Origin: an uncultured virus (IMG/VR IMGVR_UViG_3300025614_000002) | Taxonomy: Duplodnaviria > Heunggongvirae > Uroviricota > Caudoviricetes | Direction: 5' to 3' (one strand) | Length of the DNA: 63,178 nucleotides | Virus record (IMG/VR): IMGVR_UViG_3300025614_000002 | Shown here: positions 1 to 63,178 of the stretch, in pieces | Numbering within the stretch: the first letter of the stretch is position 1 | Layout: every line of letters starts with the position of its first letter | Notes under the pieces: model-generated | The model's input: the letters and a program-made list of their open reading frames with translations, nothing else | Databases searched by the model: none | What the model was told of the DNA's origin: nothing | Translations under genes and position numbers: made by a program

Positions 1-156
1 GGAACTTGTGAGTCCGCATGAGGGCGCGGCGCTGCTCTTCCGGGTCGGCCCCGAAGGTCAGAAGACCTTCGAGGATCCCAGAAGACACCGCAGACCGGGG
101 CAGGAACAGGTGCCTGCCCCGGTATACGACGCCCGCCTCGAGGTGAGGCAGTCTTG

Positions 157-531
157 TCACTCCTTTCTCCTCTTCCGGAACGAGGGATACCTCTTTCGGG
201 GGATCCCACTGAGAGCCTGCGTCAGCGTCTCGCTCATGGCGGTAGCGGCGTTGAGGCTCGAGTTGTACGTGAGCGCGGACACAAAGGTGTCCCCCTCGTC
301 AGGATCCTCTGTGGGGACCGGAACTGACCGCCCGTTGGTGGGGTGCCCCTTCTTTGGCCCCGGGGTATCTCTGCTCCGGCCGGATTTCCCTGCCTGGACC
401 TTGATCCGGCAGGTTCCTTTGTACCGGCAAGCCCGGCAAGTGCTATCCGTGATGTCGTAGTAGTCTTCCTCTCCGTAGCACCCTGGCTTCTCCTCGGTAT
501 GGGTTGAATATCGGCTTGTGAAGTCACCCAT
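157..531 (-). CDS. Hypothetical Cys-cluster (putative Zn-binding), basic protein
   Basis: GGAG SD before ATG; C..CRAC...C motif; basic C-terminus. Confidence 0.65.
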   Translation of the reverse strand: MGDFTSRYSTHTEEKPGCYGEEDYYDITDSTCRACRYKGTCRIKVQAGKSGRSRDTPGPKKGHPTNGRSVPVPTEDPDEGDTFVSALTYNSSLNAATAMSETLTQALSGIPRKRYPSFRKRRKE

Positions 532-566
532 GGACGCTCCTAAGACCCTGGTGATGTGCTACCAGG

Positions 567-574
567 GTTATGAC
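567..574 (-). promoter_or_regulatory. Candidate phage promoter element GNCATAAS, copy 1
   Basis: minus strand GTCATAAC ~35 nt upstream of ATG 531; next to inverted repeat 545-552/561-568. Confidence 0.5.
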
Positions 575-614
575 AGAGTATGATGTTCCCTACATCTGGC
601 GCAGAGGTGCAGTG

Positions 615-1646
615 ATGGAAGTGATCGACCAGTACGATGACCTGGGCGAGCGGTTCTCGCGGTCGGAACTCGCAGCACTCGCCACCTCGCTGCTCAAAGA
701 AGCCTCCTGGGTGGAGCGGGATGACCTCCTCGACCGGGACTTCGCGCTCATCCTGGTGGACGGCGAAGGGAAGGAGCACCGGAAGTTCGCTTGCTACGAC
801 GCAGGCTCCACTCTGGTCTCGCAGTGGTACCTCCTGAACGCGACCCACGGGCTCCCCGACACCGCGATGAAGGTCGCCTCGGTGAACCTGACTCGAGCAG
901 CGCAGCACTACGGAGTCATCACAGACGGAGATCTGGAGAAGGCCGCTTCTGCCCCGCTGGAGGGAGCAGATGAGCGCCGGGTCTTCCTCTCCGTCGCCCC
1001 GTCTCGCCCCTCGACCTCCCCGTCCGTCATCCGCAAGGTGGCATCGGCCTTCGACGTGATGACGGAGGTGACCCGGGAGTGGGCAGACCTCGACCCCTAC
1101 GATCGGCATGACGCCGCAGTGGACCTGGTGAAGATGGCGTCCCTCACGGGGGCCACGGTGCCAGATCACATCTTCCAGTACAGCGGCACGGAGCTCAGCC
1201 CGCGCTTCTCCAAGGTCGCACAGGCGCGGCGGGAGTTCACTACCCGTGAGGACACGCGAGAGGGGTACCTCCGCCTCTCGAAGATGGCCGCGGCGATGGA
1301 CACCGAGGATGTCGTTGAGGCGATGTTCCTCCTGGACGAGCAGGCGGGTGTGACTGGCCGCTACGGCGCGCGTCTCCCCGATCCAGTTCTCGCGGTCTAC
1401 GGGGCCACGAAGGAGGCCGAGTTCTCCTGGATCCAGGGCGGCGACTACGTCAACGAGCGCATGCTGAAGAGCTACTCCGGCAGCAGCGCGTTCAACGCCA
1501 CCAGTGGCAAGGTCTTCACGGACGCGGTCTGCGACCGGTTCAAGAAGGACCCGATCGGCACCTTCAAGGCCATGCCTCCCGAGCAGCAGAAGCTCATGGC
1601 CCGCCTCGCCTCCCAGTCCCGAGACAGCAACGATGGCGGCAACTGA
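615..1646 (+). CDS. Putative head/core protein with repeated K-x-A-[SA] motifs
   Basis: ORF 570..1646, likely start ATG 615 after GAGGTG SD; KEAS, KVAS (x2), KAAS, KMAS, KMAA. Confidence 0.7.
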   Translation: MEVIDQYDDLGERFSRSELAALATSLLKEASWVERDDLLDRDFALILVDGEGKEHRKFACYDAGSTLVSQWYLLNATHGLPDTAMKVASVNLTRAAQHYGVITDGDLEKAASAPLEGADERRVFLSVAPSRPSTSPSVIRKVASAFDVMTEVTREWADLDPYDRHDAAVDLVKMASLTGATVPDHIFQYSGTELSPRFSKVAQARREFTTREDTREGYLRLSKMAAAMDTEDVVEAMFLLDEQAGVTGRYGARLPDPVLAVYGATKEAEFSWIQGGDYVNERMLKSYSGSSAFNATSGKVFTDAVCDRFKKDPIGTFKAMPPEQQKLMARLASQSRDSNDGGN

Positions 1647-2436
1647 TCTGCAGCTCTTCCGGGATGAGCAAGCTCACCCCCTGGTCCTACTCCGTGCCTG
1701 CCTCCGCCTGTTTGGGGCAGAGGTGCTGGAGTGGGAGCCCACGGTCGTGAAGAGGTCGATCGAAGACGCCACTGAGGCCACCGTATCTCGCGTGAACTTC
1801 GTGAAGATCCTGGCGGCCCTGACCGTCGCGAACCGCGACAACTTCTGGCTGGAGTGGGAGACCTTCCACTTCTTGTCCCAGGCGTTGAACAACAACCTCC
1901 CCTCGGCAGGTGCCATCCAAGATCAGAGCGTCGGACAGATGATGGTGGCGGTGGACATCGCTGCCAGCATCCGGAAAGAGCTGGGGACGCTCTCGGAGGT
2001 CCCGGAGTTCAGCGACGAGGTGCGGCGGTACATCGCGGCCCAGCTCTCGGAGGCGGGAATCTGGTTCGTCCCAGAGCCCCTCACCTTCGTCAACCCCCTC
2101 ATCTCTGGACTCACCCAGGTTTGCGGTGAGTGTGACAATGAGGAGGAGCCGCAGGTGGACGGCCTCTGCAGCTACTGCACGGATCGGTACGACGCGGACT
2201 CTCTGCTCAAGCTCGAACCGGACGAAGAGCTCAGCAAGAAGTACGACGGATCCAAGGTGCGGGTCATCGAGAAGTTCAAGACGCTCCCCGTCCAGAAGCG
2301 GCTCATGGACTACCTGACAAAGCCTGCTACGGTACTCCGCGAGACCCAGGCGGATATCTGTACCGCCAAGATCGTGACCGGATTGGAGTACATGATGCAC
2401 CGCCGGGCGCAGCTGAGCCGACAGGAGGCCGTATGA
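1633..2436 (+). CDS. Hypothetical phage protein with CxxC...CxxC
   Basis: ORF 1504..2436; likely start ATG 1633 overlapping the upstream gene end; CGEC/CSYC. Confidence 0.7.
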   Translation: MAATDLQLFRDEQAHPLVLLRACLRLFGAEVLEWEPTVVKRSIEDATEATVSRVNFVKILAALTVANRDNFWLEWETFHFLSQALNNNLPSAGAIQDQSVGQMMVAVDIAASIRKELGTLSEVPEFSDEVRRYIAAQLSEAGIWFVPEPLTFVNPLISGLTQVCGECDNEEEPQVDGLCSYCTDRYDADSLLKLEPDEELSKKYDGSKVRVIEKFKTLPVQKRLMDYLTKPATVLRETQADICTAKIVTGLEYMMHRRAQLSRQEAV

Positions 2437-3458
2437 CCCCGGAATCCCTGGCCGCCTTCGTAGACGAGATGCAGAAGCTCTCAGAAATGCCCGCACCGGC
2501 TGCCAAGGAGGAAGATCGCGGTGGGGTCGTCAGTCGCGCACGTAGCTCTCTGAAGCGGCACGCAGGAGTCGGAACCCTCGCCATGGGAGGCCTGACCGCG
2601 GCGCTGGCTGCGAAGAACCCGCAGGCAGCCGGGAAGTTCTTTCGGCACGCCAAAGAGCTGGTGACGAAGCCGGGTAAGAGTCTCGCGCGCGGGTGGAAGT
2701 CTGGAAGGACAGACATCACCTCTGGAGCTGGGGCATCGGACGCTGCGTCGAAGCGGGTCGGCATGTACAAGGACACGTTCCGCAGTGCCGGAGATGGGCG
2801 ACTCCTCCAGCATGACGTGCTCACTCAGAAGGACCCAGGGTTCTTGCGGCGGCAGAACATCCTCGGCGTCGGAGAGCGCAGCAAAGAGGGCCTAAAGCTG
2901 AACAAGGCGCTGGCACAGCGGGTCAAGGAGACTCAGGGCAGGTTGGACGCTGGGGAGCGGATTCCGGAGAGTCAGTTGCGCGCACTCTACGACGAGATCG
3001 GCCAGGCTGGTAGCGCCCAGAAGCTCAAGCCGGCGGCGGGCCTGACGACGTACATGCCCGGAGAGAGGTCTGCTAACGTGGGCCTCGGGACCGTCGGAGG
3101 AGTGGCAGGAGGCCTCGAGTCGCACGATCCCGAGACGGGGCGTAAGCGTGGGGTAGGAGAGCGCCTGGCCCGTGGTGCTGCTGGGGCAGGCACCGCCATT
3201 GGGCTGGGACACATGTTCATGGGTCGAGGCACTGGGATGGACGCCGGGAACTTCATCCCCAAGAGCCTCCGGGCTAAGCTGCCGAAGACGTTCCGCGGTA
3301 ACCAGATCCCCCTCACAGGGGATAGGTCGATGCTCTCCCAGAAGGGGCTGCTGCCGCTGGCCGCTGGCGGCGTACTCGCAGCAGGAGAGGGCGTAGCCGC
3401 AGATGCTGCAGGTGCGGGCGGGCAGTTGGTAGATCGGGCCTTCGGGCAGGGGGAGTAG
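2433..3458 (+). CDS. Putative virion cargo protein (AFVDEMQKLS leader, glycine-zipper helices)
   Basis: ATGA-coupled; acidic leader, then K/R-rich body with several G/A-rich hydrophobic segments. Confidence 0.65.
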   Translation: MTPESLAAFVDEMQKLSEMPAPAAKEEDRGGVVSRARSSLKRHAGVGTLAMGGLTAALAAKNPQAAGKFFRHAKELVTKPGKSLARGWKSGRTDITSGAGASDAASKRVGMYKDTFRSAGDGRLLQHDVLTQKDPGFLRRQNILGVGERSKEGLKLNKALAQRVKETQGRLDAGERIPESQLRALYDEIGQAGSAQKLKPAAGLTTYMPGERSANVGLGTVGGVAGGLESHDPETGRKRGVGERLARGAAGAGTAIGLGHMFMGRGTGMDAGNFIPKSLRAKLPKTFRGNQIPLTGDRSMLSQKGLLPLAAGGVLAAGEGVAADAAGAGGQLVDRAFGQGE

Positions 3459-5522
3459 ATGTCGGTCTCAGGCGAGCTCAGTCGGTTCAATCCGCGTCGC
3501 GCCAGTGTGGACGGGAGCCGTGGATTCGGTATCCAATACCCGTCCCCCTTCTTCGACATCGCGCAGCAGTTCCTCCCGACGAACCAGCACCAGCTGCACA
3601 AGTGGTGTCGGTACTACTTCCTCACGAATCCGGTCATCAACGCCGCCTGCTCCAAGATGGCCGAGTACCCGGTCACCCCTCTGGTGTTCGAGACAGAGGA
3701 CCCGGAGCTCCAGAAGCTCGGACGCAAGGTCGAGGGGCAGCTCAAGCTGCGCTCGTTCCAGGTCGAGGTGGGCCTGGACTACTTCGTGTACGGCAACGCC
3801 TTCGTCTCGGTGTTCCTGCCGTTCGAGAAGTACCTCATCTGCTCGAGCTGCAAGGCCCGGTACCGGGCGAAGACGAACCGCTTCCGCTACACCTGGCGCA
3901 ACTCCCGTTTCTACCTCAAGAAGTGCAAGTGTGGGCACGTCGGCTACGCCAAGCAGCACGACGTCTACATGCGGAGCTTCCGGCAGATCAAACTGGTCCG
4001 CTGGAACCCCGAGAACATCACGATCAAGCACAACGAGATCACAGGGGAGACGAAGTACTTCTTCAAGCTCCCCCGTGCGGTGCTCAATGACATCAAGCTG
4101 GGGGACAAGGACACCATCGAGACGCTGCCCATCGAGTTCCTCGAGGCGGCGCGGCGTCGGAAGTCTCTGCTCTTCTCGAAGGACAACCTGTACCACCTGA
4201 AGCGTCCGACCATCGCGCAGAAGGACCAGGGGTGGGGAACCCCCCTGATCTACCCGCTGCTGAAGGATGCGTACTACCTGCAGGTGATGAAGAAGGCGAA
4301 CGAGGCAGTCCTCCAGGAGAGCATCGTCCCCCTCCGCATTCTCTTCCCGGGCCAGAGCACGGGAGGTAACGAGGGGCCGTACGGCGCGTACAACCTGACG
4401 AACTGGAAGAAGCGTGTTGATGAAGAGATCAACATGTGGAAGCGGGACCACAACTACATCCCTGTCCTTCCGGTGAACGTCGGCTTCCAGCAGATCGGCG
4501 GCCAGGGGCGCTCCCTCCTGCTCTACCAGGAGATGCGACTCCTCGCGGAGCAGATGCTGGCCGGTGCCGGCATCCCCGTAGAGTTCATCTTCGGCGGCCT
4601 CCAGTGGAGTGGGTCGAGTACCTCTCTCCGTGCCCTGGAGAACATGTTCCTGGGCTTCAACATGCAGCGGCATGAGCTCGTGAATGAGTTCATCCTCGGG
4701 AAGATCTTCTCCTTCATGGACTGGCCGAAGGTCCCTGCGCGGTTCGACAAGTTCCGCATGGCCGACGATCTCCAGAGGAGCATGTTCTACCTGCAGCTCA
4801 ACCAGGCACAGAAGATCAGCAACCGCCGGCTCATGGAGGAGGTCGGAGAGAACTTCGACCTCGAGACCGAGCGCATGGAAGACGAGATCGCGACGCAGCT
4901 CCAGGCCAACCGCAAGATGCAGGTGGCTTCTGCCGACATCCAGGGCGAAGCCCAGCTGCGTGGATCCCGCTACCAGACCAAGGCCCAGGAGCTCCAGATG
5001 CGCTCCCAGGCCAAGGTACAGATGGAGATGCAGCAGGAGCAGATGCAGGCTCAGGCGGCCATGCAGGGCGGAGCTCCGGGGCAGCCTCCCCCACAGCAGC
5101 CCGCGCAGCCTCCACAGCAGCCTTCACAGCAGCCTCAGCAGGGCGGAGATCAGGCCCAGCAGACTGCAGGTCTCCCAGAAGGGGCCACGGCGTACGACGA
5201 GAACGCACAGAACCCCAACGCCACGGGCATGCCGGCAGCGATGGCGGGAATGCAGTCACAGGTACAGCCCGGTGGAGGAGGCGTAGACCTCCGGTACATC
5301 GCGCAGCGAGCCGCGGCATTCCTGCGCACCGTGAAGGCTGAGCAGGGTGAGGAGGCGATGTTCCAGTCTCTTGCGCAGATGCAGACCTCCAACCCCGCGC
5401 TCTACCAGCTGGTAGTCCAGCTAATGAATGAGACGGGGTCGAAGCAGGATCCGACAAACGCGATGTCGAATCCTGCTCCGAATGGAACTCCGCAGGCCAG
5501 TGCGGGACGCCAGGTCGGCTAA
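3459..5522 (+). CDS. Portal protein
   Basis: Portal-like motifs NPVINAAC..MAEYP, LDYFVYGNAFV, NLYHLKR, WGTPLI; Cys insertion; Q/P-rich C-terminal tail. Confidence 0.8.
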   Translation: MSVSGELSRFNPRRASVDGSRGFGIQYPSPFFDIAQQFLPTNQHQLHKWCRYYFLTNPVINAACSKMAEYPVTPLVFETEDPELQKLGRKVEGQLKLRSFQVEVGLDYFVYGNAFVSVFLPFEKYLICSSCKARYRAKTNRFRYTWRNSRFYLKKCKCGHVGYAKQHDVYMRSFRQIKLVRWNPENITIKHNEITGETKYFFKLPRAVLNDIKLGDKDTIETLPIEFLEAARRRKSLLFSKDNLYHLKRPTIAQKDQGWGTPLIYPLLKDAYYLQVMKKANEAVLQESIVPLRILFPGQSTGGNEGPYGAYNLTNWKKRVDEEINMWKRDHNYIPVLPVNVGFQQIGGQGRSLLLYQEMRLLAEQMLAGAGIPVEFIFGGLQWSGSSTSLRALENMFLGFNMQRHELVNEFILGKIFSFMDWPKVPARFDKFRMADDLQRSMFYLQLNQAQKISNRRLMEEVGENFDLETERMEDEIATQLQANRKMQVASADIQGEAQLRGSRYQTKAQELQMRSQAKVQMEMQQEQMQAQAAMQGGAPGQPPPQQPAQPPQQPSQQPQQGGDQAQQTAGLPEGATAYDENAQNPNATGMPAAMAGMQSQVQPGGGGVDLRYIAQRAAAFLRTVKAEQGEEAMFQSLAQMQTSNPALYQLVVQLMNETGSKQDPTNAMSNPAPNGTPQASAGRQVG

Positions 5523-5782
5523 TCCCACTGCGGTGGGTTGATCGCCCACTTGCGAGGCTTTGAGATCTGGATTCCTTCCAGCAGAGCCCCCAAGATCTTG
5601 GGGGCATGTTCCACGAAGCACGCCTCATGGAACATGACTTCGTGATCTCCCGTAGTGAACGTCTCTACTTCTGCGGTCCACCGCACGGCCCGTCGGAAAA
5701 TCCGGTGTCGGGAGAGACAGAGGGCGGCCTCCCGCCGCACAATGTGAGCTCCGCAGTACTCACAGTAGTAGCTGGGGGTCAC
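5519..5782 (-). CDS. Small Zn-ribbon-like protein
   Basis: CEYCG...HEAC; GTG start overlaps upstream stop. Confidence 0.55.
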   Translation of the reverse strand: MTPSYYCEYCGAHIVRREAALCLSRHRIFRRAVRWTAEVETFTTGDHEVMFHEACFVEHAPKILGALLEGIQISKPRKWAINPPQWD

Positions 5783-6108
5783 GGCATCACCGCCAGCAGG
5801 AAACTCGAGTAGTCTCCGCAGCCAGCACATTCTCCTGCGCCCCAAAAGGGGAGAGCCGGTAGGGCCCCCGCGCAGGCAGAGCACAACCACAGGGCATCGG
5901 GTACTTCCTCCTTCAACTCTGGGCAGCCCTTGCAGTCCATGTCCCCACAGCGTCCCTCTACGATCGGGCAGTATGCTGCGAGGATGTCCTCTTCTGCGGT
6001 TCGAGGGGCTATAGAAATCTCGGGAGGACGGAGAGAAAGCCCCTCGAGGCCGGCATCACGCCGACCTCGAAGGACACTCTCCCGGGGCCTCCTACCCATC
6101 CTGGGCAT
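5779..6108 (-). CDS. Small Cys-rich protein
   Basis: Several CxxC pairs (CKGC, CSAC, CAGC); start uncertain. Confidence 0.5.
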   Translation of the reverse strand: MPRMGRRPRESVLRGRRDAGLEGLSLRPPEISIAPRTAEEDILAAYCPIVEGRCGDMDCKGCPELKEEVPDALWLCSACAGALPALPFWGAGECAGCGDYSSFLLAVMP

Positions 6109-6199
6109 CGTCCAAGTCCTCGATGTGATCCTCGAAGACGTCAGACGATGTTCTCACGGCGGCAGCAATCACTGCCGCCCAGAAGGCCCACGTCAGCAT
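6092..6199 (-). CDS. 35-aa micro-ORF, hydrophobic N-terminus and acidic tail
   Basis: Hand translation MLTWAFWAAVIAAAVRTSSDVFEDHIEDLDDAQDG; GGAGG SD. Confidence 0.4.
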   Translation of the reverse strand: MLTWAFWAAVIAAAVRTSSDVFEDHIEDLDDAQDG

Positions 6200-6200
6200 C

Positions 6201-6284
6201 TCAGAGCCCTCCCCAATCATCGGGCCACTCCGGCTCGATGGGCTGGGGGTCGGGATCGGTCTTGGTACGCTGCTGCTTGATCAT
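6201..6284 (-). CDS. 27-aa micro-ORF
   Basis: Hand translation MIKQQRTKTDPDPQPIEPEWPDDWGGL; GGAG SD; first gene after candidate promoter. Confidence 0.4.
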   Translation of the reverse strand: MIKQQRTKTDPDPQPIEPEWPDDWGGL

Positions 6285-6323
6285 GTGCTGCTCCAGCGTC
6301 GGCGCTACTTGCCGACTGTTATA

Positions 6324-6331
6324 CTTATGGC
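6324..6331 (-). promoter_or_regulatory. Candidate phage promoter element GNCATAAS, copy 2
   Basis: minus strand GCCATAAG ~39 nt upstream of ATG 6284; AAAT 17 nt further upstream. Confidence 0.5.
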
Positions 6332-6352
6332 CTCGATCTGTGGAGTATTTAG

Positions 6353-9300
6353 GTGTCCAATCTGAACCCTGAAGCAGCCCACCGCTCCCTGGTCCAGAAG
6401 ACCAAAGAGGCGATCTCCTCTCACTTTCCGATTGAGGGCAGGAAGCACCGCCTGGAGCTCCTCTCTCTCGTCATTGAGGAAGGGCCGAAGTTCAGTTCGG
6501 CCAACTACGAGTCCCAGGCGGGCGCGCGACTGACGGGGAAGACCTGGGGACCGGACATCAAGGCGAAGTTCCGCCTGGTGGACATCGAGACCAAGAAGGT
6601 TCTGGACGAGAAGACCCGGACGATCGGCACTCTGCCCAAGATCACCACTCGGTACAGCTACATCGTAGCAGGCAGCGAGCGGCAGTTCGATGGGGTGTTT
6701 CGGCTGAACCCCGGTGCCTACCACGCAGAGGCCAGCAACGGCGACCTCCTCGCGAAGTGGAATGTCGCTGCTGGGTCAAAGATCGGGTCCTTCAAGATCT
6801 TCATCGAGCGGAAGGACCCGAAGAAGGTCGGGCGCATGCACCTGATCGTGAAGAGCGGGGATGCGTCCACCGTGAAGATCGCGATCTACCCGGTGCTCAA
6901 GGCCATGGGCATCAGCGATGAGCAGATGAAGTCCAAGTTCGGAGAGAAGATCTTCGAGGCCAACAGGGCTGCGGCAAAGCCCGGAACCCTGCAGCGGTTC
7001 CACAAGGCGATCGAGAACCGGAAGAAGTCTCAGGACTACAAGCCCCCGCCCCCAGCAGAGGCTGCCCAGTTCGCCAAGCAGGTGTTTGAGGGAGCCGAAG
7101 TCAGCGCCGACACGATGCAGTCCGCGCTGGGCAAGAAGTTCGAGAAGATCTCCGGGGAGGCCCTGCTCCTCTCCGCGGCGAAGCTGGTGGGGATCAGCAA
7201 GGGTCGCGTGAAGGAGGACGATCGACAGTCCCTCTCGAACAAGCGCCTCTTCGGGGCCGAGGATTTCATCCACGAGCATCTGACGAAGGGCGCCAACATC
7301 TACTCGTTGCAGCGGAAGATTCGCAACAACGTCGATCGCCGCGATCGCATCTCGGAGATCATCCCCGCACCTGGCGTGGGGTACGGCGCGGCCATCCTGT
7401 CGAAGTTCAAGGCGGGACAGCTCCCCACCCAGACGAACCCCCTGCAGTTCGTCTCGAACCACACGAAGACCACGATCCTCGGAGCGGAGTTCGGCGGCAT
7501 CAAGGGCGACAACGTCAACATGATGCAGGACAAGCTGATCAACCCGAGTCACCTCGGGCTCCTCGATCCGCTTCAGACCCCTGAGAACTCCGCCACTGGC
7601 GTAGTCCTCCATGTACCTCTCGGCGCCAAGAAGAAGGGCCACCGGCTGATGGCGCAGGTCATCAACGTGAAGACCCGTCGGGTCGAAGAGAAGAGCGCCG
7701 CCGAGCTCGAGAACGCGGTGGTCGCTTACCCAGACCAGGTCAAGGTCACGAAGAAGGCCGACGGCACGTACAGCCTGAAGCCTCGGTTCTCGAATGTCGT
7801 TGTCTACGACGACGAGCGCAACACCTCCAAGCGCCCATGGAATCAGGTCCAGTACGTGCTCCCCTCGGCTCGGAACCTCTTCGCGATCAGCGCCAACCTG
7901 GTGCCGTTCATCCAGAACGACAACGGCAACCGTGCGATGATGGCCGCCAAGCACCAGGAGCAGGCCGTGGGGCTCCAGAAGCGGGAGGCCCCACTGGTAC
8001 AGTCAGTCCAGAAGGGGAAGGCCTCCTACGAGCGCCTGGTGGGCGCCATGGCCGCTATCACAGCGGTCACGGATGGGACGGTCTCCTCTGTCTCCAAGAA
8101 GGCCATCGTGGTGAAGGGCCCGGACGGCAAGGCCTCGAAGTACCCCCTGTACGATCACTACCCGCTGAACGGCGCGAAGCACATGATGCACTCCACCCCT
8201 CTGGTAGAGGTGGGGGACAAGGTCAAGCGCGGCCAGGTCATCGCGGACTCCAACTTCACCCACAAGGGCACCCTGGCCCTGGGTACCAACCTGCGTGTGG
8301 CCTACATCCCGTACAAGGGCCTGAACTTCGAGGATGGCATCGTCATCTCGGAGAGTGCCGCGTCCAGCCTGGTGTCCAGTCACCTGCACAGCGTCGAAGT
8401 CGAGATGACGCCGAACGTGGTGGTGAACCGGAAGCTGTGGCGGCAGTACGCTGGGGCGATCAAGGCCACTCCTGAGGCGCTTCGGAAGCTGGATGAGAAT
8501 GGCGTGATCAAGAAGGGGACCCGGGTTCAGCCCGGAGATGTCCTGATCGCGAAGCTGCGCAAGCAGGACAACACCAAGGAGACCCAGGTAGTCAAGGCCG
8601 CGCTGAAGAAGGCGATCCGGGACTACGTCGATGCCGCTGAGATCTGGGATCACGAGTACGGCGGCACAGTCGTTCGCGTGGTGAACACCGGGAAGAAGCT
8701 GGCGGTCTACGTCCGGACTGAGCAGACGATGGAGATCGGGGACAAGCTCTCAGGTCGACATGGCAACAAGGGCATCGTCACCAAGATCCTCCCCGATGAC
8801 CAGATGCCGCGGGACAAGAGCGGGAAGCACGTCGAGGTTCTCCACAGCCCGGCGGGCATCCCCTCACGCATGAACGTCGGACAGGTCCTCGAGACCGCAG
8901 CGGGCAAGATCGCGAAGAAGACGGGCAAGCCCTTCCTGGTTGAGAACTTCGACCCGGACAAGGACTACAGCCAGTTCGTGAAGGACGAGCTCAAGAAGCA
9001 CAAGCTCTCGGACACCGAAGAGCTCTTCGATCCGGAGACGGGGGAGAGCCTCGGTCAGATCTTCACGGGGTTCCAGTACACGCTGAAGCTGGACCATCAG
9101 GCGGAGAAGAAGGTCACGGCTCGCGCTGGTGGATTCGGGTACAAGTACCGTCCCACTGGGGAGGCAGCTCAGGGCTCTGGCGTCGGGCAGGGAGGCCAGC
9201 GCATTGGTGGCCTGGATCTGTACTCCATGCTGGCTCACGGAGCTGTACACAACCTTCGGGAGATGCAGACCTACAAGTCTGACCGAGAGCAGGCCGAGGA

Positions 9301-12300
9301 TGTGTGGCTGCGGATCATGCGGGGAGAGCGCCCGCCGCCCCCGAAGGTCCCCCGCTCCATGGTCCACTTCCAGCACTACCTCCGTGCGATGGGGGTGAGT
9401 ACATCCGAGAAGGGTGGAAAGTACAGCCTCATGCCCATGACGGATGCCCAGGCCGTTGCCCAGAGCAGTGGTCAGCTCACCCTCCCAGAGAAGACGCTCG
9501 CGGCCAAGGGCTCGCTGACTCGAGAGGAGCGGGGCGGCCTCTTTGACCGCGGCAAGACCGGAGGGCTTGACGGCCGGAAGTGGAGTCACATGGACCTGGG
9601 CATGCGCGTGCCCAACCCGGTCTTCGAAGAGCCTGTCCGGCTGCTGCTCCGGATGAAGAAGCCCGAGTTCCGGAAGCTCCTGTCCGAGTCCGGTGCGCAG
9701 GGTCGCAAGTCCGGCTTCACGATCATCGAGGAGAAGCTCCGCGCGTTGAACGTGGACACTGAGCTCAAGAAGAGCGAGAAGTCCCTGACGGATGCGAAGA
9801 AGGGCAAGCTCAACGTGGAGTACAAGCGTGTTCGCTATCTCCGCGCCCTGAAGAAGCTGAAGCTGAAGCCGATCGACGCGTACACCAACCGTGTGATCCC
9901 GGTGCTTCCTCCGCAGCTCCGGAAGGTGAGCATCGGCTTTGACGGCACGCAGATCATCGACCCCGTCAACCAGATGTACGCCATCACCGGGTCTATGGTG
10001 AGGCAGCTCAAGAACGCGGAGAAGGAGCGTCTGCCGGTGGGGGACATCCAGAAGCTCCAGGCGGAGATCTACACGACCGTCAAGGCGCTGCGCACAACCG
10101 GGATGACGCTCGAGGGCAAGCAGCTCCCGAGTCTGATGGACAAGCTTTCGGGGGCGAGCAGCCAGCCGAAATATTCGTTCTTCCAGACGGGCGTACTCGG
10201 CAAGCGTCAGGATCTCTCTGGTCGCTCTGTGATCACACCAGATCCAGACCTCCCGCTGGATGAGGTCGGGGTCCCCCGCTCCATGGCCATGGAGATGTAC
10301 AAGCCGTTCGTCATCCGGGAGCTCTGGCGCCGCATGGGGCGCGCGCGTACTCCACGAGAGGCGCGGGAGATGATCAAGAAGAACCACCCCGCCGCCAACG
10401 AGGCGCTGGCCCGCGTGGTGAAGGACCGTCCCGCGATCATGAAGCGGGACCCCGCCCTTCACATGTTCTCGATGATGGCCTTCCGCCCGAAGATCGTAGA
10501 GGGCCGCTCCATCAAGATCCATCCCCTGGTCGTCGGAGGCTTCAACGCTGACTTCGATGGGGACACCATGGCCATGTACGTCCCGATCTCAGACAAGGCG
10601 GTGGAAGAGGCGAAGGGCATGCTCCCCTCGAAGAATCTCTTCTCGCCCACTTCTGGCAACCTGATGGTCGCCCCGAGCCAAGATGGCGTCCTGGGGATCT
10701 ACCAGGCGACCCGCTGGGGGAAGAAGAAGTCCGGATCCTTCACGCAGGAGGAGGCCCTCAAACTCATGAAGCAGGGCAAGCTGAAGTCCTACGATGTGAT
10801 CTCAGTCAAGGGGATGACGAAGCCCACCACCCCGGGCCGCCTGGCGCTGAACAAGACGCTCCCCGCGGAGTTCAAGGGAGATGCCGAGCTCCTGCATGAC
10901 CCCAGCTTCCGCATGGCCAAGGGGAAGATGAAGGGTCTCGCTACGCGGGTCGCTCGAGCGCACCCAGGTGAGTTCGCCTCGATGATCGATCAGTGGAAGA
11001 CGCTGGGGCACAATCTGGCCTACAAGAACGGGTCGAGCGTCAGCCTCAACGACTTCCATGACGGCTTCAAGCTCCGAGATGAGCGCCTCAAGAAGTACCA
11101 GGTGAAGGAGCGGGAGATCCGCAAGGGCTCCGGCAGCCAGAAGGAGAAGGACCAGAAGATCGTCAACCTGTACCGCAAGGCGCAGACAGAGCTCCGTGAG
11201 GTCGGCACCGCTCGGTACAACCGCACGGACAGCAACCGCATGTGGGACTGGGCGCAGAGCGGGGCGAAGGGCAACTGGAACCAGTTCGGCCAGCTCGTGA
11301 TGGGCCCGATCTTGGTCCAAGATCCGATGAACAAGGAGGTCCCGTTCCCGATCGTGAAGTCGTTCGGAGAAGGCCTCCCCATCTCCCAGTATTGGGCATC
11401 CCTGCATGGAGCGCGGAAGGGAACCATCGACCGCGCGAGCGCGACGGCGAAGCCTGGCGCGCTCACCAAGGAGCTTATCAACACGGTCATCGACCAGACG
11501 ATCAAGTCGGAAGACTGTGGCACCACGAAGGGCACCCTCCTCCCCGTGACGGATGCAGATGTTGGCGGCCGCTACCTGGCTGCTGATGTCCCCCTGAAGG
11601 GCGGCGATTCCCTCAAGAAGGGCACGCTCATCACTGAGCCCCTCCGCACGCGCCTCAAGAACTCGGGCCCCAAGAAGGTGCTGGTCCGGTCTCCCCTGGC
11701 CTGCAAGGAAGTGAAGGGGATCTGCGCCACCTGCTACGGGCTGAGCGAGCGCGGGAAGAACTACAAGGTCGGCACCAACGTCGGGGTCATCGCGGGGCAC
11801 GCCCTCGGAGAGCCCATCACCCAGATGCAGATGCGGACGTTCCACACAGGTGGTGTGGGCGGTGCGGGAGATGTCGGAGACTACTTCACCGCGGCGGAAG
11901 ACCTCCTCAAGGTCCCGAAGAAGCTGCGCGGTGAGGCGACGCTGGCGACCGTGTCGGGCCGCGTAGAGAAGATCATGAGCGACGCCCTGGGTGGAAAGAT
12001 CGTGACGATCACTGGGAAGCAGCACACGGTCCCGCACACCAACCAGCTCCTCCCCAAGATTCGGGTAGGCGCGGAAGTGAAGAAGGCGGAGGCCCTCTCC
12101 ACAGGCAGGAAGAACCCGAACCACATCCTCGAGATCACAAAGAGCATGGGTGCGGTTCGGAACCACCTGACGGAGAACCTGAACAGCCTCTACGTGGAGA
12201 CCACAGGGAACGAGCGGAGGCGCAACATCGAGACGGTGATCCGGGCGATGACCGATCTCACCAAGGTGAACAACCCCGGTGACGCCCCCAACATCCTGCG

Positions 12301-12679
12301 CGGGCAGATGCTCCCTCTGAGTGAGGTCGAGAACCTGAACAAAGACCTGCGCCGGGCAGGCAGGAAGGAGATCACCCACAGCCCCACGCTCAAGCCCCTC
12401 AACCAGGCTCCGCTGGCAGGGTCAGAGGACTGGATGGCGCGGCTCAACTTCCAGCGGCTGAAGGAGACGTACGTGGAAGGAGGGGCCCAGAACTGGGTCT
12501 CTGACATCCACGGCCACCCCATCCCCGGAGCTGCCCACGGTGCTTCCTTCGGGCTCACTCCGCCGTCCCCCGCTACAATGCCCAAGTCGGCCCCCAAGCC
12601 ACTTCCTGTCTCGCGGCCTGCGCCCCAAAAGAAGGCCCCGGCCTCGCCACCCTCCAGGTTCTCATTCTTCGGGAAATGA
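6353..12679 (+). CDS. rpoBC: DNA-directed RNA polymerase, fused beta-beta' single chain
   Basis: beta motifs QTNPL, TPE, GLNFEDGI, GDKLSGRHGNKG, PSRMNVGQ, GQRIG; beta' motifs GKRQDLSGRSVI, NADFDGD (10544-10564), GARKG bridge helix, CKEVKGICATCYG, GEPITQMQMRTFHTGG. Confidence 0.97.
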   Translation: MSNLNPEAAHRSLVQKTKEAISSHFPIEGRKHRLELLSLVIEEGPKFSSANYESQAGARLTGKTWGPDIKAKFRLVDIETKKVLDEKTRTIGTLPKITTRYSYIVAGSERQFDGVFRLNPGAYHAEASNGDLLAKWNVAAGSKIGSFKIFIERKDPKKVGRMHLIVKSGDASTVKIAIYPVLKAMGISDEQMKSKFGEKIFEANRAAAKPGTLQRFHKAIENRKKSQDYKPPPPAEAAQFAKQVFEGAEVSADTMQSALGKKFEKISGEALLLSAAKLVGISKGRVKEDDRQSLSNKRLFGAEDFIHEHLTKGANIYSLQRKIRNNVDRRDRISEIIPAPGVGYGAAILSKFKAGQLPTQTNPLQFVSNHTKTTILGAEFGGIKGDNVNMMQDKLINPSHLGLLDPLQTPENSATGVVLHVPLGAKKKGHRLMAQVINVKTRRVEEKSAAELENAVVAYPDQVKVTKKADGTYSLKPRFSNVVVYDDERNTSKRPWNQVQYVLPSARNLFAISANLVPFIQNDNGNRAMMAAKHQEQAVGLQKREAPLVQSVQKGKASYERLVGAMAAITAVTDGTVSSVSKKAIVVKGPDGKASKYPLYDHYPLNGAKHMMHSTPLVEVGDKVKRGQVIADSNFTHKGTLALGTNLRVAYIPYKGLNFEDGIVISESAASSLVSSHLHSVEVEMTPNVVVNRKLWRQYAGAIKATPEALRKLDENGVIKKGTRVQPGDVLIAKLRKQDNTKETQVVKAALKKAIRDYVDAAEIWDHEYGGTVVRVVNTGKKLAVYVRTEQTMEIGDKLSGRHGNKGIVTKILPDDQMPRDKSGKHVEVLHSPAGIPSRMNVGQVLETAAGKIAKKTGKPFLVENFDPDKDYSQFVKDELKKHKLSDTEELFDPETGESLGQIFTGFQYTLKLDHQAEKKVTARAGGFGYKYRPTGEAAQGSGVGQGGQRIGGLDLYSMLAHGAVHNLREMQTYKSDREQAEDVWLRIMRGERPPPPKVPRSMVHFQHYLRAMGVSTSEKGGKYSLMPMTDAQAVAQSSGQLTLPEKTLAAKGSLTREERGGLFDRGKTGGLDGRKWSHMDLGMRVPNPVFEEPVRLLLRMKKPEFRKLLSESGAQGRKSGFTIIEEKLRALNVDTELKKSEKSLTDAKKGKLNVEYKRVRYLRALKKLKLKPIDAYTNRVIPVLPPQLRKVSIGFDGTQIIDPVNQMYAITGSMVRQLKNAEKERLPVGDIQKLQAEIYTTVKALRTTGMTLEGKQLPSLMDKLSGASSQPKYSFFQTGVLGKRQDLSGRSVITPDPDLPLDEVGVPRSMAMEMYKPFVIRELWRRMGRARTPREAREMIKKNHPAANEALARVVKDRPAIMKRDPALHMFSMMAFRPKIVEGRSIKIHPLVVGGFNADFDGDTMAMYVPISDKAVEEAKGMLPSKNLFSPTSGNLMVAPSQDGVLGIYQATRWGKKKSGSFTQEEALKLMKQGKLKSYDVISVKGMTKPTTPGRLALNKTLPAEFKGDAELLHDPSFRMAKGKMKGLATRVARAHPGEFASMIDQWKTLGHNLAYKNGSSVSLNDFHDGFKLRDERLKKYQVKEREIRKGSGSQKEKDQKIVNLYRKAQTELREVGTARYNRTDSNRMWDWAQSGAKGNWNQFGQLVMGPILVQDPMNKEVPFPIVKSFGEGLPISQYWASLHGARKGTIDRASATAKPGALTKELINTVIDQTIKSEDCGTTKGTLLPVTDADVGGRYLAADVPLKGGDSLKKGTLITEPLRTRLKNSGPKKVLVRSPLACKEVKGICATCYGLSERGKNYKVGTNVGVIAGHALGEPITQMQMRTFHTGGVGGAGDVGDYFTAAEDLLKVPKKLRGEATLATVSGRVEKIMSDALGGKIVTITGKQHTVPHTNQLLPKIRVGAEVKKAEALSTGRKNPNHILEITKSMGAVRNHLTENLNSLYVETTGNERRRNIETVIRAMTDLTKVNNPGDAPNILRGQMLPLSEVENLNKDLRRAGRKEITHSPTLKPLNQAPLAGSEDWMARLNFQRLKETYVEGGAQNWVSDIHGHPIPGAAHGASFGLTPPSPATMPKSAPKPLPVSRPAPQKKAPASPPSRFSFFGK

Positions 12680-13134
12680 CCATGAACAAGATCGCCGCCT
12701 ACGAAGCCGCTCTCGCACGCCTCGACGCAGAGAAGACCGCCGAGGCGATCATCGACGCATACGGCACTTCTGAGGGCTACATGCCGGGCCCGTACCTTCT
12801 CGCCTTCGACCAGATGGAGAAGGAGGCGGGCATCAAGGCCCTGCAGGAGTTCGGGAAGGGGTTGTTCCGCTCTGGCATGAAGGGAGCGAAGACTGTCGGA
12901 ACTCGGGTGGGGGGCACCCGAGAGGGGGGTAAGTTCGTCCGTGGCGGCTGGAAGATGAACAAGGGCATGGGCGCAGGAGATCAGCTCAAGTGGCTCGGGA
13001 GCCGCGCCCAGATGCACGTTGGTCGCGCCCTCCAGACCGGCGGCGGCCAGGCAGCCCTCGGTGCCGCGGGCGCTGCTGGAGTGGGTGCCGCCGGCTACGG
13101 AGGCTACCGCGTCCTCGGCGGTGGCCAGAAGTAG
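12676..13134 (+). CDS. Putative virion cargo protein (MNKIAAYE leader, C-terminal glycine zipper)
   Basis: ATGA overlap with RNAP stop; EKTA and EKEAG sites; basic payload. Confidence 0.7.
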   Translation: MTMNKIAAYEAALARLDAEKTAEAIIDAYGTSEGYMPGPYLLAFDQMEKEAGIKALQEFGKGLFRSGMKGAKTVGTRVGGTREGGKFVRGGWKMNKGMGAGDQLKWLGSRAQMHVGRALQTGGGQAALGAAGAAGVGAAGYGGYRVLGGGQK

Positions 13135-14232
13135 ATGGAGAGTCCCGCCACGCCAACCCGGGCGGTCTCAGCGCAGATCCACCTCGGCCGAGTGGTCGAG
13201 GTGGACCCCGACCGCTGGATCTGCCGCGTGATCGGCGATGACCCACCGAAGGAGTTCACTCCTGTTCTGGTGTCATCGCTGTTCATGGGCGCGTTGGGGG
13301 AAGGCATCCATGCCATGCCTGAGGTCGGTGCTCGGGTGTACGTGGCCGTACCGTCAGACGGGTCGCAGAAGTTCCTCGTCGGGTACGCGTACACCATGGA
13401 TCCGACGACAGAGGATGCGCGCAAAGCGGGCTCTTTCCATTCCGGTCGCCCCTACTTGAACCCGGGGGATATCGCCGCGCTCTCTCGAGATCAGAACGGG
13501 GTGGTGATCCGGCGTGGGGGCATCGTAGAGATCCGCAGCACTCCGCTGGCTCGGACCATCTTCAACCCCCAGCAGAACCAGGTACTCACCCTGGCGGAGA
13601 ACTGGGAGGTGGAGACATTCGGCGGGAAGATTTCCTGGCGAAACCTCCACAGAGAAGATGATCGAGATGGAGAGCTGACAGCTCAGTACGAGCACCAAGT
13701 ACGCCAGTATGTGGATTCCCCCAGCTCTACGCTCCGCCTGCAGATGGGGGCTACCGAGGGGACCCGACTGGAGCTCGATGAGCCGGTAGACCGGCCTCCT
13801 CTGAAGGATGTCTCGACCAAGGTGACACTCCTTGCGGCAGGTGCCCTCGCGCCTCTGCCCATCACGATCCCTGTGCGGAGGCCCGACGCACCGGACCCCG
13901 CAGCGCGAGTAGTGGACTTCCGGGTCTACGACGACGAGATGGCCCCGGTGTCAGCCGAGAGCCTGACGTTCGGGATCTCCCGCCAGGGAGCGGCGCTCCT
14001 CGAGACTGCTGAGAAGATCAGGATCGCCAAGGACGTAGACACCGGCAATAGTGAGCCGGTCCTCCGGGGCAGTTCCTTCCTCTCCGCCCTCTCCAAGTCT
14101 CTCGCTGAGATCCAAGCAGGCCTGAACGCTCTGGGGGTCCCTACCCCGGACACGGCGGTCTTCTTGGGCGAGCTCGCCGCATCAGAGATCACAGGGGAGC
14201 CCTTCCTTTCCTCCACGCTCGAGAGCGAGTAG
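13135..14232 (+). CDS. Baseplate spike/hub protein (gpV/gp5-like N-terminal OB fold)
   Basis: GRVVEVDP..ICRV and GIHAMPEVGARVYV motifs. Confidence 0.65.
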   Translation: MESPATPTRAVSAQIHLGRVVEVDPDRWICRVIGDDPPKEFTPVLVSSLFMGALGEGIHAMPEVGARVYVAVPSDGSQKFLVGYAYTMDPTTEDARKAGSFHSGRPYLNPGDIAALSRDQNGVVIRRGGIVEIRSTPLARTIFNPQQNQVLTLAENWEVETFGGKISWRNLHREDDRDGELTAQYEHQVRQYVDSPSSTLRLQMGATEGTRLELDEPVDRPPLKDVSTKVTLLAAGALAPLPITIPVRRPDAPDPAARVVDFRVYDDEMAPVSAESLTFGISRQGAALLETAEKIRIAKDVDTGNSEPVLRGSSFLSALSKSLAEIQAGLNALGVPTPDTAVFLGELAASEITGEPFLSSTLESE

Positions 14233-14342
14233 TATGGGTTCACCCGTGCCTGCGAACATCACCTCTTGTTTGGAGGTTACGAGGCAGGCGAACCTGGCTA
14301 CGCGCGCCGGCACCAGTTCAGCCGTCCTGTAGGAGCACCTCG

Positions 14343-15542
14343 ATGACTGCCCTCTTCCTTCCCGAGGTCGACCCGCATTCCTTCTTCGAGAAGGCGGCGT
14401 CCATCGCCAAGATGCCGGACGACGAGACGAAGTGGCCTGCGCATGTGCTGTCGAACCTGCACCAGCAGCTCCCGTTCCTCAGCCAGTTCGAAGTCAACAT
14501 TGACATCCAGCGCATGGAGCCGGAGGCCGGATTCGCATTCGGGCACGCCATGCTGCTGCCGAAGAGTGATCCCGCTGCGGCGACCGAGTCGAAGAATCCT
14601 GAGAACATGCTCCGGATTCCGATCATCATCTCGGACCGACAGCTGCAGCCCTTCCACGTATTCGAGGTCGCGGGGAACGCGTTCCCCCTGACCGCGGAGC
14701 GTGTGCAGTCTGCGCTCACCAGCCCGGCCATCTTCGACGGTCCGGCCAAGCGTCCGTCTGGGCAGAAGTCTCTGATCGACCAGCTGCACCCGCCCTACCA
14801 GCAGCGTCAGGGCTTTGGCCTCCACAAGTCTGCGGGGGCGCCGAACTACGAGAACATGAGTGCCGACCAGCTCCAGCAGATGGCGGAGCTCAAGCGGACG
14901 AAGAAGCTCGACAAATACCAGCGCGGGCTCTCCGGGAAGGAGAGGGTCGAAGGGGCCGTTCGTCAGTCCACCATCCCTATCGGGGTTGGTGCCGGTCTCG
15001 GGGCGCTCAGGGCGATGGGAGCATCGAAGGCCAAATGGGACAAGAAGGGCATCCAGCAGCGGCTTGGAGCCGGCCTCGGTGGCGCTCTTGTTGGTACTGG
15101 AACGGGTGCGGCCATCACCGCCGCCAATCAGGGAGTCCAGAACTGGCGGCGGAAGAAGCGAGATGCGGCGCGTAGGGAGATGGGCCTTCTCAAGAAGGAA
15201 GGTTCCGTCACCCTCAGTTTCAGCTCCTCGAACATGGTCCCGGCTTCTGCAGTAGTGGGGAGCCAGCGGCTTCCTCTGAAGAGCGGGGCCACGGTGGCTT
15301 CCCTCGCCTTCTACCAGGTGCCCGGCACGAAGTTCGTGATGGCCGTACCTCGGAGCATGGCGAAGAAGCTCGAGAAGGTCTCGGACCAGCAGAAGCTCCG
15401 CAGCATGCTCAGCGGTGGGATGCGCGAGGAGATCCGGGCTGCACGCAGCGGACTCCCTTCCCCCGGCCTGTTCATGGTCTTCGAGAAGGCCAAGAAGGGC
15501 TACCGCTACCTCAAGCCCAGTCCCATCGCCGGCATGCGCTGA
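14343..15542 (+). CDS. Putative virion protein: globular N-domain plus glycine-zipper module
   Basis: AGGAG SD; EKAAS, KSAG; two G-rich hydrophobic helices. Confidence 0.65.
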   Translation: MTALFLPEVDPHSFFEKAASIAKMPDDETKWPAHVLSNLHQQLPFLSQFEVNIDIQRMEPEAGFAFGHAMLLPKSDPAAATESKNPENMLRIPIIISDRQLQPFHVFEVAGNAFPLTAERVQSALTSPAIFDGPAKRPSGQKSLIDQLHPPYQQRQGFGLHKSAGAPNYENMSADQLQQMAELKRTKKLDKYQRGLSGKERVEGAVRQSTIPIGVGAGLGALRAMGASKAKWDKKGIQQRLGAGLGGALVGTGTGAAITAANQGVQNWRRKKRDAARREMGLLKKEGSVTLSFSSSNMVPASAVVGSQRLPLKSGATVASLAFYQVPGTKFVMAVPRSMAKKLEKVSDQQKLRSMLSGGMREEIRAARSGLPSPGLFMVFEKAKKGYRYLKPSPIAGMR

Positions 15543-15946
15543 TGCTCCCGTTCTACCCCAAGCTGGCTGCGGCATCCGACGCCCCGGGGTACACCCCGAT
15601 CTCGTCGAGGGATGAGAAGTGCGAGGACTGCCGCTTCTACCGGGCCATCGCTTCCGGGGGCGGGTACTGCGAACAGTTCTCCTTCGGGGCAACTCCAGAG
15701 GGTGTCTGCGATGACTACTCCCGGGTGGAGCGAGACCAGGTCAAGACAAGTTCGGCCATCGATCCGGCGCTCAGTGAATTGAAGCTGCGGAAGCAGTATG
15801 CCAGCCAGGCGGCCAGAGATTTGACTCGGGGAAAGGTCTCGAAAGACACTGCACTTGCGGCGATCCGTGCGGCCGAAACATCTCGGACTGCCAAGTTCCT
15901 CAAGCTGGTCGATACGATCGATCAGGAATACCCCAAGAAATCCTGA
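15542..15946 (+). CDS. Small protein with HiPIP-like 4-Cys domain
   Basis: Y-x9-CEDCRFY-x9-C-x12-CDDY; flanked by KLAA and KTSS. Confidence 0.55.
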   Translation: MLPFYPKLAAASDAPGYTPISSRDEKCEDCRFYRAIASGGGYCEQFSFGATPEGVCDDYSRVERDQVKTSSAIDPALSELKLRKQYASQAARDLTRGKVSKDTALAAIRAAETSRTAKFLKLVDTIDQEYPKKS

Positions 15947-15959
15947 GTAGGAGAAGCCC

Positions 15960-17471
15960 GTGACCACGCATTCTGGAGGGTCTCTCTGTCAGGCCATCTC
16001 AGGTACGCTCAACGAGAGCGACTTCGGCGCGTTCAACCAGGAGTTCGCAGACCCCAAGGTTCGCCGGCTCATCGAGAAGAACGCCTCGGTGATGGCCTGT
16101 CTCGCCCGGCTCACTGAGCGCCCCATCACCAGCTCGGAGAAGCTGGCCTCTGCTGCTCGTTCCGCCTTCCGTCCGGGTACCGATGTCGTACAGGTGCGGC
16201 CAGACGGCTACGGCTACGTCATCAAGGTCTCTGCTGCCCCACAGGGCATGGCCCCGCAGGAGACCAAGGTGACGGCTCAGCAGGCCCAGCAGGCGCTCCC
16301 TCCGGAGATGCTGCAGGCCGCTGACCAGCAGGGAGCGGCTACCGTCACCAACGTCCAGGCTGCGCCCGACCCTCTGCAGGAGCAGGCGGTTCCGGTGAGT
16401 CAGTTCGGCATCTACAAGGTCACTGACGCCTCCACCGGGAAGCAGGTGGTGGGTTTTGTGCTCCCCACGCTGTTCGACCCGGTTGCGGGTCAGCCGACTC
16501 CGATGAAGCTCTTCACCAACGGGAGTCAGTATTCGGTGCAGCCGGAGATCGTGGGATCTCTCGTGGGGGTGAGCCACAACCTGCCGCTGCCCCAGAAGCC
16601 TGAAGTCCGAGGCTTCGGCGTCTTCGTGAAGGTCAACGAGAAGGCGATCGTCGCCACCGTGCCCTACACGATCCTCACCAAGGTCACGGTGGAGGGTCGT
16701 GGGTACTTCGCAGCGCAGGACATGAACCGACAGGACATCCGGATCATCCCCTCGGAGGGCCTGGCGTCTCCGGTCGCGTCATCTCCTACCGAGATCGCAA
16801 TCCCTGCCGACTACAAGTTCCTCCCTCTGGACAACCCGGTGCAGCTCACCGCGGGGCCCGAGCTCATGAAGGCGGCGCAGGCCAACGCGTACCCCACGAT
16901 GGTGGAGATCCGCGCCTGGCAGGGCGGCTGTCGGCTTGACGGTCCGGTTTTCGACAAGCTCGGCTCCGGGGAGCATGACTGGGTGGACGGGGCCTTCTGG
17001 TTGGCTGCGGCGGGCATGCCGCAGAATCTCACCACTGCGATCTTCGAGAAGGCCGCAGCATCGGGAGAGGCGGTTCGCCTCTTCGGGCTCCAGCCGCTCT
17101 CGAGTCGGGATGAGTACCAGGTCGAGGCGGCGAAGGAAGCCGCGGTGGACATGCTCGACGTGCAGATCCCCAAGCGGGTCAACCTGATCAAGGAGATCAG
17201 CGCCATCTCCTTTGACAAGCGGGCCTCCGCCATGGTGGACACCGCGTCCGTGGATGCTGTCCTCGCGCTCAACTTCCTGAACCCCGAGAACGTGGACACC
17301 TTCGTGGAGTTCCTGCCCCAGCTCGAGGATGCGTCCACGAAGCTGGCGGGAGTAGTCCTCGCGGCGCAGGTCGGCCTGCAGTCCATCCCCAAGACCGCAG
17401 CGGTCCGTGCGCTGTTCGCACTTGAGGACGTCATCACCGGCCTCAAGAGCCTCAAGAAATACACCGTGTAG
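15960..17471 (+). CDS. Putative head/core structural protein
   Basis: AGGAG SD, GTG start; KNAS, KLAS, KAAA, KEAA, KRAS, KLAG, KTAA. Confidence 0.7.
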   Translation: MTTHSGGSLCQAISGTLNESDFGAFNQEFADPKVRRLIEKNASVMACLARLTERPITSSEKLASAARSAFRPGTDVVQVRPDGYGYVIKVSAAPQGMAPQETKVTAQQAQQALPPEMLQAADQQGAATVTNVQAAPDPLQEQAVPVSQFGIYKVTDASTGKQVVGFVLPTLFDPVAGQPTPMKLFTNGSQYSVQPEIVGSLVGVSHNLPLPQKPEVRGFGVFVKVNEKAIVATVPYTILTKVTVEGRGYFAAQDMNRQDIRIIPSEGLASPVASSPTEIAIPADYKFLPLDNPVQLTAGPELMKAAQANAYPTMVEIRAWQGGCRLDGPVFDKLGSGEHDWVDGAFWLAAAGMPQNLTTAIFEKAAASGEAVRLFGLQPLSSRDEYQVEAAKEAAVDMLDVQIPKRVNLIKEISAISFDKRASAMVDTASVDAVLALNFLNPENVDTFVEFLPQLEDASTKLAGVVLAAQVGLQSIPKTAAVRALFALEDVITGLKSLKKYTV

Positions 17472-17480
17472 GAGGCCGCA

Positions 17481-18182
17481 GTGGCCCCGCAGCTCATCGA
17501 GATCGGAAACATGACGCCTGCCGAGGTCCGGCAGGCGTACGACTCCTTCCGGAAGATGGAGATGGAGAAGAAGCAGCAGCTCGCTGAAACTCCTCCGGGC
17601 ACCCTGCGCCACCGGTGGCGCTCTCGGCAGTACAAGAACCACCGCAGGGACGCGGAGTCCTTCTTGGCGAAACAGGGAGCCGCCCCCATGGACAAGCTCG
17701 CACGCATTTTCGGCGCCCAAGAGCCGGATGTATCAGAAGCTGCAATCCCGTACGGCGTTCGGAAGCGTCAGTACTCTCGGTACGCCAAGGCCAAGGCCAA
17801 GGAGAAGGCTACCCCCATGGGTAAGGCCTCCCTGGTGGGCGGCCTTGTTGGGGGCGGCATCGGGGCGCTCGGCGCGGCCCTGAGCGGACCGTCACGGCGT
17901 GCGGCACCCAACGCTGTGATCGGGGGAGTCCTCGGTGGCCTCGGTGGGGCCCTGGTTGGCGCCGGGCTGTCTGCCCAAGATGAGAGCCACATCCGGGCGG
18001 CCAAGAGCATCGTCCGCAACAACAACTACGACCGGGCCACCCTGGGGGCCGTCCGCCGGCAGCTCGATACCAAGCAGCACCAGCGGGAGTTGAACGAGTT
18101 CTACAAGGAGCAGCGGGCGGAAGATCGCCACCATGAGCTCCGCAATCGCCTGGATCGCATCGATCGGCATAGCCGCTACTGA
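17481..18182 (+). CDS. Putative virion cargo protein with double glycine zipper
   Basis: Internal MDKLAR motif; GGLVGGGIGALGA and GGVLGGLGGALVGAG helices. Confidence 0.65.
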   Translation: MAPQLIEIGNMTPAEVRQAYDSFRKMEMEKKQQLAETPPGTLRHRWRSRQYKNHRRDAESFLAKQGAAPMDKLARIFGAQEPDVSEAAIPYGVRKRQYSRYAKAKAKEKATPMGKASLVGGLVGGGIGALGAALSGPSRRAAPNAVIGGVLGGLGGALVGAGLSAQDESHIRAAKSIVRNNNYDRATLGAVRRQLDTKQHQRELNEFYKEQRAEDRHHELRNRLDRIDRHSRY

Positions 18183-18190
18183 GGACCACC

Positions 18191-18634
18191 GTGGACAAAC
18201 TCGCAGCATACGAATCTCTTTTGGAAGGCCACCCACTCTGGGAGGATTTCGAAAAGTCTGCAGCCTGGGCCCCAGTTGGGGCCCTAACCGGCGTGGTGGG
18301 CGGAGCTGCGCTTGGCTACGCCAAGAGCCGAGAGCTGCCCCGGAAGTCTCGTGTTCGCGGAACTATCGCAGGCGGGGCGCTCGGCGGTGCCGTAGGTATG
18401 ACCGCGGGGGGAATGGCAGATGTGACCAGCTCTTTCCGCCGGGCCAATGCGGCGCTGGAACGCGCGCACGCAGGGGGGCTGTTGCAGGATGCCCTGGACA
18501 ATCGAAATCACTTGGCTGCCCTGCGAGAGTTGGACCTCTCGAGTGCCCGCGTCGATAGAATTCGAGGCAAAATGAATTCCTTGGAGAAGGAGATCAAATC
18601 CCTGGATGACCTCGATCGGTTTATGACGGAGTAG
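18191..18634 (+). CDS. Putative virion cargo protein (MDKLAAYE..HPLW leader)
   Basis: Leader ending EKSAA; two glycine zippers; coiled-coil end. Confidence 0.7.
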   Translation: MDKLAAYESLLEGHPLWEDFEKSAAWAPVGALTGVVGGAALGYAKSRELPRKSRVRGTIAGGALGGAVGMTAGGMADVTSSFRRANAALERAHAGGLLQDALDNRNHLAALRELDLSSARVDRIRGKMNSLEKEIKSLDDLDRFMTE

Positions 18635-18638
18635 CTCT

Positions 18639-19502
18639 ATGGCGCACCCGGCTGAATTCTTCATCAAGTACCTCCTCGTGATCGGGGCGGCGCTGTCGTA
18701 TGAAGAGGTGGTGCTGAACCTTGAGATCCACGGCCTCTCCGCGCATTCCGAGGAAGACCACGACCGGCTCCAGAGGGAGGTGTCGGGGGGACCAAAGGAC
18801 TTCCGGCCCTGGGACCCGAAGCACCGCGCCTCCACTCGTTGGCTAAGGGAGAAGAAGATCTTCTCCCTGGTTCACCCAGACGCCGCGACGCATGCGATGA
18901 AGCGTCTGATCCTCGGCAATCCCCATGTGCGGGAGAAGGCAGAGGCTCTGGTGATGAGCGGGGTCCCGTTCCACGAGGCCGCCGCAAACCTGGGGGAGCT
19001 CGGGTGCGCGGTCCCGGAGCTCGCGGTTGCGGAGTTCCGGCACTACTTCTGGAATCCAGACATCATGGGTGTGGGGGATTGGGCCGAGTACCTTCAGACG
19101 GACTCCACAAAGCGCACCTACCCGCTGCAGAGCGCGTACCAGCTTGCAGTGCGCGCAGGTCCGGAGGCTGCGGCCTACCGCCTGGGGGTTCACCGGGAGC
19201 TGGACGGGAAGAAGATCATGGTCGAGGTGCAGCGGGAGCTGTACCACTCGTTCCTCGAGGCCCGGTCACTACCGCTCTCGTCCAAGAAGGTGGAGATGCT
19301 GGGGAACCTGGCGCGCGGCCTGGCGCGAATCGACGAGCGCGTTCAGGCAGGTGATAGTGCCCTGCAGGAGACGCTCAAGAAGTTCGAGAAGTTCAAGGTC
19401 CTCCACGGTCGGAAAGAGATGCCCAGTTTGATAGACTTGGCCCCCACAGGCTCTGTGAGCAATCGCTCCCGGGACGAGATTCTCCAGTCCGAGGGGAGCT
19501 GA
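18639..19502 (+). CDS. Hypothetical phage protein
   Basis: GGAG SD; typical codon usage; no recognised motif. Confidence 0.7.
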   Translation: MAHPAEFFIKYLLVIGAALSYEEVVLNLEIHGLSAHSEEDHDRLQREVSGGPKDFRPWDPKHRASTRWLREKKIFSLVHPDAATHAMKRLILGNPHVREKAEALVMSGVPFHEAAANLGELGCAVPELAVAEFRHYFWNPDIMGVGDWAEYLQTDSTKRTYPLQSAYQLAVRAGPEAAAYRLGVHRELDGKKIMVEVQRELYHSFLEARSLPLSSKKVEMLGNLARGLARIDERVQAGDSALQETLKKFEKFKVLHGRKEMPSLIDLAPTGSVSNRSRDEILQSEGS

Positions 19503-19585
19503 CGTTGCGGCCCAATGACAGCTTCTCCGGCCTGGGTAGCGGCCACGGGGTACACTCCCAGAACTTCGCGTAGCAGGAGCCGCAC

Positions 19586-19969
19586 ATGGGACAGACTTCC
19601 CGGTCGTTCGCGACCATCTTCGAGCTCAAGACCTACATGGCGGACAACGACGTCGCGTCGTCTGCGATCCTGAGCATCGACCGCAATGCCTCCGGCCACA
19701 TCAACCTGCTCCATGACGGCGACTACGATCACGCGTCGGGCACCGGAGGCGCGACCGTGACTGTCCCCGCGGGAGCCACGGTCCAGAAGATCACGGCCTT
19801 CGCCAACGGCGCAGATGGCACGATCACGATCGACGGCGGAGACCCAATCACGGTGCGCACGAGCGGCGGGTTCGAGGACTCCCCTACGGGACTGGTCTCT
19901 CCGGTCGGCGGGGCGATCGACATCGTCTTCTCCGCGTCGATGGACTACTTCGTCTCCTGGACTCTGTAG
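19586..19969 (+). CDS. Small beta-rich structural protein
   Basis: AGGAG SD; T/G/S-rich beta composition. Confidence 0.65.
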   Translation: MGQTSRSFATIFELKTYMADNDVASSAILSIDRNASGHINLLHDGDYDHASGTGGATVTVPAGATVQKITAFANGADGTITIDGGDPITVRTSGGFEDSPTGLVSPVGGAIDIVFSASMDYFVSWTL

Positions 19970-19978
19970 GAGGGCGCG

Positions 19979-21883
19979 GTGGGCTTCACTGGAATCATGG
20001 GCGGCGGAGCTGCGATCGTCCCCAGAGAGGGGGCGGATCTCCAGGTGTCCACCCTCGGGCCCCATGCGATTGCCACGCCGGCAGGCTCGCTGGGGACGTT
20101 CAACGGATGGACGGCCACCGTCGTTCCGGCGGCCAACGATCCTGCATTCCCGAATGGGACGACAACCGGGGCCGTCGTCATCGCGGATGCCGCTGCGTCC
20201 AGCACGACCATCACCCTTCCGGGGCCTGGCTACTATGAGCTGGAAGCGGACATCGGCGGTGAGATCGAGACGCTGGGAATCTACTGCACTCGTCCGCTTC
20301 CGCAGCTTGCTGTGGCAGGCCGTACGAATGCCGAAGCGTTCAACTCCGCGGCCGGCGCGCGCTCTGCCACGCTCTCCGACTCCGGAGGGTCCGACAGCCC
20401 CGCGCACAGCACTGTGGCCGCCCAGGGCTCCGACGGAGCCCCCCTCACGGTGACGGGCAGCACGACGGCGTCTCCGTCGTGGACCAACCCGTCGACTGCC
20501 ACAGGCGACGGGGTGCAGCTGTCGCATGTGCTGACCGACGCGTACGGGCGTGTCAGTGTGTTCGCGTACTCCGAGCGCATCGCGGGCGCGGGCGGCGGGA
20601 GCAGCCTCGATCCTGACGCAAACACGCCATCCATCCTCGAGCTGAATGTCTCTGCCTCGCCCTCGGGCACGACGGTCGGGTCTGTCGCATTCCGCGGCCC
20701 CGTGGACGCGGACGGGGCCACGCTCGGCGGTGCGGATGCTTCATCCTTCACGGTGTCTGGCAACGGCGACGGCAGCTTCGACATCGTGGCCGCCACAGAC
20801 CTCACCGAGGCGACGCGCATCATCACGGCGACGGTGGGTGGCTACACGACCGGCAACATCGAGATCCAGACGTACCCGGACACCGCCACGCTGCTCACGG
20901 CTGTCACCTCAGACGGCGAGACCCTCTGGAGGCACGGCGGTGGCTCGTGGACCGTCCACGAAACGTGGTCAGGACAGAACCTCCTGGGCATCGACACCAG
21001 CGAGGACGGCAACCTCCTCTCGTTCCTGTGCCGCTTCGATCAGACAACCGGTGTGGACACCGCCCAGACCACGGACCTCGTCACTCCGTCCTGGGGCGGG
21101 AACACCAACATTGGTGGCACCAGCTATGCCACGCAGACCGTCTATATCGACAGCGTGAACGGGTACGCGCTGACCGGTCACAACAATGGGCGCGGCAGGT
21201 ACAAGTCCATCGCGGACGTGCTCGCCGACGGGAACTTCAACAGCTCGGTCGAGATGAGGTTCAACTCCGGCGGCCACTGGACTGGCAACAACTACTCCCT
21301 GGCTGACGACTTCCTCACCCTCGCCAGCGGGCGCATGCTCGCATGCGGGTGGCACTGGAACAGCGGCAACGGTCAACCTCACCTCTCGACGAGTGATACC
21401 GGCCCCGGCGGGACATGGACCGAACGCGCCATCGGTACGTGGACAGTCGGGTTCCCGCGAATGATGGCAACAGATGGCACGCTGATTGTCGTCGTTGGAG
21501 GCTCATCGACCTGGGGTGTCCTGGGCTACTCCGCCGACAGCGGGACCACCTGGGCCACGGGCGGCGCCATTGCCGGAACCAACTTCTATGCCGTGGCGTG
21601 CAAGCCAGATGGCAGCCTGTGGGTTGCTGTTGGGGCTTCAGGCGCCGTTGCCACGACCGCAGACCCCACCCTGCTATCGTGGGATCTGCGCACCAGTGGC
21701 ACGGCCGAGGATCTGCGTGGCGTGGCGTGGGACGCCTCCGCAGGCGAGTTCGTCGCCGTCGGCACGACCCAGACGGTGATCACGTCGTCCGACGGCATCA
21801 CCTGGACGGCGGAGACACTGCCGGCCGGGGTGAACGGGACGATCAACGCTATCCGCGCGCGCACCACAGCCGCACCGACGTGA
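19979..21883 (+). CDS. Fibre/receptor-binding-like protein with Ig-like segments and BNR/Asp-box beta-propeller
   Basis: S-x-D-x-G-x-T-W-like repeats (SADSGTTW, SSDGITW); VAVG motifs. Confidence 0.65.
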   Translation: MGFTGIMGGGAAIVPREGADLQVSTLGPHAIATPAGSLGTFNGWTATVVPAANDPAFPNGTTTGAVVIADAAASSTTITLPGPGYYELEADIGGEIETLGIYCTRPLPQLAVAGRTNAEAFNSAAGARSATLSDSGGSDSPAHSTVAAQGSDGAPLTVTGSTTASPSWTNPSTATGDGVQLSHVLTDAYGRVSVFAYSERIAGAGGGSSLDPDANTPSILELNVSASPSGTTVGSVAFRGPVDADGATLGGADASSFTVSGNGDGSFDIVAATDLTEATRIITATVGGYTTGNIEIQTYPDTATLLTAVTSDGETLWRHGGGSWTVHETWSGQNLLGIDTSEDGNLLSFLCRFDQTTGVDTAQTTDLVTPSWGGNTNIGGTSYATQTVYIDSVNGYALTGHNNGRGRYKSIADVLADGNFNSSVEMRFNSGGHWTGNNYSLADDFLTLASGRMLACGWHWNSGNGQPHLSTSDTGPGGTWTERAIGTWTVGFPRMMATDGTLIVVVGGSSTWGVLGYSADSGTTWATGGAIAGTNFYAVACKPDGSLWVAVGASGAVATTADPTLLSWDLRTSGTAEDLRGVAWDASAGEFVAVGTTQTVITSSDGITWTAETLPAGVNGTINAIRARTTAAPT

Positions 21884-21891
21884 GGTGACTC

Positions 21892-22377
21892 GTGAGCATC
21901 ATCGACCGCATCGCCGACCACGGGCGCTATCTCGCCCCCACAGACCGGCCGCCCACCGGGGACCCTTCCAATCCCGCGTCTCCTGAGTCCATCGCCTACC
22001 GTGAGTGGGAGCGCGCCGCGCCGCGCCGGCTCAACTGCATGGGCGAGGACCTGCGTGGACTGGACTTCAATGAGGCCAGCCTCCGCATGGCGGGACTGAA
22101 GGGTGCCGACCTGCGGAACTGTGACCTGCGTAAGTGCGACCTGCACGGTGCAGATCTACGGGACTGCGCGTTGGAGGGCGCGAACCTCGCTGGGGCCCAT
22201 GTCGACGCAAGCACTCGTATTGCCCACATCGACCTGGGCACGGGCCTCGCCAACCGCACGAGCCTCGTGCTGCTGTTGGAGGCCGTAGGTGGCGACCCCG
22301 AGGAGGAGCAGACCCGCGCCCTCGTGGAGGCGCTCAAGGGGCGGACGGGCAGACCCGGCGGCAGGGTCACGAGGTAG
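21892..22377 (+). CDS. Pentapeptide-repeat protein
   Basis: ADLRN CDLRK CDLHG ADLRD CALEG ANLAG repeats; GAGGTG SD. Confidence 0.8.
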   Translation: MSIIDRIADHGRYLAPTDRPPTGDPSNPASPESIAYREWERAAPRRLNCMGEDLRGLDFNEASLRMAGLKGADLRNCDLRKCDLHGADLRDCALEGANLAGAHVDASTRIAHIDLGTGLANRTSLVLLLEAVGGDPEEEQTRALVEALKGRTGRPGGRVTR

Positions 22378-22426
22378 GGCGATAGTTCGTCGAGCTCCCC
22401 ATCACCATCACCAAGGTTACAGCCTG

Positions 22427-22786
22427 ATGCACACTCCCGACTTCATGAAAGACCCTGACCGTTCAGCGCCAGGGCACGAAGTCAAGCTCGATACTCCGCC
22501 GCGTGCCGAGTACCGAGGCACGCACTTCCGCGCCGAGATCGTGGCCAAGAACGGGGACCTGATCTACCAGTTCTTCGACGTCAAGAACGCGGACTTCCGC
22601 AGCTTCCTCGCAGAGATCGTCGAGTCCCACTTCGGCTCCACCGAGGCGTTCAGTGCGGACTACATCCCCGAGGTCCAGTCACACGGACTGCGTGCGAAGG
22701 GCGTGACCGATTCTCCCTTCTTCAGCTACGACCACTACACGTCAGACTTCCTGGGTCTGGTGGATCGATGCCTTCAGGAGTCCTGA
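22427..22786 (+). CDS. Hypothetical protein
   Basis: Likely start ATG 22427 within ORF 22289..22786. Confidence 0.6.
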   Translation: MHTPDFMKDPDRSAPGHEVKLDTPPRAEYRGTHFRAEIVAKNGDLIYQFFDVKNADFRSFLAEIVESHFGSTEAFSADYIPEVQSHGLRAKGVTDSPFFSYDHYTSDFLGLVDRCLQES

Positions 22787-22787
22787 C

Positions 22788-23117
22788 ATGGACAAGATTG
22801 CCGCGTACGAAAAGATTCTCGCCGAGCATCCGCTGTGGGAGAAGACTGCCGTGACGGAGATGGGTGCGCTGATCCTTGCGGGGCTGGGAGCTGCTACTGC
22901 GCTGGGGGCAGCAGCCGGAGGAGCTGCAGGCGCCATGACTACCCACGAGGGAAATAGACTTCGGGGGGCCGGAGTCGGTGCGATGGCTGGGGGCATTGGC
23001 GGACTTCTGATGGCCTCGCCGGTGGGTTCCCCCGTTGCTGGCGGCGTGGCGGGCGGCCTTGCTGCCCACTACCTGGCGGGACCCGGCGCCACGAAGGAAG
23101 CGAAGCTGCTGCGGTAG
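22788..23117 (+). CDS. Putative virion cargo protein (MDKIAAYE..HPLWEKTA leader; almost pure glycine zipper)
   Basis: AGGAG SD; three G/A-rich hydrophobic segments. Confidence 0.7.
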   Translation: MDKIAAYEKILAEHPLWEKTAVTEMGALILAGLGAATALGAAAGGAAGAMTTHEGNRLRGAGVGAMAGGIGGLLMASPVGSPVAGGVAGGLAAHYLAGPGATKEAKLLR

Positions 23118-23124
23118 CGTCTCG

Positions 23125-23469
23125 CTACAAGAGGTCAAAAGGGCTGTTGTCCTGCACGGGACCCAGCCCTTTGATGAAGATCAGCGCCCGGAAGTCCCAC
23201 TTCTTCCAGGTTGACTTCCGGTAGACCGCGTCGTTGGCCTCGCACCATTCCGAGAGGAGGGACCTAAGAAAAGGTACTTCTTCTTTGCGGATCCACCGCT
23301 TGAGCCGCAGGTGGACCACCCAGCGAAGGGGGTCCACCTGCGGCTTCAGTTCCCACGAGTAGAGGTCACCAAGTAGAGATCTCCGGAAGCTGGCTTCCGC
23401 CTGCTCCGACCAGCGTAGGCTCATCGGGAGACTCACTGGGGGACTGGTCGTTGACGACATACTTCCCAT
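23125..23469 (-). CDS. Hypothetical protein
   Basis: ORF with Trp-rich globular composition; start uncertain (23424 possible). Confidence 0.5.
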   Translation of the reverse strand: MGSMSSTTSPPVSLPMSLRWSEQAEASFRRSLLGDLYSWELKPQVDPLRWVVHLRLKRWIRKEEVPFLRSLLSEWCEANDAVYRKSTWKKWDFRALIFIKGLGPVQDNSPFDLL

Positions 23470-24010
23470 GGTAGCCCACCTTGAGCGGCCAGACGCTCCC
23501 CAGGGGGAGCACCTCGCTCAGGTTCCCGATGAGCTCCCGGACCAGGATCCCCCAGCGGCCATCCTCCGGGATCTCCTCTCCGATGAGATCTTGGAGGACC
23601 CCTTCGATGTTCTCCTCCCGGATTTCCTGCACCAGTGCGGGGACCACCGAAGAGCCGAACTTGTCGGTGATCTCCGCTGCCGCCCAGAGCTGGATCCCGT
23701 GCTTCTTGTGGTAGGTCACCCGCCACCCGCGACAGATGCCGGTGGTCTCATCCCCCGCCGTCTGCCGGTGGTGACGGTGCAGCGCCTTGCGGCGGTAGTA
23801 CTCTGCGACCATGCAGGACCCGAACTTCGTCGGATCCTGCGCCTTCTCGGTGAGGGCGCCCTGCAGGGCGCCCAGCTCTCCCGTGCTGTGGATGCACGTG
23901 TGCAGCTTTCCGCTGCGGTCCTCCACTACGAGGGCGAGCATGTGCTCGCCCGTATTCCTGATGGCGCGCACCTCTGCGCCGACCACCAGGACACTCAAGT
24001 CATCATTCAT
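23366..24010 (-). CDS. Hypothetical protein
   Basis: GGAGG SD; first gene after candidate promoter copy 3. Confidence 0.6.
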   Translation of the reverse strand: MNDDLSVLVVGAEVRAIRNTGEHMLALVVEDRSGKLHTCIHSTGELGALQGALTEKAQDPTKFGSCMVAEYYRRKALHRHHRQTAGDETTGICRGWRVTYHKKHGIQLWAAAEITDKFGSSVVPALVQEIREENIEGVLQDLIGEEIPEDGRWGILVRELIGNLSEVLPLGSVWPLKVGYHGKYVVNDQSPSESPDEPTLVGAGGSQLPEISTW

Positions 24011-24045
24011 GGGAAAATCCTCCGTGTATAGTGTCTTCCGAAAGC

Positions 24046-24053
24046 GTTATGCC
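24046..24053 (-). promoter_or_regulatory. Candidate phage promoter element GNCATAAS, copy 3
   Basis: minus strand GGCATAAC ~35 nt upstream of ATG 24010. Confidence 0.5.
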
Positions 24054-24061
24054 GGATTTCT

Positions 24062-25777
24062 ATGAGTTTTTCCAAAGACCATTCGGGGCCATGGGAGTAC
24101 CAGGCGCCGCGTAGGGAGAGGCAGAAGTCGGCAGATCTACGCCGTGCGCCGATCCCCGTGCGTCCCTCCGAGTTCGTCGAGACCACGGTTCTCATGCCGG
24201 ACGCGCACACCCGGTCCCTCACGAACTTCTCGTTCGCAGAGCGGGGGTACCTTCGGGAGATCTACGACATCCAGGCACCCCGCACGTTGCTGATGTGCGG
24301 CAGACAGGTCGAGAAGAGCACGACGCTCGGCAACAAGATGCTGGCCTACTCGTGTCTCATCCCCCACTTCAAGGTTCTCTACGTCTCGCCCTCGAGCACG
24401 CAGACGAAGGAGTTCTCGAAGACGCGGCTGAAGGAGTCGATCGATACGTGTCCAGATCTACGGACCTGGTTCCCGTCGCACCTCACGGACAACGTCTTCG
24501 AGAAGAAGGCGATCAACCGTAGCAAGCTCACCCTGCGGTACGCCTTCCTCAACGCTGACCGGTGCCGTGGGCTGTCCGCCGATCTCATCGCGATGGACGA
24601 GTTTCAGGATCTCCTGCTCGACAACATCCCGGTCATCGAAGAGGCCGCATCCCACAGCCCCTTCAAGTGGTTCATCTACAGCGGCACCCCCAAGTCGCTG
24701 GACAACCCCATCCAGGTCTACTGGGACTCGTATTCGACGAAGAACGAGTGGGTGGTGCCTTGTGATAGGCATGGCCTCCCCAACAACCCCGGGTCGTGGC
24801 ACTGGAACATCCTGGGGGAGAAGAACATCGGCCTTCGAGGCCTCTCCTGTGATCGGTGTGGGGAGCCCATCCACGCGAACCACCCGATGGCTCAGTGGAT
24901 CCGGACCGGCAACCCGAACCCGAAGTTCGACACCTTCGAGGGCTTCCGCATCCCTCAGTTGATGGTGCCCTGGATCTCTTGGAGCAACATTCTAACGAAG
25001 TACAACGGGTACTCGAGAGGCAAGTTCTACAATGAGGTCCTTGGCCAGAGCTTTGACTCCGGCCAGCGCCCCCTGACGCAGAGCGACGTCCAGGCGAACT
25101 GCGACCCCGAATTCAGCATGGCCGCGGACAAGCTGAAGGAGGCGATGGGCAAGGTCCGGGGCAAGAAGGTCTACGCTGGGATCGACTGGGGGCAGGACAG
25201 CAACAACTCGTACACGATCTTGATGATCGGTGCGTACATCGACGGGTTCTTCCGCATCATCTTCTCGCACAGATTCAGCGGTGCGGAGGCGGAGCCGAAG
25301 GAGCAGATCACCAAGATCAAGAAGCTCCTCAAGGCGTTCAATATCGACCGAGTGGGGGTCGATTACGGTGGAGGCTACTGGCCGAATGATGAGCTCTTGC
25401 GGACGTACGGATCCCAGCGCGTCGTCAGGTACCAGTACTCCACTCCGAAGACGATCATGAAGTACGACTCCTCGAAGGGGCGCTTCCTGATTCACCGCTC
25501 TGAGGTGATGAGCGCGGTCTTCAACGCCATCAAGCGGCGGTCGGTCTTCCGATTCCCGAAATGGTCGGAGTTCCGGAGCCCCTTCGCGTCGGACATGCTG
25601 GCGATCTTCTCTGAGTACAACGAGCGCACGCGGATGACGGAGTACCGGAAGTCTCCGAACACCACGGATGACTCCTTCCACGCCCTGCTGCTCTGTTTCA
25701 TCGTCTCCATGATCGACAACCCGCGTCCGGACATCCTGGTACCGAGTGCTAAGATCGATCGGGAACTGGATGACTGA
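24062..25777 (+). CDS. terL: Terminase large subunit
   Basis: Walker A-like GRQVEKST, Walker B LIAMDE, SGTP coupling motif, YNEVLG, nuclease GIDWG / VGVD / DDSFHA. Confidence 0.9.
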   Translation: MSFSKDHSGPWEYQAPRRERQKSADLRRAPIPVRPSEFVETTVLMPDAHTRSLTNFSFAERGYLREIYDIQAPRTLLMCGRQVEKSTTLGNKMLAYSCLIPHFKVLYVSPSSTQTKEFSKTRLKESIDTCPDLRTWFPSHLTDNVFEKKAINRSKLTLRYAFLNADRCRGLSADLIAMDEFQDLLLDNIPVIEEAASHSPFKWFIYSGTPKSLDNPIQVYWDSYSTKNEWVVPCDRHGLPNNPGSWHWNILGEKNIGLRGLSCDRCGEPIHANHPMAQWIRTGNPNPKFDTFEGFRIPQLMVPWISWSNILTKYNGYSRGKFYNEVLGQSFDSGQRPLTQSDVQANCDPEFSMAADKLKEAMGKVRGKKVYAGIDWGQDSNNSYTILMIGAYIDGFFRIIFSHRFSGAEAEPKEQITKIKKLLKAFNIDRVGVDYGGGYWPNDELLRTYGSQRVVRYQYSTPKTIMKYDSSKGRFLIHRSEVMSAVFNAIKRRSVFRFPKWSEFRSPFASDMLAIFSEYNERTRMTEYRKSPNTTDDSFHALLLCFIVSMIDNPRPDILVPSAKIDRELDD

Positions 25778-25799
25778 CGGCCCCGAAGGGCCGCCAGTC
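25772..25799. terminator. Hairpin between convergent genes
   Basis: gactg-a-cggccc-CGAA-gggccg-c-cagtc (cUUCGg loop on the minus strand). Confidence 0.7.
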
Positions 25800-25810
25800 G
25801 CCAGGTCTTC

Positions 25811-26236
25811 TCAGCCCCGTCCGCCACCGCGGTTCCGGAGCACCTCGGGCCCCTGCTGGGCGCCCCCATCATCCATGCCCATGGCGCTGCGCATGTCCCG
25901 CGCCTCCGCGATGGCCTTCGCCATCGCGGGGTTGTTGGCCTCCGCCTTCCGGAGGCGCTCGAGCGCCATCAGCGCCTTCTGTCCGTCATCAAGCAGCATC
26001 GCATCCGCCGCGAAGGTGCCGATGAACCCTCCCACGAACCCGGCCCCGATGGCCGGGATCATGTTCTCCTGGATGATCTCGATGCCGCCGTACGTGCCGG
26101 CGGCCCAGACTCCACCGGCGACGGCGACTCCGTGGAGCGCACGGCGGCCGTTCGGACCGACCCCGAGCCCGTCTTCGACGAACAGGTTGTACTTCGCGTA
26201 CCCACTCATCTCGGTGGTTGCCTTGTTGTTGGCCAT
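25811..26236 (-). CDS. Small membrane protein
   Basis: Start MANNK at 26236; two hydrophobic G-rich segments. Confidence 0.55.
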   Translation of the reverse strand: MANNKATTEMSGYAKYNLFVEDGLGVGPNGRRALHGVAVAGGVWAAGTYGGIEIIQENMIPAIGAGFVGGFIGTFAADAMLLDDGQKALMALERLRKAEANNPAMAKAIAEARDMRSAMGMDDGGAQQGPEVLRNRGGGRG

Positions 26237-26238
26237 TT

Positions 26239-26628
26239 CTACCCTCGCTTCTGCTTCTGTGTGGTGATGAATCCCGCCTTGAGGACCGCGTGAAGCGTCC
26301 TCGGGGGGCGGGGATCGATGCCGTGGCTTTCTGCCAGGGCGTGTGTGTGCTGCTCCATGATCCCCACGACGTGGTCGACGATGCTGTCGAGCCACGCGGT
26401 GATGATCTTCTCCGTGTTCTCCGGATTCTCCAGGCAGGCCGCCAGGAGGTCTCCCGCCGGCTTGCCCGGGAGGAAGAGGACCTCGAACGGTCCCATCATC
26501 GACGCCATCTGGAGGGCGTTCCGCTCCAGCACGGCAACCCGCGCCTCGAGGAGCGCACTCTTCTCCTTCTCTTTCTCGAAGAGGCCCTCAAGGGCCTCCA
26601 CCCGTGCCGTCAGGGTCACTTTGGGCAT
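26239..26628 (-). CDS. Hypothetical protein with N-terminal coiled coil
   Basis: AAGGAGG SD. Confidence 0.65.
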   Translation of the reverse strand: MPKVTLTARVEALEGLFEKEKEKSALLEARVAVLERNALQMASMMGPFEVLFLPGKPAGDLLAACLENPENTEKIITAWLDSIVDHVVGIMEQHTHALAESHGIDPRPPRTLHAVLKAGFITTQKQKRG

Positions 26629-26651
26629 TAGGTACCTCCTTTGCCACAGAG

Positions 26652-26659
26652 GTTATGGC
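26652..26659 (-). promoter_or_regulatory. Candidate phage promoter element GNCATAAS, copy 4
   Basis: minus strand GCCATAAC ~23 nt upstream of ATG 26628; AAAAT ~16 nt upstream. Confidence 0.5.
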
Positions 26660-26662
26660 CGT

Positions 26663-27343
26663 TTATTCCCCGAATTTTACTCTGTGAAAGAGGTCCTCCT
26701 TCACAGTCGCGCCTTCTCGAAACTCCGGAGGCAGCGCCCCCTTGAGTTCGCGGTAGACGAAGCAGGAAATTCGCAGCCGGCGGCGCGCGTCTGCCAGCAG
26801 TTTGTGGACTTCCTGCGCAGCGAGGGAGTTCTTGTAGTCCGCCCTCGCCACGACCTCGGAGATCATCCGGCTGCTCAGGCGCAGGAGCTCCACCCACGCG
26901 GTCGGATGCCCCGCCCTCTCGAAGACCGCGAGGTCTTCCTCATCTGCGCGACCGAAGATGTCGGCCCAGCTCTCCAGGTCTCTCAGGGTGTACGACCCTT
27001 GGGGACGCGCAGCCTGATCTCGGAGCAGTCCCATCACGGCATTGGCGTAGTCCGGGGTCATCCCCAGCTTGGCGTTCCGTAGATCCAAGATCTGCTGGAC
27101 CACAGCCATCTGGGATTCCAATCGCCGCACTTTCGCGCGCAGCGTTCGGATCTCCGCCAACTTCGGCCGCTCCAGCATCCCCTCTGTCTTGAGCTCATGG
27201 ACCTCTTCGGGGTCCAGGTGCTGGCGCCGCCCAGACCGCTGGCTCGACAGCTGGCCCGAGTTGATGTAGTTGCGTATAGTACGCTCGGAGCGACCCAGAA
27301 CGCGCGCAGCTTCTGAGATCGTCATTGTATACTGAGTGCCCAT
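26663..27343 (-). CDS. Xis/MerR-type HTH DNA-binding protein
   Basis: MTISEAARVLGRSERTIRNYINSGQL winged HTH, then coiled coil; real start near 27343/27325, not 28177. Confidence 0.75.
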   Translation of the reverse strand: MGTQYTMTISEAARVLGRSERTIRNYINSGQLSSQRSGRRQHLDPEEVHELKTEGMLERPKLAEIRTLRAKVRRLESQMAVVQQILDLRNAKLGMTPDYANAVMGLLRDQAARPQGSYTLRDLESWADIFGRADEEDLAVFERAGHPTAWVELLRLSSRMISEVVARADYKNSLAAQEVHKLLADARRRLRISCFVYRELKGALPPEFREGATVKEDLFHRVKFGE

Positions 27344-27361
27344 TCTCTCCCCGGATGATGA

Positions 27362-28306
27362 ATGTTCAGCGGGCCCACAATCACGCGCAGCTACCTTCAG
27401 GGCCTTGCTCGCAACGCGACTACCGATTTCCTCACGCACGGAACTCCGCTCACCGAAGCCGTGGTGAAGCAGGCGAGTGCGGTAGACGCGACCCTCACCG
27501 CGGAACACGTCCGGCGTGTGTGTGAGATGACGTACCACGACGCGTACGAGCGGATGCACAAGCAGGCGGGCAGCGCAGATCGCTACATCGTCTTCGACCC
27601 GCCCGACCCCTGTGTCGCGGCAGGGATGCTCAACGCTGCGAAGGTGGCTTCCGCGCAGGCGCGAACTACTTCCACCTCGGGATCTCTTATGACAGAGAAA
27701 ATCGCCTCTGCCCAGCCTCGCGTCAAGTTCCAGCGGGCCAACGCTTTCGACGAACTGATGAAGACCGCCAGCGGCGAGGATGAGGCGTTCGAGAACAAGA
27801 AGCTCGCCCGCCAGGTGCAGGATCTCGATCGGAATCTCCGAGAGGCTTCCAGTGCCCTCGAGGGGCAGATCGAGGCGTGCAAGACGGCGTCCGCCATGGC
27901 GTGGGACGCGCTGGTGAAGACGGCGTACAACACCTACAAAGACGGGCACTCCCTGGAGGAGGTTCTGCACGCAGGCTTCTCCGGCATGGACTCCTCCGTC
28001 AACCATGCTGAGGCCACCAAGGTCGCTTCCCAGCTCGCGGAGTTCTTCGCGGACAAGGTCGAAAAGACCGCAGGCCTCAAGGTCCACCGGACGCAGCGCC
28101 TGGGTGAGATCGACCCCGACCATCCGTTGCCATCCCGCTTCAACAAGATGGCTGCCCTGGCGACGCAGCGCGCTCACATGGAGATCGCGTTGAGTGACCT
28201 CCAGCGGGATCGCAAGTACCTCAACGAGGAGATCTCCGAGACCCTCTTCGGGGACAAGACCGCAAGTATCCGCCAGATCTCCGCTCTCCAGACTCGAGGT
28301 TCCTGA
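27362..28306 (+). CDS. Putative scaffold/core protein, very rich in K-x-A-[SGA]
   Basis: 10 K-x-A-[SGA] motifs in 314 aa; helical composition; head module position. Confidence 0.7.
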   Translation: MFSGPTITRSYLQGLARNATTDFLTHGTPLTEAVVKQASAVDATLTAEHVRRVCEMTYHDAYERMHKQAGSADRYIVFDPPDPCVAAGMLNAAKVASAQARTTSTSGSLMTEKIASAQPRVKFQRANAFDELMKTASGEDEAFENKKLARQVQDLDRNLREASSALEGQIEACKTASAMAWDALVKTAYNTYKDGHSLEEVLHAGFSGMDSSVNHAEATKVASQLAEFFADKVEKTAGLKVHRTQRLGEIDPDHPLPSRFNKMAALATQRAHMEIALSDLQRDRKYLNEEISETLFGDKTASIRQISALQTRGS

Positions 28307-28860
28307 TGTCTGTCTCTGTGCCCGCCGATGCCTACGCCGCCTACGCTCGCGGTGAGATCTCCCAGGACGAGCTGGCCGAGCTCGAGAAGTTCGCAGACGC
28401 GCTCAACAAGGAGGCGGGGGCCCCCATGGGCGGACTGTCTACCGCCCAGCTCGGGGGTCTGATGCTGGCAGCTCCCACGGCAGTGTGGGCGGGATCCAAG
28501 ATCCCCCAGGCCCTCGACAACACGCTCAGTGCGATGACCTTCAACCGGGACTACAACCGGATGCTGAAGGTGAACCCGCAGCTGGGTGCCCCGGACGACC
28601 CGAACCTTCGGATGGCCTTCAAGACCCTCCGGAGTACCAATCCGAGCTACTCGAAGGATCCGCTCATCGCCGGGACCATCCTCGACATGGTGATGACCAA
28701 CCGCATGGACCCGGATGACCCCTCGAGTGCTCCGCGCTTCGATCCGGCTCTCCTGCAGCAGCTCCAGAACCGAGGGTCGGACCCTGCGGCCACTGAGGCA
28801 GGCAAGGCGGTGAGTCGTGTTCCGCAGCAGATGATGGCCGGATTTGGCGGCGGGGACTGA
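28306..28860 (+). CDS. Putative virion protein (leader ending KEAG, one hydrophobic helix)
   Basis: Translationally coupled; EKFADALNKEAG. Confidence 0.65.
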   Translation: MSVSVPADAYAAYARGEISQDELAELEKFADALNKEAGAPMGGLSTAQLGGLMLAAPTAVWAGSKIPQALDNTLSAMTFNRDYNRMLKVNPQLGAPDDPNLRMAFKTLRSTNPSYSKDPLIAGTILDMVMTNRMDPDDPSSAPRFDPALLQQLQNRGSDPAATEAGKAVSRVPQQMMAGFGGGD

Positions 28861-30797
28861 TGGACAAGGAAGCCCTCTTCAGAGGCACTTCTCGTGATGG
28901 ATCTCCCCTGATCCATCGAGTAGAGCCCGGCTCCGCCCACGGGGCCTCCGAAACTGGAGGTCTCTGCAAGACTGCGTCTGGAGAGCACCTTCCTGAAGTC
29001 CTGGAACTTCTGGAGTCCATCGAGGCCCAGCCAGGCCGCCTGTACCTGGTGAACTCCGCCCTGGGGGCCGGTGAGTACGTGGGGTTCAACCTCCGCGGCG
29101 ATTGGTTCACCGAAGCTGGACTGCGGAGAGCGCCTCCCGGCTTCGAGGACATTCCCGTGTGGGACATCGATGCGCGGCGTCGTGCGGCGAACCAGACTGA
29201 GGCCCTCCCTCGCTGGGGGTCCCTGACCTGGGGATACCCCACGTTCTACAACGCGCACCGCTTCCGGCACCACGTCAACAAGGACCCCAATAAGGCGTAC
29301 GGCTTCATCCTCGGCGCCTTCTGGGACGACCGCATGAAGCGGGTCATCCTGGTCTCGGAGCTCGTGAGGGACATGTGCGCCAAAATGGGCGCTCTCGATC
29401 TCTACGATCGGATCCGGAATGGGGAGTTTCCTGACACATCCATGGGCTCCAAGGTGCCCTACGATCGCTGCTCGATCTGCGACAACCACGCACGCACCCC
29501 ACTCGAGTACTGCAAGCACGTCCAGCGAGGCGCCCCAGCTCCGTATGGGATGAAGACCCTTCTGCCAGACGGCCGCATCTGCGGGGTCTACAACGACTAC
29601 CCTCGCTTTTTCGATGACTCCTACGTGTTCGTCGGAGCGGAGCGGTCTGCGAAGGTCATGTCGAATGTGACGGACCAGGTGCTCGGCTCAAACGGGTACT
29701 CCCAGACGATCTACCCGTTCATCCCGCCCCGCATGCGGAAGACCGCAGGAGCAGAGGAGCCGGCAGCGGCACCTATGCCCGATTTCGTCATTGAAGAGAA
29801 GCTGACGCGTGCCCTGGGTTCGATCCCGGCATCGACCCCGATGGAGCGGGAGGCTCTGCGCTTCTTCATGCAGGAACGCCTGGCTGAAGAGCGCCTGTTG
29901 ATCGGAACCATGTCTGCGACTGAGTTCGAGATGTGGAAGGAGATCGCGGTCAACACGTTCTCGCGCCAGTACGGACTCCCGCCGCACCATCTTTCGCACC
30001 TGAAGGACGTCTTCAACCAGAGGGTCAACCTCTCCGGGGTAACGAAGGTCGCGGAGATGCCCAAGTGGGCGGAGATGCTCAAGCGGATCCCCGCCCCGAC
30101 TGCTGCGCAGATGAGCCTGCTCCGCAAAGAAGAGCAGAGTCTCCCGGAGCTCCCACGAGAGGTTCTGGACCAGATGGCGGAGTCTCCGGGCCCCAACCTA
30201 CGCGCCGCGGCGCGATTGGGGATCGTGGTACGTCCGCACGAATTCCAGAGGATCCTTCTCTCACGAAAGAACCCCGCCTTGGCGGATGAGCTCTACCAGA
30301 ACCGGGAAGTGTTCCGTCCCTGTGCGCTGAAGTCTCAGGCGTCTCCCTTCGACGCCGCGTCTTTCGTGCCTCAAGAGGCGATGTCTCGGATCATCTCTCT
30401 TCTGACGGATTTTCTTCCGAAACGGTCGTTCGCCCCATCGGCGATTCGCATTCGGCTTGTCCGAGGTCCCACAGAAGACAGCTTCTCCCCCCTGCGTGAG
30501 CGGGCGGGGTTGGATCACATCTCTCGGCTGTACAATGCGTACCGGCTGGGAATCATCACGAAAAAGCCTGACCTCCAGGCGATTCGTGTCCCTGGTGGGT
30601 ATTCGAGAGATCTTCGCAGTGATGTGAAGACGGCGGAAGATGCCGTCGAACTCTCAAATATTCTGCTACATGTTGCCTACTGGCCGGGCCTTGCATTAGG
30701 CTTGAGTCAGCCGGCCGAGGGACGTCCTCCCGAAGACGCCTCTCAATCACACGAACCTGATCCTGAGAGTACCCATGTCCCTCCTTACGGAGCTTGA
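28860..30797 (+). CDS. Prohead (maturation) protease, HK97/herpes-type Ser-His, with Zn-finger insertion
   Basis: GFNLRGDWF, RHHVNKD (His), TSMG (Ser, 29439), CSIC...YCKH, FFDDSYVFVGAE; upstream of MCP. Confidence 0.75.
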   Translation: MDKEALFRGTSRDGSPLIHRVEPGSAHGASETGGLCKTASGEHLPEVLELLESIEAQPGRLYLVNSALGAGEYVGFNLRGDWFTEAGLRRAPPGFEDIPVWDIDARRRAANQTEALPRWGSLTWGYPTFYNAHRFRHHVNKDPNKAYGFILGAFWDDRMKRVILVSELVRDMCAKMGALDLYDRIRNGEFPDTSMGSKVPYDRCSICDNHARTPLEYCKHVQRGAPAPYGMKTLLPDGRICGVYNDYPRFFDDSYVFVGAERSAKVMSNVTDQVLGSNGYSQTIYPFIPPRMRKTAGAEEPAAAPMPDFVIEEKLTRALGSIPASTPMEREALRFFMQERLAEERLLIGTMSATEFEMWKEIAVNTFSRQYGLPPHHLSHLKDVFNQRVNLSGVTKVAEMPKWAEMLKRIPAPTAAQMSLLRKEEQSLPELPREVLDQMAESPGPNLRAAARLGIVVRPHEFQRILLSRKNPALADELYQNREVFRPCALKSQASPFDAASFVPQEAMSRIISLLTDFLPKRSFAPSAIRIRLVRGPTEDSFSPLRERAGLDHISRLYNAYRLGIITKKPDLQAIRVPGGYSRDLRSDVKTAEDAVELSNILLHVAYWPGLALGLSQPAEGRPPEDASQSHEPDPESTHVPPYGA

Positions 30798-31878
30798 GGC
30801 ACGGGGCGTCACGGCCGAAGACCTGGAGAAGGCGGCGTCTGTCCGCTTCTTCGAGAAGGCCGCCGCCGCTGAAGGCGTGAACCTCGACGAGCTTGGCGAG
30901 AGCCAGGTCGAAGAGCTGTACGCTTCCTTCATCCACAACCACTCGTCCGTCGAGGACGATCACTCCAAAGAGGCATCCGCCATGAATGACGAGATCGTCG
31001 ACCTGTTCGAGAAGACCGCTGCAGCCGAGGGCATCGACCTCGACGTGATGGAAGACGCTGAGCTTGCTGAGCTCTACAACCACTACGTCGAGAACGTCCT
31101 CCCCGAGCAGATCGGCGAGTACGAGAAGGAGGCCTCCCACGAGGACGAGGCGTACGAGGACGAGGCGTACGAGAAGCTGGCGGAGGCTGAGATCCTCGGT
31201 CGTCACATGGCGCGTGCCTACATGGACGAGATGGACAAGGAAGCCGGAGAGAAGAAGAAGAAGTACCGTACGGGCCTCGGCCCGCGCGTTCGGGCAATGA
31301 ATCGCGGCCAGGACCCCGCCAGCGGGGGACGCCGGCAGATTGGCTCCAGCATGACGTCCAACCTCGGTGGCAAGCTCAAGGAGTTGGTGACGGGGCACCA
31401 GGCAGCAGCGTCACGGGCCGGTGAGAAGATCAAGGGAGATGCCTCCCTCAATGTCACTGCGCGTGAGCGCAAGCAGCTCATGGACGAAGCCAAGAACCTG
31501 GGCGACGAGGGCAGCCTCCCGCGCCGAGGTATCGGAGCGAGCCGAAACCGGGGCGGCGGCACTCGTTCGGCAGCTCGGTACTCCGACGGTGCGCGTAGCA
31601 CTGCTGCGAAGCTCCGTCGGCAGAAGGGCGTCTTCCGGGCCGAGCGGTTCAAGGGCTACGGGAAGCGCGGCCTGGTCGCGGGCGGAGCGATCGCCGCTGC
31701 CGCAGGCGGTAAGGCGCTGATGGACAAGAAGTCGTCCGCCGACGATCTCTTCGACATGGCGTACGAGCGGGCGGATGAGTTCGCCAAGCTGGGCAGCATC
31801 GACGACTACGACGGGTCGTTCATCGACGACTGCGCGCTCGACATCCTCGACGAGCACGGCTTCGAGCTGGTGGACTGA
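30775..31878 (+). CDS. Acidic-basic-acidic internal head protein
   Basis: Duplicated EKxAAAEG.DLD repeat, KEAS x2, KEAG, then K/R-rich region and glycine zipper. Confidence 0.7.
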   Translation: MSLLTELEARGVTAEDLEKAASVRFFEKAAAAEGVNLDELGESQVEELYASFIHNHSSVEDDHSKEASAMNDEIVDLFEKTAAAEGIDLDVMEDAELAELYNHYVENVLPEQIGEYEKEASHEDEAYEDEAYEKLAEAEILGRHMARAYMDEMDKEAGEKKKKYRTGLGPRVRAMNRGQDPASGGRRQIGSSMTSNLGGKLKELVTGHQAAASRAGEKIKGDASLNVTARERKQLMDEAKNLGDEGSLPRRGIGASRNRGGGTRSAARYSDGARSTAAKLRRQKGVFRAERFKGYGKRGLVAGGAIAAAAGGKALMDKKSSADDLFDMAYERADEFAKLGSIDDYDGSFIDDCALDILDEHGFELVD

Positions 31879-32510
31879 TGCCCCTCCCAAGGACCCTCAT
31901 CGGTGCAGGAATCGGGTCAGTTGCTGGAGCAGCTGGCGGCGCCCTCACTGGTGACAAAAACCAGTCCGTAGCCAATCGAGTCGGTCGTGGGATCCTTGGG
32001 GGGATGGCAGGAGCAGGCATGGGTACCGGAGTCCACACCGGACTCCGGTACCGCGGCCTCACCAAGAATCTCGGGTTCCAAAAGGGCCTCGGAACCCTGG
32101 AGGATGCTGCCCTCGGTACGAAGAGTCGCAAGTCCCTGGGGGACGCAGTTGAGGGGATAAAGAACAACATCGCCAAGAACGATGCAGCCGCCAAGGCCGC
32201 CAAGGTCCAGCAGGTTGCTGCTGACGATGCTGCCTTCAAGTTCACTGGATCTCCTGCGGACATGAAGAAGCAGTACCGCAAGCTCTCCCGGGAGCACCAC
32301 CCCGATCACGCCATCAGGGAGGGGCTCTCGGAGTCCGCGGCCAACAAGCGGTTCGCCGAGCTGAAGGAGGCGTATGATCGTGCGGTCGCAGGGGGAGTCA
32401 AGGAAGCGTCGTTCATCAAGACCGCTGCGTTCTTCCACGAGCTCGCCAGCCAGCAGATCACTTCGGATGACTACTACTTCTGGTACGATCAGTTGAGGTC
32501 TCTTTCGTGA
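31878..32510 (+). CDS. Glycine-zipper protein with J-domain (DnaJ-like)
   Basis: KKQYRKLSREHHPD...KRFAELKEAYD; HPD at 32298-32306. Confidence 0.75.
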   Translation: MPLPRTLIGAGIGSVAGAAGGALTGDKNQSVANRVGRGILGGMAGAGMGTGVHTGLRYRGLTKNLGFQKGLGTLEDAALGTKSRKSLGDAVEGIKNNIAKNDAAAKAAKVQQVAADDAAFKFTGSPADMKKQYRKLSREHHPDHAIREGLSESAANKRFAELKEAYDRAVAGGVKEASFIKTAAFFHELASQQITSDDYYFWYDQLRSLS

Positions 32511-32827
32511 GCTTGAAAGACCCAGCATGGGGATTCTTCATGGATGAACTCCTACAGCAGGGCCTTTTGCTAAAGGAAGCGGCCAATAGCCTCTCAGACG
32601 GGATCAAGGTCCCGGGCATGGCCAACTCCGGCATACCCAAGGGGTTGGTGAACCCCACCCGCGCAGGCGGGCAGAATCTCGCCAAATTTCAACTCGCTGG
32701 GCCCGGAAAGACTCCCATGACTGGCGGCACCAAGTCAGTCGTAGCGTCGCAGTCTCTCTCCACTTCTGGGCAGACCGGCTCCCTGTCCCTTCCCGCTCCC
32801 ATGACTACCCCACGAGGCCCCAAATGA
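32507..32827 (+). CDS. Putative cargo protein (FFMDELL..KEAA leader)
   Basis: GTGA-coupled; leader motif then low-complexity P/G/S tail. Confidence 0.55.
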   Translation: MSLKDPAWGFFMDELLQQGLLLKEAANSLSDGIKVPGMANSGIPKGLVNPTRAGGQNLAKFQLAGPGKTPMTGGTKSVVASQSLSTSGQTGSLSLPAPMTTPRGPK

Positions 32828-33558
32828 GTGCGTACCGCAGCATGATCGACGAGGCCCTCGCGGCTGCTCGTACCCGGGTCGGCACCCCTGCTGCCGATCT
32901 CCAGAAGACCGCTTCCGCCGATGACGGCCTCCTCAAGGAGGCGTCCGATCTCGCCAACGCACTCGAGTTCGTCTCCCTCAGTGCATCTGGCGATGGTGCG
33001 GTGGGCAGTTTCCGCTCCGAGATGGTCCGCGACTACTACAAGCAGGCCGCCGCTGGCGGGCCCGCTGAGAGCTCGACCTCCGTGTCGGGCACACAGGGCC
33101 AGGCGCCCGCCGCAGGCAAGAAGAAGCTGAATCCGAAGGGCCTGGTCGGCGGGAACTCCCCGGCGGAGTCTTCGGCTTCCCCCGCGGGCAAGGATGGGCA
33201 GAAGGCCCTGCTCGAGTCCTTCAAGGAGGCCGAGGGTCAGTCGCTCTACGACATCCTGATGGCCAACAACAAGGAAGCCGCCGCGGGCGGCCCCGCCGAG
33301 TACTGCGCCGAGTCCAAGGGTCCGCTCAAGGACCGACTTCGTAGTGCCCTGGGCTCGAACTCCGCGCCCGTCGCGGCCAAGAAGCGGGCGCTCAAGGCCC
33401 CGACCCGTGAGCGTCTCCGCGAGGCGTTCGCCAATGTCGGAGACGTCACCAGTGATGCCTCGGCTCGTGCGATCTGGCCCCAGGCTCACAGTCGCGGGAG
33501 TCTGAAGGTGGCGGCGGTCAAGGATCGTTTGCAGCGCGTTGTGGACGGGCAGGTCTGA
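32824..33558 (+). CDS. Putative scaffold/core protein
   Basis: KTAS, KEAS, KQAA, KEAA, KVAA; repeated AAAGGPAE. Confidence 0.65.
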   Translation: MSAYRSMIDEALAAARTRVGTPAADLQKTASADDGLLKEASDLANALEFVSLSASGDGAVGSFRSEMVRDYYKQAAAGGPAESSTSVSGTQGQAPAAGKKKLNPKGLVGGNSPAESSASPAGKDGQKALLESFKEAEGQSLYDILMANNKEAAAGGPAEYCAESKGPLKDRLRSALGSNSAPVAAKKRALKAPTRERLREAFANVGDVTSDASARAIWPQAHSRGSLKVAAVKDRLQRVVDGQV

Positions 33559-33830
33559 TGACGTCTCTCTCCGATTTCGTAGGACTGACCAGGACCCGGC
33601 AGGGTTTCGCACGTCAGCGGGCGAAGATCGCTTCCCTGGCCGAGTACTCGGTCTTGTACGATCTCATCGAGGAGGGCCAGCTCGGTCCTCACGTCAAAGA
33701 GGCCATGGCCGGTGTGTGCAAGGGATTGGATTCCTCGCTACACTCTGGTACAAAGATCGCATCTGCGCCGGGTGCGGCGACTGAGCGGGATGCCCGCCAG
33801 GCCCGTCTCGATCAACTCCTTCGTCGCTGA
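33558..33830 (+). CDS. Small head-module protein
   Basis: Coupled ORF; KIAS x2. Confidence 0.6.
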   Translation: MTSLSDFVGLTRTRQGFARQRAKIASLAEYSVLYDLIEEGQLGPHVKEAMAGVCKGLDSSLHSGTKIASAPGAATERDARQARLDQLLRR

Positions 33831-33844
33831 CACCGAGGACTTCA

Positions 33845-34210
33845 ATGCTGAAAATCAGTCAGGCTGAACTGGCGGCGGTCTCTGCGAAGAGTGCCCGCAC
33901 CATTCGTGCCCTCTCCGAGAAGGTGGCAAGCCTTGAGGGTGAGAACCTTCAGTTGCGCACCAAGCTCGCCTCCAACGGCCGCGACGCGGAGATCTCCGAT
34001 CTCGCCCGCGAGATGGAAGAGAAGGGCCTGAACGCGGACATGACGTTCGAAGAGAAGATCGCGCATCTCCGGGGTCACGCGCATCTCGAGAATGTCAAGG
34101 AAGCTGTCAAGATGGCGAGCGCAGGCTCCGTCCACCTGGCCGCCGTCTCTGACCATCCTGGGACTTCTGCCCTGGACCCCTTCACTTCCTTCTGCCTTTC
34201 CGGCGACTGA
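33845..34210 (+). CDS. Scaffold-like coiled-coil protein
   Basis: GAGG SD; KVAS, KLAS, KMAS; position before decoration/MCP genes. Confidence 0.65.
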   Translation: MLKISQAELAAVSAKSARTIRALSEKVASLEGENLQLRTKLASNGRDAEISDLAREMEEKGLNADMTFEEKIAHLRGHAHLENVKEAVKMASAGSVHLAAVSDHPGTSALDPFTSFCLSGD

Positions 34211-34225
34211 CAATAGGAGATCACG

Positions 34226-34831
34226 ATGGCTGGTTCTTTCGTGAAGCTGCTCAACCCTGGCTACTCGGCCCTCTACACCCGGGACCTGCCCTTCCTGGTC
34301 AACACCTACGTCGACGCCACTGGTGCGAACGTCTTCGACCCCGACGCTACGAACCCCCTTCAGGAGGGTGAGTGGCTGTCGATGAGCGCGGGCAAGTTCA
34401 CCCGCGGTGCCGGTGCCACCGGCGCAGTCACGGCGGCCACTGGGGCAACCCGTGTCACGCTCGTGGACGACGCTCAGAACGACGCGCTCGCCGTCCCGGG
34501 GCACATGTACTTCCAGGAGCGGGGCCGCTACGACGCCCAGCTCACCAAGAAGGCGCATTGCCTCATCGGCCCCACGGGCTTCGAGTTCCGCACGCAGATG
34601 ATCGACTGTGCCGCGGACGATGATGGCGAGAAGGTCTACGTGATGATCTGCGAGGACAGTTCCGGCCGGCTCGTCCAGGCCCTCGTCTCGTCCAGCGTCA
34701 TCGAGGCTGCGACCAGCGCCAATGGTGGCAGCGCGCCCGTCGCAGGAGATGGCAACTGGTTCGCCGGCGTCATCACCCAGGCGCACGGCACCAGCGACGC
34801 CACCATCCTCTTCCAGCCCGGCTGGATCTGA
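34226..34831 (+). CDS. Putative capsid decoration/cement protein
   Basis: AGGAG SD; beta-rich; immediately upstream of MCP. Confidence 0.55.
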   Translation: MAGSFVKLLNPGYSALYTRDLPFLVNTYVDATGANVFDPDATNPLQEGEWLSMSAGKFTRGAGATGAVTAATGATRVTLVDDAQNDALAVPGHMYFQERGRYDAQLTKKAHCLIGPTGFEFRTQMIDCAADDDGEKVYVMICEDSSGRLVQALVSSSVIEAATSANGGSAPVAGDGNWFAGVITQAHGTSDATILFQPGWI

Positions 34832-34857
34832 TCCCTCACCGTCCTTAGGAGGACATC

Positions 34858-35991
34858 ATGGATTACTCTGCAGAGATGGTGAACTCGGGCTTCATCGAGC
34901 GCCTCGAGACCGAGGGCGCCACGAAGACGGCTGCCGCTTCCCTCAACTACATCAAGGACCGCCTCCGCGAGTCCAGCTTCGCCGACATGATCGTTCCGAA
35001 CGAGCGTGTCGTTCGCGGCGACCTGCAGCGGAGCACCGAGCACGACACGATGGTGAAGATCGTCGACATCGAGCCCGGTTCCCGCGCGATGGCCGTGAAC
35101 TTCCGTGGTCAGCCGACCGCGGAGTACGTGAACGGCAAGCGGTTCGCGATCGGCTTCTTCACCATCTCGAGCCTCAAGTTCGAGATCGTGGAGCAGGAGC
35201 TGATGGCGTACGAGATGCCCGTCACCAAGATCATCGAGGAGAACAGCCTCAAGGACATGGTCGAGGTGAAGGACCGCGAGTTCCTGAACCACGTCGAGTC
35301 CTGCATCGACGCCATGCAGGAGGAGGGTACCGGTGCTACCGCCTTCTCCGTCACTGGCGGAGAGGCGAGTGTCTCGAAGGTGAAGGGCATCCTGGCCCAG
35401 CAGTCGGGCGACAGCGCCACGACCTACACGACCTACGCCATCCAGCGTGCGGACATCGTGCAGATCAAGAAGCTGCTCAAGCGCCAGGTGCTCGACTCGT
35501 CGGGCAACATCGTCCGGGCTGGGCGCCTGCGCCCCGTCCTGATGCTGATGACCGAGAGCGACTCCGACGACTTCGACCAGTGGACGCATGAGGACTACGG
35601 CGACAAGCTGCAGTCCGAGACGGCCCTGGACGGCTTCACCTACAACAAGGTGCTCGGCCTTCGCATCGTCCGCACGATCAAGAACGACATCCTGCGCGAG
35701 GGCAACGTCTACGTCTTCACCGCGCCGGAGTTCTTCGGTCGGAACTACACGCTCAACGACGTGAAGTTCTACATCGACAAGCAGGCCAACCGGATCTTCT
35801 GGCAGGCCTGGATGGATGTGGGCATGGGCTTCGGCAACATCGCTGCGGTGGTGAAGCTCGAGCTCTACGCTGGTGACGCCTCGGACAGCTCGAACAACGA
35901 CTCGGTCATCCCGGTCAGCGAGTCCGAGATCGGTACGCAGAACAACAAGGTCGCTGACGGCCTCACGTTCCCGAGCATCAACGTCTTCTGA
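34858..35991 (+). CDS. Major capsid protein (HK97-fold inferred)
   Basis: AGGAGG SD, strongly biased codons, 377 aa, follows protease/scaffold genes, followed by hairpin; KTAA at aa 23-26. Confidence 0.8.
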   Translation: MDYSAEMVNSGFIERLETEGATKTAAASLNYIKDRLRESSFADMIVPNERVVRGDLQRSTEHDTMVKIVDIEPGSRAMAVNFRGQPTAEYVNGKRFAIGFFTISSLKFEIVEQELMAYEMPVTKIIEENSLKDMVEVKDREFLNHVESCIDAMQEEGTGATAFSVTGGEASVSKVKGILAQQSGDSATTYTTYAIQRADIVQIKKLLKRQVLDSSGNIVRAGRLRPVLMLMTESDSDDFDQWTHEDYGDKLQSETALDGFTYNKVLGLRIVRTIKNDILREGNVYVFTAPEFFGRNYTLNDVKFYIDKQANRIFWQAWMDVGMGFGNIAAVVKLELYAGDASDSSNNDSVIPVSESEIGTQNNKVADGLTFPSINVF

Positions 35992-36021
35992 TCGTTGAAG
36001 CAAGGGGTCTACACCCTCGTT

Positions 36022-36051
36022 GGCCCCGGTTCTTGCAAAAGGGCCGGGGCC
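36022..36051 (+). terminator. Hairpin after MCP
   Basis: ggccccggttctt-GCAA-aagggccggggcc, GNRA loop, weak U tract. Confidence 0.7.
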
Positions 36052-36068
36052 TCGTCCTTACAGGAGAG

Positions 36069-36686
36069 ATGATCGTGAAACTCATCATCCGCAACGTCGT
36101 TCGTGACGCAGCTACCCGTGACCTCCGCCGAGCCAACATCGGCAAGATCCAGGTGTCCCCCAAGATCGGAGGTCAGCACCTCCCCCCTCGACGCAGCCGC
36201 AAGGTTGAGTCGGACGCTCTCACGACGGAAGATCTCGACCTCATCTGCGAGATGATGCGCGTCGGTGTTCTGCGCGTCTTCCATCCCCGCCCATTCCGGG
36301 AGGTGTCGGTCGACGCGTTCGCGGTTGTGATGGGCCACCAGATCCTCCCCGAGAGCCTTCCCGGAGAGCCGGAGGCTGCCGCGCCCCCGAGCGATCCTGT
36401 TCCTGTGAAGGAGGCGCCTCGTGAAGTCATCGAGCCGATTCCGGTTCCCGAGGTCCCCGATGCGGAAGTCGTCGAAGAGCCTGCCCCCGAAGTCGCTCCC
36501 TCCGAAGAGCCTGCCGCCGAAGAAGCTCCCCCCGAAGAGCCCGAGGTCACCTTCACTCGTGTGGAGCTCAAGGGCATGAAGAACAGTGACCTCCGCGACA
36601 TCCTCGCGGGGCTCCCCGGTCACGCGTCAGGGGCCGGTCTGCGGAAGATCGAGCTCGTTGAGGCCATCCTGCAGGCGACCGCATGA
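36069..36686 (+). CDS. Protein with P/E-rich linker and C-terminal Rho-N/HeH-like domain
   Basis: ELKGMKNSDLRDIL....GLRKIELVEAIL; start 36069/36075 after AGGAG. Confidence 0.65.
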   Translation: MIVKLIIRNVVRDAATRDLRRANIGKIQVSPKIGGQHLPPRRSRKVESDALTTEDLDLICEMMRVGVLRVFHPRPFREVSVDAFAVVMGHQILPESLPGEPEAAAPPSDPVPVKEAPREVIEPIPVPEVPDAEVVEEPAPEVAPSEEPAAEEAPPEEPEVTFTRVELKGMKNSDLRDILAGLPGHASGAGLRKIELVEAILQATA

Positions 36687-37135
36687 TTGTGCACAACATC
36701 AGTGACCGGAAGAACACCAAGGGCCTGCCCCGCGCCATCACAGTGGGCGGCACGGTGATTCGCCCCGGAAAGGCATCTGATATTCCGGACAGTGCGCTCA
36801 CCAAGAAGGTGCGGGCACTGCACGGTACGACACTGTGGATCGGGCGTACGCTCCCCCTCCTGCTCCGTCGCCGTTCCCGCGGTGCAGGAAGTGTGGCTGC
36901 CCCGATGACTCATCTCGAGTGTCGGACCTACCTGCGGGCCCTCTCCCGGGACGACCTGGTCATGCTGTGCGGCCAGGTCAGCCCGGCAGTCCCCGCAGGG
37001 GAGAAGCGCACGAGTGAGCTCCTGGTACGTGCGCTCACTCGGGCGCTCTTCTCTGGGGCTGAGGCCAGCCCCGAGTCCTTCTTCTGGCTGCGCCGGTGGA
37101 AGCGCCAGGGCGCCGACTACGAGGAGCGTGGCTGA
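36683..37135 (+). CDS. Hypothetical protein
   Basis: ATGA-coupled ORF in neck module. Confidence 0.65.
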   Translation: MIVHNISDRKNTKGLPRAITVGGTVIRPGKASDIPDSALTKKVRALHGTTLWIGRTLPLLLRRRSRGAGSVAAPMTHLECRTYLRALSRDDLVMLCGQVSPAVPAGEKRTSELLVRALTRALFSGAEASPESFFWLRRWKRQGADYEERG

Positions 37136-37635
37136 TGTCCTTCGAGTCCACCACCGTCATCCCTTCCGCAAGCAAGAGAATGAACGAGATTGTGGCGATG
37201 ATTCGCCTCTATATTCGTGATTTTCCCGAGTTGAACCGATTGATCTCGGGGGAAGAGACCAGTGATCGCATGATCGCGTGGGCGGTGGTGGACGCGCTGG
37301 ATGACTTCAACTCCACGCCGCCGTTCATCGGCAACTACGGCCTGACCAACTTCCCGTCCCTGAGTCTGCTGCGGGAGGCGACGGTCATCCGCATCCTCGA
37401 GTCCGTGGGGCTCCTGCAGACGCGCAACCAGATGAACTACTCCGATGGCGGAATCCAGGTCTCTGTGTCCGACAAGGGCAGCATGCTCATGGGCTGGATC
37501 CAGATGTTCCGGAACAGCTATGAGCAGAAGAAGACTCGGATCAAGTCGTCCTTGAACGTAGAGCTGGCCTTCTCGGGCGCAGGTGTGAGCTCTGAGTACT
37601 TCGTCGTCAACAGCCTGTACATCTCCACCTTCTGA
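37135..37635 (+). CDS. Putative head-tail connector/neck protein
   Basis: Start ATG 37135; helical adaptor-like, YSDGGIQVSV; position after MCP. Confidence 0.6.
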   Translation: MSFESTTVIPSASKRMNEIVAMIRLYIRDFPELNRLISGEETSDRMIAWAVVDALDDFNSTPPFIGNYGLTNFPSLSLLREATVIRILESVGLLQTRNQMNYSDGGIQVSVSDKGSMLMGWIQMFRNSYEQKKTRIKSSLNVELAFSGAGVSSEYFVVNSLYISTF

Positions 37636-37642
37636 GGCAGCC

Positions 37643-38191
37643 ATGGCTGAAGAGCTTTTCGACAGCACCACTTCCCCCGTTCCCGATGAGCTCTGGAAGG
37701 ACGCCAAGTCCCCCGTCCAGCGGCAGCTTGCCGCTGTCGAGTTCTGGGATGAGATGAACGGCCGGAAAGAGGCTGCGGTACGCGTGGACGACGCCTTCAC
37801 AGGCGGCGCTCGGGTGGCCGAGATCCTCAATCAGCATCCCGAAGCCTTGGGAGCAGGAATCGGCGGGGCCCTCATGGGGGCCAAGTCCCTGTACGACACT
37901 GGTGGAGTGGGTCCTGCCGGACGGTCCCGTGGGGAGGTAGAGCTTCTTGCTGCGATCGCGGAGCGCCAGAAGAAGCAGGAGCTCCAGGGCGGTACCCCCG
38001 GCATCCGAGATCGCCTCATGGGGAAGCAGCTCGCGCTCGCTGAGTACGACCGCAAGCATCGGATCCAGGCCGCCCTTCGCCAGTCCGGGATCGGTGCTGC
38101 TGCTGGTGGGGCAACGGGGCACTACAAGACCAACCCCGAACTGCAGGAGCGCATCCGGCGCTTCCTCCCTGGTGGGGGTGGCAGCAGGTGA
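37643..38191 (+). CDS. Putative cargo protein (FWDEMNGRKEAA, glycine zippers)
   Basis: Acidic leader then GAGIGGALMG and GIGAAAGGATG. Confidence 0.6.
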   Translation: MAEELFDSTTSPVPDELWKDAKSPVQRQLAAVEFWDEMNGRKEAAVRVDDAFTGGARVAEILNQHPEALGAGIGGALMGAKSLYDTGGVGPAGRSRGEVELLAAIAERQKKQELQGGTPGIRDRLMGKQLALAEYDRKHRIQAALRQSGIGAAAGGATGHYKTNPELQERIRRFLPGGGGSR

Positions 38192-39066
38192 TCACGATCG
38201 TCAACGAGCGCGTGGTCTCCTTCTCCCTGGACTACCAGGATGTGTTCTGGGAGGTGAAGCCCACCAATGAAGATCTGCAGCAGTACGAATTCTACGTTCA
38301 GCGGTCAGAGGCGGAGGGAGGCCCTTGGCTGACCATCGCCGGACCGATGGTAGATCAGTACTTCGTGCGGGACAGCGCCGTTCCGATGATCACGACGAAC
38401 GCACGTACGCTGTTCTACAGGGTTCGCGCGCGTCATGTCCCCAGTGGGAATGAGGCCTTCTCAGTCATCTTCGACCGTGAGGGCACTCCAGATCTACTCG
38501 CCCAAGAGATGATCCGGAGAGAGCGTGTCCTGTTCGAGGAGTTCACAGGTACGCGCGCCTGGTTGTTCCCCCGACGCAGCTTCGGGCAGCGGTGCCCGAA
38601 TTGCTACGATGATGTCCTCGGAAAGAAGATCGATGACCAATGCCCTACCTGCTGGGGCACAGGGTTCAGCGGCGGGTACCACTACCCGATCTCTTTCTGG
38701 GCGCAGATCGACTCCGGGGAGGAGACGGAGCAGGTCACCACGGAAGACCACCGACGCGTGCAGCATTCCCAGCTCCGCGCCAATCCGTCCCCCGCTCTGA
38801 AGCCCCTCGATCTGGTCGTGGACTTCCAGAACCGGCGCTGGCGAGTCGTGCAGGTGTCTGGCACCACCCTCCGCGGAGCCACGGTGCGCCAGGAGGTCCG
38901 GCTGGCGCTGATCCAGCGGGGCTCCATCGAAGATCGGATCCCCCTGAAGGTCACGAACTCCTCGGTACAGCTGGTTCCCAAGCGCAACTTCGTAAACGCG
39001 CATACGCTGGAAGCGAGCGATAGGTCTCCTTCAGACTTCCTCGGACTGTACGGAGTCACGGAATGA
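38188..39066 (+). CDS. Putative neck/head-completion protein with Zn finger
   Basis: FN3-like N-terminus; CPNC...CPTCWGTGF. Confidence 0.6.
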   Translation: MITIVNERVVSFSLDYQDVFWEVKPTNEDLQQYEFYVQRSEAEGGPWLTIAGPMVDQYFVRDSAVPMITTNARTLFYRVRARHVPSGNEAFSVIFDREGTPDLLAQEMIRRERVLFEEFTGTRAWLFPRRSFGQRCPNCYDDVLGKKIDDQCPTCWGTGFSGGYHYPISFWAQIDSGEETEQVTTEDHRRVQHSQLRANPSPALKPLDLVVDFQNRRWRVVQVSGTTLRGATVRQEVRLALIQRGSIEDRIPLKVTNSSVQLVPKRNFVNAHTLEASDRSPSDFLGLYGVTE

Positions 39067-39386
39067 GTACGGACAAGAAGCCGACGCTGCTCGGGGCGGT
39101 CCTCCCCCCTGTCCTGGCCACTGGAGCTGGTGCCCTGGTCGGCGGGGTTGCTGGTGGCGTGGCCACTCGGGCGATGCTTCGCTCCCCTGGGGTCCGTCAG
39201 CGGCTTTCTCGCATGACCCCGGAGCAGCGTAGGAAGCTGGTCCAGACGGTTGAGATGCTGGGTGGACCTGTGATCGGCACTGCTGGTGCCGTGGGCTCTC
39301 TGGCTACACGCGACTACCTCGAGGCCAAGCTTCAGAAGCGAAAGCAGATGGAAGCTGAGCTCTCCACCCGTTCGGGTACTCAGTGA
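39063..39386 (+). CDS. Small glycine-zipper membrane-like protein
   Basis: Two hydrophobic G-rich helices. Confidence 0.6.
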   Translation: MSTDKKPTLLGAVLPPVLATGAGALVGGVAGGVATRAMLRSPGVRQRLSRMTPEQRRKLVQTVEMLGGPVIGTAGAVGSLATRDYLEAKLQKRKQMEAELSTRSGTQ

Positions 39387-40222
39387 GCTTTCCGAGCTCC
39401 AGGCGCTCTGCGCTCGCTCTCGGTCACGGGGAAGACCCCGGCGTACACGCGTTGCGCCTGTACGTGCAGTACCTTCAAGGCCTCTTCAACTGGCTGCCGA
39501 AGGGTACGTTCCACTGGGAACCGGATGATGAGATCTCAGAGATCGTGATTCGTGCGCAGGCTCCCCTGAACACGGAGGTGGTGGGCAAGCGCCCCGCTAT
39601 CACTGTCGTAATGGGCCCCTCTCAGTCCATGAACCTGGGGATCGACAACCTGATGTCGATGGACCTGCGGACAGGCCACCGGATCCGCTCGGACATCACG
39701 TCGGGCCACTTGGTGGTGTACTGCATCGCAAATAGCGACATCGTCGCCATGCGCTTGGGGCACCTGGTCAGCCACCACACGAGGGTCAACCAGCGCCTTT
39801 TGGAGAGTGCGGGGGGCTTCCATGCCATCGCGCGTCCCGCGCCCACGATCAACTCCCCGAGTCCTCCAGGCCAACTGGTTATGGGGGACTCCGAGCAGCT
39901 GATCATGGTCCAGGTCAACATCCCCTTCCAGATGCAGTGGACCTGGGGAACCAGCCCGAAGCAGCCCGCCCAGTTCCGGAGCCTCGACATGGTTACCGCA
40001 TCCAGGCGAGCTTCGGACTATGATCTGCAGGACTCTCAGACAGTCTCTTCGATCCGCTTGGCGATGAGCACCTCGGACGTCTTGGTACGTCGGGTGAGAA
40101 GTAGTAGTATCGTCAACAGAAGCAACGGTCTGCCCACCTACAGCCGACCGGCTGTTGAAACGATTCACGATGGGACCGAAGACTTCCAGATCTCCGGCCT
40201 CGAAGCATTTCAAGACGAATAG
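39383..40222 (+). CDS. Putative tail terminator/completion protein
   Basis: KRPAITV motif; immediately upstream of sheath. Confidence 0.55.
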   Translation: MSFPSSRRSALALGHGEDPGVHALRLYVQYLQGLFNWLPKGTFHWEPDDEISEIVIRAQAPLNTEVVGKRPAITVVMGPSQSMNLGIDNLMSMDLRTGHRIRSDITSGHLVVYCIANSDIVAMRLGHLVSHHTRVNQRLLESAGGFHAIARPAPTINSPSPPGQLVMGDSEQLIMVQVNIPFQMQWTWGTSPKQPAQFRSLDMVTASRRASDYDLQDSQTVSSIRLAMSTSDVLVRRVRSSSIVNRSNGLPTYSRPAVETIHDGTEDFQISGLEAFQDE

Positions 40223-40234
40223 GAGCAGACACCC

Positions 40235-43200
40235 ATGGCTTCCGAAAACCGCCCCGGTGTGATCGTCGTTCAGGAGCTCTCTGAGACTCCGGCAGCTGTC
40301 TCGGCCCCCACTCTGAACCCGGTGGCGATTGCCCCGTGCTACCAGATCATCGAGGCCCTGGAGTCCAACGGCTCGCTCAACGACGACTCCCGACACGCCG
40401 CGCAGAAGTACCAGCAGGCGGCGATGACCGTCACGCAGGCTGAGTTCCCAGACCCCCGCGGCAACATCGAGGAGATCGATGTCCTCGAGGACGAGGTCGG
40501 CCTCCGGGTCTACTACGGCGGGCTGCTCAGCACCCTCGCCCGGGGCTCCCACAGCTCCACGGGATCTGCCTTCCTCGCTGCTGCGAACGGCTCCACTCGT
40601 CCGGCTCTCCTCCTGACGGAGCGAGAGACGGGGTCCGAGGTTCATGAGTTCGGCGCCACTGGGAAGAACCTGCTCATCGCGCTGAACCGTCAGAGCAACG
40701 TGACCTACTCCACGGTGGTCCTGACCGGCGATATGACCCCCACGGAGGTGGCCGCGGCCATCAACGCGGCAGTCGAGGTCGCGGAGGTCATCGACGAGGA
40801 CAACTCCTACGGCATCACGGTCAGTGCGGACCACGAGGCAGTGCTGCTCTCGAGCTCTGCCTTCGGTGCTGCTGCGTCCATCGCGATCTCGGGTGCTGCC
40901 GCTCTGGTCCTGGGCATGGCGTCCGCTACGGTCTGGTACCGGGTGTCCGGTGCGGGCTTCTACGGTCTGGACGACGGTGATGGTGACCTGACCACCCCGT
41001 GGATCTCCTGGTCCCGTGGGACCTACTTCCTGGACGCTGTCGATACCACTCCGGCCGCTCCCGCGTACTTCATCGACCAGGATGGGGCGGGGTCGTCCTC
41101 CCCCGCCAGCGCGATGTACTTCTCCGGTGCCAGCGAGACCATCCCCCTTCGGGCGGCCACGGCCACCACGGACGGAGATGAGTTCTGGGCAGATGGCGCC
41201 CAGTACGGCGGTGCCGTGGTGACCCGGGCGGAGGCCAGTCGGTTCAAGCTCGGAGTTCTGGACACCGCTCGCAGCGTCTACAGCAGCGACGGAGACCTCA
41301 CCTCGGCGGTCTACACGACCATCGAGGTGGGCACCCTCTCGAACACCAACAACCAGTTCGCCCCCAAGTACGCGTACTTCGTGGCCAACAACCTGGTGTT
41401 CGGAGAGGTCACTCCGGAGGGAGAGGCCGCTACGCTCACGGGCGGCGAGACCGGCCTGGACGCGCAGGTCGCGGTGCTTCTCGGTGACTCCTCGACGATC
41501 ACCTTCGCCGCCGTCCTCTCGGGCAGCACCTTCGCTCTGACTCTGACCACCGACGGTGTGCAGGGCGACGAGCAGGTGGTGACCTTCAGTGGCAGCTACG
41601 CGGACCTGGCTGCGGTGGCCACGGAGCTCACGGACAGCCTCACGGGTGTCGCGGCCACGGTCTTCAACGACGGATCGGATGACCGGCTCAAGCTCGTCAC
41701 CACCGAGTCCGGGGCCGATCAGAGCTTCACGCTCTCGACGGGTTCTGATGCCTCGATCGTAGAGGCCCTGGGCTTCTCTGACGGCGACGAGGGTATGGGC
41801 AAGGATGTCGAGTTCGCGGAGCAGGCGGTCATCCAGACCGCGACCGTGGACTACAACGGCCTCGTGGGTGACTCCACGGAGACCTGGACCTTCCTGCTCA
41901 CGGACAGTCGGGGTACCGACATGACCTGGTCCGTCTCGATCCCCTTCCTCGATGCGGAAGACCGGCTCCACGACGTGGCCGAGTTGATCTGCGGAGGCGC
42001 AACCTACGACGTCGATGAAGATTGGTACCCGATGTACCTCTACGGGGACTCGGACGCGATCCTCATCGGCTACCTGCAGGTCTACGACAGCTCGGATGTG
42101 CTGGTCCCCGATGCCGCAGACATGGAGACGAACGGCTACTTCAAGATCACCTCCCTCGAGGGCGGGTCGGATGTCGTGTTCTCTCTGTCGGAGACCAGTG
42201 GCCCCGGTACGACGACCCTCGGTGTCTCCGGCGGAGAGCTGGATGTTCAGGGAGATGACACTCTCGCGGGCACGCAGCTGATCTTCACGCTGGATAACAA
42301 CCCGGTCGAGATCGACGTCACCTTCGAGACCAACTCCCTGACGGATGCGGTGGACCTCATCAACGAGGATGAGACTGTCTCTGGGTCGATCGACATCGCC
42401 AGTGAAGACGGTGGCGCCATGGTCCTGACCAGTGCGGTCGCCGGTGCGTCCTCGGTCGTGACCATCGACTCGACCGGAGATGCGGCTGCGGTCCTCGGTC
42501 TCTCGGGCGAGGACACAGGAAGTGGTCGCCCGAACCCGGACTTCTACCTGGATGGCGACGGCAGCCTGCAGGTGGGGGCCAACATCCTCCGCAACCGCAG
42601 CACCGGGATTCCCTACGGGATCACCTCGGGTGGCGGTGCAGATCTGTACATCGAGTACCGGGGTCTCCGCCTGGATGTCTCTTCCTCTGCCGCGGACCCC
42701 GCACTGCTGACGTTCGACGACATCGACACGATGGTTGCGGCCATCGGCCCGATCTCGACGGACAACCCCCTGGCGCTCGCCTGCTCGCTGATGCTCCAGA
42801 ACGCGCCGTCGCAGTCCTGCTCGGCCCTGGGCCTCTCGGCTGTGTCTGCCGCAGCTCCCATGGGTACGGTCACCGCCCATCTGTCGGCGCTCACCTTCCT
42901 CGAGAGCAAGGATGTCTACACCCTCGCTCCGATGACGGACGACGAGTTCGTGCAGCAGCTCTACGCTACGCACGTCGAGTCCATGTCGCAGCCCGAAGAG
43001 CGCGGTGAGCGGATCTGCTTCATCTGGCAGGGTCAGCCCGACCGTGATGTGGACACCTCCCTGGCTTCCGGAGAGGACGCGGAGGTCGAGGGCGCCCTGG
43101 CTGTGAACCTCGGAACCAACCCCACCGACGCCATCGTCGGAGCCGGGCTGGATCCCAGTGACCTGTCGGTGGCCGATGGGGTCTACCTCGAGCTCGTGAC

Positions 43201-44047
43201 GGTCTCCCTCGGAGAGACCAACATCTCTCGCTACTCGGTGGCCTCCCAGGCGTCCGCTCTCACGACGATCCGCACTACCCTCGCCTCCGGCGAGAATGAT
43301 GACGGGTTCTACTCGGAGACGGACCTCACCGATGACGTGGGCGATGAGGGCATCACCTTCACGCTCAAGGTTCGCGGGGATGAGCTGCTCATCACGGGCA
43401 CCGAGCTCCCGGACAAGCCCGCCATCGCGGAGTCCTCCGCCGCACAGGGCGAGTCCTACTCGAACCGCCGCGTGTTCATGCTCTACTGCGACAACGTAGA
43501 CACCAGCATCGATGGGGTCGTCACCCCCGTGCCTGGCTACTACGTCTCCGCGGCCATCGCGGGCATGATCGCTGAGCAGTCTCCGCAGCAGCCCTTCACC
43601 CGGGTCTCGCTCACGGGCTTCTCCCAGGTGTACGGCACGGACTCGGTCTTCAGTGAGAACCAGCTCGATACCATCGCTGACGGTGGGCGCTACGTGATGA
43701 TCAACCAGGGTGGCCGCATCGCCTCCCGGCATCAGCGTTCGACCAACTCGGCCAGTATCGAGGCGCGCGAGCTCTCCATCACGAAGGCCATCGACTTCCT
43801 GGCCAAGGGCCTCCGTGCCACGAACCGTGCCTACATCGGCCGGTACGTGATCAACCCCGGCTTCATCGACCAGCTGGTGATGTCCAACACTGGGTACCTC
43901 GCGCGAGTGTCGCGGGCCGGTGTGGTCAACTCCGCCCATCTCAAGAGCGTGCTCCAGGACAGCAGCGCGCCTGATACGGTACTGGTCGAAGTCGAGGTCG
44001 CTCCGGCCTACCCGTGCAACACCATTCGCATCACCATCGTCTCGTAG
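40235..44047 (+). CDS. Tail sheath protein (1270 aa)
   Basis: N-terminal RPGVIVVQE; C-terminal RHQRST..RELSI...YIG...PAYPCNTIRITI. Confidence 0.85.
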   Translation: MASENRPGVIVVQELSETPAAVSAPTLNPVAIAPCYQIIEALESNGSLNDDSRHAAQKYQQAAMTVTQAEFPDPRGNIEEIDVLEDEVGLRVYYGGLLSTLARGSHSSTGSAFLAAANGSTRPALLLTERETGSEVHEFGATGKNLLIALNRQSNVTYSTVVLTGDMTPTEVAAAINAAVEVAEVIDEDNSYGITVSADHEAVLLSSSAFGAAASIAISGAAALVLGMASATVWYRVSGAGFYGLDDGDGDLTTPWISWSRGTYFLDAVDTTPAAPAYFIDQDGAGSSSPASAMYFSGASETIPLRAATATTDGDEFWADGAQYGGAVVTRAEASRFKLGVLDTARSVYSSDGDLTSAVYTTIEVGTLSNTNNQFAPKYAYFVANNLVFGEVTPEGEAATLTGGETGLDAQVAVLLGDSSTITFAAVLSGSTFALTLTTDGVQGDEQVVTFSGSYADLAAVATELTDSLTGVAATVFNDGSDDRLKLVTTESGADQSFTLSTGSDASIVEALGFSDGDEGMGKDVEFAEQAVIQTATVDYNGLVGDSTETWTFLLTDSRGTDMTWSVSIPFLDAEDRLHDVAELICGGATYDVDEDWYPMYLYGDSDAILIGYLQVYDSSDVLVPDAADMETNGYFKITSLEGGSDVVFSLSETSGPGTTTLGVSGGELDVQGDDTLAGTQLIFTLDNNPVEIDVTFETNSLTDAVDLINEDETVSGSIDIASEDGGAMVLTSAVAGASSVVTIDSTGDAAAVLGLSGEDTGSGRPNPDFYLDGDGSLQVGANILRNRSTGIPYGITSGGGADLYIEYRGLRLDVSSSAADPALLTFDDIDTMVAAIGPISTDNPLALACSLMLQNAPSQSCSALGLSAVSAAAPMGTVTAHLSALTFLESKDVYTLAPMTDDEFVQQLYATHVESMSQPEERGERICFIWQGQPDRDVDTSLASGEDAEVEGALAVNLGTNPTDAIVGAGLDPSDLSVADGVYLELVTVSLGETNISRYSVASQASALTTIRTTLASGENDDGFYSETDLTDDVGDEGITFTLKVRGDELLITGTELPDKPAIAESSAAQGESYSNRRVFMLYCDNVDTSIDGVVTPVPGYYVSAAIAGMIAEQSPQQPFTRVSLTGFSQVYGTDSVFSENQLDTIADGGRYVMINQGGRIASRHQRSTNSASIEARELSITKAIDFLAKGLRATNRAYIGRYVINPGFIDQLVMSNTGYLARVSRAGVVNSAHLKSVLQDSSAPDTVLVEVEVAPAYPCNTIRITIVS

Positions 44048-44056
44048 GAGCTCCCC

Positions 44057-44530
44057 ATGTCCGTCTCCGCCCCCACCTCCGCTGCTGTCGCTGCCGTCCC
44101 TGATGTTGGCGACAAGTGGCACCGCAAGCGCGTGATGTCGAAGCTCGACGATCGCGACTCCGTCCTCGAGGAGGGCATCCAGCTCGTTGAGGAGTGGGAT
44201 GCCGCTGTCTACCCCTTCATCTCCAACCTCACTCCTCCTGAGGCGCCTGGGGCGACGAAGTACAACGACGTCGCTGCGACCGGTAGCGACTTCGACCTGG
44301 TCTTCGCGATCGGCGGCGCCGGTTGCACGGCGAGCTCCACCGTCACCTGCACGGTCGGCTCGGAGAGCATCGGCTCGGGTTCCATCACTCCGGGCACGAA
44401 CACCATCACCGTGACGGTCCCCGACATGGCGGACTGGACGACTTCTCCGGCGGCCAACGACATCGTGTCGATCTACCTGCGGATCGACAACGTGCTCTGT
44501 CCGGTGGTCTCGCTCCCTGTCTGCGTGTGA
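44057..44530 (+). CDS. Hypothetical structural protein
   Basis: AGGAG SD; beta-rich. Confidence 0.65.
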   Translation: MSVSAPTSAAVAAVPDVGDKWHRKRVMSKLDDRDSVLEEGIQLVEEWDAAVYPFISNLTPPEAPGATKYNDVAATGSDFDLVFAIGGAGCTASSTVTCTVGSESIGSGSITPGTNTITVTVPDMADWTTSPAANDIVSIYLRIDNVLCPVVSLPVCV

Positions 44531-44560
44531 TCTGAACTTCTTCGCCTGAGGACATCACCC

Positions 44561-45259
44561 ATGGCAACTCTTTCCCAGTGGTCCCCCTACGAGGACAACG
44601 TCCAGAGCGGCATGTCGGATGGGCGGTTCATGAACGCCGCCTACACCGTCATCTGTGCTGGTCCGCCTCGTCTCGCGAACGTGGGTGGTCCCGAGTTCCT
44701 CGGTGCTGCCCTCGCTGCGGGCTCCACAGCTGAAGACATGCTGGCCTACCCCATCGGGGTGGTCCAGAACTTCAACCTGAGCCACAACATGCAGCTGAGT
44801 CGCATCTTCGAGATCGGCTCGGTTCGCAGCTACTTCATCCCCGGCCGGGTGATGGGGCAGATCGGCCTCGGTCGTGTGCTCTACCACGGGCCGTCCCTGT
44901 TGCGCGTTCTGTACGCGTACTACACGGACATCATCCCCCCGACCTTCGTGAGTCCGGTCTTCTCGAACATCGGCGCAGCCACCGTGGCCAACCCCCACGA
45001 TGTGGTCATCCCGCCCGGCTACGAGAACATCTTCCTCAACCTGGCCTCGGATCTCTTCACTCAGCCGGTCGGCCTGCTGACCCTGATGAAGGACTCCAAC
45101 GAGGACACTCTGGGCGCCGGCTACTTCGAGTCGTGCTACATCCCGAACCACACCCTGAGCACGGATGCGATGGGTACGCTGATTCAGGAGAGCGCCTCGG
45201 TGCAGTTCGAGCGGATGGTTCCGGTCAACACTGAAGTCGTCGGTCTGATCACCGAATAG
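44561..45259 (+). CDS. Tail tube protein
   Basis: PIGVVQNFNL..RIFEIGS..YFIPGR; ESASVQFER; just downstream of sheath. Confidence 0.7.
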   Translation: MATLSQWSPYEDNVQSGMSDGRFMNAAYTVICAGPPRLANVGGPEFLGAALAAGSTAEDMLAYPIGVVQNFNLSHNMQLSRIFEIGSVRSYFIPGRVMGQIGLGRVLYHGPSLLRVLYAYYTDIIPPTFVSPVFSNIGAATVANPHDVVIPPGYENIFLNLASDLFTQPVGLLTLMKDSNEDTLGAGYFESCYIPNHTLSTDAMGTLIQESASVQFERMVPVNTEVVGLITE

Positions 45260-45268
45260 GAGAGAGTC

Positions 45269-45934
45269 GTGAACAAGCTCGCAGAGTATGAGGCCCTTCT
45301 CGAAGATCATCCCCTCTGGGATGATGAGCGGCAGCTCATCAAGACCGCGTCCGTCGATGAAGTCTACCTGACGGGAGAGCTCATCAAGGCTGCCTCCCTG
45401 GGGTCGGAAGACGATCTCATCTGGGTACTGGATGTGGCAGACGAGATGGGAATCGACAAAGAGGCGGGCCTCTTTGCTCGTGCCCTGAAGGGTCTCGCCT
45501 CGGGGGTAGGCCGTGCCGGCAAGGCAGTGGGCTCCAAGAGCTTGACTGGGGCAGCGTCAAACCTCAACCTCCGGGCGGCTCGCAGTGCCCAGAAGTCCAT
45601 GCACCGCATGTCCGGCGCTGCGCCCACGCTTCGGAATCTCCAGAAGTACCAGAAGGCCAAGGAAGTGGGCCGCGCAGCCGTCACCCAGGGCCGGGCGCAG
45701 CAGTCTACGGCACAGGGAATGTCGGGCCTTCGTGCGCGTGCGGCGGAGCGATTCGGTGCGGCGAAGAACCGTATGACGCCGTCGGCGCCCCCGGTGTCGG
45801 CCCCCGCCGGTCCGGGCTCCAGTCAGGCCATGCAGGGTGCCAGTGCTGCTCCGGCTCGTCGGACGCAGTCTGCTCTGGCTCGTATGCGGGATCGCGTCCA
45901 TGCTCGCCCCCGCGGCATGGCCTACGCGTACTGA
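45269..45934 (+). CDS. Putative cargo protein (MNKLAEYE..HPLW leader)
   Basis: KTAS, KAAS, KEAG, then basic A/R-rich payload. Confidence 0.7.
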   Translation: MNKLAEYEALLEDHPLWDDERQLIKTASVDEVYLTGELIKAASLGSEDDLIWVLDVADEMGIDKEAGLFARALKGLASGVGRAGKAVGSKSLTGAASNLNLRAARSAQKSMHRMSGAAPTLRNLQKYQKAKEVGRAAVTQGRAQQSTAQGMSGLRARAAERFGAAKNRMTPSAPPVSAPAGPGSSQAMQGASAAPARRTQSALARMRDRVHARPRGMAYAY

Positions 45935-45942
45935 GGGCCCCG

Positions 45943-46197
45943 ATGGACTCCGATGTCCTGTACTTCTTCGAGGACGAGCTCGAGAAGCTCGCGTCTGATC
46001 CCCGCCGCAAGCGGCATCAGTACTACATGCGCAACAAGAACCGCATCCAGTCCCAGCAGCGCATGTACCGGAAGAAGAACGCGCACAAGATCAAGCGCCG
46101 GCAGAAGATCTACCGGCGTCAGGTCGGCGCAGGGATGCGGCGTCAGCGGAAGCGGATCTCCACCGGAAGCTCCTACACCTACGGGGGCTACCGGTGA
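45943..46197 (+). CDS. Protamine-like basic protein with FFEDELEKLAS leader
   Basis: Acidic 18-aa leader then R/K/Y-rich body. Confidence 0.7.
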   Translation: MDSDVLYFFEDELEKLASDPRRKRHQYYMRNKNRIQSQQRMYRKKNAHKIKRRQKIYRRQVGAGMRRQRKRISTGSSYTYGGYR

Positions 46198-47081
46198 TCG
46201 ATCCGGTACAGCCAGTCAAGCCGGTTGGCGCCGTCGGGGCTAAGAAGATCAAAGGTCTTCCACAGCCCCGGCTGGCTACGCCACGGCCTAAACTGCTGAC
46301 CACAAAGGGCCAGACGCCCGTAAACCCATTCGGGGCCAACAAGATGACCATCAAGGCCGCATCCCTTTCGGAGTTCCGCCACCACCAGGTGATGCGGAAG
46401 ATGGCGGCCTACGATCCGATGGCGATGGCGCTGCTCGCGCTGCGCGATGAGCAGGAGAAGGCAGCCGGCCTGAATCTTCTCGATGACGCGGTGAATATAG
46501 GCAGGGTGGTGGCGAAGGGCACGAAGGGCGCAACCCCCTTCAGTCCTGCAGCCCCAGGCATCATCGATAAGGGCATCAAAGCAGTCAAGTCCGTAGTCAA
46601 GAAGCCGCGTCCGCTCCCCGTCTCTCGTCCGGCCCCGGGAGCTCTGCCTTCCATCCAGCTTCCTGCAGCTCAAGCAAATGCGGCGGGGTCCCGGGTAGCT
46701 CCGAAGAAGAAGAGTCCGGTGCAGCTCCGGGACGCCGTCTCCAAGACGCGCCAGGCCCCTACTGCCGATCCTACGGCTGTTCCTACCCCCCGACACCTCG
46801 ACCCCGCCAAGATGCGCGAAGCCGCGGCACGGAGCGGGGCGCAGACTGCGCCCCGTAATCCCTCCGGCGGGGGCCAGAACACGCGGAATGGGGCAACTGC
46901 GCCGCAAGACGGCTCTATCGGGGAAGCCGCTGGCATGGGGTGGAGGGCCAAGGCCGGGATCGGTGCAAGTCTCTTGGGTGCGGGGGCCATCGGTGGCGGC
47001 ATGGCCACAGGTGGTGTGATGGCCGGGCAGCAGCAGAACCAGATGGCGATGCTCCAGCGGTACAACCAAGGGGTCAGGTGA
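46194..47081 (+). CDS. Putative cargo protein, P/K-rich with C-terminal glycine zipper
   Basis: KAAS, KMAAYD, EKAAG; PLPVSRPAP motif. Confidence 0.65.
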   Translation: MIDPVQPVKPVGAVGAKKIKGLPQPRLATPRPKLLTTKGQTPVNPFGANKMTIKAASLSEFRHHQVMRKMAAYDPMAMALLALRDEQEKAAGLNLLDDAVNIGRVVAKGTKGATPFSPAAPGIIDKGIKAVKSVVKKPRPLPVSRPAPGALPSIQLPAAQANAAGSRVAPKKKSPVQLRDAVSKTRQAPTADPTAVPTPRHLDPAKMREAAARSGAQTAPRNPSGGGQNTRNGATAPQDGSIGEAAGMGWRAKAGIGASLLGAGAIGGGMATGGVMAGQQQNQMAMLQRYNQGVR

Positions 47082-47334
47082 CGTTCTTCAGGAGCTCTCC
47101 GAGCTCCAGAGACGTGCTTCGCCGCTTCGCCGCTTCTTTGTAGATTTCTCGCCGATCCGGCTGTACCGGGTTGGCGGTTCTTGCTTCGTAGATAGCCTCA
47201 TCTTGGATGCAGATATCCAAGATCTGCTGAGCGACCTCGGTGGGACTTACCCGCCGCCCGGCCTTCTTCGAGGCCTCCCGAGAGACGCGCTCAAGGTACG
47301 CCCGCTGGTCTGTCCGGATGGTAATCACTGGCAT
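47074..47334 (-). CDS. Small putative DNA-binding (RHH-like) protein
   Basis: AGGAGG SD; strand-helix-helix pattern. Confidence 0.5.
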   Translation of the reverse strand: MPVITIRTDQRAYLERVSREASKKAGRRVSPTEVAQQILDICIQDEAIYEARTANPVQPDRREIYKEAAKRRSTSLELGELLKNVT

Positions 47335-47345
47335 GAACGCCTCCT

Positions 47346-47375
47346 AAGAAGTGGAGGGGCGTTTCCGCCCCTCCA
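47346..47375 (-). terminator. Rho-independent terminator after vWA gene
   Basis: tggaggggcg-GAAA-cgcccctcca perfect 10-bp stem then cttctt. Confidence 0.75.
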
Positions 47376-47379
47376 GGGG

Positions 47380-49218
47380 TCATTTCTTCAGATGGACTTC
47401 GACGATGATCCGAGTCGCATCTGCCAGGGCCCCGGGGACGTCCGCAAGGGACTTCACCAGGCCGTACTTCTTCTCTCCGAAGACGGAGTCGTACTGATCT
47501 GTCCGGGACCCGATGGCCAGCACGGACAAAATCACCTTGTCCCCCCGGAGCTCCTTCATCACGTCCTGGAGATCTTTCGAGGGATTCCCAGAGCTCTTCC
47601 GGTGCCTGCAGGAGGTCGGCAGCCCATCGGTGATCAGGATGACTCCACGATCGGTCTTCCCCGCCTTACTCCATTCGACTGCCACATCGAGGGCCTGGAC
47701 CATCGACGTGTACTGCATCTGAAGTCCCGGGGCGTTCCTCGGGGAGCCGAACTTCTTGAAGAGGTAGAGGCTGCTCGAGAAGGCCCACAGGTGTAGATCT
47801 ACCGGCAATGCCTTGCAGGAGAACTCCACATCCGCGAGAGCCTGCTCGAGCATGTCCAGTCCATGCCCCACCATGGACCCACTCACATCCGCCAGGATGA
47901 GCAGCTGCAGACCCCCGGACTCCTCCGTCCGCTGGAACACGGGGTAGGAAGACAGGTTCCCGGACAGCCGAGCCTGAACGAAGGTGGGGACGTGGATCTT
48001 GGTGCCCGTGAAGGCCGGGATGCTTGTCTGCTCCAGGTGGATCTGCTCCAGGTACCTCCGCATTCCCCCCGCCTTTCGAGAAGGCTTGGGGAGGGACACG
48101 ACAGGAGAGACGTACTTCGTGTCGATGCCGCAGACGCGCCCAGCGTTGACCAGCACCTCTTCCTGCTGATTCTTCTGAGACTTGGTCTGCTGTCCGAGCT
48201 TCGACTTCGCAGCCGAGATGCGCTGCTGCATCTTCTCCGTACCGTCGTCCAGAAGGCTCTGGAGACTGCTCTTCTTGTTGGCTGCGGGATCTCCGTCCTT
48301 GTTGCTGGCAGTCATCAGCTTCCGCATCTGCCCCATGGCCTTCGCAGAGACCCTCCTCTTGCTGCCCTTTGTGCCCTTTGTGGGGTCGGGCTGCAGATCT
48401 TTCGCGCCCAGCTTCCCAGGGTCAGAATTCTGCGCACTGGGAGGGGTGCCGACCGAGAGGGTCTGCGCCAGAGCATGGAGCTTGGCCTGCGCTTGCGACT
48501 GTGGAGAGTTCTTCTTCGGATCTGGGGGGTAGAAGCCCAGGAGCTCATCCGCGATGTCATCCACAAGACGTGCCGTGATAGCCAGGCACGCCTTGTTGTC
48601 CACGAGCTCGACCTGCGCACGAGCGGAGATCATGTGCGGCGCACACTTCCGGAACTCAGGAGGGGCGGTCGGGGTGTCGAATCCCGCCGCCAGGCGGCCC
48701 AGGTAGGCCGCCAAGTCCTCCTCTGAGTCCTTGGCCATGTCGTACTGCGCTACGCTCTCCCACCGCTGCCTCAGCAGCGTAGCGCCCCCGTAGTAGACCT
48801 CGCCCCACACGGAACAGCACCTCCAGTCCTCGAGGACATTCCACAGGTGGTGGACCAGCATGGCGAGCTTCTTCTTGTAGGGGATCGCATCGGGGCTGGT
48901 GATGGGGATGCCTGCTCGTGTGAGCAGACGCTCCACCGCCTTCTCGCGGAACATCTCTGTGAGCTCGAGGTCGGTCTCCGCGAAGGGATGACTCAGTTCG
49001 TGTTCACAGATGAGATACGCCTCCGGGTCGTCGAAGGGAACTCGGATGACCGTCTTGCAGTCGGTGGCGCCCCCGGATGGGTCGTCTACCAGATCGAGTT
49101 CTGTCCCCATCAGCACGTTGAACGTGGCGACCAGATCGTCCATGCGCTCTACGATCTCATCTCGAGTCCCTCCCATCGCGCCCATGTTGAGCGGTGGACG
49201 CGGAGTCGGCTGGCTCAT
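47380..49218 (-). CDS. vWA-domain protein with N-terminal HExxH (CobT/NorD-like MoxR partner)
   Basis: HELSH, WNVLEDWR, MIDAS DVSGS, ILITDG. Confidence 0.85.
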   Translation of the reverse strand: MSQPTPRPPLNMGAMGGTRDEIVERMDDLVATFNVLMGTELDLVDDPSGGATDCKTVIRVPFDDPEAYLICEHELSHPFAETDLELTEMFREKAVERLLTRAGIPITSPDAIPYKKKLAMLVHHLWNVLEDWRCCSVWGEVYYGGATLLRQRWESVAQYDMAKDSEEDLAAYLGRLAAGFDTPTAPPEFRKCAPHMISARAQVELVDNKACLAITARLVDDIADELLGFYPPDPKKNSPQSQAQAKLHALAQTLSVGTPPSAQNSDPGKLGAKDLQPDPTKGTKGSKRRVSAKAMGQMRKLMTASNKDGDPAANKKSSLQSLLDDGTEKMQQRISAAKSKLGQQTKSQKNQQEEVLVNAGRVCGIDTKYVSPVVSLPKPSRKAGGMRRYLEQIHLEQTSIPAFTGTKIHVPTFVQARLSGNLSSYPVFQRTEESGGLQLLILADVSGSMVGHGLDMLEQALADVEFSCKALPVDLHLWAFSSSLYLFKKFGSPRNAPGLQMQYTSMVQALDVAVEWSKAGKTDRGVILITDGLPTSCRHRKSSGNPSKDLQDVMKELRGDKVILSVLAIGSRTDQYDSVFGEKKYGLVKSLADVPGALADATRIIVEVHLKK

Positions 49219-49553
49219 TTCTTCTCCAGGTGATCTTGGATCATGCTCGCGACCGCCCAGGCATGGGGCCTCCGGCGGTAGGAGACCAGCTCCATGGGGG
49301 TGAGATCTCGCGAGGGAGCAGCGAGGAACTCGTTGATCTCCGCCAGGTAGTGCGCCTCGGCATCCTCTCGGCAGGCGTCCCTCAGCTTCTTGCTTCGCCG
49401 CGAGAACTCCCCATTGTTGATGCTCATGGTCGCCAGGACTTCGGCCTCCGCCGCGACCTCTCTCTCCAGATAGGAGACCGCAGCAGAGAGCGCGGCCTTG
49501 TTGCCTCTCCGGGTCATCCAGGAGATCAGGTCTTCGTACGTTTCAGCTTCCAT
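49215..49553 (-). CDS. Hypothetical protein
   Basis: Start MEAET at 49553; coupled to both neighbours. Confidence 0.6.
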   Translation of the reverse strand: MEAETYEDLISWMTRRGNKAALSAAVSYLEREVAAEAEVLATMSINNGEFSRRSKKLRDACREDAEAHYLAEINEFLAAPSRDLTPMELVSYRRRPHAWAVASMIQDHLEKK

Positions 49554-50397
49554 AGAGGGAGACCTCCTGCAGGTTGATGGCGAAGACGCTCTGGACGCGG
49601 GCAGCGATGGCCGAGCGGTGCTCGGGATCGAACTTGTCCGCCAAGATCTTGAGTGCCTTGTCCAGTCCGACCTTCTCGTACTTGTGAACCGTGTTGACCA
49701 GGTCGCGGGTGGACAGAGCGTACGTCCAGTCATGCGTGCGCGACTCCGCCGCAAACTGGAGAAGGCCCGCCGCGATGCGGCGCTCCTTCACGTCCGGAGG
49801 AGTGGTGAACGTGCTCTCGAGGAGCTCTCGCTCCTTCTTCTCGGGCATGTAGAGGACTTCGACGAAGTCGAACCGGGAACGCAGCGCCTCGTTCAGCTGG
49901 TAGGTTCCGGAGTACCCCGGGTTCATCGTGCCGAGGACCCACAGCAGAGAGTCCGCCGCGAGCTCGAACCGCCGCCCCAGGAACGAGGCCTCTACGGACT
50001 TGCGGTAGTCCGCCACCGAGAAGATGGTCGACTGCACCTGCGGGCGCAGGGTGTTGACCTCCTCCAGGACCAGGACACAGGCGCCCACATCATTCGCAGT
50101 CTCGATCGCCAGGGGCAGGGCCCCGAGGCTGAAGACCACATCCTCCCCCTGCATCCCGAACGAGCCGATGAGGTTGCTCTCGTCGGTCCCGCTGTTGCAG
50201 TTCTCTCGCACCATCGGCACCCCGTTCTGGGAGCACCACTGCTCGGCCGCCAGGGTCTTTCCGGATCCCTTGGGGCCCTTCAGGATCAAGGGATCCCCGT
50301 AGGACAGGTCGTCCAGAAGCGCCAGCAGGCCGACATCGACATAGTTGCTGTCGTGGGCGGGGACCAGGTCATCAGAACTCATACGGATGATATTCAT
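49543..50397 (-). CDS. MoxR/CbbQ-like AAA+ ATPase
   Basis: GPKGSGKT, LVLEEVN, TMNPGY, ALRSRF. Confidence 0.9.
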   Translation of the reverse strand: MNIIRMSSDDLVPAHDSNYVDVGLLALLDDLSYGDPLILKGPKGSGKTLAAEQWCSQNGVPMVRENCNSGTDESNLIGSFGMQGEDVVFSLGALPLAIETANDVGACVLVLEEVNTLRPQVQSTIFSVADYRKSVEASFLGRRFELAADSLLWVLGTMNPGYSGTYQLNEALRSRFDFVEVLYMPEKKERELLESTFTTPPDVKERRIAAGLLQFAAESRTHDWTYALSTRDLVNTVHKYEKVGLDKALKILADKFDPEHRSAIAARVQSVFAINLQEVSLYGS

Positions 50398-50429
50398 CGC
50401 TTCTCCAGGTAGGCGTCGTCGCCGAAAAT

Positions 50430-50437
50430 CTTATGAC
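50430..50437 (-). promoter_or_regulatory. Candidate phage promoter element GNCATAAS, copy 5
   Basis: minus strand GTCATAAG ~32 nt upstream of ATG 50397; AAAT 15 nt upstream. Confidence 0.5.
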
Positions 50438-50502
50438 GCACTTGTCCTGGATTTGTACTCACAATAGTTGCGCCCTGCTCACTTCTTGTATAGGATTTTC
50501 CT

Positions 50503-50754
50503 ATGAAAAAAGCAGATGAGATTGACCTCACGGGGCTGTCAGAGGAGCAGACCCTCCAAGGGCTCTCCGACATGCTGCTGACGATGTTGGCCGCCAACCG
50601 CTGCGCAGTGGTGGTGGCCAGAGATGACGGGGCGCTGACGTTCCTCAACCCGATGGTCCTGCAGTCGCTCCCTCCGGATGTACTGGCCCCGGTGCTTCTC
50701 GAGAGCTGGTCGGAGGATCAAGTCCTTTCGTTCCTGGAGCATCTCTATGGGTGA
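50503..50754 (+). CDS. Hypothetical protein
   Basis: AGGA SD; divergent from AAA gene. Confidence 0.55.
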   Translation: MKKADEIDLTGLSEEQTLQGLSDMLLTMLAANRCAVVVARDDGALTFLNPMVLQSLPPDVLAPVLLESWSEDQVLSFLEHLYG

Positions 50755-51043
50755 CGTGATTCGCCTGCCTGGCGTGACTGACTTCCCCTTCATGCCGGCC
50801 CAGAACGTGAACATGGGCTCAGTGCTCGGTCACCTCAAGAACTTCATCGAGGTGTACCGGGGCCAGCCGCCACTGATGTGGGCGCACTTCGAGCAAGAGC
50901 TGAAGGAGCACATCTCTGGGTTCGGCGGACTGGAGAGGGAGCCGGGGAAGCGCGGTTCGACCATCCTGACCATCATGGCCAAGGGTCCTCTGGGGAAGTT
51001 CCAGTACTCGGTGAAGCTGTACTCACGCTTCTTCAAAGTGTGA
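50747..51043 (+). CDS. Hypothetical protein
   Basis: Likely start ATG 50747 after GGAG. Confidence 0.55.
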   Translation: MGDVIRLPGVTDFPFMPAQNVNMGSVLGHLKNFIEVYRGQPPLMWAHFEQELKEHISGFGGLEREPGKRGSTILTIMAKGPLGKFQYSVKLYSRFFKV

Positions 51044-51089
51044 GAGAACGAGTCAAAATATCTGTGCCCAATAGTAGGAGGCATTCAAC

Positions 51090-51914
51090 GTGAGCATGTT
51101 CGATACCCAGACCGTGGAGGTCCCCGTCGACGACATCGTCGTGGGGATGCACATCAAGAACATCCGGACGTTCTTCCGGAACGAGGACATCGATAGCCTG
51201 GCCGAGTCCATCGAGACTGTCGGCCTGATGAGCCCGCTGGTCATCATGCACGAAGAGGACGCGGACGGAAACGCGATCACAGAGCTGGTCGCAGGTGAGC
51301 GGCGTCTCCGCGCCATCAAGAAGATCCAGGAGCGGGATCCCGACTTCCTCGAGGACGGCGTTCCCTGCGTCCAGTTCGAGGGACTGCTCAAGGAAGCGAA
51401 GTTCGTCAATGCGATCGAGAACATCGATCGGGAGAACGTGGACGATGTGGACCTGTCCCAGTGGATCTGGGATCGCGTCCAGGATGGGGAGACCCAGAGC
51501 ACGCTGGCTGACCGGCTGCACCGTTCGGTGAGCTGGATCAGCATGCGGATGACCTTCCACGAGAAGGCCGCGGACGCAGTGAAGGAGGCCCTCCGTGAGG
51601 GGTTGATCTCCTTCTCGGCGGCCTACGAGCTGTCGAAGAATCTGAGTCAGGAAGACCAGATCAAGTGGATCGAGAAGGCCCGCCGCCTGAACAAGAAGAT
51701 CACCGTCGAGCAGGCTGCTGCTGCAGGTGACCCGGACAAGGTGAAGAAGCCCGGGAAGCGTGCCCGGGAGAAGATGATCACTCGTGCGGACCACCTCACG
51801 GACATCGGCAACGATGTCGGGCGTGGGATCTCCATGGGCCTCCGCTGGGCCGAGGGACTCCTGGAGGACGAGGACATGCAGGACATGGTCCAGCACGAGG
51901 AGTCGAAGACATGA
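51090..51914 (+). CDS. ParB/Spo0J-like protein
   Basis: LVAGERRLRA, ENIDREN, HTH TQSTLADRLHRSVSWIS. Confidence 0.85.
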   Translation: MSMFDTQTVEVPVDDIVVGMHIKNIRTFFRNEDIDSLAESIETVGLMSPLVIMHEEDADGNAITELVAGERRLRAIKKIQERDPDFLEDGVPCVQFEGLLKEAKFVNAIENIDRENVDDVDLSQWIWDRVQDGETQSTLADRLHRSVSWISMRMTFHEKAADAVKEALREGLISFSAAYELSKNLSQEDQIKWIEKARRLNKKITVEQAAAAGDPDKVKKPGKRAREKMITRADHLTDIGNDVGRGISMGLRWAEGLLEDEDMQDMVQHEESKT

Positions 51915-52075
51915 GCTGGGCCATCTACGGCACCCCGGAGATCGTGTACCGCTCAGAAGATGGGCGGATAGCGATCTACGAAGTGGTCGTAGGGGAGGGG
52001 ACAGCGGAGCTCGAGTTTCTCGGGTTCCTCTGATCCCCAGGGGCGCTCGCGCGCCCCTCTTTAGCCCCTACCTCA

Positions 52076-53863
52076 CTACCCCTCGAACATGTCGATCACG
52101 ATCGACAGCAGCGACACGTTGTACCGGTTCGAGGGGTCGTGCGAGTTGTCGTCTGTCAGGGCCACGAAGCGCAGGTGGTTGTCCGAGGTGCTCAGATCTG
52201 AGAACTTCAGGCCGCCAGGGAACGAGACGGGCGCGTGCCCTGACCCGTCGTACTTGCGGATCATGGAGTGGATCGCAGCGCCATCTACGGCGCGGAGACA
52301 TGACCCCGAGACGTAGATGTTCCGCTCCCCCGAGTCCGCACTGTCTGCCTCACCCACACTCAGTGTGATCTGCCCGCTGACCTCGATGTCGGTGTCCCCG
52401 CCCAGATCTTCATTGGTGGCGAAGTAGGCAGCAGGGGTCCCGCCAGAGTCCTCGAGGATCACGCCCAGCCGGAGCTCACCAGTGGGGGTCCCGGTCCGGG
52501 TGATCGACGCAGAGAAGGAGATGTGGATGCGGGCACCCTCCGAGGTCAAGATCTCCTGATCGATGTCGGAGTGGATCTCGTAGACCCCCTCCGTGCTCAG
52601 CGGTGACGGCTCGAACTCGCTCTTGGCACCTCCGGTGACCGCACTCGCAGAGGCCACCCACTCACCCGCACCGCTGTCCCAGGTGAGCACTTCACCCTCT
52701 GAAGGGGAGCTGGCGTTGATGTCTGTGAGGTCGTCCAGGCTGGGAACTGCGATGGGTCCCCACAGTCCTGTACCCGTGTGGTAGGCGAGGAACTGCCCGT
52801 CCGTGGGAGAAGCAGCACCATCGACATTGGCCAGGTCTCCGATGTCGATCTCAGCAGCCGCGGTAGCGGGAGCGACCGGCTGCCACTCGGAGTCCCCGTT
52901 GACATACCAGAAGAGGTCCTTGTCCGAGGCTCCAGAGGTGTCCACATCGGCCAGGTCACTGGCGTTGGCAGGAACCCCTCCAAGGGAGGACCCGATCTCC
53001 TGCAGTACCGCCTCTACGTCGGCACCCGCGAAGTAGGTGCCCGCGTCCTCTACGCCCAGCTGCGAGCAGCCCTCTCCGTTCGCGATGGAGGCCAGGGTGG
53101 AGAGGTCCACCCCATCCACAGAGCCGGTGACCGTGATGTCTCCAGTGACCTGAACCTCTGAAGCGTCCACCAGCATGGTGGAGAGCACCGCGAAGGTCCC
53201 GGCGCTGTCGTCCACCACCAGGTAGTCCACGCCCGTGCGGCCCATCGTCCATGTCTGGTTGGTGGCTACAAGATGCTCCATCCCCGTAGCGGTGAGCTCG
53301 ATCGACGCCCCAGAGGTCTCGAGCGTCACCTCGGTGGCGTTGACGCTGCCGATGTCGATGTCGCGAGTACCTGTGGAGCCGATGAGGATGTCCCCATTGC
53401 CCGCTCCGCCCAGGTTGATTGAGCCGCCCTGGATGGTCGCCACGCCCACCGCCACGAGGTCGAGGGTCCCCCCGGCATCGATGGTCATGTCTCCCGAGGC
53501 GTCCATGTCGATGGTCACGCCCTGGATCTGCGTGGTCAGGGCGGCGATCGTCGAGTTGCCGACCTTCATCACCTCGGAACCGTCAGTGGTGTCCGCCAGG
53601 AGGTAGGTGTCCGAGGCCTGTCGAACCTGGAACTCCGCTGCCGCATCGTCGTCGAGCGTGATGTCCTTCATCACGGCAGAGCCGTTGATGGGGGTCACAG
53701 TCCCGTCGTCGGTCGTCATGTAGACCGTAGAGCCGTCCGTCCCGAGTCCGACCTGCCCAGAGAGGATGTCATCCGCTGTCGGGTCGTCGTGGGAGCGGAG
53801 GATCAGCCAATGGGTGAAGGTCTTTCCGGTGGTCATGAGTTCCTCAGAGGACACGAGTGTCAC
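52076..53863 (-). CDS. Tail fibre-like protein
   Basis: beta-helix-like T/G/D-rich region; three L.D[VI]...DG..L.[YW]....W repeats. Confidence 0.7.
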   Translation of the reverse strand: MTLVSSEELMTTGKTFTHWLILRSHDDPTADDILSGQVGLGTDGSTVYMTTDDGTVTPINGSAVMKDITLDDDAAAEFQVRQASDTYLLADTTDGSEVMKVGNSTIAALTTQIQGVTIDMDASGDMTIDAGGTLDLVAVGVATIQGGSINLGGAGNGDILIGSTGTRDIDIGSVNATEVTLETSGASIELTATGMEHLVATNQTWTMGRTGVDYLVVDDSAGTFAVLSTMLVDASEVQVTGDITVTGSVDGVDLSTLASIANGEGCSQLGVEDAGTYFAGADVEAVLQEIGSSLGGVPANASDLADVDTSGASDKDLFWYVNGDSEWQPVAPATAAAEIDIGDLANVDGAASPTDGQFLAYHTGTGLWGPIAVPSLDDLTDINASSPSEGEVLTWDSGAGEWVASASAVTGGAKSEFEPSPLSTEGVYEIHSDIDQEILTSEGARIHISFSASITRTGTPTGELRLGVILEDSGGTPAAYFATNEDLGGDTDIEVSGQITLSVGEADSADSGERNIYVSGSCLRAVDGAAIHSMIRKYDGSGHAPVSFPGGLKFSDLSTSDNHLRFVALTDDNSHDPSNRYNVSLLSIVIDMFEG

Positions 53864-54276
53864 AGGTCAGGGGCGAGAGGGGCGCGAGATTCTACCGAAG
53901 GGCATGCCTTGATGTCTTCGATCGCGAACGCTGAGAGAGCAGACCCTTCTCCGAGGGCGGCCAGAGCGTCGGCCACGGTAACGCCGACGGCGTTCTCCAC
54001 TTGCCAGAACACACCTGTCTCGGCGAACCCGAGGTACAGGGCCAGCGCCGCTACGGGCCCCACTTCAGTGTGTAGAACCGTAGGACGATAGCAGATGGTG
54101 TGTGCCACCTGGGAGGTGGGGGGCTCTATATCCTCTTGGATCTGCGTGAGGATTGCCTTGGCGCCTTCCCAGCCCGCCTCCTCGACGGGAGCCGCGGCCA
54201 CCGCCCGCTGCGCGGCGTAGAGGGCCCCCACACTGCACCCCATGAAGAGGGCTGCGTCGAAGACCCGGTATCGCAT
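53860..54276 (-). CDS. Hypothetical protein with signal-peptide-like N-terminus
   Basis: Start MRYRV at 54276. Confidence 0.5.
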   Translation of the reverse strand: MRYRVFDAALFMGCSVGALYAAQRAVAAAPVEEAGWEGAKAILTQIQEDIEPPTSQVAHTICYRPTVLHTEVGPVAALALYLGFAETGVFWQVENAVGVTVADALAALGEGSALSAFAIEDIKACPSVESRAPLAPDL

Positions 54277-54284
54277 GTTGCGCG

Positions 54285-54497
54285 TCAGCATCCGGGGCAC
54301 GCCATGGCGTGGGCGTCGCAGATCATGCACTTCACCTCGTCGCCGGTCCGCTTGACGGTGGCGTCCAGCTTCTCCAGGCGCGCTTCAGCCTGCTCCAGCC
54401 GGTACTCCATGAGCTTGTAGGTGCCCGCGGAGCCTCCGAAGGCGCCCAACAGCCCCGCCAGGGCGCTGATCAGCTTCGACTTGTTCTCGTTCGTCAT
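54285..54497 (-). CDS. Small TM + coiled-coil protein with C-terminal CxxC..CxxC
   Basis: Start MTNENK at 54497, ATGA-coupled. Confidence 0.55.
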   Translation of the reverse strand: MTNENKSKLISALAGLLGAFGGSAGTYKLMEYRLEQAEARLEKLDATVKRTGDEVKCMICDAHAMACPGC

Positions 54498-54907
54498 GGG
54501 ATCGAATCCTCGCTCTGCCACGCGGGCACAGGCTCAATGGAGTCCTGCTCGTCGGGCTCGTACACGTCGCCCCACAGGTCCGTGCGTCGAATCAGGGGGG
54601 TCCCCGGGGCCAACGCACGCACCCGCTCAGGGGTGGCGCGGACGGACGATACCACACGCGATCGGGGCCGAACGGGAGTCCCTGGGGGCAGGGCCAGGGG
54701 AGGGACCACGACCCGGGAGGGGGCTGCGGGCGGGGTTGAGGCCAGCGGCGGGCCTGACGGCGGGGGGCCTGACGGCAGCGGCGCGGCAGAGGGCGCCGAG
54801 ACGACGCAGACGCCCGCGGTCATGGCGATCATTTCCGTCAGGAGCCGAAGCTGATGCACCTCGGACAAGACCTGCACCAGTGCAACGCTCGCGAGGGTCT
54901 TCGGCAC
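54494..54907 (-). CDS. Pro-rich hypothetical protein
   Basis: GTG 54907 after AGGAGG. Confidence 0.5.
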   Translation of the reverse strand: MPKTLASVALVQVLSEVHQLRLLTEMIAMTAGVCVVSAPSAAPLPSGPPPSGPPLASTPPAAPSRVVVPPLALPPGTPVRPRSRVVSSVRATPERVRALAPGTPLIRRTDLWGDVYEPDEQDSIEPVPAWQSEDSIP

Positions 54908-54908
54908 G

Positions 54909-55337
54909 TCAGCCTCCTGACGGCGTATGCTGCGGAGGTGCGGAGACGCCCGCCGCGAGCTTGAGGCCAGCTTCGATGCTGGTGAGCCGCTTCGCCATTT
55001 CATCCCCGATCGCTTGGATTAGCGCAGGGTTTGACGCAATCGCAGTCTGGAGCGCAAGCTGTCCCGCATGTAGCTCCGCGATGCTCTCTGCGTTGCTCTT
55101 CACCTGCACGGCGAGGGGGTCCCCATGGAGCGGGTACAGCTCCGCTTGCAGCTTCGCGTCGAGCGCGGTCACAGCCTTAGTGAGTGCCTGGATGGGCTCG
55201 GTGATGCGGGCGTCGCGCTCCTCGGCTTCCTTGCGCATCGTCGCCCGGATCTTGACGATGGCGCCCACGATGCCCACAAGCCCGCCCACGATGGACAGGC
55301 CGATGACAAGCTGGTTGAGCGTGATCGCGCCGTCCAT
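54909..55337 (-). CDS. N-terminal TM + coiled-coil protein (holin/spanin-like)
   Basis: LVIGLSIVGGLVGIVGAIV TM; start 55337/55340 after GGAGG. Confidence 0.55.
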   Translation of the reverse strand: MDGAITLNQLVIGLSIVGGLVGIVGAIVKIRATMRKEAEERDARITEPIQALTKAVTALDAKLQAELYPLHGDPLAVQVKSNAESIAELHAGQLALQTAIASNPALIQAIGDEMAKRLTSIEAGLKLAAGVSAPPQHTPSGG

Positions 55338-55726
55338 CACACCCTCCCCAGGGAGCGCCGAACAGCAGCAGCCGCGGCCTCTGTCACGTCGTGGACGGGG
55401 AGCACCACCACGAAGACGCCGCCCCCCGCGATGGGGTTGAGCAGCCACGTATGGGGGCTCGGGATGGGGATGCCTGGGAGGGCCAGTAGCTCGACGCGGA
55501 GCGTGGGTGTCCCGCCACACGCAGCGACGTAGGCCGCCCGCCAGGAGGCGTGCTCGTCCAGGCGGAAGGCGTCACGATGGTCTCGCCCGATCCACCACTC
55601 CGCGGGCACGCCGGGCGAGTAGACCTCCGCCCACCCCCCCGAGACGGCCACGTAGGCGTGGTCCCGCCCCACCACAGCGGTCGGATAGTCAGAGACGGCG
55701 GAGAGCATGGGAGAAGGAGCAGTCAC
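55337..55726 (-). CDS. Hypothetical protein
   Basis: Coupled ORF. Confidence 0.5.
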   Translation of the reverse strand: MTAPSPMLSAVSDYPTAVVGRDHAYVAVSGGWAEVYSPGVPAEWWIGRDHRDAFRLDEHASWRAAYVAACGGTPTLRVELLALPGIPIPSPHTWLLNPIAGGGVFVVVLPVHDVTEAAAAAVRRSLGRV

Positions 55727-55880
55727 ACGTCATTCCCAAAAAAAAGCCGGTGAGCTCCAGGCTCAGCACGATGGCCGAGCCCGTGAACGTGTCACTGCCC
55801 GCCTCGCGCCAGAGCATGAACGTGAACAGGTCGGCGACAGGGGACTCTTCCGCGAGCGTCGCAAGTACGCCGAGGCTCAT
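55689..55880 (-). pseudogene. Probable relic 3' fragment paralogous to the end of 55877..56578
   Basis: LFTFMLWREAGSDTFTGSAIVLSLEL resembles LFLCRVYRDAADAADTLDQPPFLLFVDL; T8 run at 55738-55745. Confidence 0.4.
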
Positions 55881-56578
55881 GTGTAGAACCCGGGTGCTTT
55901 GTTCTTCGTGCCGATGTTGCTGCTCTGGTAGTGCAGGTCCACGAACAGGAGGAAGGGGGGCTGATCCAGGGTGTCGGCGGCGTCCGCTGCGTCCCGGTAC
56001 ACCCGGCAGAGGAACAAGCCGTCAGGTTCCAGATCATCGGTGTCAATCTGCGCGGCGGTGGGGCTCGCTGCCGAAAGCTGGACCTCTGCGATGTTGTGCA
56101 TGTACTGCGTGCCACTCGCGGTCTGCACGACGCTGGTGGTCACGTTCGCGACGAAAGCCTGCTGCTGGTGACCCTTCGCGTAGGTCACCTCGAAATACCA
56201 CTTCACGTCGCCAGGGGCCGAGGCAGTGCCCCCGGTGTCCACTGTGTCCTGCGCCCAATGGCAGTGGATGAACACGTCGGTCCCCTCCACGTAGTCGTGG
56301 TCGAGGTGGTATTCGGTGAAAACCTCGTCTGCGCCGCCGGTCTGCTGAAACTGCCACTGCTTGATGCCACCCTTGAACGTGGTGAACGACGGACCGCCGC
56401 TGTTCGCGTCCACGCCGATCGGGCTCCGCAGGTCCCGCCATGTGTAGGTGGGCGTGTTCAGGTCCACCTTGACGGCGTTGCCGCTGGCCTTCGGCAGCAC
56501 CACGCTCCCACCAAGCTCCGGCTCGGTCACAGCCGTAGGGAGCCCCGTGTTGGCGTCGATCTGGAGGGTGTCTGCCAT
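55877..56578 (-). CDS. Beta-rich virion (fibre/decoration) protein
   Basis: HLDHDYVEGTDVFIHCHW; composition and context. Confidence 0.65.
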   Translation of the reverse strand: MADTLQIDANTGLPTAVTEPELGGSVVLPKASGNAVKVDLNTPTYTWRDLRSPIGVDANSGGPSFTTFKGGIKQWQFQQTGGADEVFTEYHLDHDYVEGTDVFIHCHWAQDTVDTGGTASAPGDVKWYFEVTYAKGHQQQAFVANVTTSVVQTASGTQYMHNIAEVQLSAASPTAAQIDTDDLEPDGLFLCRVYRDAADAADTLDQPPFLLFVDLHYQSSNIGTKNKAPGFYT

Positions 56579-56668
56579 GGGTCGTCCAGGCGGGGGGCGG
56601 GGTCAGGAACGAGGCCAAGCGGCCCCAGCTACGGCGGGGATGCCGTCGTAGCTGGGGCGCTGTCAGTC

Positions 56669-57976
56669 TCAGTTGTCGTAGAGGAACTGCGGCTGGAGGA
56701 GGACCGTGGCTGCCGCGTTCGCGACGTTGCCATTGTCTCCGACCAAGACGCCGACCTTGTAGACGCGCCCGCTCGTCGGCGCGGTCGTGGTGACCTGCCC
56801 CGCGGTCGCGTCGTCGGCATAGACGAAGTCCCCGATCAGCGCGCTGCCGGCCGCGACCGCCTGGGTGCATTTCACCGACACGATGCCCCCGAAGGCCCAG
56901 GCGACGCCGAGACCCACGGTGTTGCCCGCGACGCAGACGCCGACGGGGTTTCGGAGCACCGCCGTGGCGTGGTTGGCGTCGCACTTGTAGACCCGCGTGT
57001 CGGTCGAGAAGTCCAGCGAGACAAGATCGCCCGCGGCGACCGTCTCGCCCGCGAGCAGACCTCCCTGGACGATCGCCGTGGAGCCGTCCGCCGCCTCCAG
57101 GCCGATCGGCTTGTCGAAGGCGACCATCCCCTTCTGCGAGTCGATCGTCAGGTAGTCGGCGCCGCCGGCATCGAACACCAGCGCGGCAGCATCCCCCGCG
57201 GGCGCGGTGAAGGTGGCCGAGTCCCCGAAGGTCGCGTCGAACGTGCCCGTCGTGTCGAGCGTGGCCACGTCGGCATCCATGTCGAGAAGACCGTTACCGC
57301 CGCCGCTGTTGCTCGCGGCGATCGTGAGCGTCTTGTCGCTCCCGTCGTTCGCCGTCATGGTCAGGTTGCTGTTGTCGGTCGAGTCGATGCTGAGCGTACT
57401 CGCGTCCCAGGTGCCGGCACCGCTGTTCAAGTCGAGTGCGCCCGTGGTGGTGAGGTCGATCTCGGCCGCGTTGCCGGCGATGGTCACGCCGTCCACGCCG
57501 TCGAGGGCCAGGACGCCGCTGGTCGTGGTCGAGAGGGTGAGGCTGCCGCTCGCCACCGAGACGTTCGATGCGCCCGTGGCGTCGAGGCTCATGGCGCCCG
57601 TGGCGAGCACGTCCCAGGTGCCGGTCACGTCGATGTCGAGGTTCGCCGCCGCGTTGAGGTCCATAAGACCCGCGGACGTGACCGCGACCGTGCCGCTGGT
57701 GGTCGTCTCCAGCGTGAGGTTCGCGCTCGCCACAGAGAGGGCGGACGCTGCGCCCGCGTCGATGTCGAGGGCGCCCGTCGCCGCCATCGTGATCGAGGCG
57801 ACCGTGCCGCCCGTGGCGAGGTTGTCGGAGCCGTCGAAGCCGAGGGTGCCGTCGCCCGTACCGTCCGCGATCTGCTCAGCCGAGAAGGACGGACCGCCCG
57901 CGATCGAGTCGGCCGAGGTCGCGACGGTCAGGATTCCGTCGGTGTTCTTGACGAGGATGTTGTCGTAGGCTGCCAT
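56669..57976 (-). CDS. Fibre protein with C-terminal capsid-cement (DUF2190-like) domain
   Basis: GETVAAGDLV...VYADDATAGQVTTTAP...VGV. Confidence 0.65.
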   Translation of the reverse strand: MAAYDNILVKNTDGILTVATSADSIAGGPSFSAEQIADGTGDGTLGFDGSDNLATGGTVASITMAATGALDIDAGAASALSVASANLTLETTTSGTVAVTSAGLMDLNAAANLDIDVTGTWDVLATGAMSLDATGASNVSVASGSLTLSTTTSGVLALDGVDGVTIAGNAAEIDLTTTGALDLNSGAGTWDASTLSIDSTDNSNLTMTANDGSDKTLTIAASNSGGGNGLLDMDADVATLDTTGTFDATFGDSATFTAPAGDAAALVFDAGGADYLTIDSQKGMVAFDKPIGLEAADGSTAIVQGGLLAGETVAAGDLVSLDFSTDTRVYKCDANHATAVLRNPVGVCVAGNTVGLGVAWAFGGIVSVKCTQAVAAGSALIGDFVYADDATAGQVTTTAPTSGRVYKVGVLVGDNGNVANAAATVLLQPQFLYDN

Positions 57977-58013
57977 GGTAGGGTGCTCCGAGAAGGGAAG
58001 TGGAGGTGGGAGA

Positions 58014-59075
58014 TCAGGGGGTGAGGTACATGAATCGGGGGCGAAGCTGGACGGTAGGCGTCGTGGACGCGCCGTCGCCGCCTGTGAGCCAGCCCAGGAG
58101 GACCACGGCGGTGCCGCTGGTCGAGGGGATGGTCAGGGTCGCTTCACCCGCGTTCGCGGGGTCGAGGTAGACGCGGGAGCCGTTGCTCGCTGCGGCAGGT
58201 GCGCTGCCGAAGAGAACGGGGGCAGATCCTCTCTCATAGTAGGTGACTGCGGCGCCGCTTCCTACCCCCGCCTTGACGACGCCATGGGCGTCGGCGTCGG
58301 GCATAGTCGTCGCCTGTGCTTTGAGTATCTCGCCGGGCGTCCCGCTGGTGTCGAACCGTACGATCTCACCCAGAGCGAGAGCCTCCCCAGAGGTGCCAAT
58401 CCCGGTGACCGCGGTGGCCTCTCCGCCGAGGGCGTTGAGCTGGCTGAGTGCGCCGTCGCTCGGGGCCCGGAAGTACGGCTCCCCCGCTACGGTTCCCCCG
58501 GTGCCGTCCCCTACGAAGAAGACTCCCTTCGCTGCGGGAGTCGAGGGCGGAGCGTTCTGCGGCATGACCAGGTGGTCGCCTGCCGTGAGCGCGATGTCGT
58601 TGCCCTGAGACTCGTTGTAGATCCCCAGGGTCTCAGCGAGGTTCTGGTAGCCCACGATGACGTAGCCATCGACTACATCCAGGACGCCTTCGACATCGAT
58701 CTCGAGACGTCGGACCTCCTGCGGAACATCACCCGCCGAAGTACCGTCTACGGTGATCGTCTCGGACGAGAGCACCTTGGTGACATCGATCCACTTGTCC
58801 GCGAAGTCCCCGCTCCCCCCTCCGGAGAACCCCACTCGCTTCCAGCGGCCCACGGTGGTGTCGTAGGTCGGGGCGATGACGAAGGAGCCGTCGTCCGCTG
58901 TGGCGTCTCCATAGACAAAAGCGTACAGCCGGTTCAGATCCCGAACGAGGATCAGCTGGCCGTCATTGATGTCTCGCGCAGCCAGCAGACGCAGGGCCGC
59001 GATGTCCGCTACGGGATCTTGGAGTAGGTCTCCAGTGACGATACCCGAGCGGCGACGGTGCGTACGGCGACTCAT
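58014..59075 (-). CDS. Fibre/spike protein with paralogous C-terminal cement-like domain
   Basis: DDGSFVI..GRWKR N-domain; GEALALGEIV...VYLDPANAGEATLTIP. Confidence 0.65.
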   Translation of the reverse strand: MSRRTHRRRSGIVTGDLLQDPVADIAALRLLAARDINDGQLILVRDLNRLYAFVYGDATADDGSFVIAPTYDTTVGRWKRVGFSGGGSGDFADKWIDVTKVLSSETITVDGTSAGDVPQEVRRLEIDVEGVLDVVDGYVIVGYQNLAETLGIYNESQGNDIALTAGDHLVMPQNAPPSTPAAKGVFFVGDGTGGTVAGEPYFRAPSDGALSQLNALGGEATAVTGIGTSGEALALGEIVRFDTSGTPGEILKAQATTMPDADAHGVVKAGVGSGAAVTYYERGSAPVLFGSAPAAASNGSRVYLDPANAGEATLTIPSTSGTAVVLLGWLTGGDGASTTPTVQLRPRFMYLTP

Positions 59076-59443
59076 GCGGGGACCACCAGCCCCACCCAGG
59101 TATTCAGGGTCGGGGTGGCAGAACCGGAGATCGCGGTCACCTGCAGGTATACCCGCGTCAGTCCCTGCACCTCGATGGTGGCCAGGTCATTGTCGTTGAT
59201 GTTCATGGCTTCGCCCTTGTGCCACAGCCCGCTGATGGGGGAGTACCACCAGACCTGCAGGGAGAAGACCGGAGAGGTCCCCGCCACCGCAAAGAACAAG
59301 TGCAGGAACTCGTTGCGCTGCAGGAGAACGCCGTCTCCCGCAGCAGACGGCTCTGCCGTAGTGGCGGTGACGTCTGACAGGACCCTGCGCGCGTTGGCGG
59401 TGTCTCCCGCCTGGGCTGTCCGTACGATGACTTTCTTGGGCAT
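59072..59443 (-). CDS. Small beta-rich structural protein
   Basis: Start MPKKV at 59443 after GGAG. Confidence 0.55.
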   Translation of the reverse strand: MPKKVIVRTAQAGDTANARRVLSDVTATTAEPSAAGDGVLLQRNEFLHLFFAVAGTSPVFSLQVWWYSPISGLWHKGEAMNINDNDLATIEVQGLTRVYLQVTAISGSATPTLNTWVGLVVPA

Positions 59444-59694
59444 GAGCTCTCCCGGACTGTGCCGATCATACCGTGAATCTATCTCCCACCTGTGATTTCC
59501 GCCCACGCCGGAAGTTATTGAAAGATTCTTTCCGGGGGAGGGCAAATCTTCCTACTATACCTACAAGTAGCCCCACACAAAGGGGGTAAATATACAAGAG
59601 GTCGTTAGCCCAACAAAGAAATCCCCTCCCAAGCCGCATGAGGATTCCCTTACCCTACGAATTTCTCTCGAGAGGTCTCGCAGGGGCACGACGC

Positions 59695-59716
59695 AAAAAA
59701 GCCGCCCGAAGGCGGC
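59695..59716 (-). terminator. Rho-independent terminator
   Basis: gccgcc-TTCG-ggcggc-TTTTTT on the minus strand. Confidence 0.85.
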
Positions 59717-59740
59717 CTGTCTGGACAGTGGTGCTGCTGT

Positions 59741-60139
59741 CTACGCGATTACTCCCGCGAGTGCCTCAGCGGCCGGGTGGACCTTGCCCGCCAACCAGCC
59801 GACGACTCCGGGGTCTTGGCGTTTCGCCAGCGTGGCGACCTCTGCTGCGCGCTCTCCGAGCATGGGAGCGAGGCCTCTTCGTGCTGCTCCGCCGATGCCG
59901 GTGTTCATGATGAACGCGGGATCTCCCCGCTGCGCAGCCAGGTGCATGTTGTGCGCGATCTCTCCTGCTGCGGGTGCTGCCTTGATGTAGCCCTTGCCCG
60001 CTCGAGTCTTGGCGAACCGAGTCAGCAGCGGGCGTCCAGGGAGCAGCCCCTTGCGTGCCTGGTTCAGTCGCACGGGGTTGATCAGCGCCCTCTTCTCGAT
60101 TTCATGACTGAAGGCGCGCAGGACAAGCGGATCGATCAT
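59741..60139 (-). CDS. Putative cargo protein (AFSHEIEKRA leader), outside the structural cluster
   Basis: Leader motif then basic A/G-rich body. Confidence 0.6.
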   Translation of the reverse strand: MIDPLVLRAFSHEIEKRALINPVRLNQARKGLLPGRPLLTRFAKTRAGKGYIKAAPAAGEIAHNMHLAAQRGDPAFIMNTGIGGAARRGLAPMLGERAAEVATLAKRQDPGVVGWLAGKVHPAAEALAGVIA

Positions 60140-60154
60140 GGGAATCCCGGAGCT

Positions 60155-60173
60155 AAGAAGGGGCCGAAGCCCC
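60155..60173 (-). terminator. Rho-independent terminator after gyrB-like gene
   Basis: ggggc-TTCG-gcccc-ttctt. Confidence 0.7.
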
Positions 60174-60178
60174 CGCCC

Positions 60179-62077
60179 TCACTCTATGAGGGCGTCAGAT
60201 GTTGTGCGCTCCATGATATCCGTCAGGAGTGCGTAGCGGGCAGCAGGGTCGCGTCCCATGAGTGCTTGGATGGTTGCTTCCGTTTCCTCGGCGTCTTCTT
60301 CGCGAATGCCTACCTGAAGCATGCGTCGTGTTTCGGGGCTCATCGAGGTCGCGGCCAGCGTCTTGGGGGGCATCTCTCCCAGCCCCTTGAACCTGGTCAC
60401 CTGTGGATTGCTCCGCGGGTACTTGTCCATGAGTGTCGACAGCTCTGCCTCATCCGCTACCCAGTGGGACTTCTTCCCGATGTCCACCCGGTAGAGCGGA
60501 GGTATCGCCAGGTAGACCCTCCCGTCGAGGATGAGGTCCGGCATGAACCGGTAGAAGAATGTGAGCGCCAGCACTGCGATGTGATGGCCGTCGGAGTCGG
60601 CATCCATCAGCAGGATGACCTTGCCGTAGCGGAGCTTGGTGAGGTCCATGGAGCCCCCGATTCCGCACCCAAGCGCCTCGACGATGTTCGAGAGCTCCTG
60701 GTTCTTCATCACCTTCGCCAGTGAGGTGCTCTCGGTGTTCAAGATCTTGCCGCGCAAGGGCAGGATGGCCTGCGTCTTGCGATCCCTGGCCATCTTCGCA
60801 GAGCCCCCAGCCGAGTCACCCTCGACCAGGAACAGTTCGGTGTCCTCCCGTGACTGTGAGCTGCAGTCCGCCAGCTTGCCTGGGAGGCGCAGTCGGGAGA
60901 CCGCAGATGAGCGCCGGACAGTGTCCGCGGCAGCACGGGAGGCTGTCCGAGCTCGCGCGGCGTAGACGACGCGTCGGATGATGGCGGCCGTCTGCTCCGA
61001 GTTCTTCCGCAGCCACTCCGTGAGGGCGGGCCTAACCGTGTCCTCAACGAGCTTCTGCACCTCGGGGTTGTTCAGCTTGTCCTTGGTCTGCCCCCGGAAC
61101 TGCGGGTCCGAGATGAACACGGAGATGAGGGCAACCAGGCCTTCCCGCACATCGCTGGGGGTGATCTTCAGGCGCTTGGGCACATCCGGGTGGTCCTTCA
61201 TCGCGGCCCGCACGCAGTCCACCACAGCGGAGTCGAGGCCCTTCAGGTGAGTGCCTCCCTCATGAGTCGGGATGGCGTTCGCGAAGGAGACGACCTCTGA
61301 TGAGGGGCTGCTTGTCCAGGTGAGCGCCACCTGCATCCGAGGCTCTTCCGACTCCATCACGAACGGGAAGTCCGCGACGAGCTCATCTCCTCCGGTCTCC
61401 AGCTTCTCGGCCAGGAAGTCTACGAGCCCTCCGGTGAAGCAGAACTCTTCGGCGGGCTGGTCGTCCACCTCGAGGTGGAACATCACTCCTGGAGTGAGGT
61501 ACGCCCGGATCTTGACCCTCTCCCGGACCAGGTCGGGGTCGAACGACTGCTCTCCGAAGACCTCTGGGTCCGGATGGAACCCCACCTTCGTGCCGTGGTG
61601 GGTCTTGGGGCGCTTCCGAAGCTTCATCCTGCCCTGTGGAGCCCCACGAGAGAACTGCCGGTGGGCCTCTTGGCCTCCTCGGACGCTGGTGACTTCGAGG
61701 AAGTCGCTCAGCGCGTTGACGACGCTCGAGCCCACGCCGTGCAGTCCGCCCGCGGACTTGTAGGCCGTGTTGTCGAACTTCCCTCCCGCGTGGAGCGTCG
61801 TGAAGATCACATCCAAGGCAGAGGTCTTGGTCTTGGGGTGCTTGTCGAAGGGGATCCCACGCCCGTCGTCCCGCACCTCCGCGTAGTCTCCAGACAGCAG
61901 CACGGTGATGTGCGTAGCGTACCCAGCGATGGCCTCATCTACGGAGTTGTCCAAGATCTCCCACAGCAGATGGTGGTACCCCGACTTCCCCGTCCCACCG
62001 ATGTACATTGCCGCCCGACAACGTACGTTCTCGGGGTACTCCAGAACCTTGATGTTGTTTGCGCCGTAGTCACTCAT
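60179..62077 (-). CDS. gyrB: Type IIA topoisomerase subunit B (GyrB/ParE family)
   Basis: EILDNSVDE, DDGRGIP, LHAGGKF, GGLHGVG, VEGDSAGG, PLRGKILN, DADSDG, RFKGLGEM. Confidence 0.95.
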   Translation of the reverse strand: MSDYGANNIKVLEYPENVRCRAAMYIGGTGKSGYHHLLWEILDNSVDEAIAGYATHITVLLSGDYAEVRDDGRGIPFDKHPKTKTSALDVIFTTLHAGGKFDNTAYKSAGGLHGVGSSVVNALSDFLEVTSVRGGQEAHRQFSRGAPQGRMKLRKRPKTHHGTKVGFHPDPEVFGEQSFDPDLVRERVKIRAYLTPGVMFHLEVDDQPAEEFCFTGGLVDFLAEKLETGGDELVADFPFVMESEEPRMQVALTWTSSPSSEVVSFANAIPTHEGGTHLKGLDSAVVDCVRAAMKDHPDVPKRLKITPSDVREGLVALISVFISDPQFRGQTKDKLNNPEVQKLVEDTVRPALTEWLRKNSEQTAAIIRRVVYAARARTASRAAADTVRRSSAVSRLRLPGKLADCSSQSREDTELFLVEGDSAGGSAKMARDRKTQAILPLRGKILNTESTSLAKVMKNQELSNIVEALGCGIGGSMDLTKLRYGKVILLMDADSDGHHIAVLALTFFYRFMPDLILDGRVYLAIPPLYRVDIGKKSHWVADEAELSTLMDKYPRSNPQVTRFKGLGEMPPKTLAATSMSPETRRMLQVGIREEDAEETEATIQALMGRDPAARYALLTDIMERTTSDALIE

Positions 62078-62609
62078 CGGCGAACTCCTTGTAGATGTGC
62101 CGCCACCTCTCCCCGCGAAGGATTCGGTGGATCTGTCTGGGTTTTACGCCAAATCGAGCAGCCAATACCCGAGCTGGTACCGACTTTCCTACGGAGAGAA
62201 TCTCTCGAACCTGCGCGGCTGTGAGCTTCGCGTAGGAGGTTTCTCCATGAGCGTGTCTCTTCTTGGTCCGCATGTCGGCCAGGTTCTCGGCCTGAGTCCC
62301 GAGTGACAGATGAGCAGGATTGCAGCACGCAGGGTTGTCACACGAGTGCATGACAATCCCATCGCTCGGAGCAGCCAGCCCGAGAGCATGGGCCGCTGCT
62401 ACGCGGTGTGCCAAGAACACTTGGCTACGGTCAGCGCCCCTCACCCAGAGGGAGAAGGCGCCATACCCGTTTCGCTTGTTCGTGTGTCCGGTGTACACCT
62501 GGCAGCCGTCTCTTTCTTTCAGGGATGAGGTCACCTTGGAAACAGCGCGACCCCACAAGGTGGGGTCGCTCTCCAGTGCCTCCAGCATTCTCTTACTTGC
62601 CATCTTCAC
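62070..62609 (-). CDS. Free-standing HNH homing endonuclease with C-terminal HTH
   Basis: AHRV...VMHSCDNPACCNPAHL..GT..EN; AKLT...VREI. Confidence 0.9.
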   Translation of the reverse strand: MKMASKRMLEALESDPTLWGRAVSKVTSSLKERDGCQVYTGHTNKRNGYGAFSLWVRGADRSQVFLAHRVAAAHALGLAAPSDGIVMHSCDNPACCNPAHLSLGTQAENLADMRTKKRHAHGETSYAKLTAAQVREILSVGKSVPARVLAARFGVKPRQIHRILRGERWRHIYKEFADE

Positions 62610-62961
62610 CTTCCTTTGGTGGGCATTTGGGCGGGCTCACCAGTACCTTCAGTTGGTCGGTTTTGCGCTCCCTCCAGGCAGCGGTGATGCTGAGGTCCAC
62701 CATCAACGCCCCGGGGAGCATGATGAGGATGGCTATGAAGGTCAGAACCCCCCATGCCCCGTAGGCGTCTCCGACCCACGAAAAGGCGTGAGCCCAGAGT
62801 GGAAGAAGAAGACAGAGCGCCAGTGGGGTGAGCATCTCTAAGCAGGGAATGCGTCGTCGATACCGAGAGTATCCCTTTTCCATGGCTTTCAGCAGCGTGG
62901 CCCGCACGACCAAGTACGGGAGCCCTACCGCCACTACGGCACAGAGCAGGCCGCCACTCAT
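62593..62961 (-). CDS. Membrane protein (about 3 TM)
   Basis: Three hydrophobic segments; ATGA-coupled. Confidence 0.6.
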   Translation of the reverse strand: MSGGLLCAVVAVGLPYLVVRATLLKAMEKGYSRYRRRIPCLEMLTPLALCLLLPLWAHAFSWVGDAYGAWGVLTFIAILIMLPGALMVDLSITAAWRERKTDQLKVLVSPPKCPPKEGEDGK

Positions 62962-63002
62962 GCCGCCTCAAGAACCTGAATACTTCCTGCGTCGTAGCTC
63001 AT
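62958..63002 (-). pseudogene. Relic gyrB 5' end (MSYDAGSIQVLEAA*)
   Basis: Hand translation; matches the GyrB/ParE N-terminal Y.A..I.VLE motif; GGAG/AAGG upstream; coupled on both sides. Confidence 0.65.
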
Positions 63003-63178
63003 TTCGCCTTCTCCCTGTCCTCATGCCACTCCCAGAGGTTCTTGGCGTACTCCCAGACCCAGGAACTTCCGTCAACGTAGATGCGCGGGAAGTTCCAGAT
63101 GTTCTGGTCGAGGGCGCCGACGTACCGCACCTGTTCGAGCGGCAGGCCGGGCATCTGGATCTCGGCGGCCCAGTCACC
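62999..63178 (-). CDS. 3' end of a hypothetical phage gene (truncated by window)
   Basis: Hand translation ...QNIWNFPRIYVDGSSWVWEYAKNLWEWHEDREKAK*. Confidence 0.6.
   Translation of the reverse strand, partial: GDWAAEIQMPGLPLEQVRYVGALDQNIWNFPRIYVDGSSWVWEYAKNLWEWHEDREKAK

Follow-up and report, generated by a model that had tools for sequence, protein, structure and literature searches.

Short, reused N-terminal tags ending in Lys-x-Ala on unrelated proteins of a large uncultured phage: most likely capsid-loading signals in a T4-like head system

The closest described system is that of T4 (the CTS of IPI-III and Alt, gp21, and gp22, gp67 and gp68), in which a gp21-fold protease belongs to the head module, site-dense core proteins accompany a trimmed capsid protein, and short N-terminal propeptides head an ART-type enzyme as well as the small basic internal proteins (PMC9026906, PMC9958956, PMC7411985). 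The published gp21 rule is I/L-x-E (PMC9026906). Among the giant phages, gp245 of SPN3US cuts at A-x-E and gp175 of φKZ at S/A-x-E (PMC10052503, PMC5694885); the available text of these reports describes head proteins of which many are processed, acidic propeptides with redundant sites, a preference for Ser at P1' and a virion RNA polymerase (RNAP), most SPN3US propeptides being longer than 100 residues. In the herpesviruses the M site of PrV is given as presumably VQA-S (PMC4498786). Finally, the 30-residue N-terminus of P1 DarB is enough to package a reporter (PMC9024508), and SNF2 and pyrophosphatase (InPase) domains occur in injected polyvalent proteins (PMC5512222).

We have analyzed 63,178 nt of DNA from the large uncultured Caudoviricetes virus IMGVR_UViG_3300025614_000002; this whole stretch is the window, and genes are named by their lower coordinate. 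As judged from the sequence, short N-terminal tags ending in Lys-x-Ala are reused here on many unrelated, mostly basic proteins, and most likely serve for capsid loading while marking the cut site for the phage's own head protease. The arrangement, known here from sequence alone, is most likely a T4-like variant of the CTS/gp21 kind with a different cutting rule, and each of the T4 elements named above has its counterpart. In contrast to T4, the presumed site is K-x-A↓S/A, the leaders (17–25 residues) fall into at least two unrelated families, one of which matches an internal scaffold helix, and the payload set turns over quickly. The predicted processing of many head proteins, the redundant sites in acidic propeptides, the Ser at P1' and the RNAP recall SPN3US and φKZ, from which this phage differs in P1 Ala and P3 Lys, in its short shared leaders, in a single fused cellular-type β-β' chain and in its genome class (167–196 kb). 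Herpes assemblin (pUL26N), an enzyme with a Ser-His-His triad, follows at its release and maturation sites the general rule V/L-x-A↓S, with an aliphatic residue at P3, where Lys stands here; furthermore, the present protease is not fused to the scaffold and would have many substrates, cargo leaders included. From DarB, which carries SNF2, the tags differ in that a single consensus leader, with a protease site at its end, is found on many unrelated proteins. In a literature search that covered subscription journals thinly, no Lys-x-Ala cutting rule was found for a gp21-fold protease.

The presumed enzyme and its main substrate are:

28860..30797, plus strand: prohead protease; residues 40–290 have the fold of T4 gp21 and herpes assemblin (phrog_18299, E 1e-4; structure model)
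34858..35991, plus strand: HK97-like major capsid protein; its 25-residue leader ends in K23-T-A25 (34924–34932)

The predicted structure of 28860 (pLDDT 91.7) has as its best four structural matches T4 gp21 [5jbl; Z 9.2, rmsd 2.9, 133 aligned] and three herpes proteases [1vzv from VZV, Z 8.1; 8j3s, Z 6.7; 1fl1, Z 4.6], the Foldseek E-values being weak (about 0.06). H137, H138 and S194 are invariant, as is K37-x-A39 immediately N-terminal to the protease domain. In the capsid protein K23 and A25 are present in 90% or more of the 22 sequences aligned. In the cultured relatives Salmonella phage Arash and Vibrio phage D69, and in Vibrio phages D148 and D181, homologs of the RNAP, portal, protease, capsid, sheath and tube genes occur in the same order, at only 22–35% identity; their RNAP is split in two and bears K-x-A-S at residue 3, whereas here it is a single chain. 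Lys-x-Ala sites flank the protease domain and the capsid protein as far as Arash and D69, where the capsid proteins have K27-E-A-G.

Further proteins with Lys-x-Ala sites, many of them core proteins, are:

570..1646, plus strand: conserved core protein, 6 sites; start possibly near 612
14343..15542, plus strand: conserved N-terminal domain, followed after K-S-A-G (residue 162) by a basic Gly-zipper cassette
15542..15946, plus strand: small Cys-containing protein, K-L-A-A at residue 7, C-terminal part variable
15960..17471, plus strand: conserved core protein, 7 sites
27362..28306, plus strand: conserved core protein, 10 K-x-A[SAG] sites against 0.69 expected
28306..28860, plus strand: conserved head-module protein, acidic leader ending K-E-A-G (leader-B-like)
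30775..31878, plus strand: scaffold-like core protein with conserved acidic repeats (6 sites), a variable basic/Gly cassette and a conserved C-terminal motif
31177..31245, plus strand: internal helix of 30775 (residues 135–157), its second half matching leader B
32824..33558, plus strand: core protein, 5 sites
33558..33830, plus strand: small core protein, 2 sites
33845..34210, plus strand: probable scaffold, 3 sites, C-terminal motif conserved

The sites are densest in the conserved core proteins 27362, 15960, 570, 30775 and 32824, a feature which, like the sites in the protease and capsid-protein leaders, the sequence-only reading had missed. Compared with its counterpart in the related record G008, 30775 is 0.78 identical before its last Lys-x-Ala site and 0.25 after it.

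The first tag, leader A, has the consensus M[DN]K[IL]A.Y..LL..HPLW..K-x-A:

12676..13134, plus strand: half leader A with K-E-A-G at residue 49 and a G/A-rich basic payload; follows the RNAP gene directly
18191..18634, plus strand: leader A and a Gly-zipper payload
22788..23117, plus strand: leader A and a hydrophobic Gly-zipper payload, maximum KD19 1.77
45269..45934, plus strand: leader A, then an acidic spacer that contains three K-x-A sites, then a basic payload

A shared N-terminus had been claimed for all four. It exceeds chance in 18191, 22788 and 45269 (200 shuffled window proteomes gave 0 matches), while 12676 lacks the HPLW half. In viral contigs leader A occurs in 25 distinct translations with 20 unrelated payload families, at the start codon in 23 and with Lys-x-Ala within 14 residues in 22. 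It is absent from Arash and the D69 stretch; in our best explanation it would be a younger tag confined to the closest relatives.

The second tag, leader B (F..E[LIV].K.A), opens 29 proteins against 1.1 expected. The genes proposed to carry it include:

2433..3458, plus strand: leader B with K-L-S at its end and a basic Gly-rich payload; the portal gene (3459–5522) comes immediately after
32507..32827, plus strand: F-M-D-E-L followed by K-E-A-A at residue 23, with a basic payload
37643..38191, plus strand: 44-residue acidic leader ending K-E-A-A, Gly-zipper payload
45943..46197, plus strand: canonical leader B followed by a strongly basic helix (67 residues, net +23)
46194..47081, plus strand: basic protein, three K-x-A-A/S sites at residues 54–89; neither leader A nor B
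59741..60139, minus strand: leader B (loose form), basic payload

The eight strings quoted by the sequence-only reading are all present at their genes (that of 12676 begins at codon 3), but its strict motif, F.DE[LM].K.[AS], holds for 2433 and 45943 and fails in the other 9 of 11 genes tested. The leader of 2433 does not end in K-x-A; 59741 fits a looser form only; 32507 and 37643 have the F.DE part and K-x-A with extra residues between them; and 46194, named as a variant, has no F/Y..E match. The loose form [FY]..E[LIMVTF].K.[AS], widened after examples had been seen, occurs 42 times in 13 proteomes against 5.3 when shuffled, and 29 times against 1.1 within the first 40 residues. Leader-B genes lie on the capsid-gene strand in 28 of 29 cases (1039 of 1841 others); the sole exception, 59741, adjoins a minus-strand block which is tail-related by appearance. 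Leaders are better conserved than payloads in 19 of 21 ortholog comparisons. Leader B is absent from Arash, the D69 stretch and the related record G010.

A profile built from seven scaffold helices alone picks 24 of 2165 N-termini against 0.6 when shuffled, 21 of them leader B, although part of this signal is the site itself since the profile contains the K-x-A columns. F/Y at P9 together with E at P6 is found at 7 of 589 core sites and 30 of 475 N-terminal non-core sites. Tentatively, and at slightly less than even chances, we would see in leader B an imitation of the conserved 30775 helix; the match gives the question of how a targeting peptide holds on to the core a specific answer that experiments can test.

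We suggest that protease 28860 would trim itself and the capsid protein and shred about ten acidic core proteins, while leaders ending in Lys-x-Ala would attach unrelated proteins to the prohead core and then be cut off, leader B perhaps by mimicking the 30775 helix. That the leaders are capsid-targeting propeptides is likely. The freed payloads, mostly small basic G/A-rich polypeptides together with an SNF2 ATPase, a pyrophosphatase, a sigma factor and an ART-like domain, would remain with the DNA and probably be ejected. The proposal of address, cleavage and payload is supported, by inference, through the gp21-like protease, the head-confined motif, the conserved leaders and the 20 payload families. 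Of the roughly 15 proteins proposed as packed, several (30775, 28306) are conserved core proteins rather than free cargo. Taken whole, a Lys-x-Ala protease site with clip-off targeting leaders on fast-changing cargo is the explanation we favor, with moderate confidence. Should this hold, sequence would suffice to read the head cargo of an entire group of large phages that carry an RNAP.

Several further genes bear on what the payloads do:

6353..12679, plus strand: fused β-β' RNAP, no leader, 1 site against 4 expected
17481..18182, plus strand: Gly-zipper hairpin protein, neither leader A nor B
31878..32510, plus strand: Gly zipper and DnaJ domain; K-x-A sites lie close to the C-terminus and the N-terminus bears no leader
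39063..39386, plus strand: basic Gly-zipper protein, no K-x-A site, no leader

The RNAP has cellular-type matches (PF00562, PF00623, PF04998) on its one chain; two split multi-subunit RNAPs and chimallin are the marks of Chimalliviridae. Recognition of β/β' by standard profiles is shared with the mReC phages (PMC7481178); their capsid protein matches PF07068, whereas 34858 has no Pfam match at E 0.001, hence none to PF07068. By eye, in an unaligned comparison, the 17481 payload resembles leader-A-headed proteins at two other loci, L143 and L151.

It had been proposed that the payloads act on membranes and might, with the RNAP, form a DNA entry channel or compartment; an early-infection vesicle of this sort is known in Chimalliviridae (PMC13282480). 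GxxxGxxxG is indeed found in 9 of 29 leader-B payloads (228 of 1819 other proteins) and 9 of 24 leader-A payloads, KD19 reaches at least 1.75 in 17481, 22788 and 39063, and among the Arash virion proteins RNAP and sigma stand out. Membrane activity as a general property is nevertheless not supported: transmembrane-like segments are seen in 3 of 29 leader-B payloads (148 of 1819 others) and 2 of 24 leader-A payloads. Leader-B payloads, then, are not unusually hydrophobic, and those of relatives include enzymes, SNF2 and InPase as in polyvalent proteins, which leaves a channel or compartment without support; direct evidence for one was not found. Moreover, zipper genes are lost or replaced even among close relatives, unlike an essential channel: 18191, 22788 and 59741 have no homolog in nine other records, and 31878 has one other match in 37 loci (32507 has homologs at 14). 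The RNAP here also has no leader. We consider this reading unlikely, though for a subset of payloads it may be compatible with the targeting explanation. An extended version is slightly less probable: any gene gaining leader A or the scaffold helix would co-polymerize into the prohead core and be freed by the Lys-x-Ala protease, and the freed set (sigma, SNF2 ATPase, ART-like enzyme, basic and Gly-zipper peptides) would build with the fused RNAP a membrane-bounded early-infection compartment independent of Chimalliviridae.

Also unlikely, in our estimate, is a reading in which Lys-x-Ala serves as the protease site and the leaders are no more than mobile propeptide remnants or charge-masking inhibitory peptides, basic proteins entering the head via the acidic core or DNA and the leader keeping them soluble and harmless until cut. 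Leaders are acidic and payloads basic (24 of 29 leader-B proteins), and the acidic-to-basic flip described earlier is borne out in most genes named (net charge before/after the site: 12676 -5/+13, 45269 -13/+24, 45943 -5/+23, 30775 -34/+11). Payload-like proteins without leaders exist (39063, 31878; Arash gp95 and gp96), and the 45943 payload is kept in G010 under a different N-terminus. However, the flip is weak or absent in 28306 (-5/0), 22788 (-1/+2), 59741 (0/+10) and 46194 (+9/+18), and several leaders carry little net charge (-1 in 22788, 0 in 59741). Specific hydrophobic residues (F/L in leader B; Y, L and HPLW in leader A) are kept across unrelated payloads, and leaders also head large folded enzymes needing no charge mask.

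As to the site itself, K.AS is the top X.YZ pattern among 66 window proteins (34 against 6.8 expected, expectations being drawn from each protein's own composition). Of 10 related virus records (one overlaps the window), 7 have it as their highest-ranking pattern and the other 3 have it among their first four; across the whole Arash proteome it comes only 103rd. K.A[SAG] occurs 371 times against 65.8 expected in 85 head-core orthologs, whose counts are not independent, but is not enriched in tail-neck (13 against 18.5; 80 proteins), non-structural (15 against 15.9; 34 proteins), portal (7 against 7.2) or terminase orthologs (3 against 4.5). Equal frequency in non-structural proteins is thereby contradicted, the motif being confined to head-module proteins. 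The head/core excess takes in the capsid protein and the protease. At 36% of 589 core K.A sites the next residue is Ser, a 5.2-fold enrichment. As a positive control, a blind pair count of the same kind returns I.E and L.E from T4 head proteins, in agreement with the published gp21 rule. Lys-x-Ala followed by S, A or G is most likely the prohead-protease recognition site; cutting there is very probable, and a cut after Ala (P3 Lys, P1 Ala, small P1') is probable. Such a gp21-fold enzyme would cut after Ala as herpes enzymes do, but with Lys at P3.

The protease might instead cut after Lys, as that of HK97 does, or at L-x-E, with K-x-A-S a helix-packing or core-binding motif. L.E is the second enriched pair in window core proteins (37 against 21.4 expected) after K.A (65 against 24.9), and the closest structure, T4 gp21, cuts after Glu (PMC9026906). 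Yet the capsid-protein and protease leaders keep Lys-x-Ala without a conserved L/I-x-E, and only the exact spacing with Lys is enriched, shifted controls being flat (observed/expected: KA 74/65.9, K...A 72/65.4, R.A 82/75.8). A fixed P3 and P1 with a small P1' is, moreover, the pattern of T4, φKZ, SPN3US and herpes sites, and we think cutting elsewhere quite improbable. A compositional artefact of helical proteins rich in A, K and E, to which the mildly raised K..A[SAG] (101 against 65.6 expected) might point, is largely refuted by the per-protein expectations, by the lack of K.A[SAG] excess in T4 core proteins (0–1 site each) and by retention of Lys in 0.66 of ortholog cells at sites against 0.44 elsewhere, and is hardly credible.

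In Arash virions the RNAP counterpart is the most detected protein, and all six basic G/A-rich proteins of more than 100 residues, as well as the SNF2 and sigma homologs, have at least five unique peptides. The table lists 116 proteins, replication enzymes included, with 100% coverage even for two-unique-peptide proteins and the scaffold-like gp223, and therefore establishes neither cleavage nor internal location; the available text of the Arash paper does not discuss processing. Since Arash and D69 have the Lys-x-Ala excess but neither leader, and G010 has no leader B, the Arash data back the site and the cargo class rather than these leaders. A distant counterpart of 28306 is present in Arash as gp221.

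The window belongs to a large myophage (63% GC), of which it constitutes the virion module, and its first 36 kb are included in the related record G002. Its landmarks, given by position of gene start unless otherwise described, are as follows:

3459, portal
6353, fused beta-beta' RNA polymerase (RNAP)
24062, terminase
28860, protease
34858, capsid protein
40235, sheath
44561, tube
minus strand, a gene block that includes AAA, vWA and gyrase B
574, 6331, 24053, 26659 and 50437, minus strand, copies of the motif G[TGC]CATAA[GC]

Complete relatives measure 167–196 kb. The closest cultured phages, Vibrio D69, D148 and D181 and Salmonella phage Arash, keep the gene order at 22–35% identity; gene starts of relatives derive from gene calling within this analysis and some are wrong, for example that of the fused G003 partner of 2433. 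A search of 185,579 prokaryote genomes gave no host match, and a PF03864 search of five records gave no match and is uninformative. Moraphages (PMC12619734) are a different lineage without RNAP; the comparison literature also covers mReC phages (PMC7481178) and Chimalliviridae vesicles (PMC13282480).

The leaders and the K-x-A excess are real, and the K-x-A site is distributed more broadly than the leaders. When all X.YZ patterns were ranked blindly over the 66 window proteins K.AS came out on top (34 vs 6.8 expected). It held first place in seven of ten related records, standing within the top four in the remaining three. It also led the ranking for the D69 stretch and for 22 head-region genes of Arash, but across the whole Arash proteome it ranked 103rd. 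The observed/expected counts of K.A[SAG], which among orthologues share ancestry and hence are not independent, were 371/65.8 in head-core orthologues (n=85), 13/18.5 in tail-neck proteins (n=80), 15/15.9 in non-structural proteins (n=34) and 7/7.2 in portals. The RNAPs are depleted (19/34.3 in 12 orthologues); as these are related by descent, the figure is suggestive and carries little weight. Control patterns with shifted spacing or Arg replacing Lys lay near expectation, except K..A (101/65.6). Serine follows the site in 36% of the 589 core K.A sites, and among orthologue cells the lysine is retained at a rate of 0.66 at sites vs 0.44 at other lysines. As a positive control, residue pairs were counted in the same blind way in six T4 head proteins, which have 0–1 K.A[SAG] apiece. 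This returned I.E and L.E, the rule in print for gp21 being L/I-X-E (PMC9026906). Since L.E comes second among the pairs in excess in the core proteins (37/21.4), a T4-type rule is a less likely possibility here. In the literature searched we found no publication describing a K-x-A rule, and none dealing with protein processing in phages of the Arash type.

The enzyme presumably responsible is the product of 28860, residues 40–290 of which are predicted to fold with a pLDDT of 91.7. Foldseek placed T4 gp21 and herpes proteases at the top ranks, with weak E-values near 0.06, and a structural search against 48,161 chains had as its top four T4 gp21 (Z 9.2), VZV (8.1), HCMV (6.7) and KSHV (4.6). 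Across 11 sequences reaching as far as Arash and D69 there is no variation at H137, H138 or S194, nor at K37 and A39 of the K-x-A directly ahead of the protease domain. Sites described for this clan include L/I-X-E in T4, with P3 and P1 fixed and a small P1' (PMC9026906), S/A-X-E in phiKZ and A-X-E with Ser at P1' in SPN3US (PMC10052503, PMC5694885), and presumably VQA-S for the pseudorabies virus protease (PMC4498786). On the pattern common to these sites, in which P3 and P1 are constant and P1' is small, we infer by analogy that 28860 would cut K-x-A after the alanine. Of 22 capsid-protein sequences at least 90% retain K23 and A25, and K-E-A-G is present in the capsid proteins of both Arash and D69. 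The capsid-protein model is poor (pLDDT 54.5); it sufficed to obtain HK97-like matches but is too weak to position the cut. A coverage gap in Arash (41 of 307 capsid residues uncovered) was rejected as evidence of leader removal, as other combinations fit too. Downstream of its catalytic Ser the protease also has a conserved cluster of Cys residues that may bind zinc. Among its homologues, several with a length of about 1000 aa contain intein/LAGLIDADG domains.

The sequence-only reading, every quoted string of which is present in the sequence, was partly confirmed as an observation. Of the four proteins said to share an N-terminus, 18191, 22788 and 45269 carry leader A (M[DN]K[IL]A.Y..LL..HPLW..K-x-A) complete and 12676 only half of it. 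The strict second motif was found in 2433 and 45943 alone of the 11 genes tested; 59741 has a looser form, 46194 has no such helix, and the leader of 2433 finishes K-L-S rather than K-x-A. The proposed flip from acidic to basic composition is clear in 12676, 45269, 45943, 30775, 2433 and 37643 but weak or absent in 28306, 22788, 59741 and 46194.

Leader A was not found in G004–G007, G009–G011, Arash or the D69 stretch. A search of viral contigs with its back-translated pattern matched 27 stretches. These yield 25 different translations (three being cut-off duplicates), with a start codon at the beginning in 23 and a K-x-A at most 14 residues from HPLW in 22. The 24 payloads of sufficient length for comparison make up 20 families. 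Of these payloads 16 are basic and 14 rich in G/A, while nine contain GxxxGxxxG and two a transmembrane-like segment. Judged from sequence, leader A behaves as a portable tag of a single subclade.

The pattern of leader B (F..E[LIV].K.A), in its widened form, occurs within the first 40 residues of 29 proteins vs 1.1 after shuffling, in counts limited to 13 proteomes, and one of the 29 matches is probably due to chance; none was found in G010, Arash or D69. Its alignment has no conserved stretch of 7–10 columns. Since F/Y at P9 together with E at P6 marks N-terminal non-core sites (30/475 vs 7/589 core sites), leader B holds more than a cut site. Internal matches lie mostly in a conserved helix (residues 135–157) of the scaffold-like core protein 30775 and its orthologues. 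A profile built from seven such helices alone, which contains the K-x-A columns and excludes the G010 scaffold with its one-residue insertion, picked 24 of 2165 N-termini vs 0.6 shuffled, and 21 of these are leader B. An ESM Atlas search with 30775 returned unnamed clusters only, below 0.8. Of the 29 leader-B genes, 28 share the strand of the capsid gene, vs 1039/1841 others. In 21 comparisons between orthologues, the leader was more conserved than the payload 19 times. A common late promoter upstream of the dispersed leader genes was searched for and none was found. At 31878–32510 a Gly zipper is fused to a DnaJ domain (a single further match in 37 loci), and at its C-terminus a leader-B-like helix follows K-T-A-A.

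Leader-B payloads are basic in 24 of 29 cases (vs 308/1819 others) and G/A-rich in 18 (vs 221/1819), with GxxxGxxxG somewhat in excess (9/29 vs 228/1819). The counts do not support membrane activity as a feature common to these payloads: transmembrane-like segments show no enrichment (3/29 vs 148/1819). Among the 52 proteins scanned, most of which received no family assignment, those that begin with leader B include two SNF2 ATPases, two zinc-ribbon proteins and three pyrophosphatases of polyvalent-protein type. In eight of nine uncultured records with a match, the sigma factor is extended at its N-terminus by a stretch ending K-x-A, which is absent in Arash; that of G002 (L130, 54128–54940) is homologous to the Arash virion protein gp10.

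A motif HGT..I..GL, which we take to be typical of ADP-ribosyltransferase folds, follows a K-x-A site or leader in G002 (L129, 6751–7689), in L121 (8417–12238) and in Arash gp96. An Atlas search with the G002 protein gave ART-fold look-alikes, all below the naming bar; an analogue of T4 Alt is possible, as a lead only.

Among the proteins detected in Arash virions the RNAP beta chain ranks first; 38 unique peptides are listed for the SNF2 homologue gp217 and 24 for the sigma homologue gp10 (PMC10585845, Table 2). By that table, five or more unique peptides are reached by all six basic G/A-rich proteins longer than 100 residues and by none of four smaller ones, vs 58 of 229 other proteins; genes from gp240 onward were excluded, as table and GenBank numbering appear shifted. 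The table is loose (116 proteins, with 100% coverage for two-peptide matches and for the scaffold-like gp223). What it does support is that the basic G/A-rich class is associated with the virion; on cleavage it is uninformative.

We propose that core and leader-bearing proteins would co-assemble within the prohead. The protease would trim its own chain and the capsid protein, digest the core at K-x-A sites and clip off the leaders; basic payloads and enzymes would stay with the DNA and probably be injected. This working resembles the T4 CTS/gp21 system (PMC9958956, PMC7411985), giant-phage propeptides (PMC5694885, PMC10052503) and the P1 DarB packaging signal (PMC9024508; polyvalent-protein background in PMC5512222). 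It departs from the T4 site rule, its probable site being K-x-A and not L/I-X-E. The proteins 30775, 14343 and 28306 are hybrids of conserved core parts with variable basic cassettes. Because Gly-zipper genes turn over quickly among relatives, a role as DNA-neutralising filler or host-conflict effectors fits their payloads better than an essential channel. That a subset of payloads builds a DNA entry channel or membrane compartment, as the sequence-only reading proposed, we consider rather unlikely.

The RNAP, a single fused chain in the window (6353–12679), is split in Arash and D69 (L002, L001), where the beta chains start M-P-K-x-A-S. Its C-terminal tail (12599) and the protein 46194 (46611) have in common a stretch of nine identical residues, PLPVSRPAP; the coding DNA of the two copies differs at synonymous positions, and the peptide was not seen in relatives. 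The motif G[TGC]CATAA[GC] is intergenic in 97 of 165 copies, vs 7.8% of the DNA in the 11 sequences, and four window copies sit 31–43 bases upstream of minus-strand non-structural genes, making it a candidate phage promoter on sequence grounds. Also on the minus strand, a vWA and MoxR-like AAA pair (47380–50397) is kept in six relatives.
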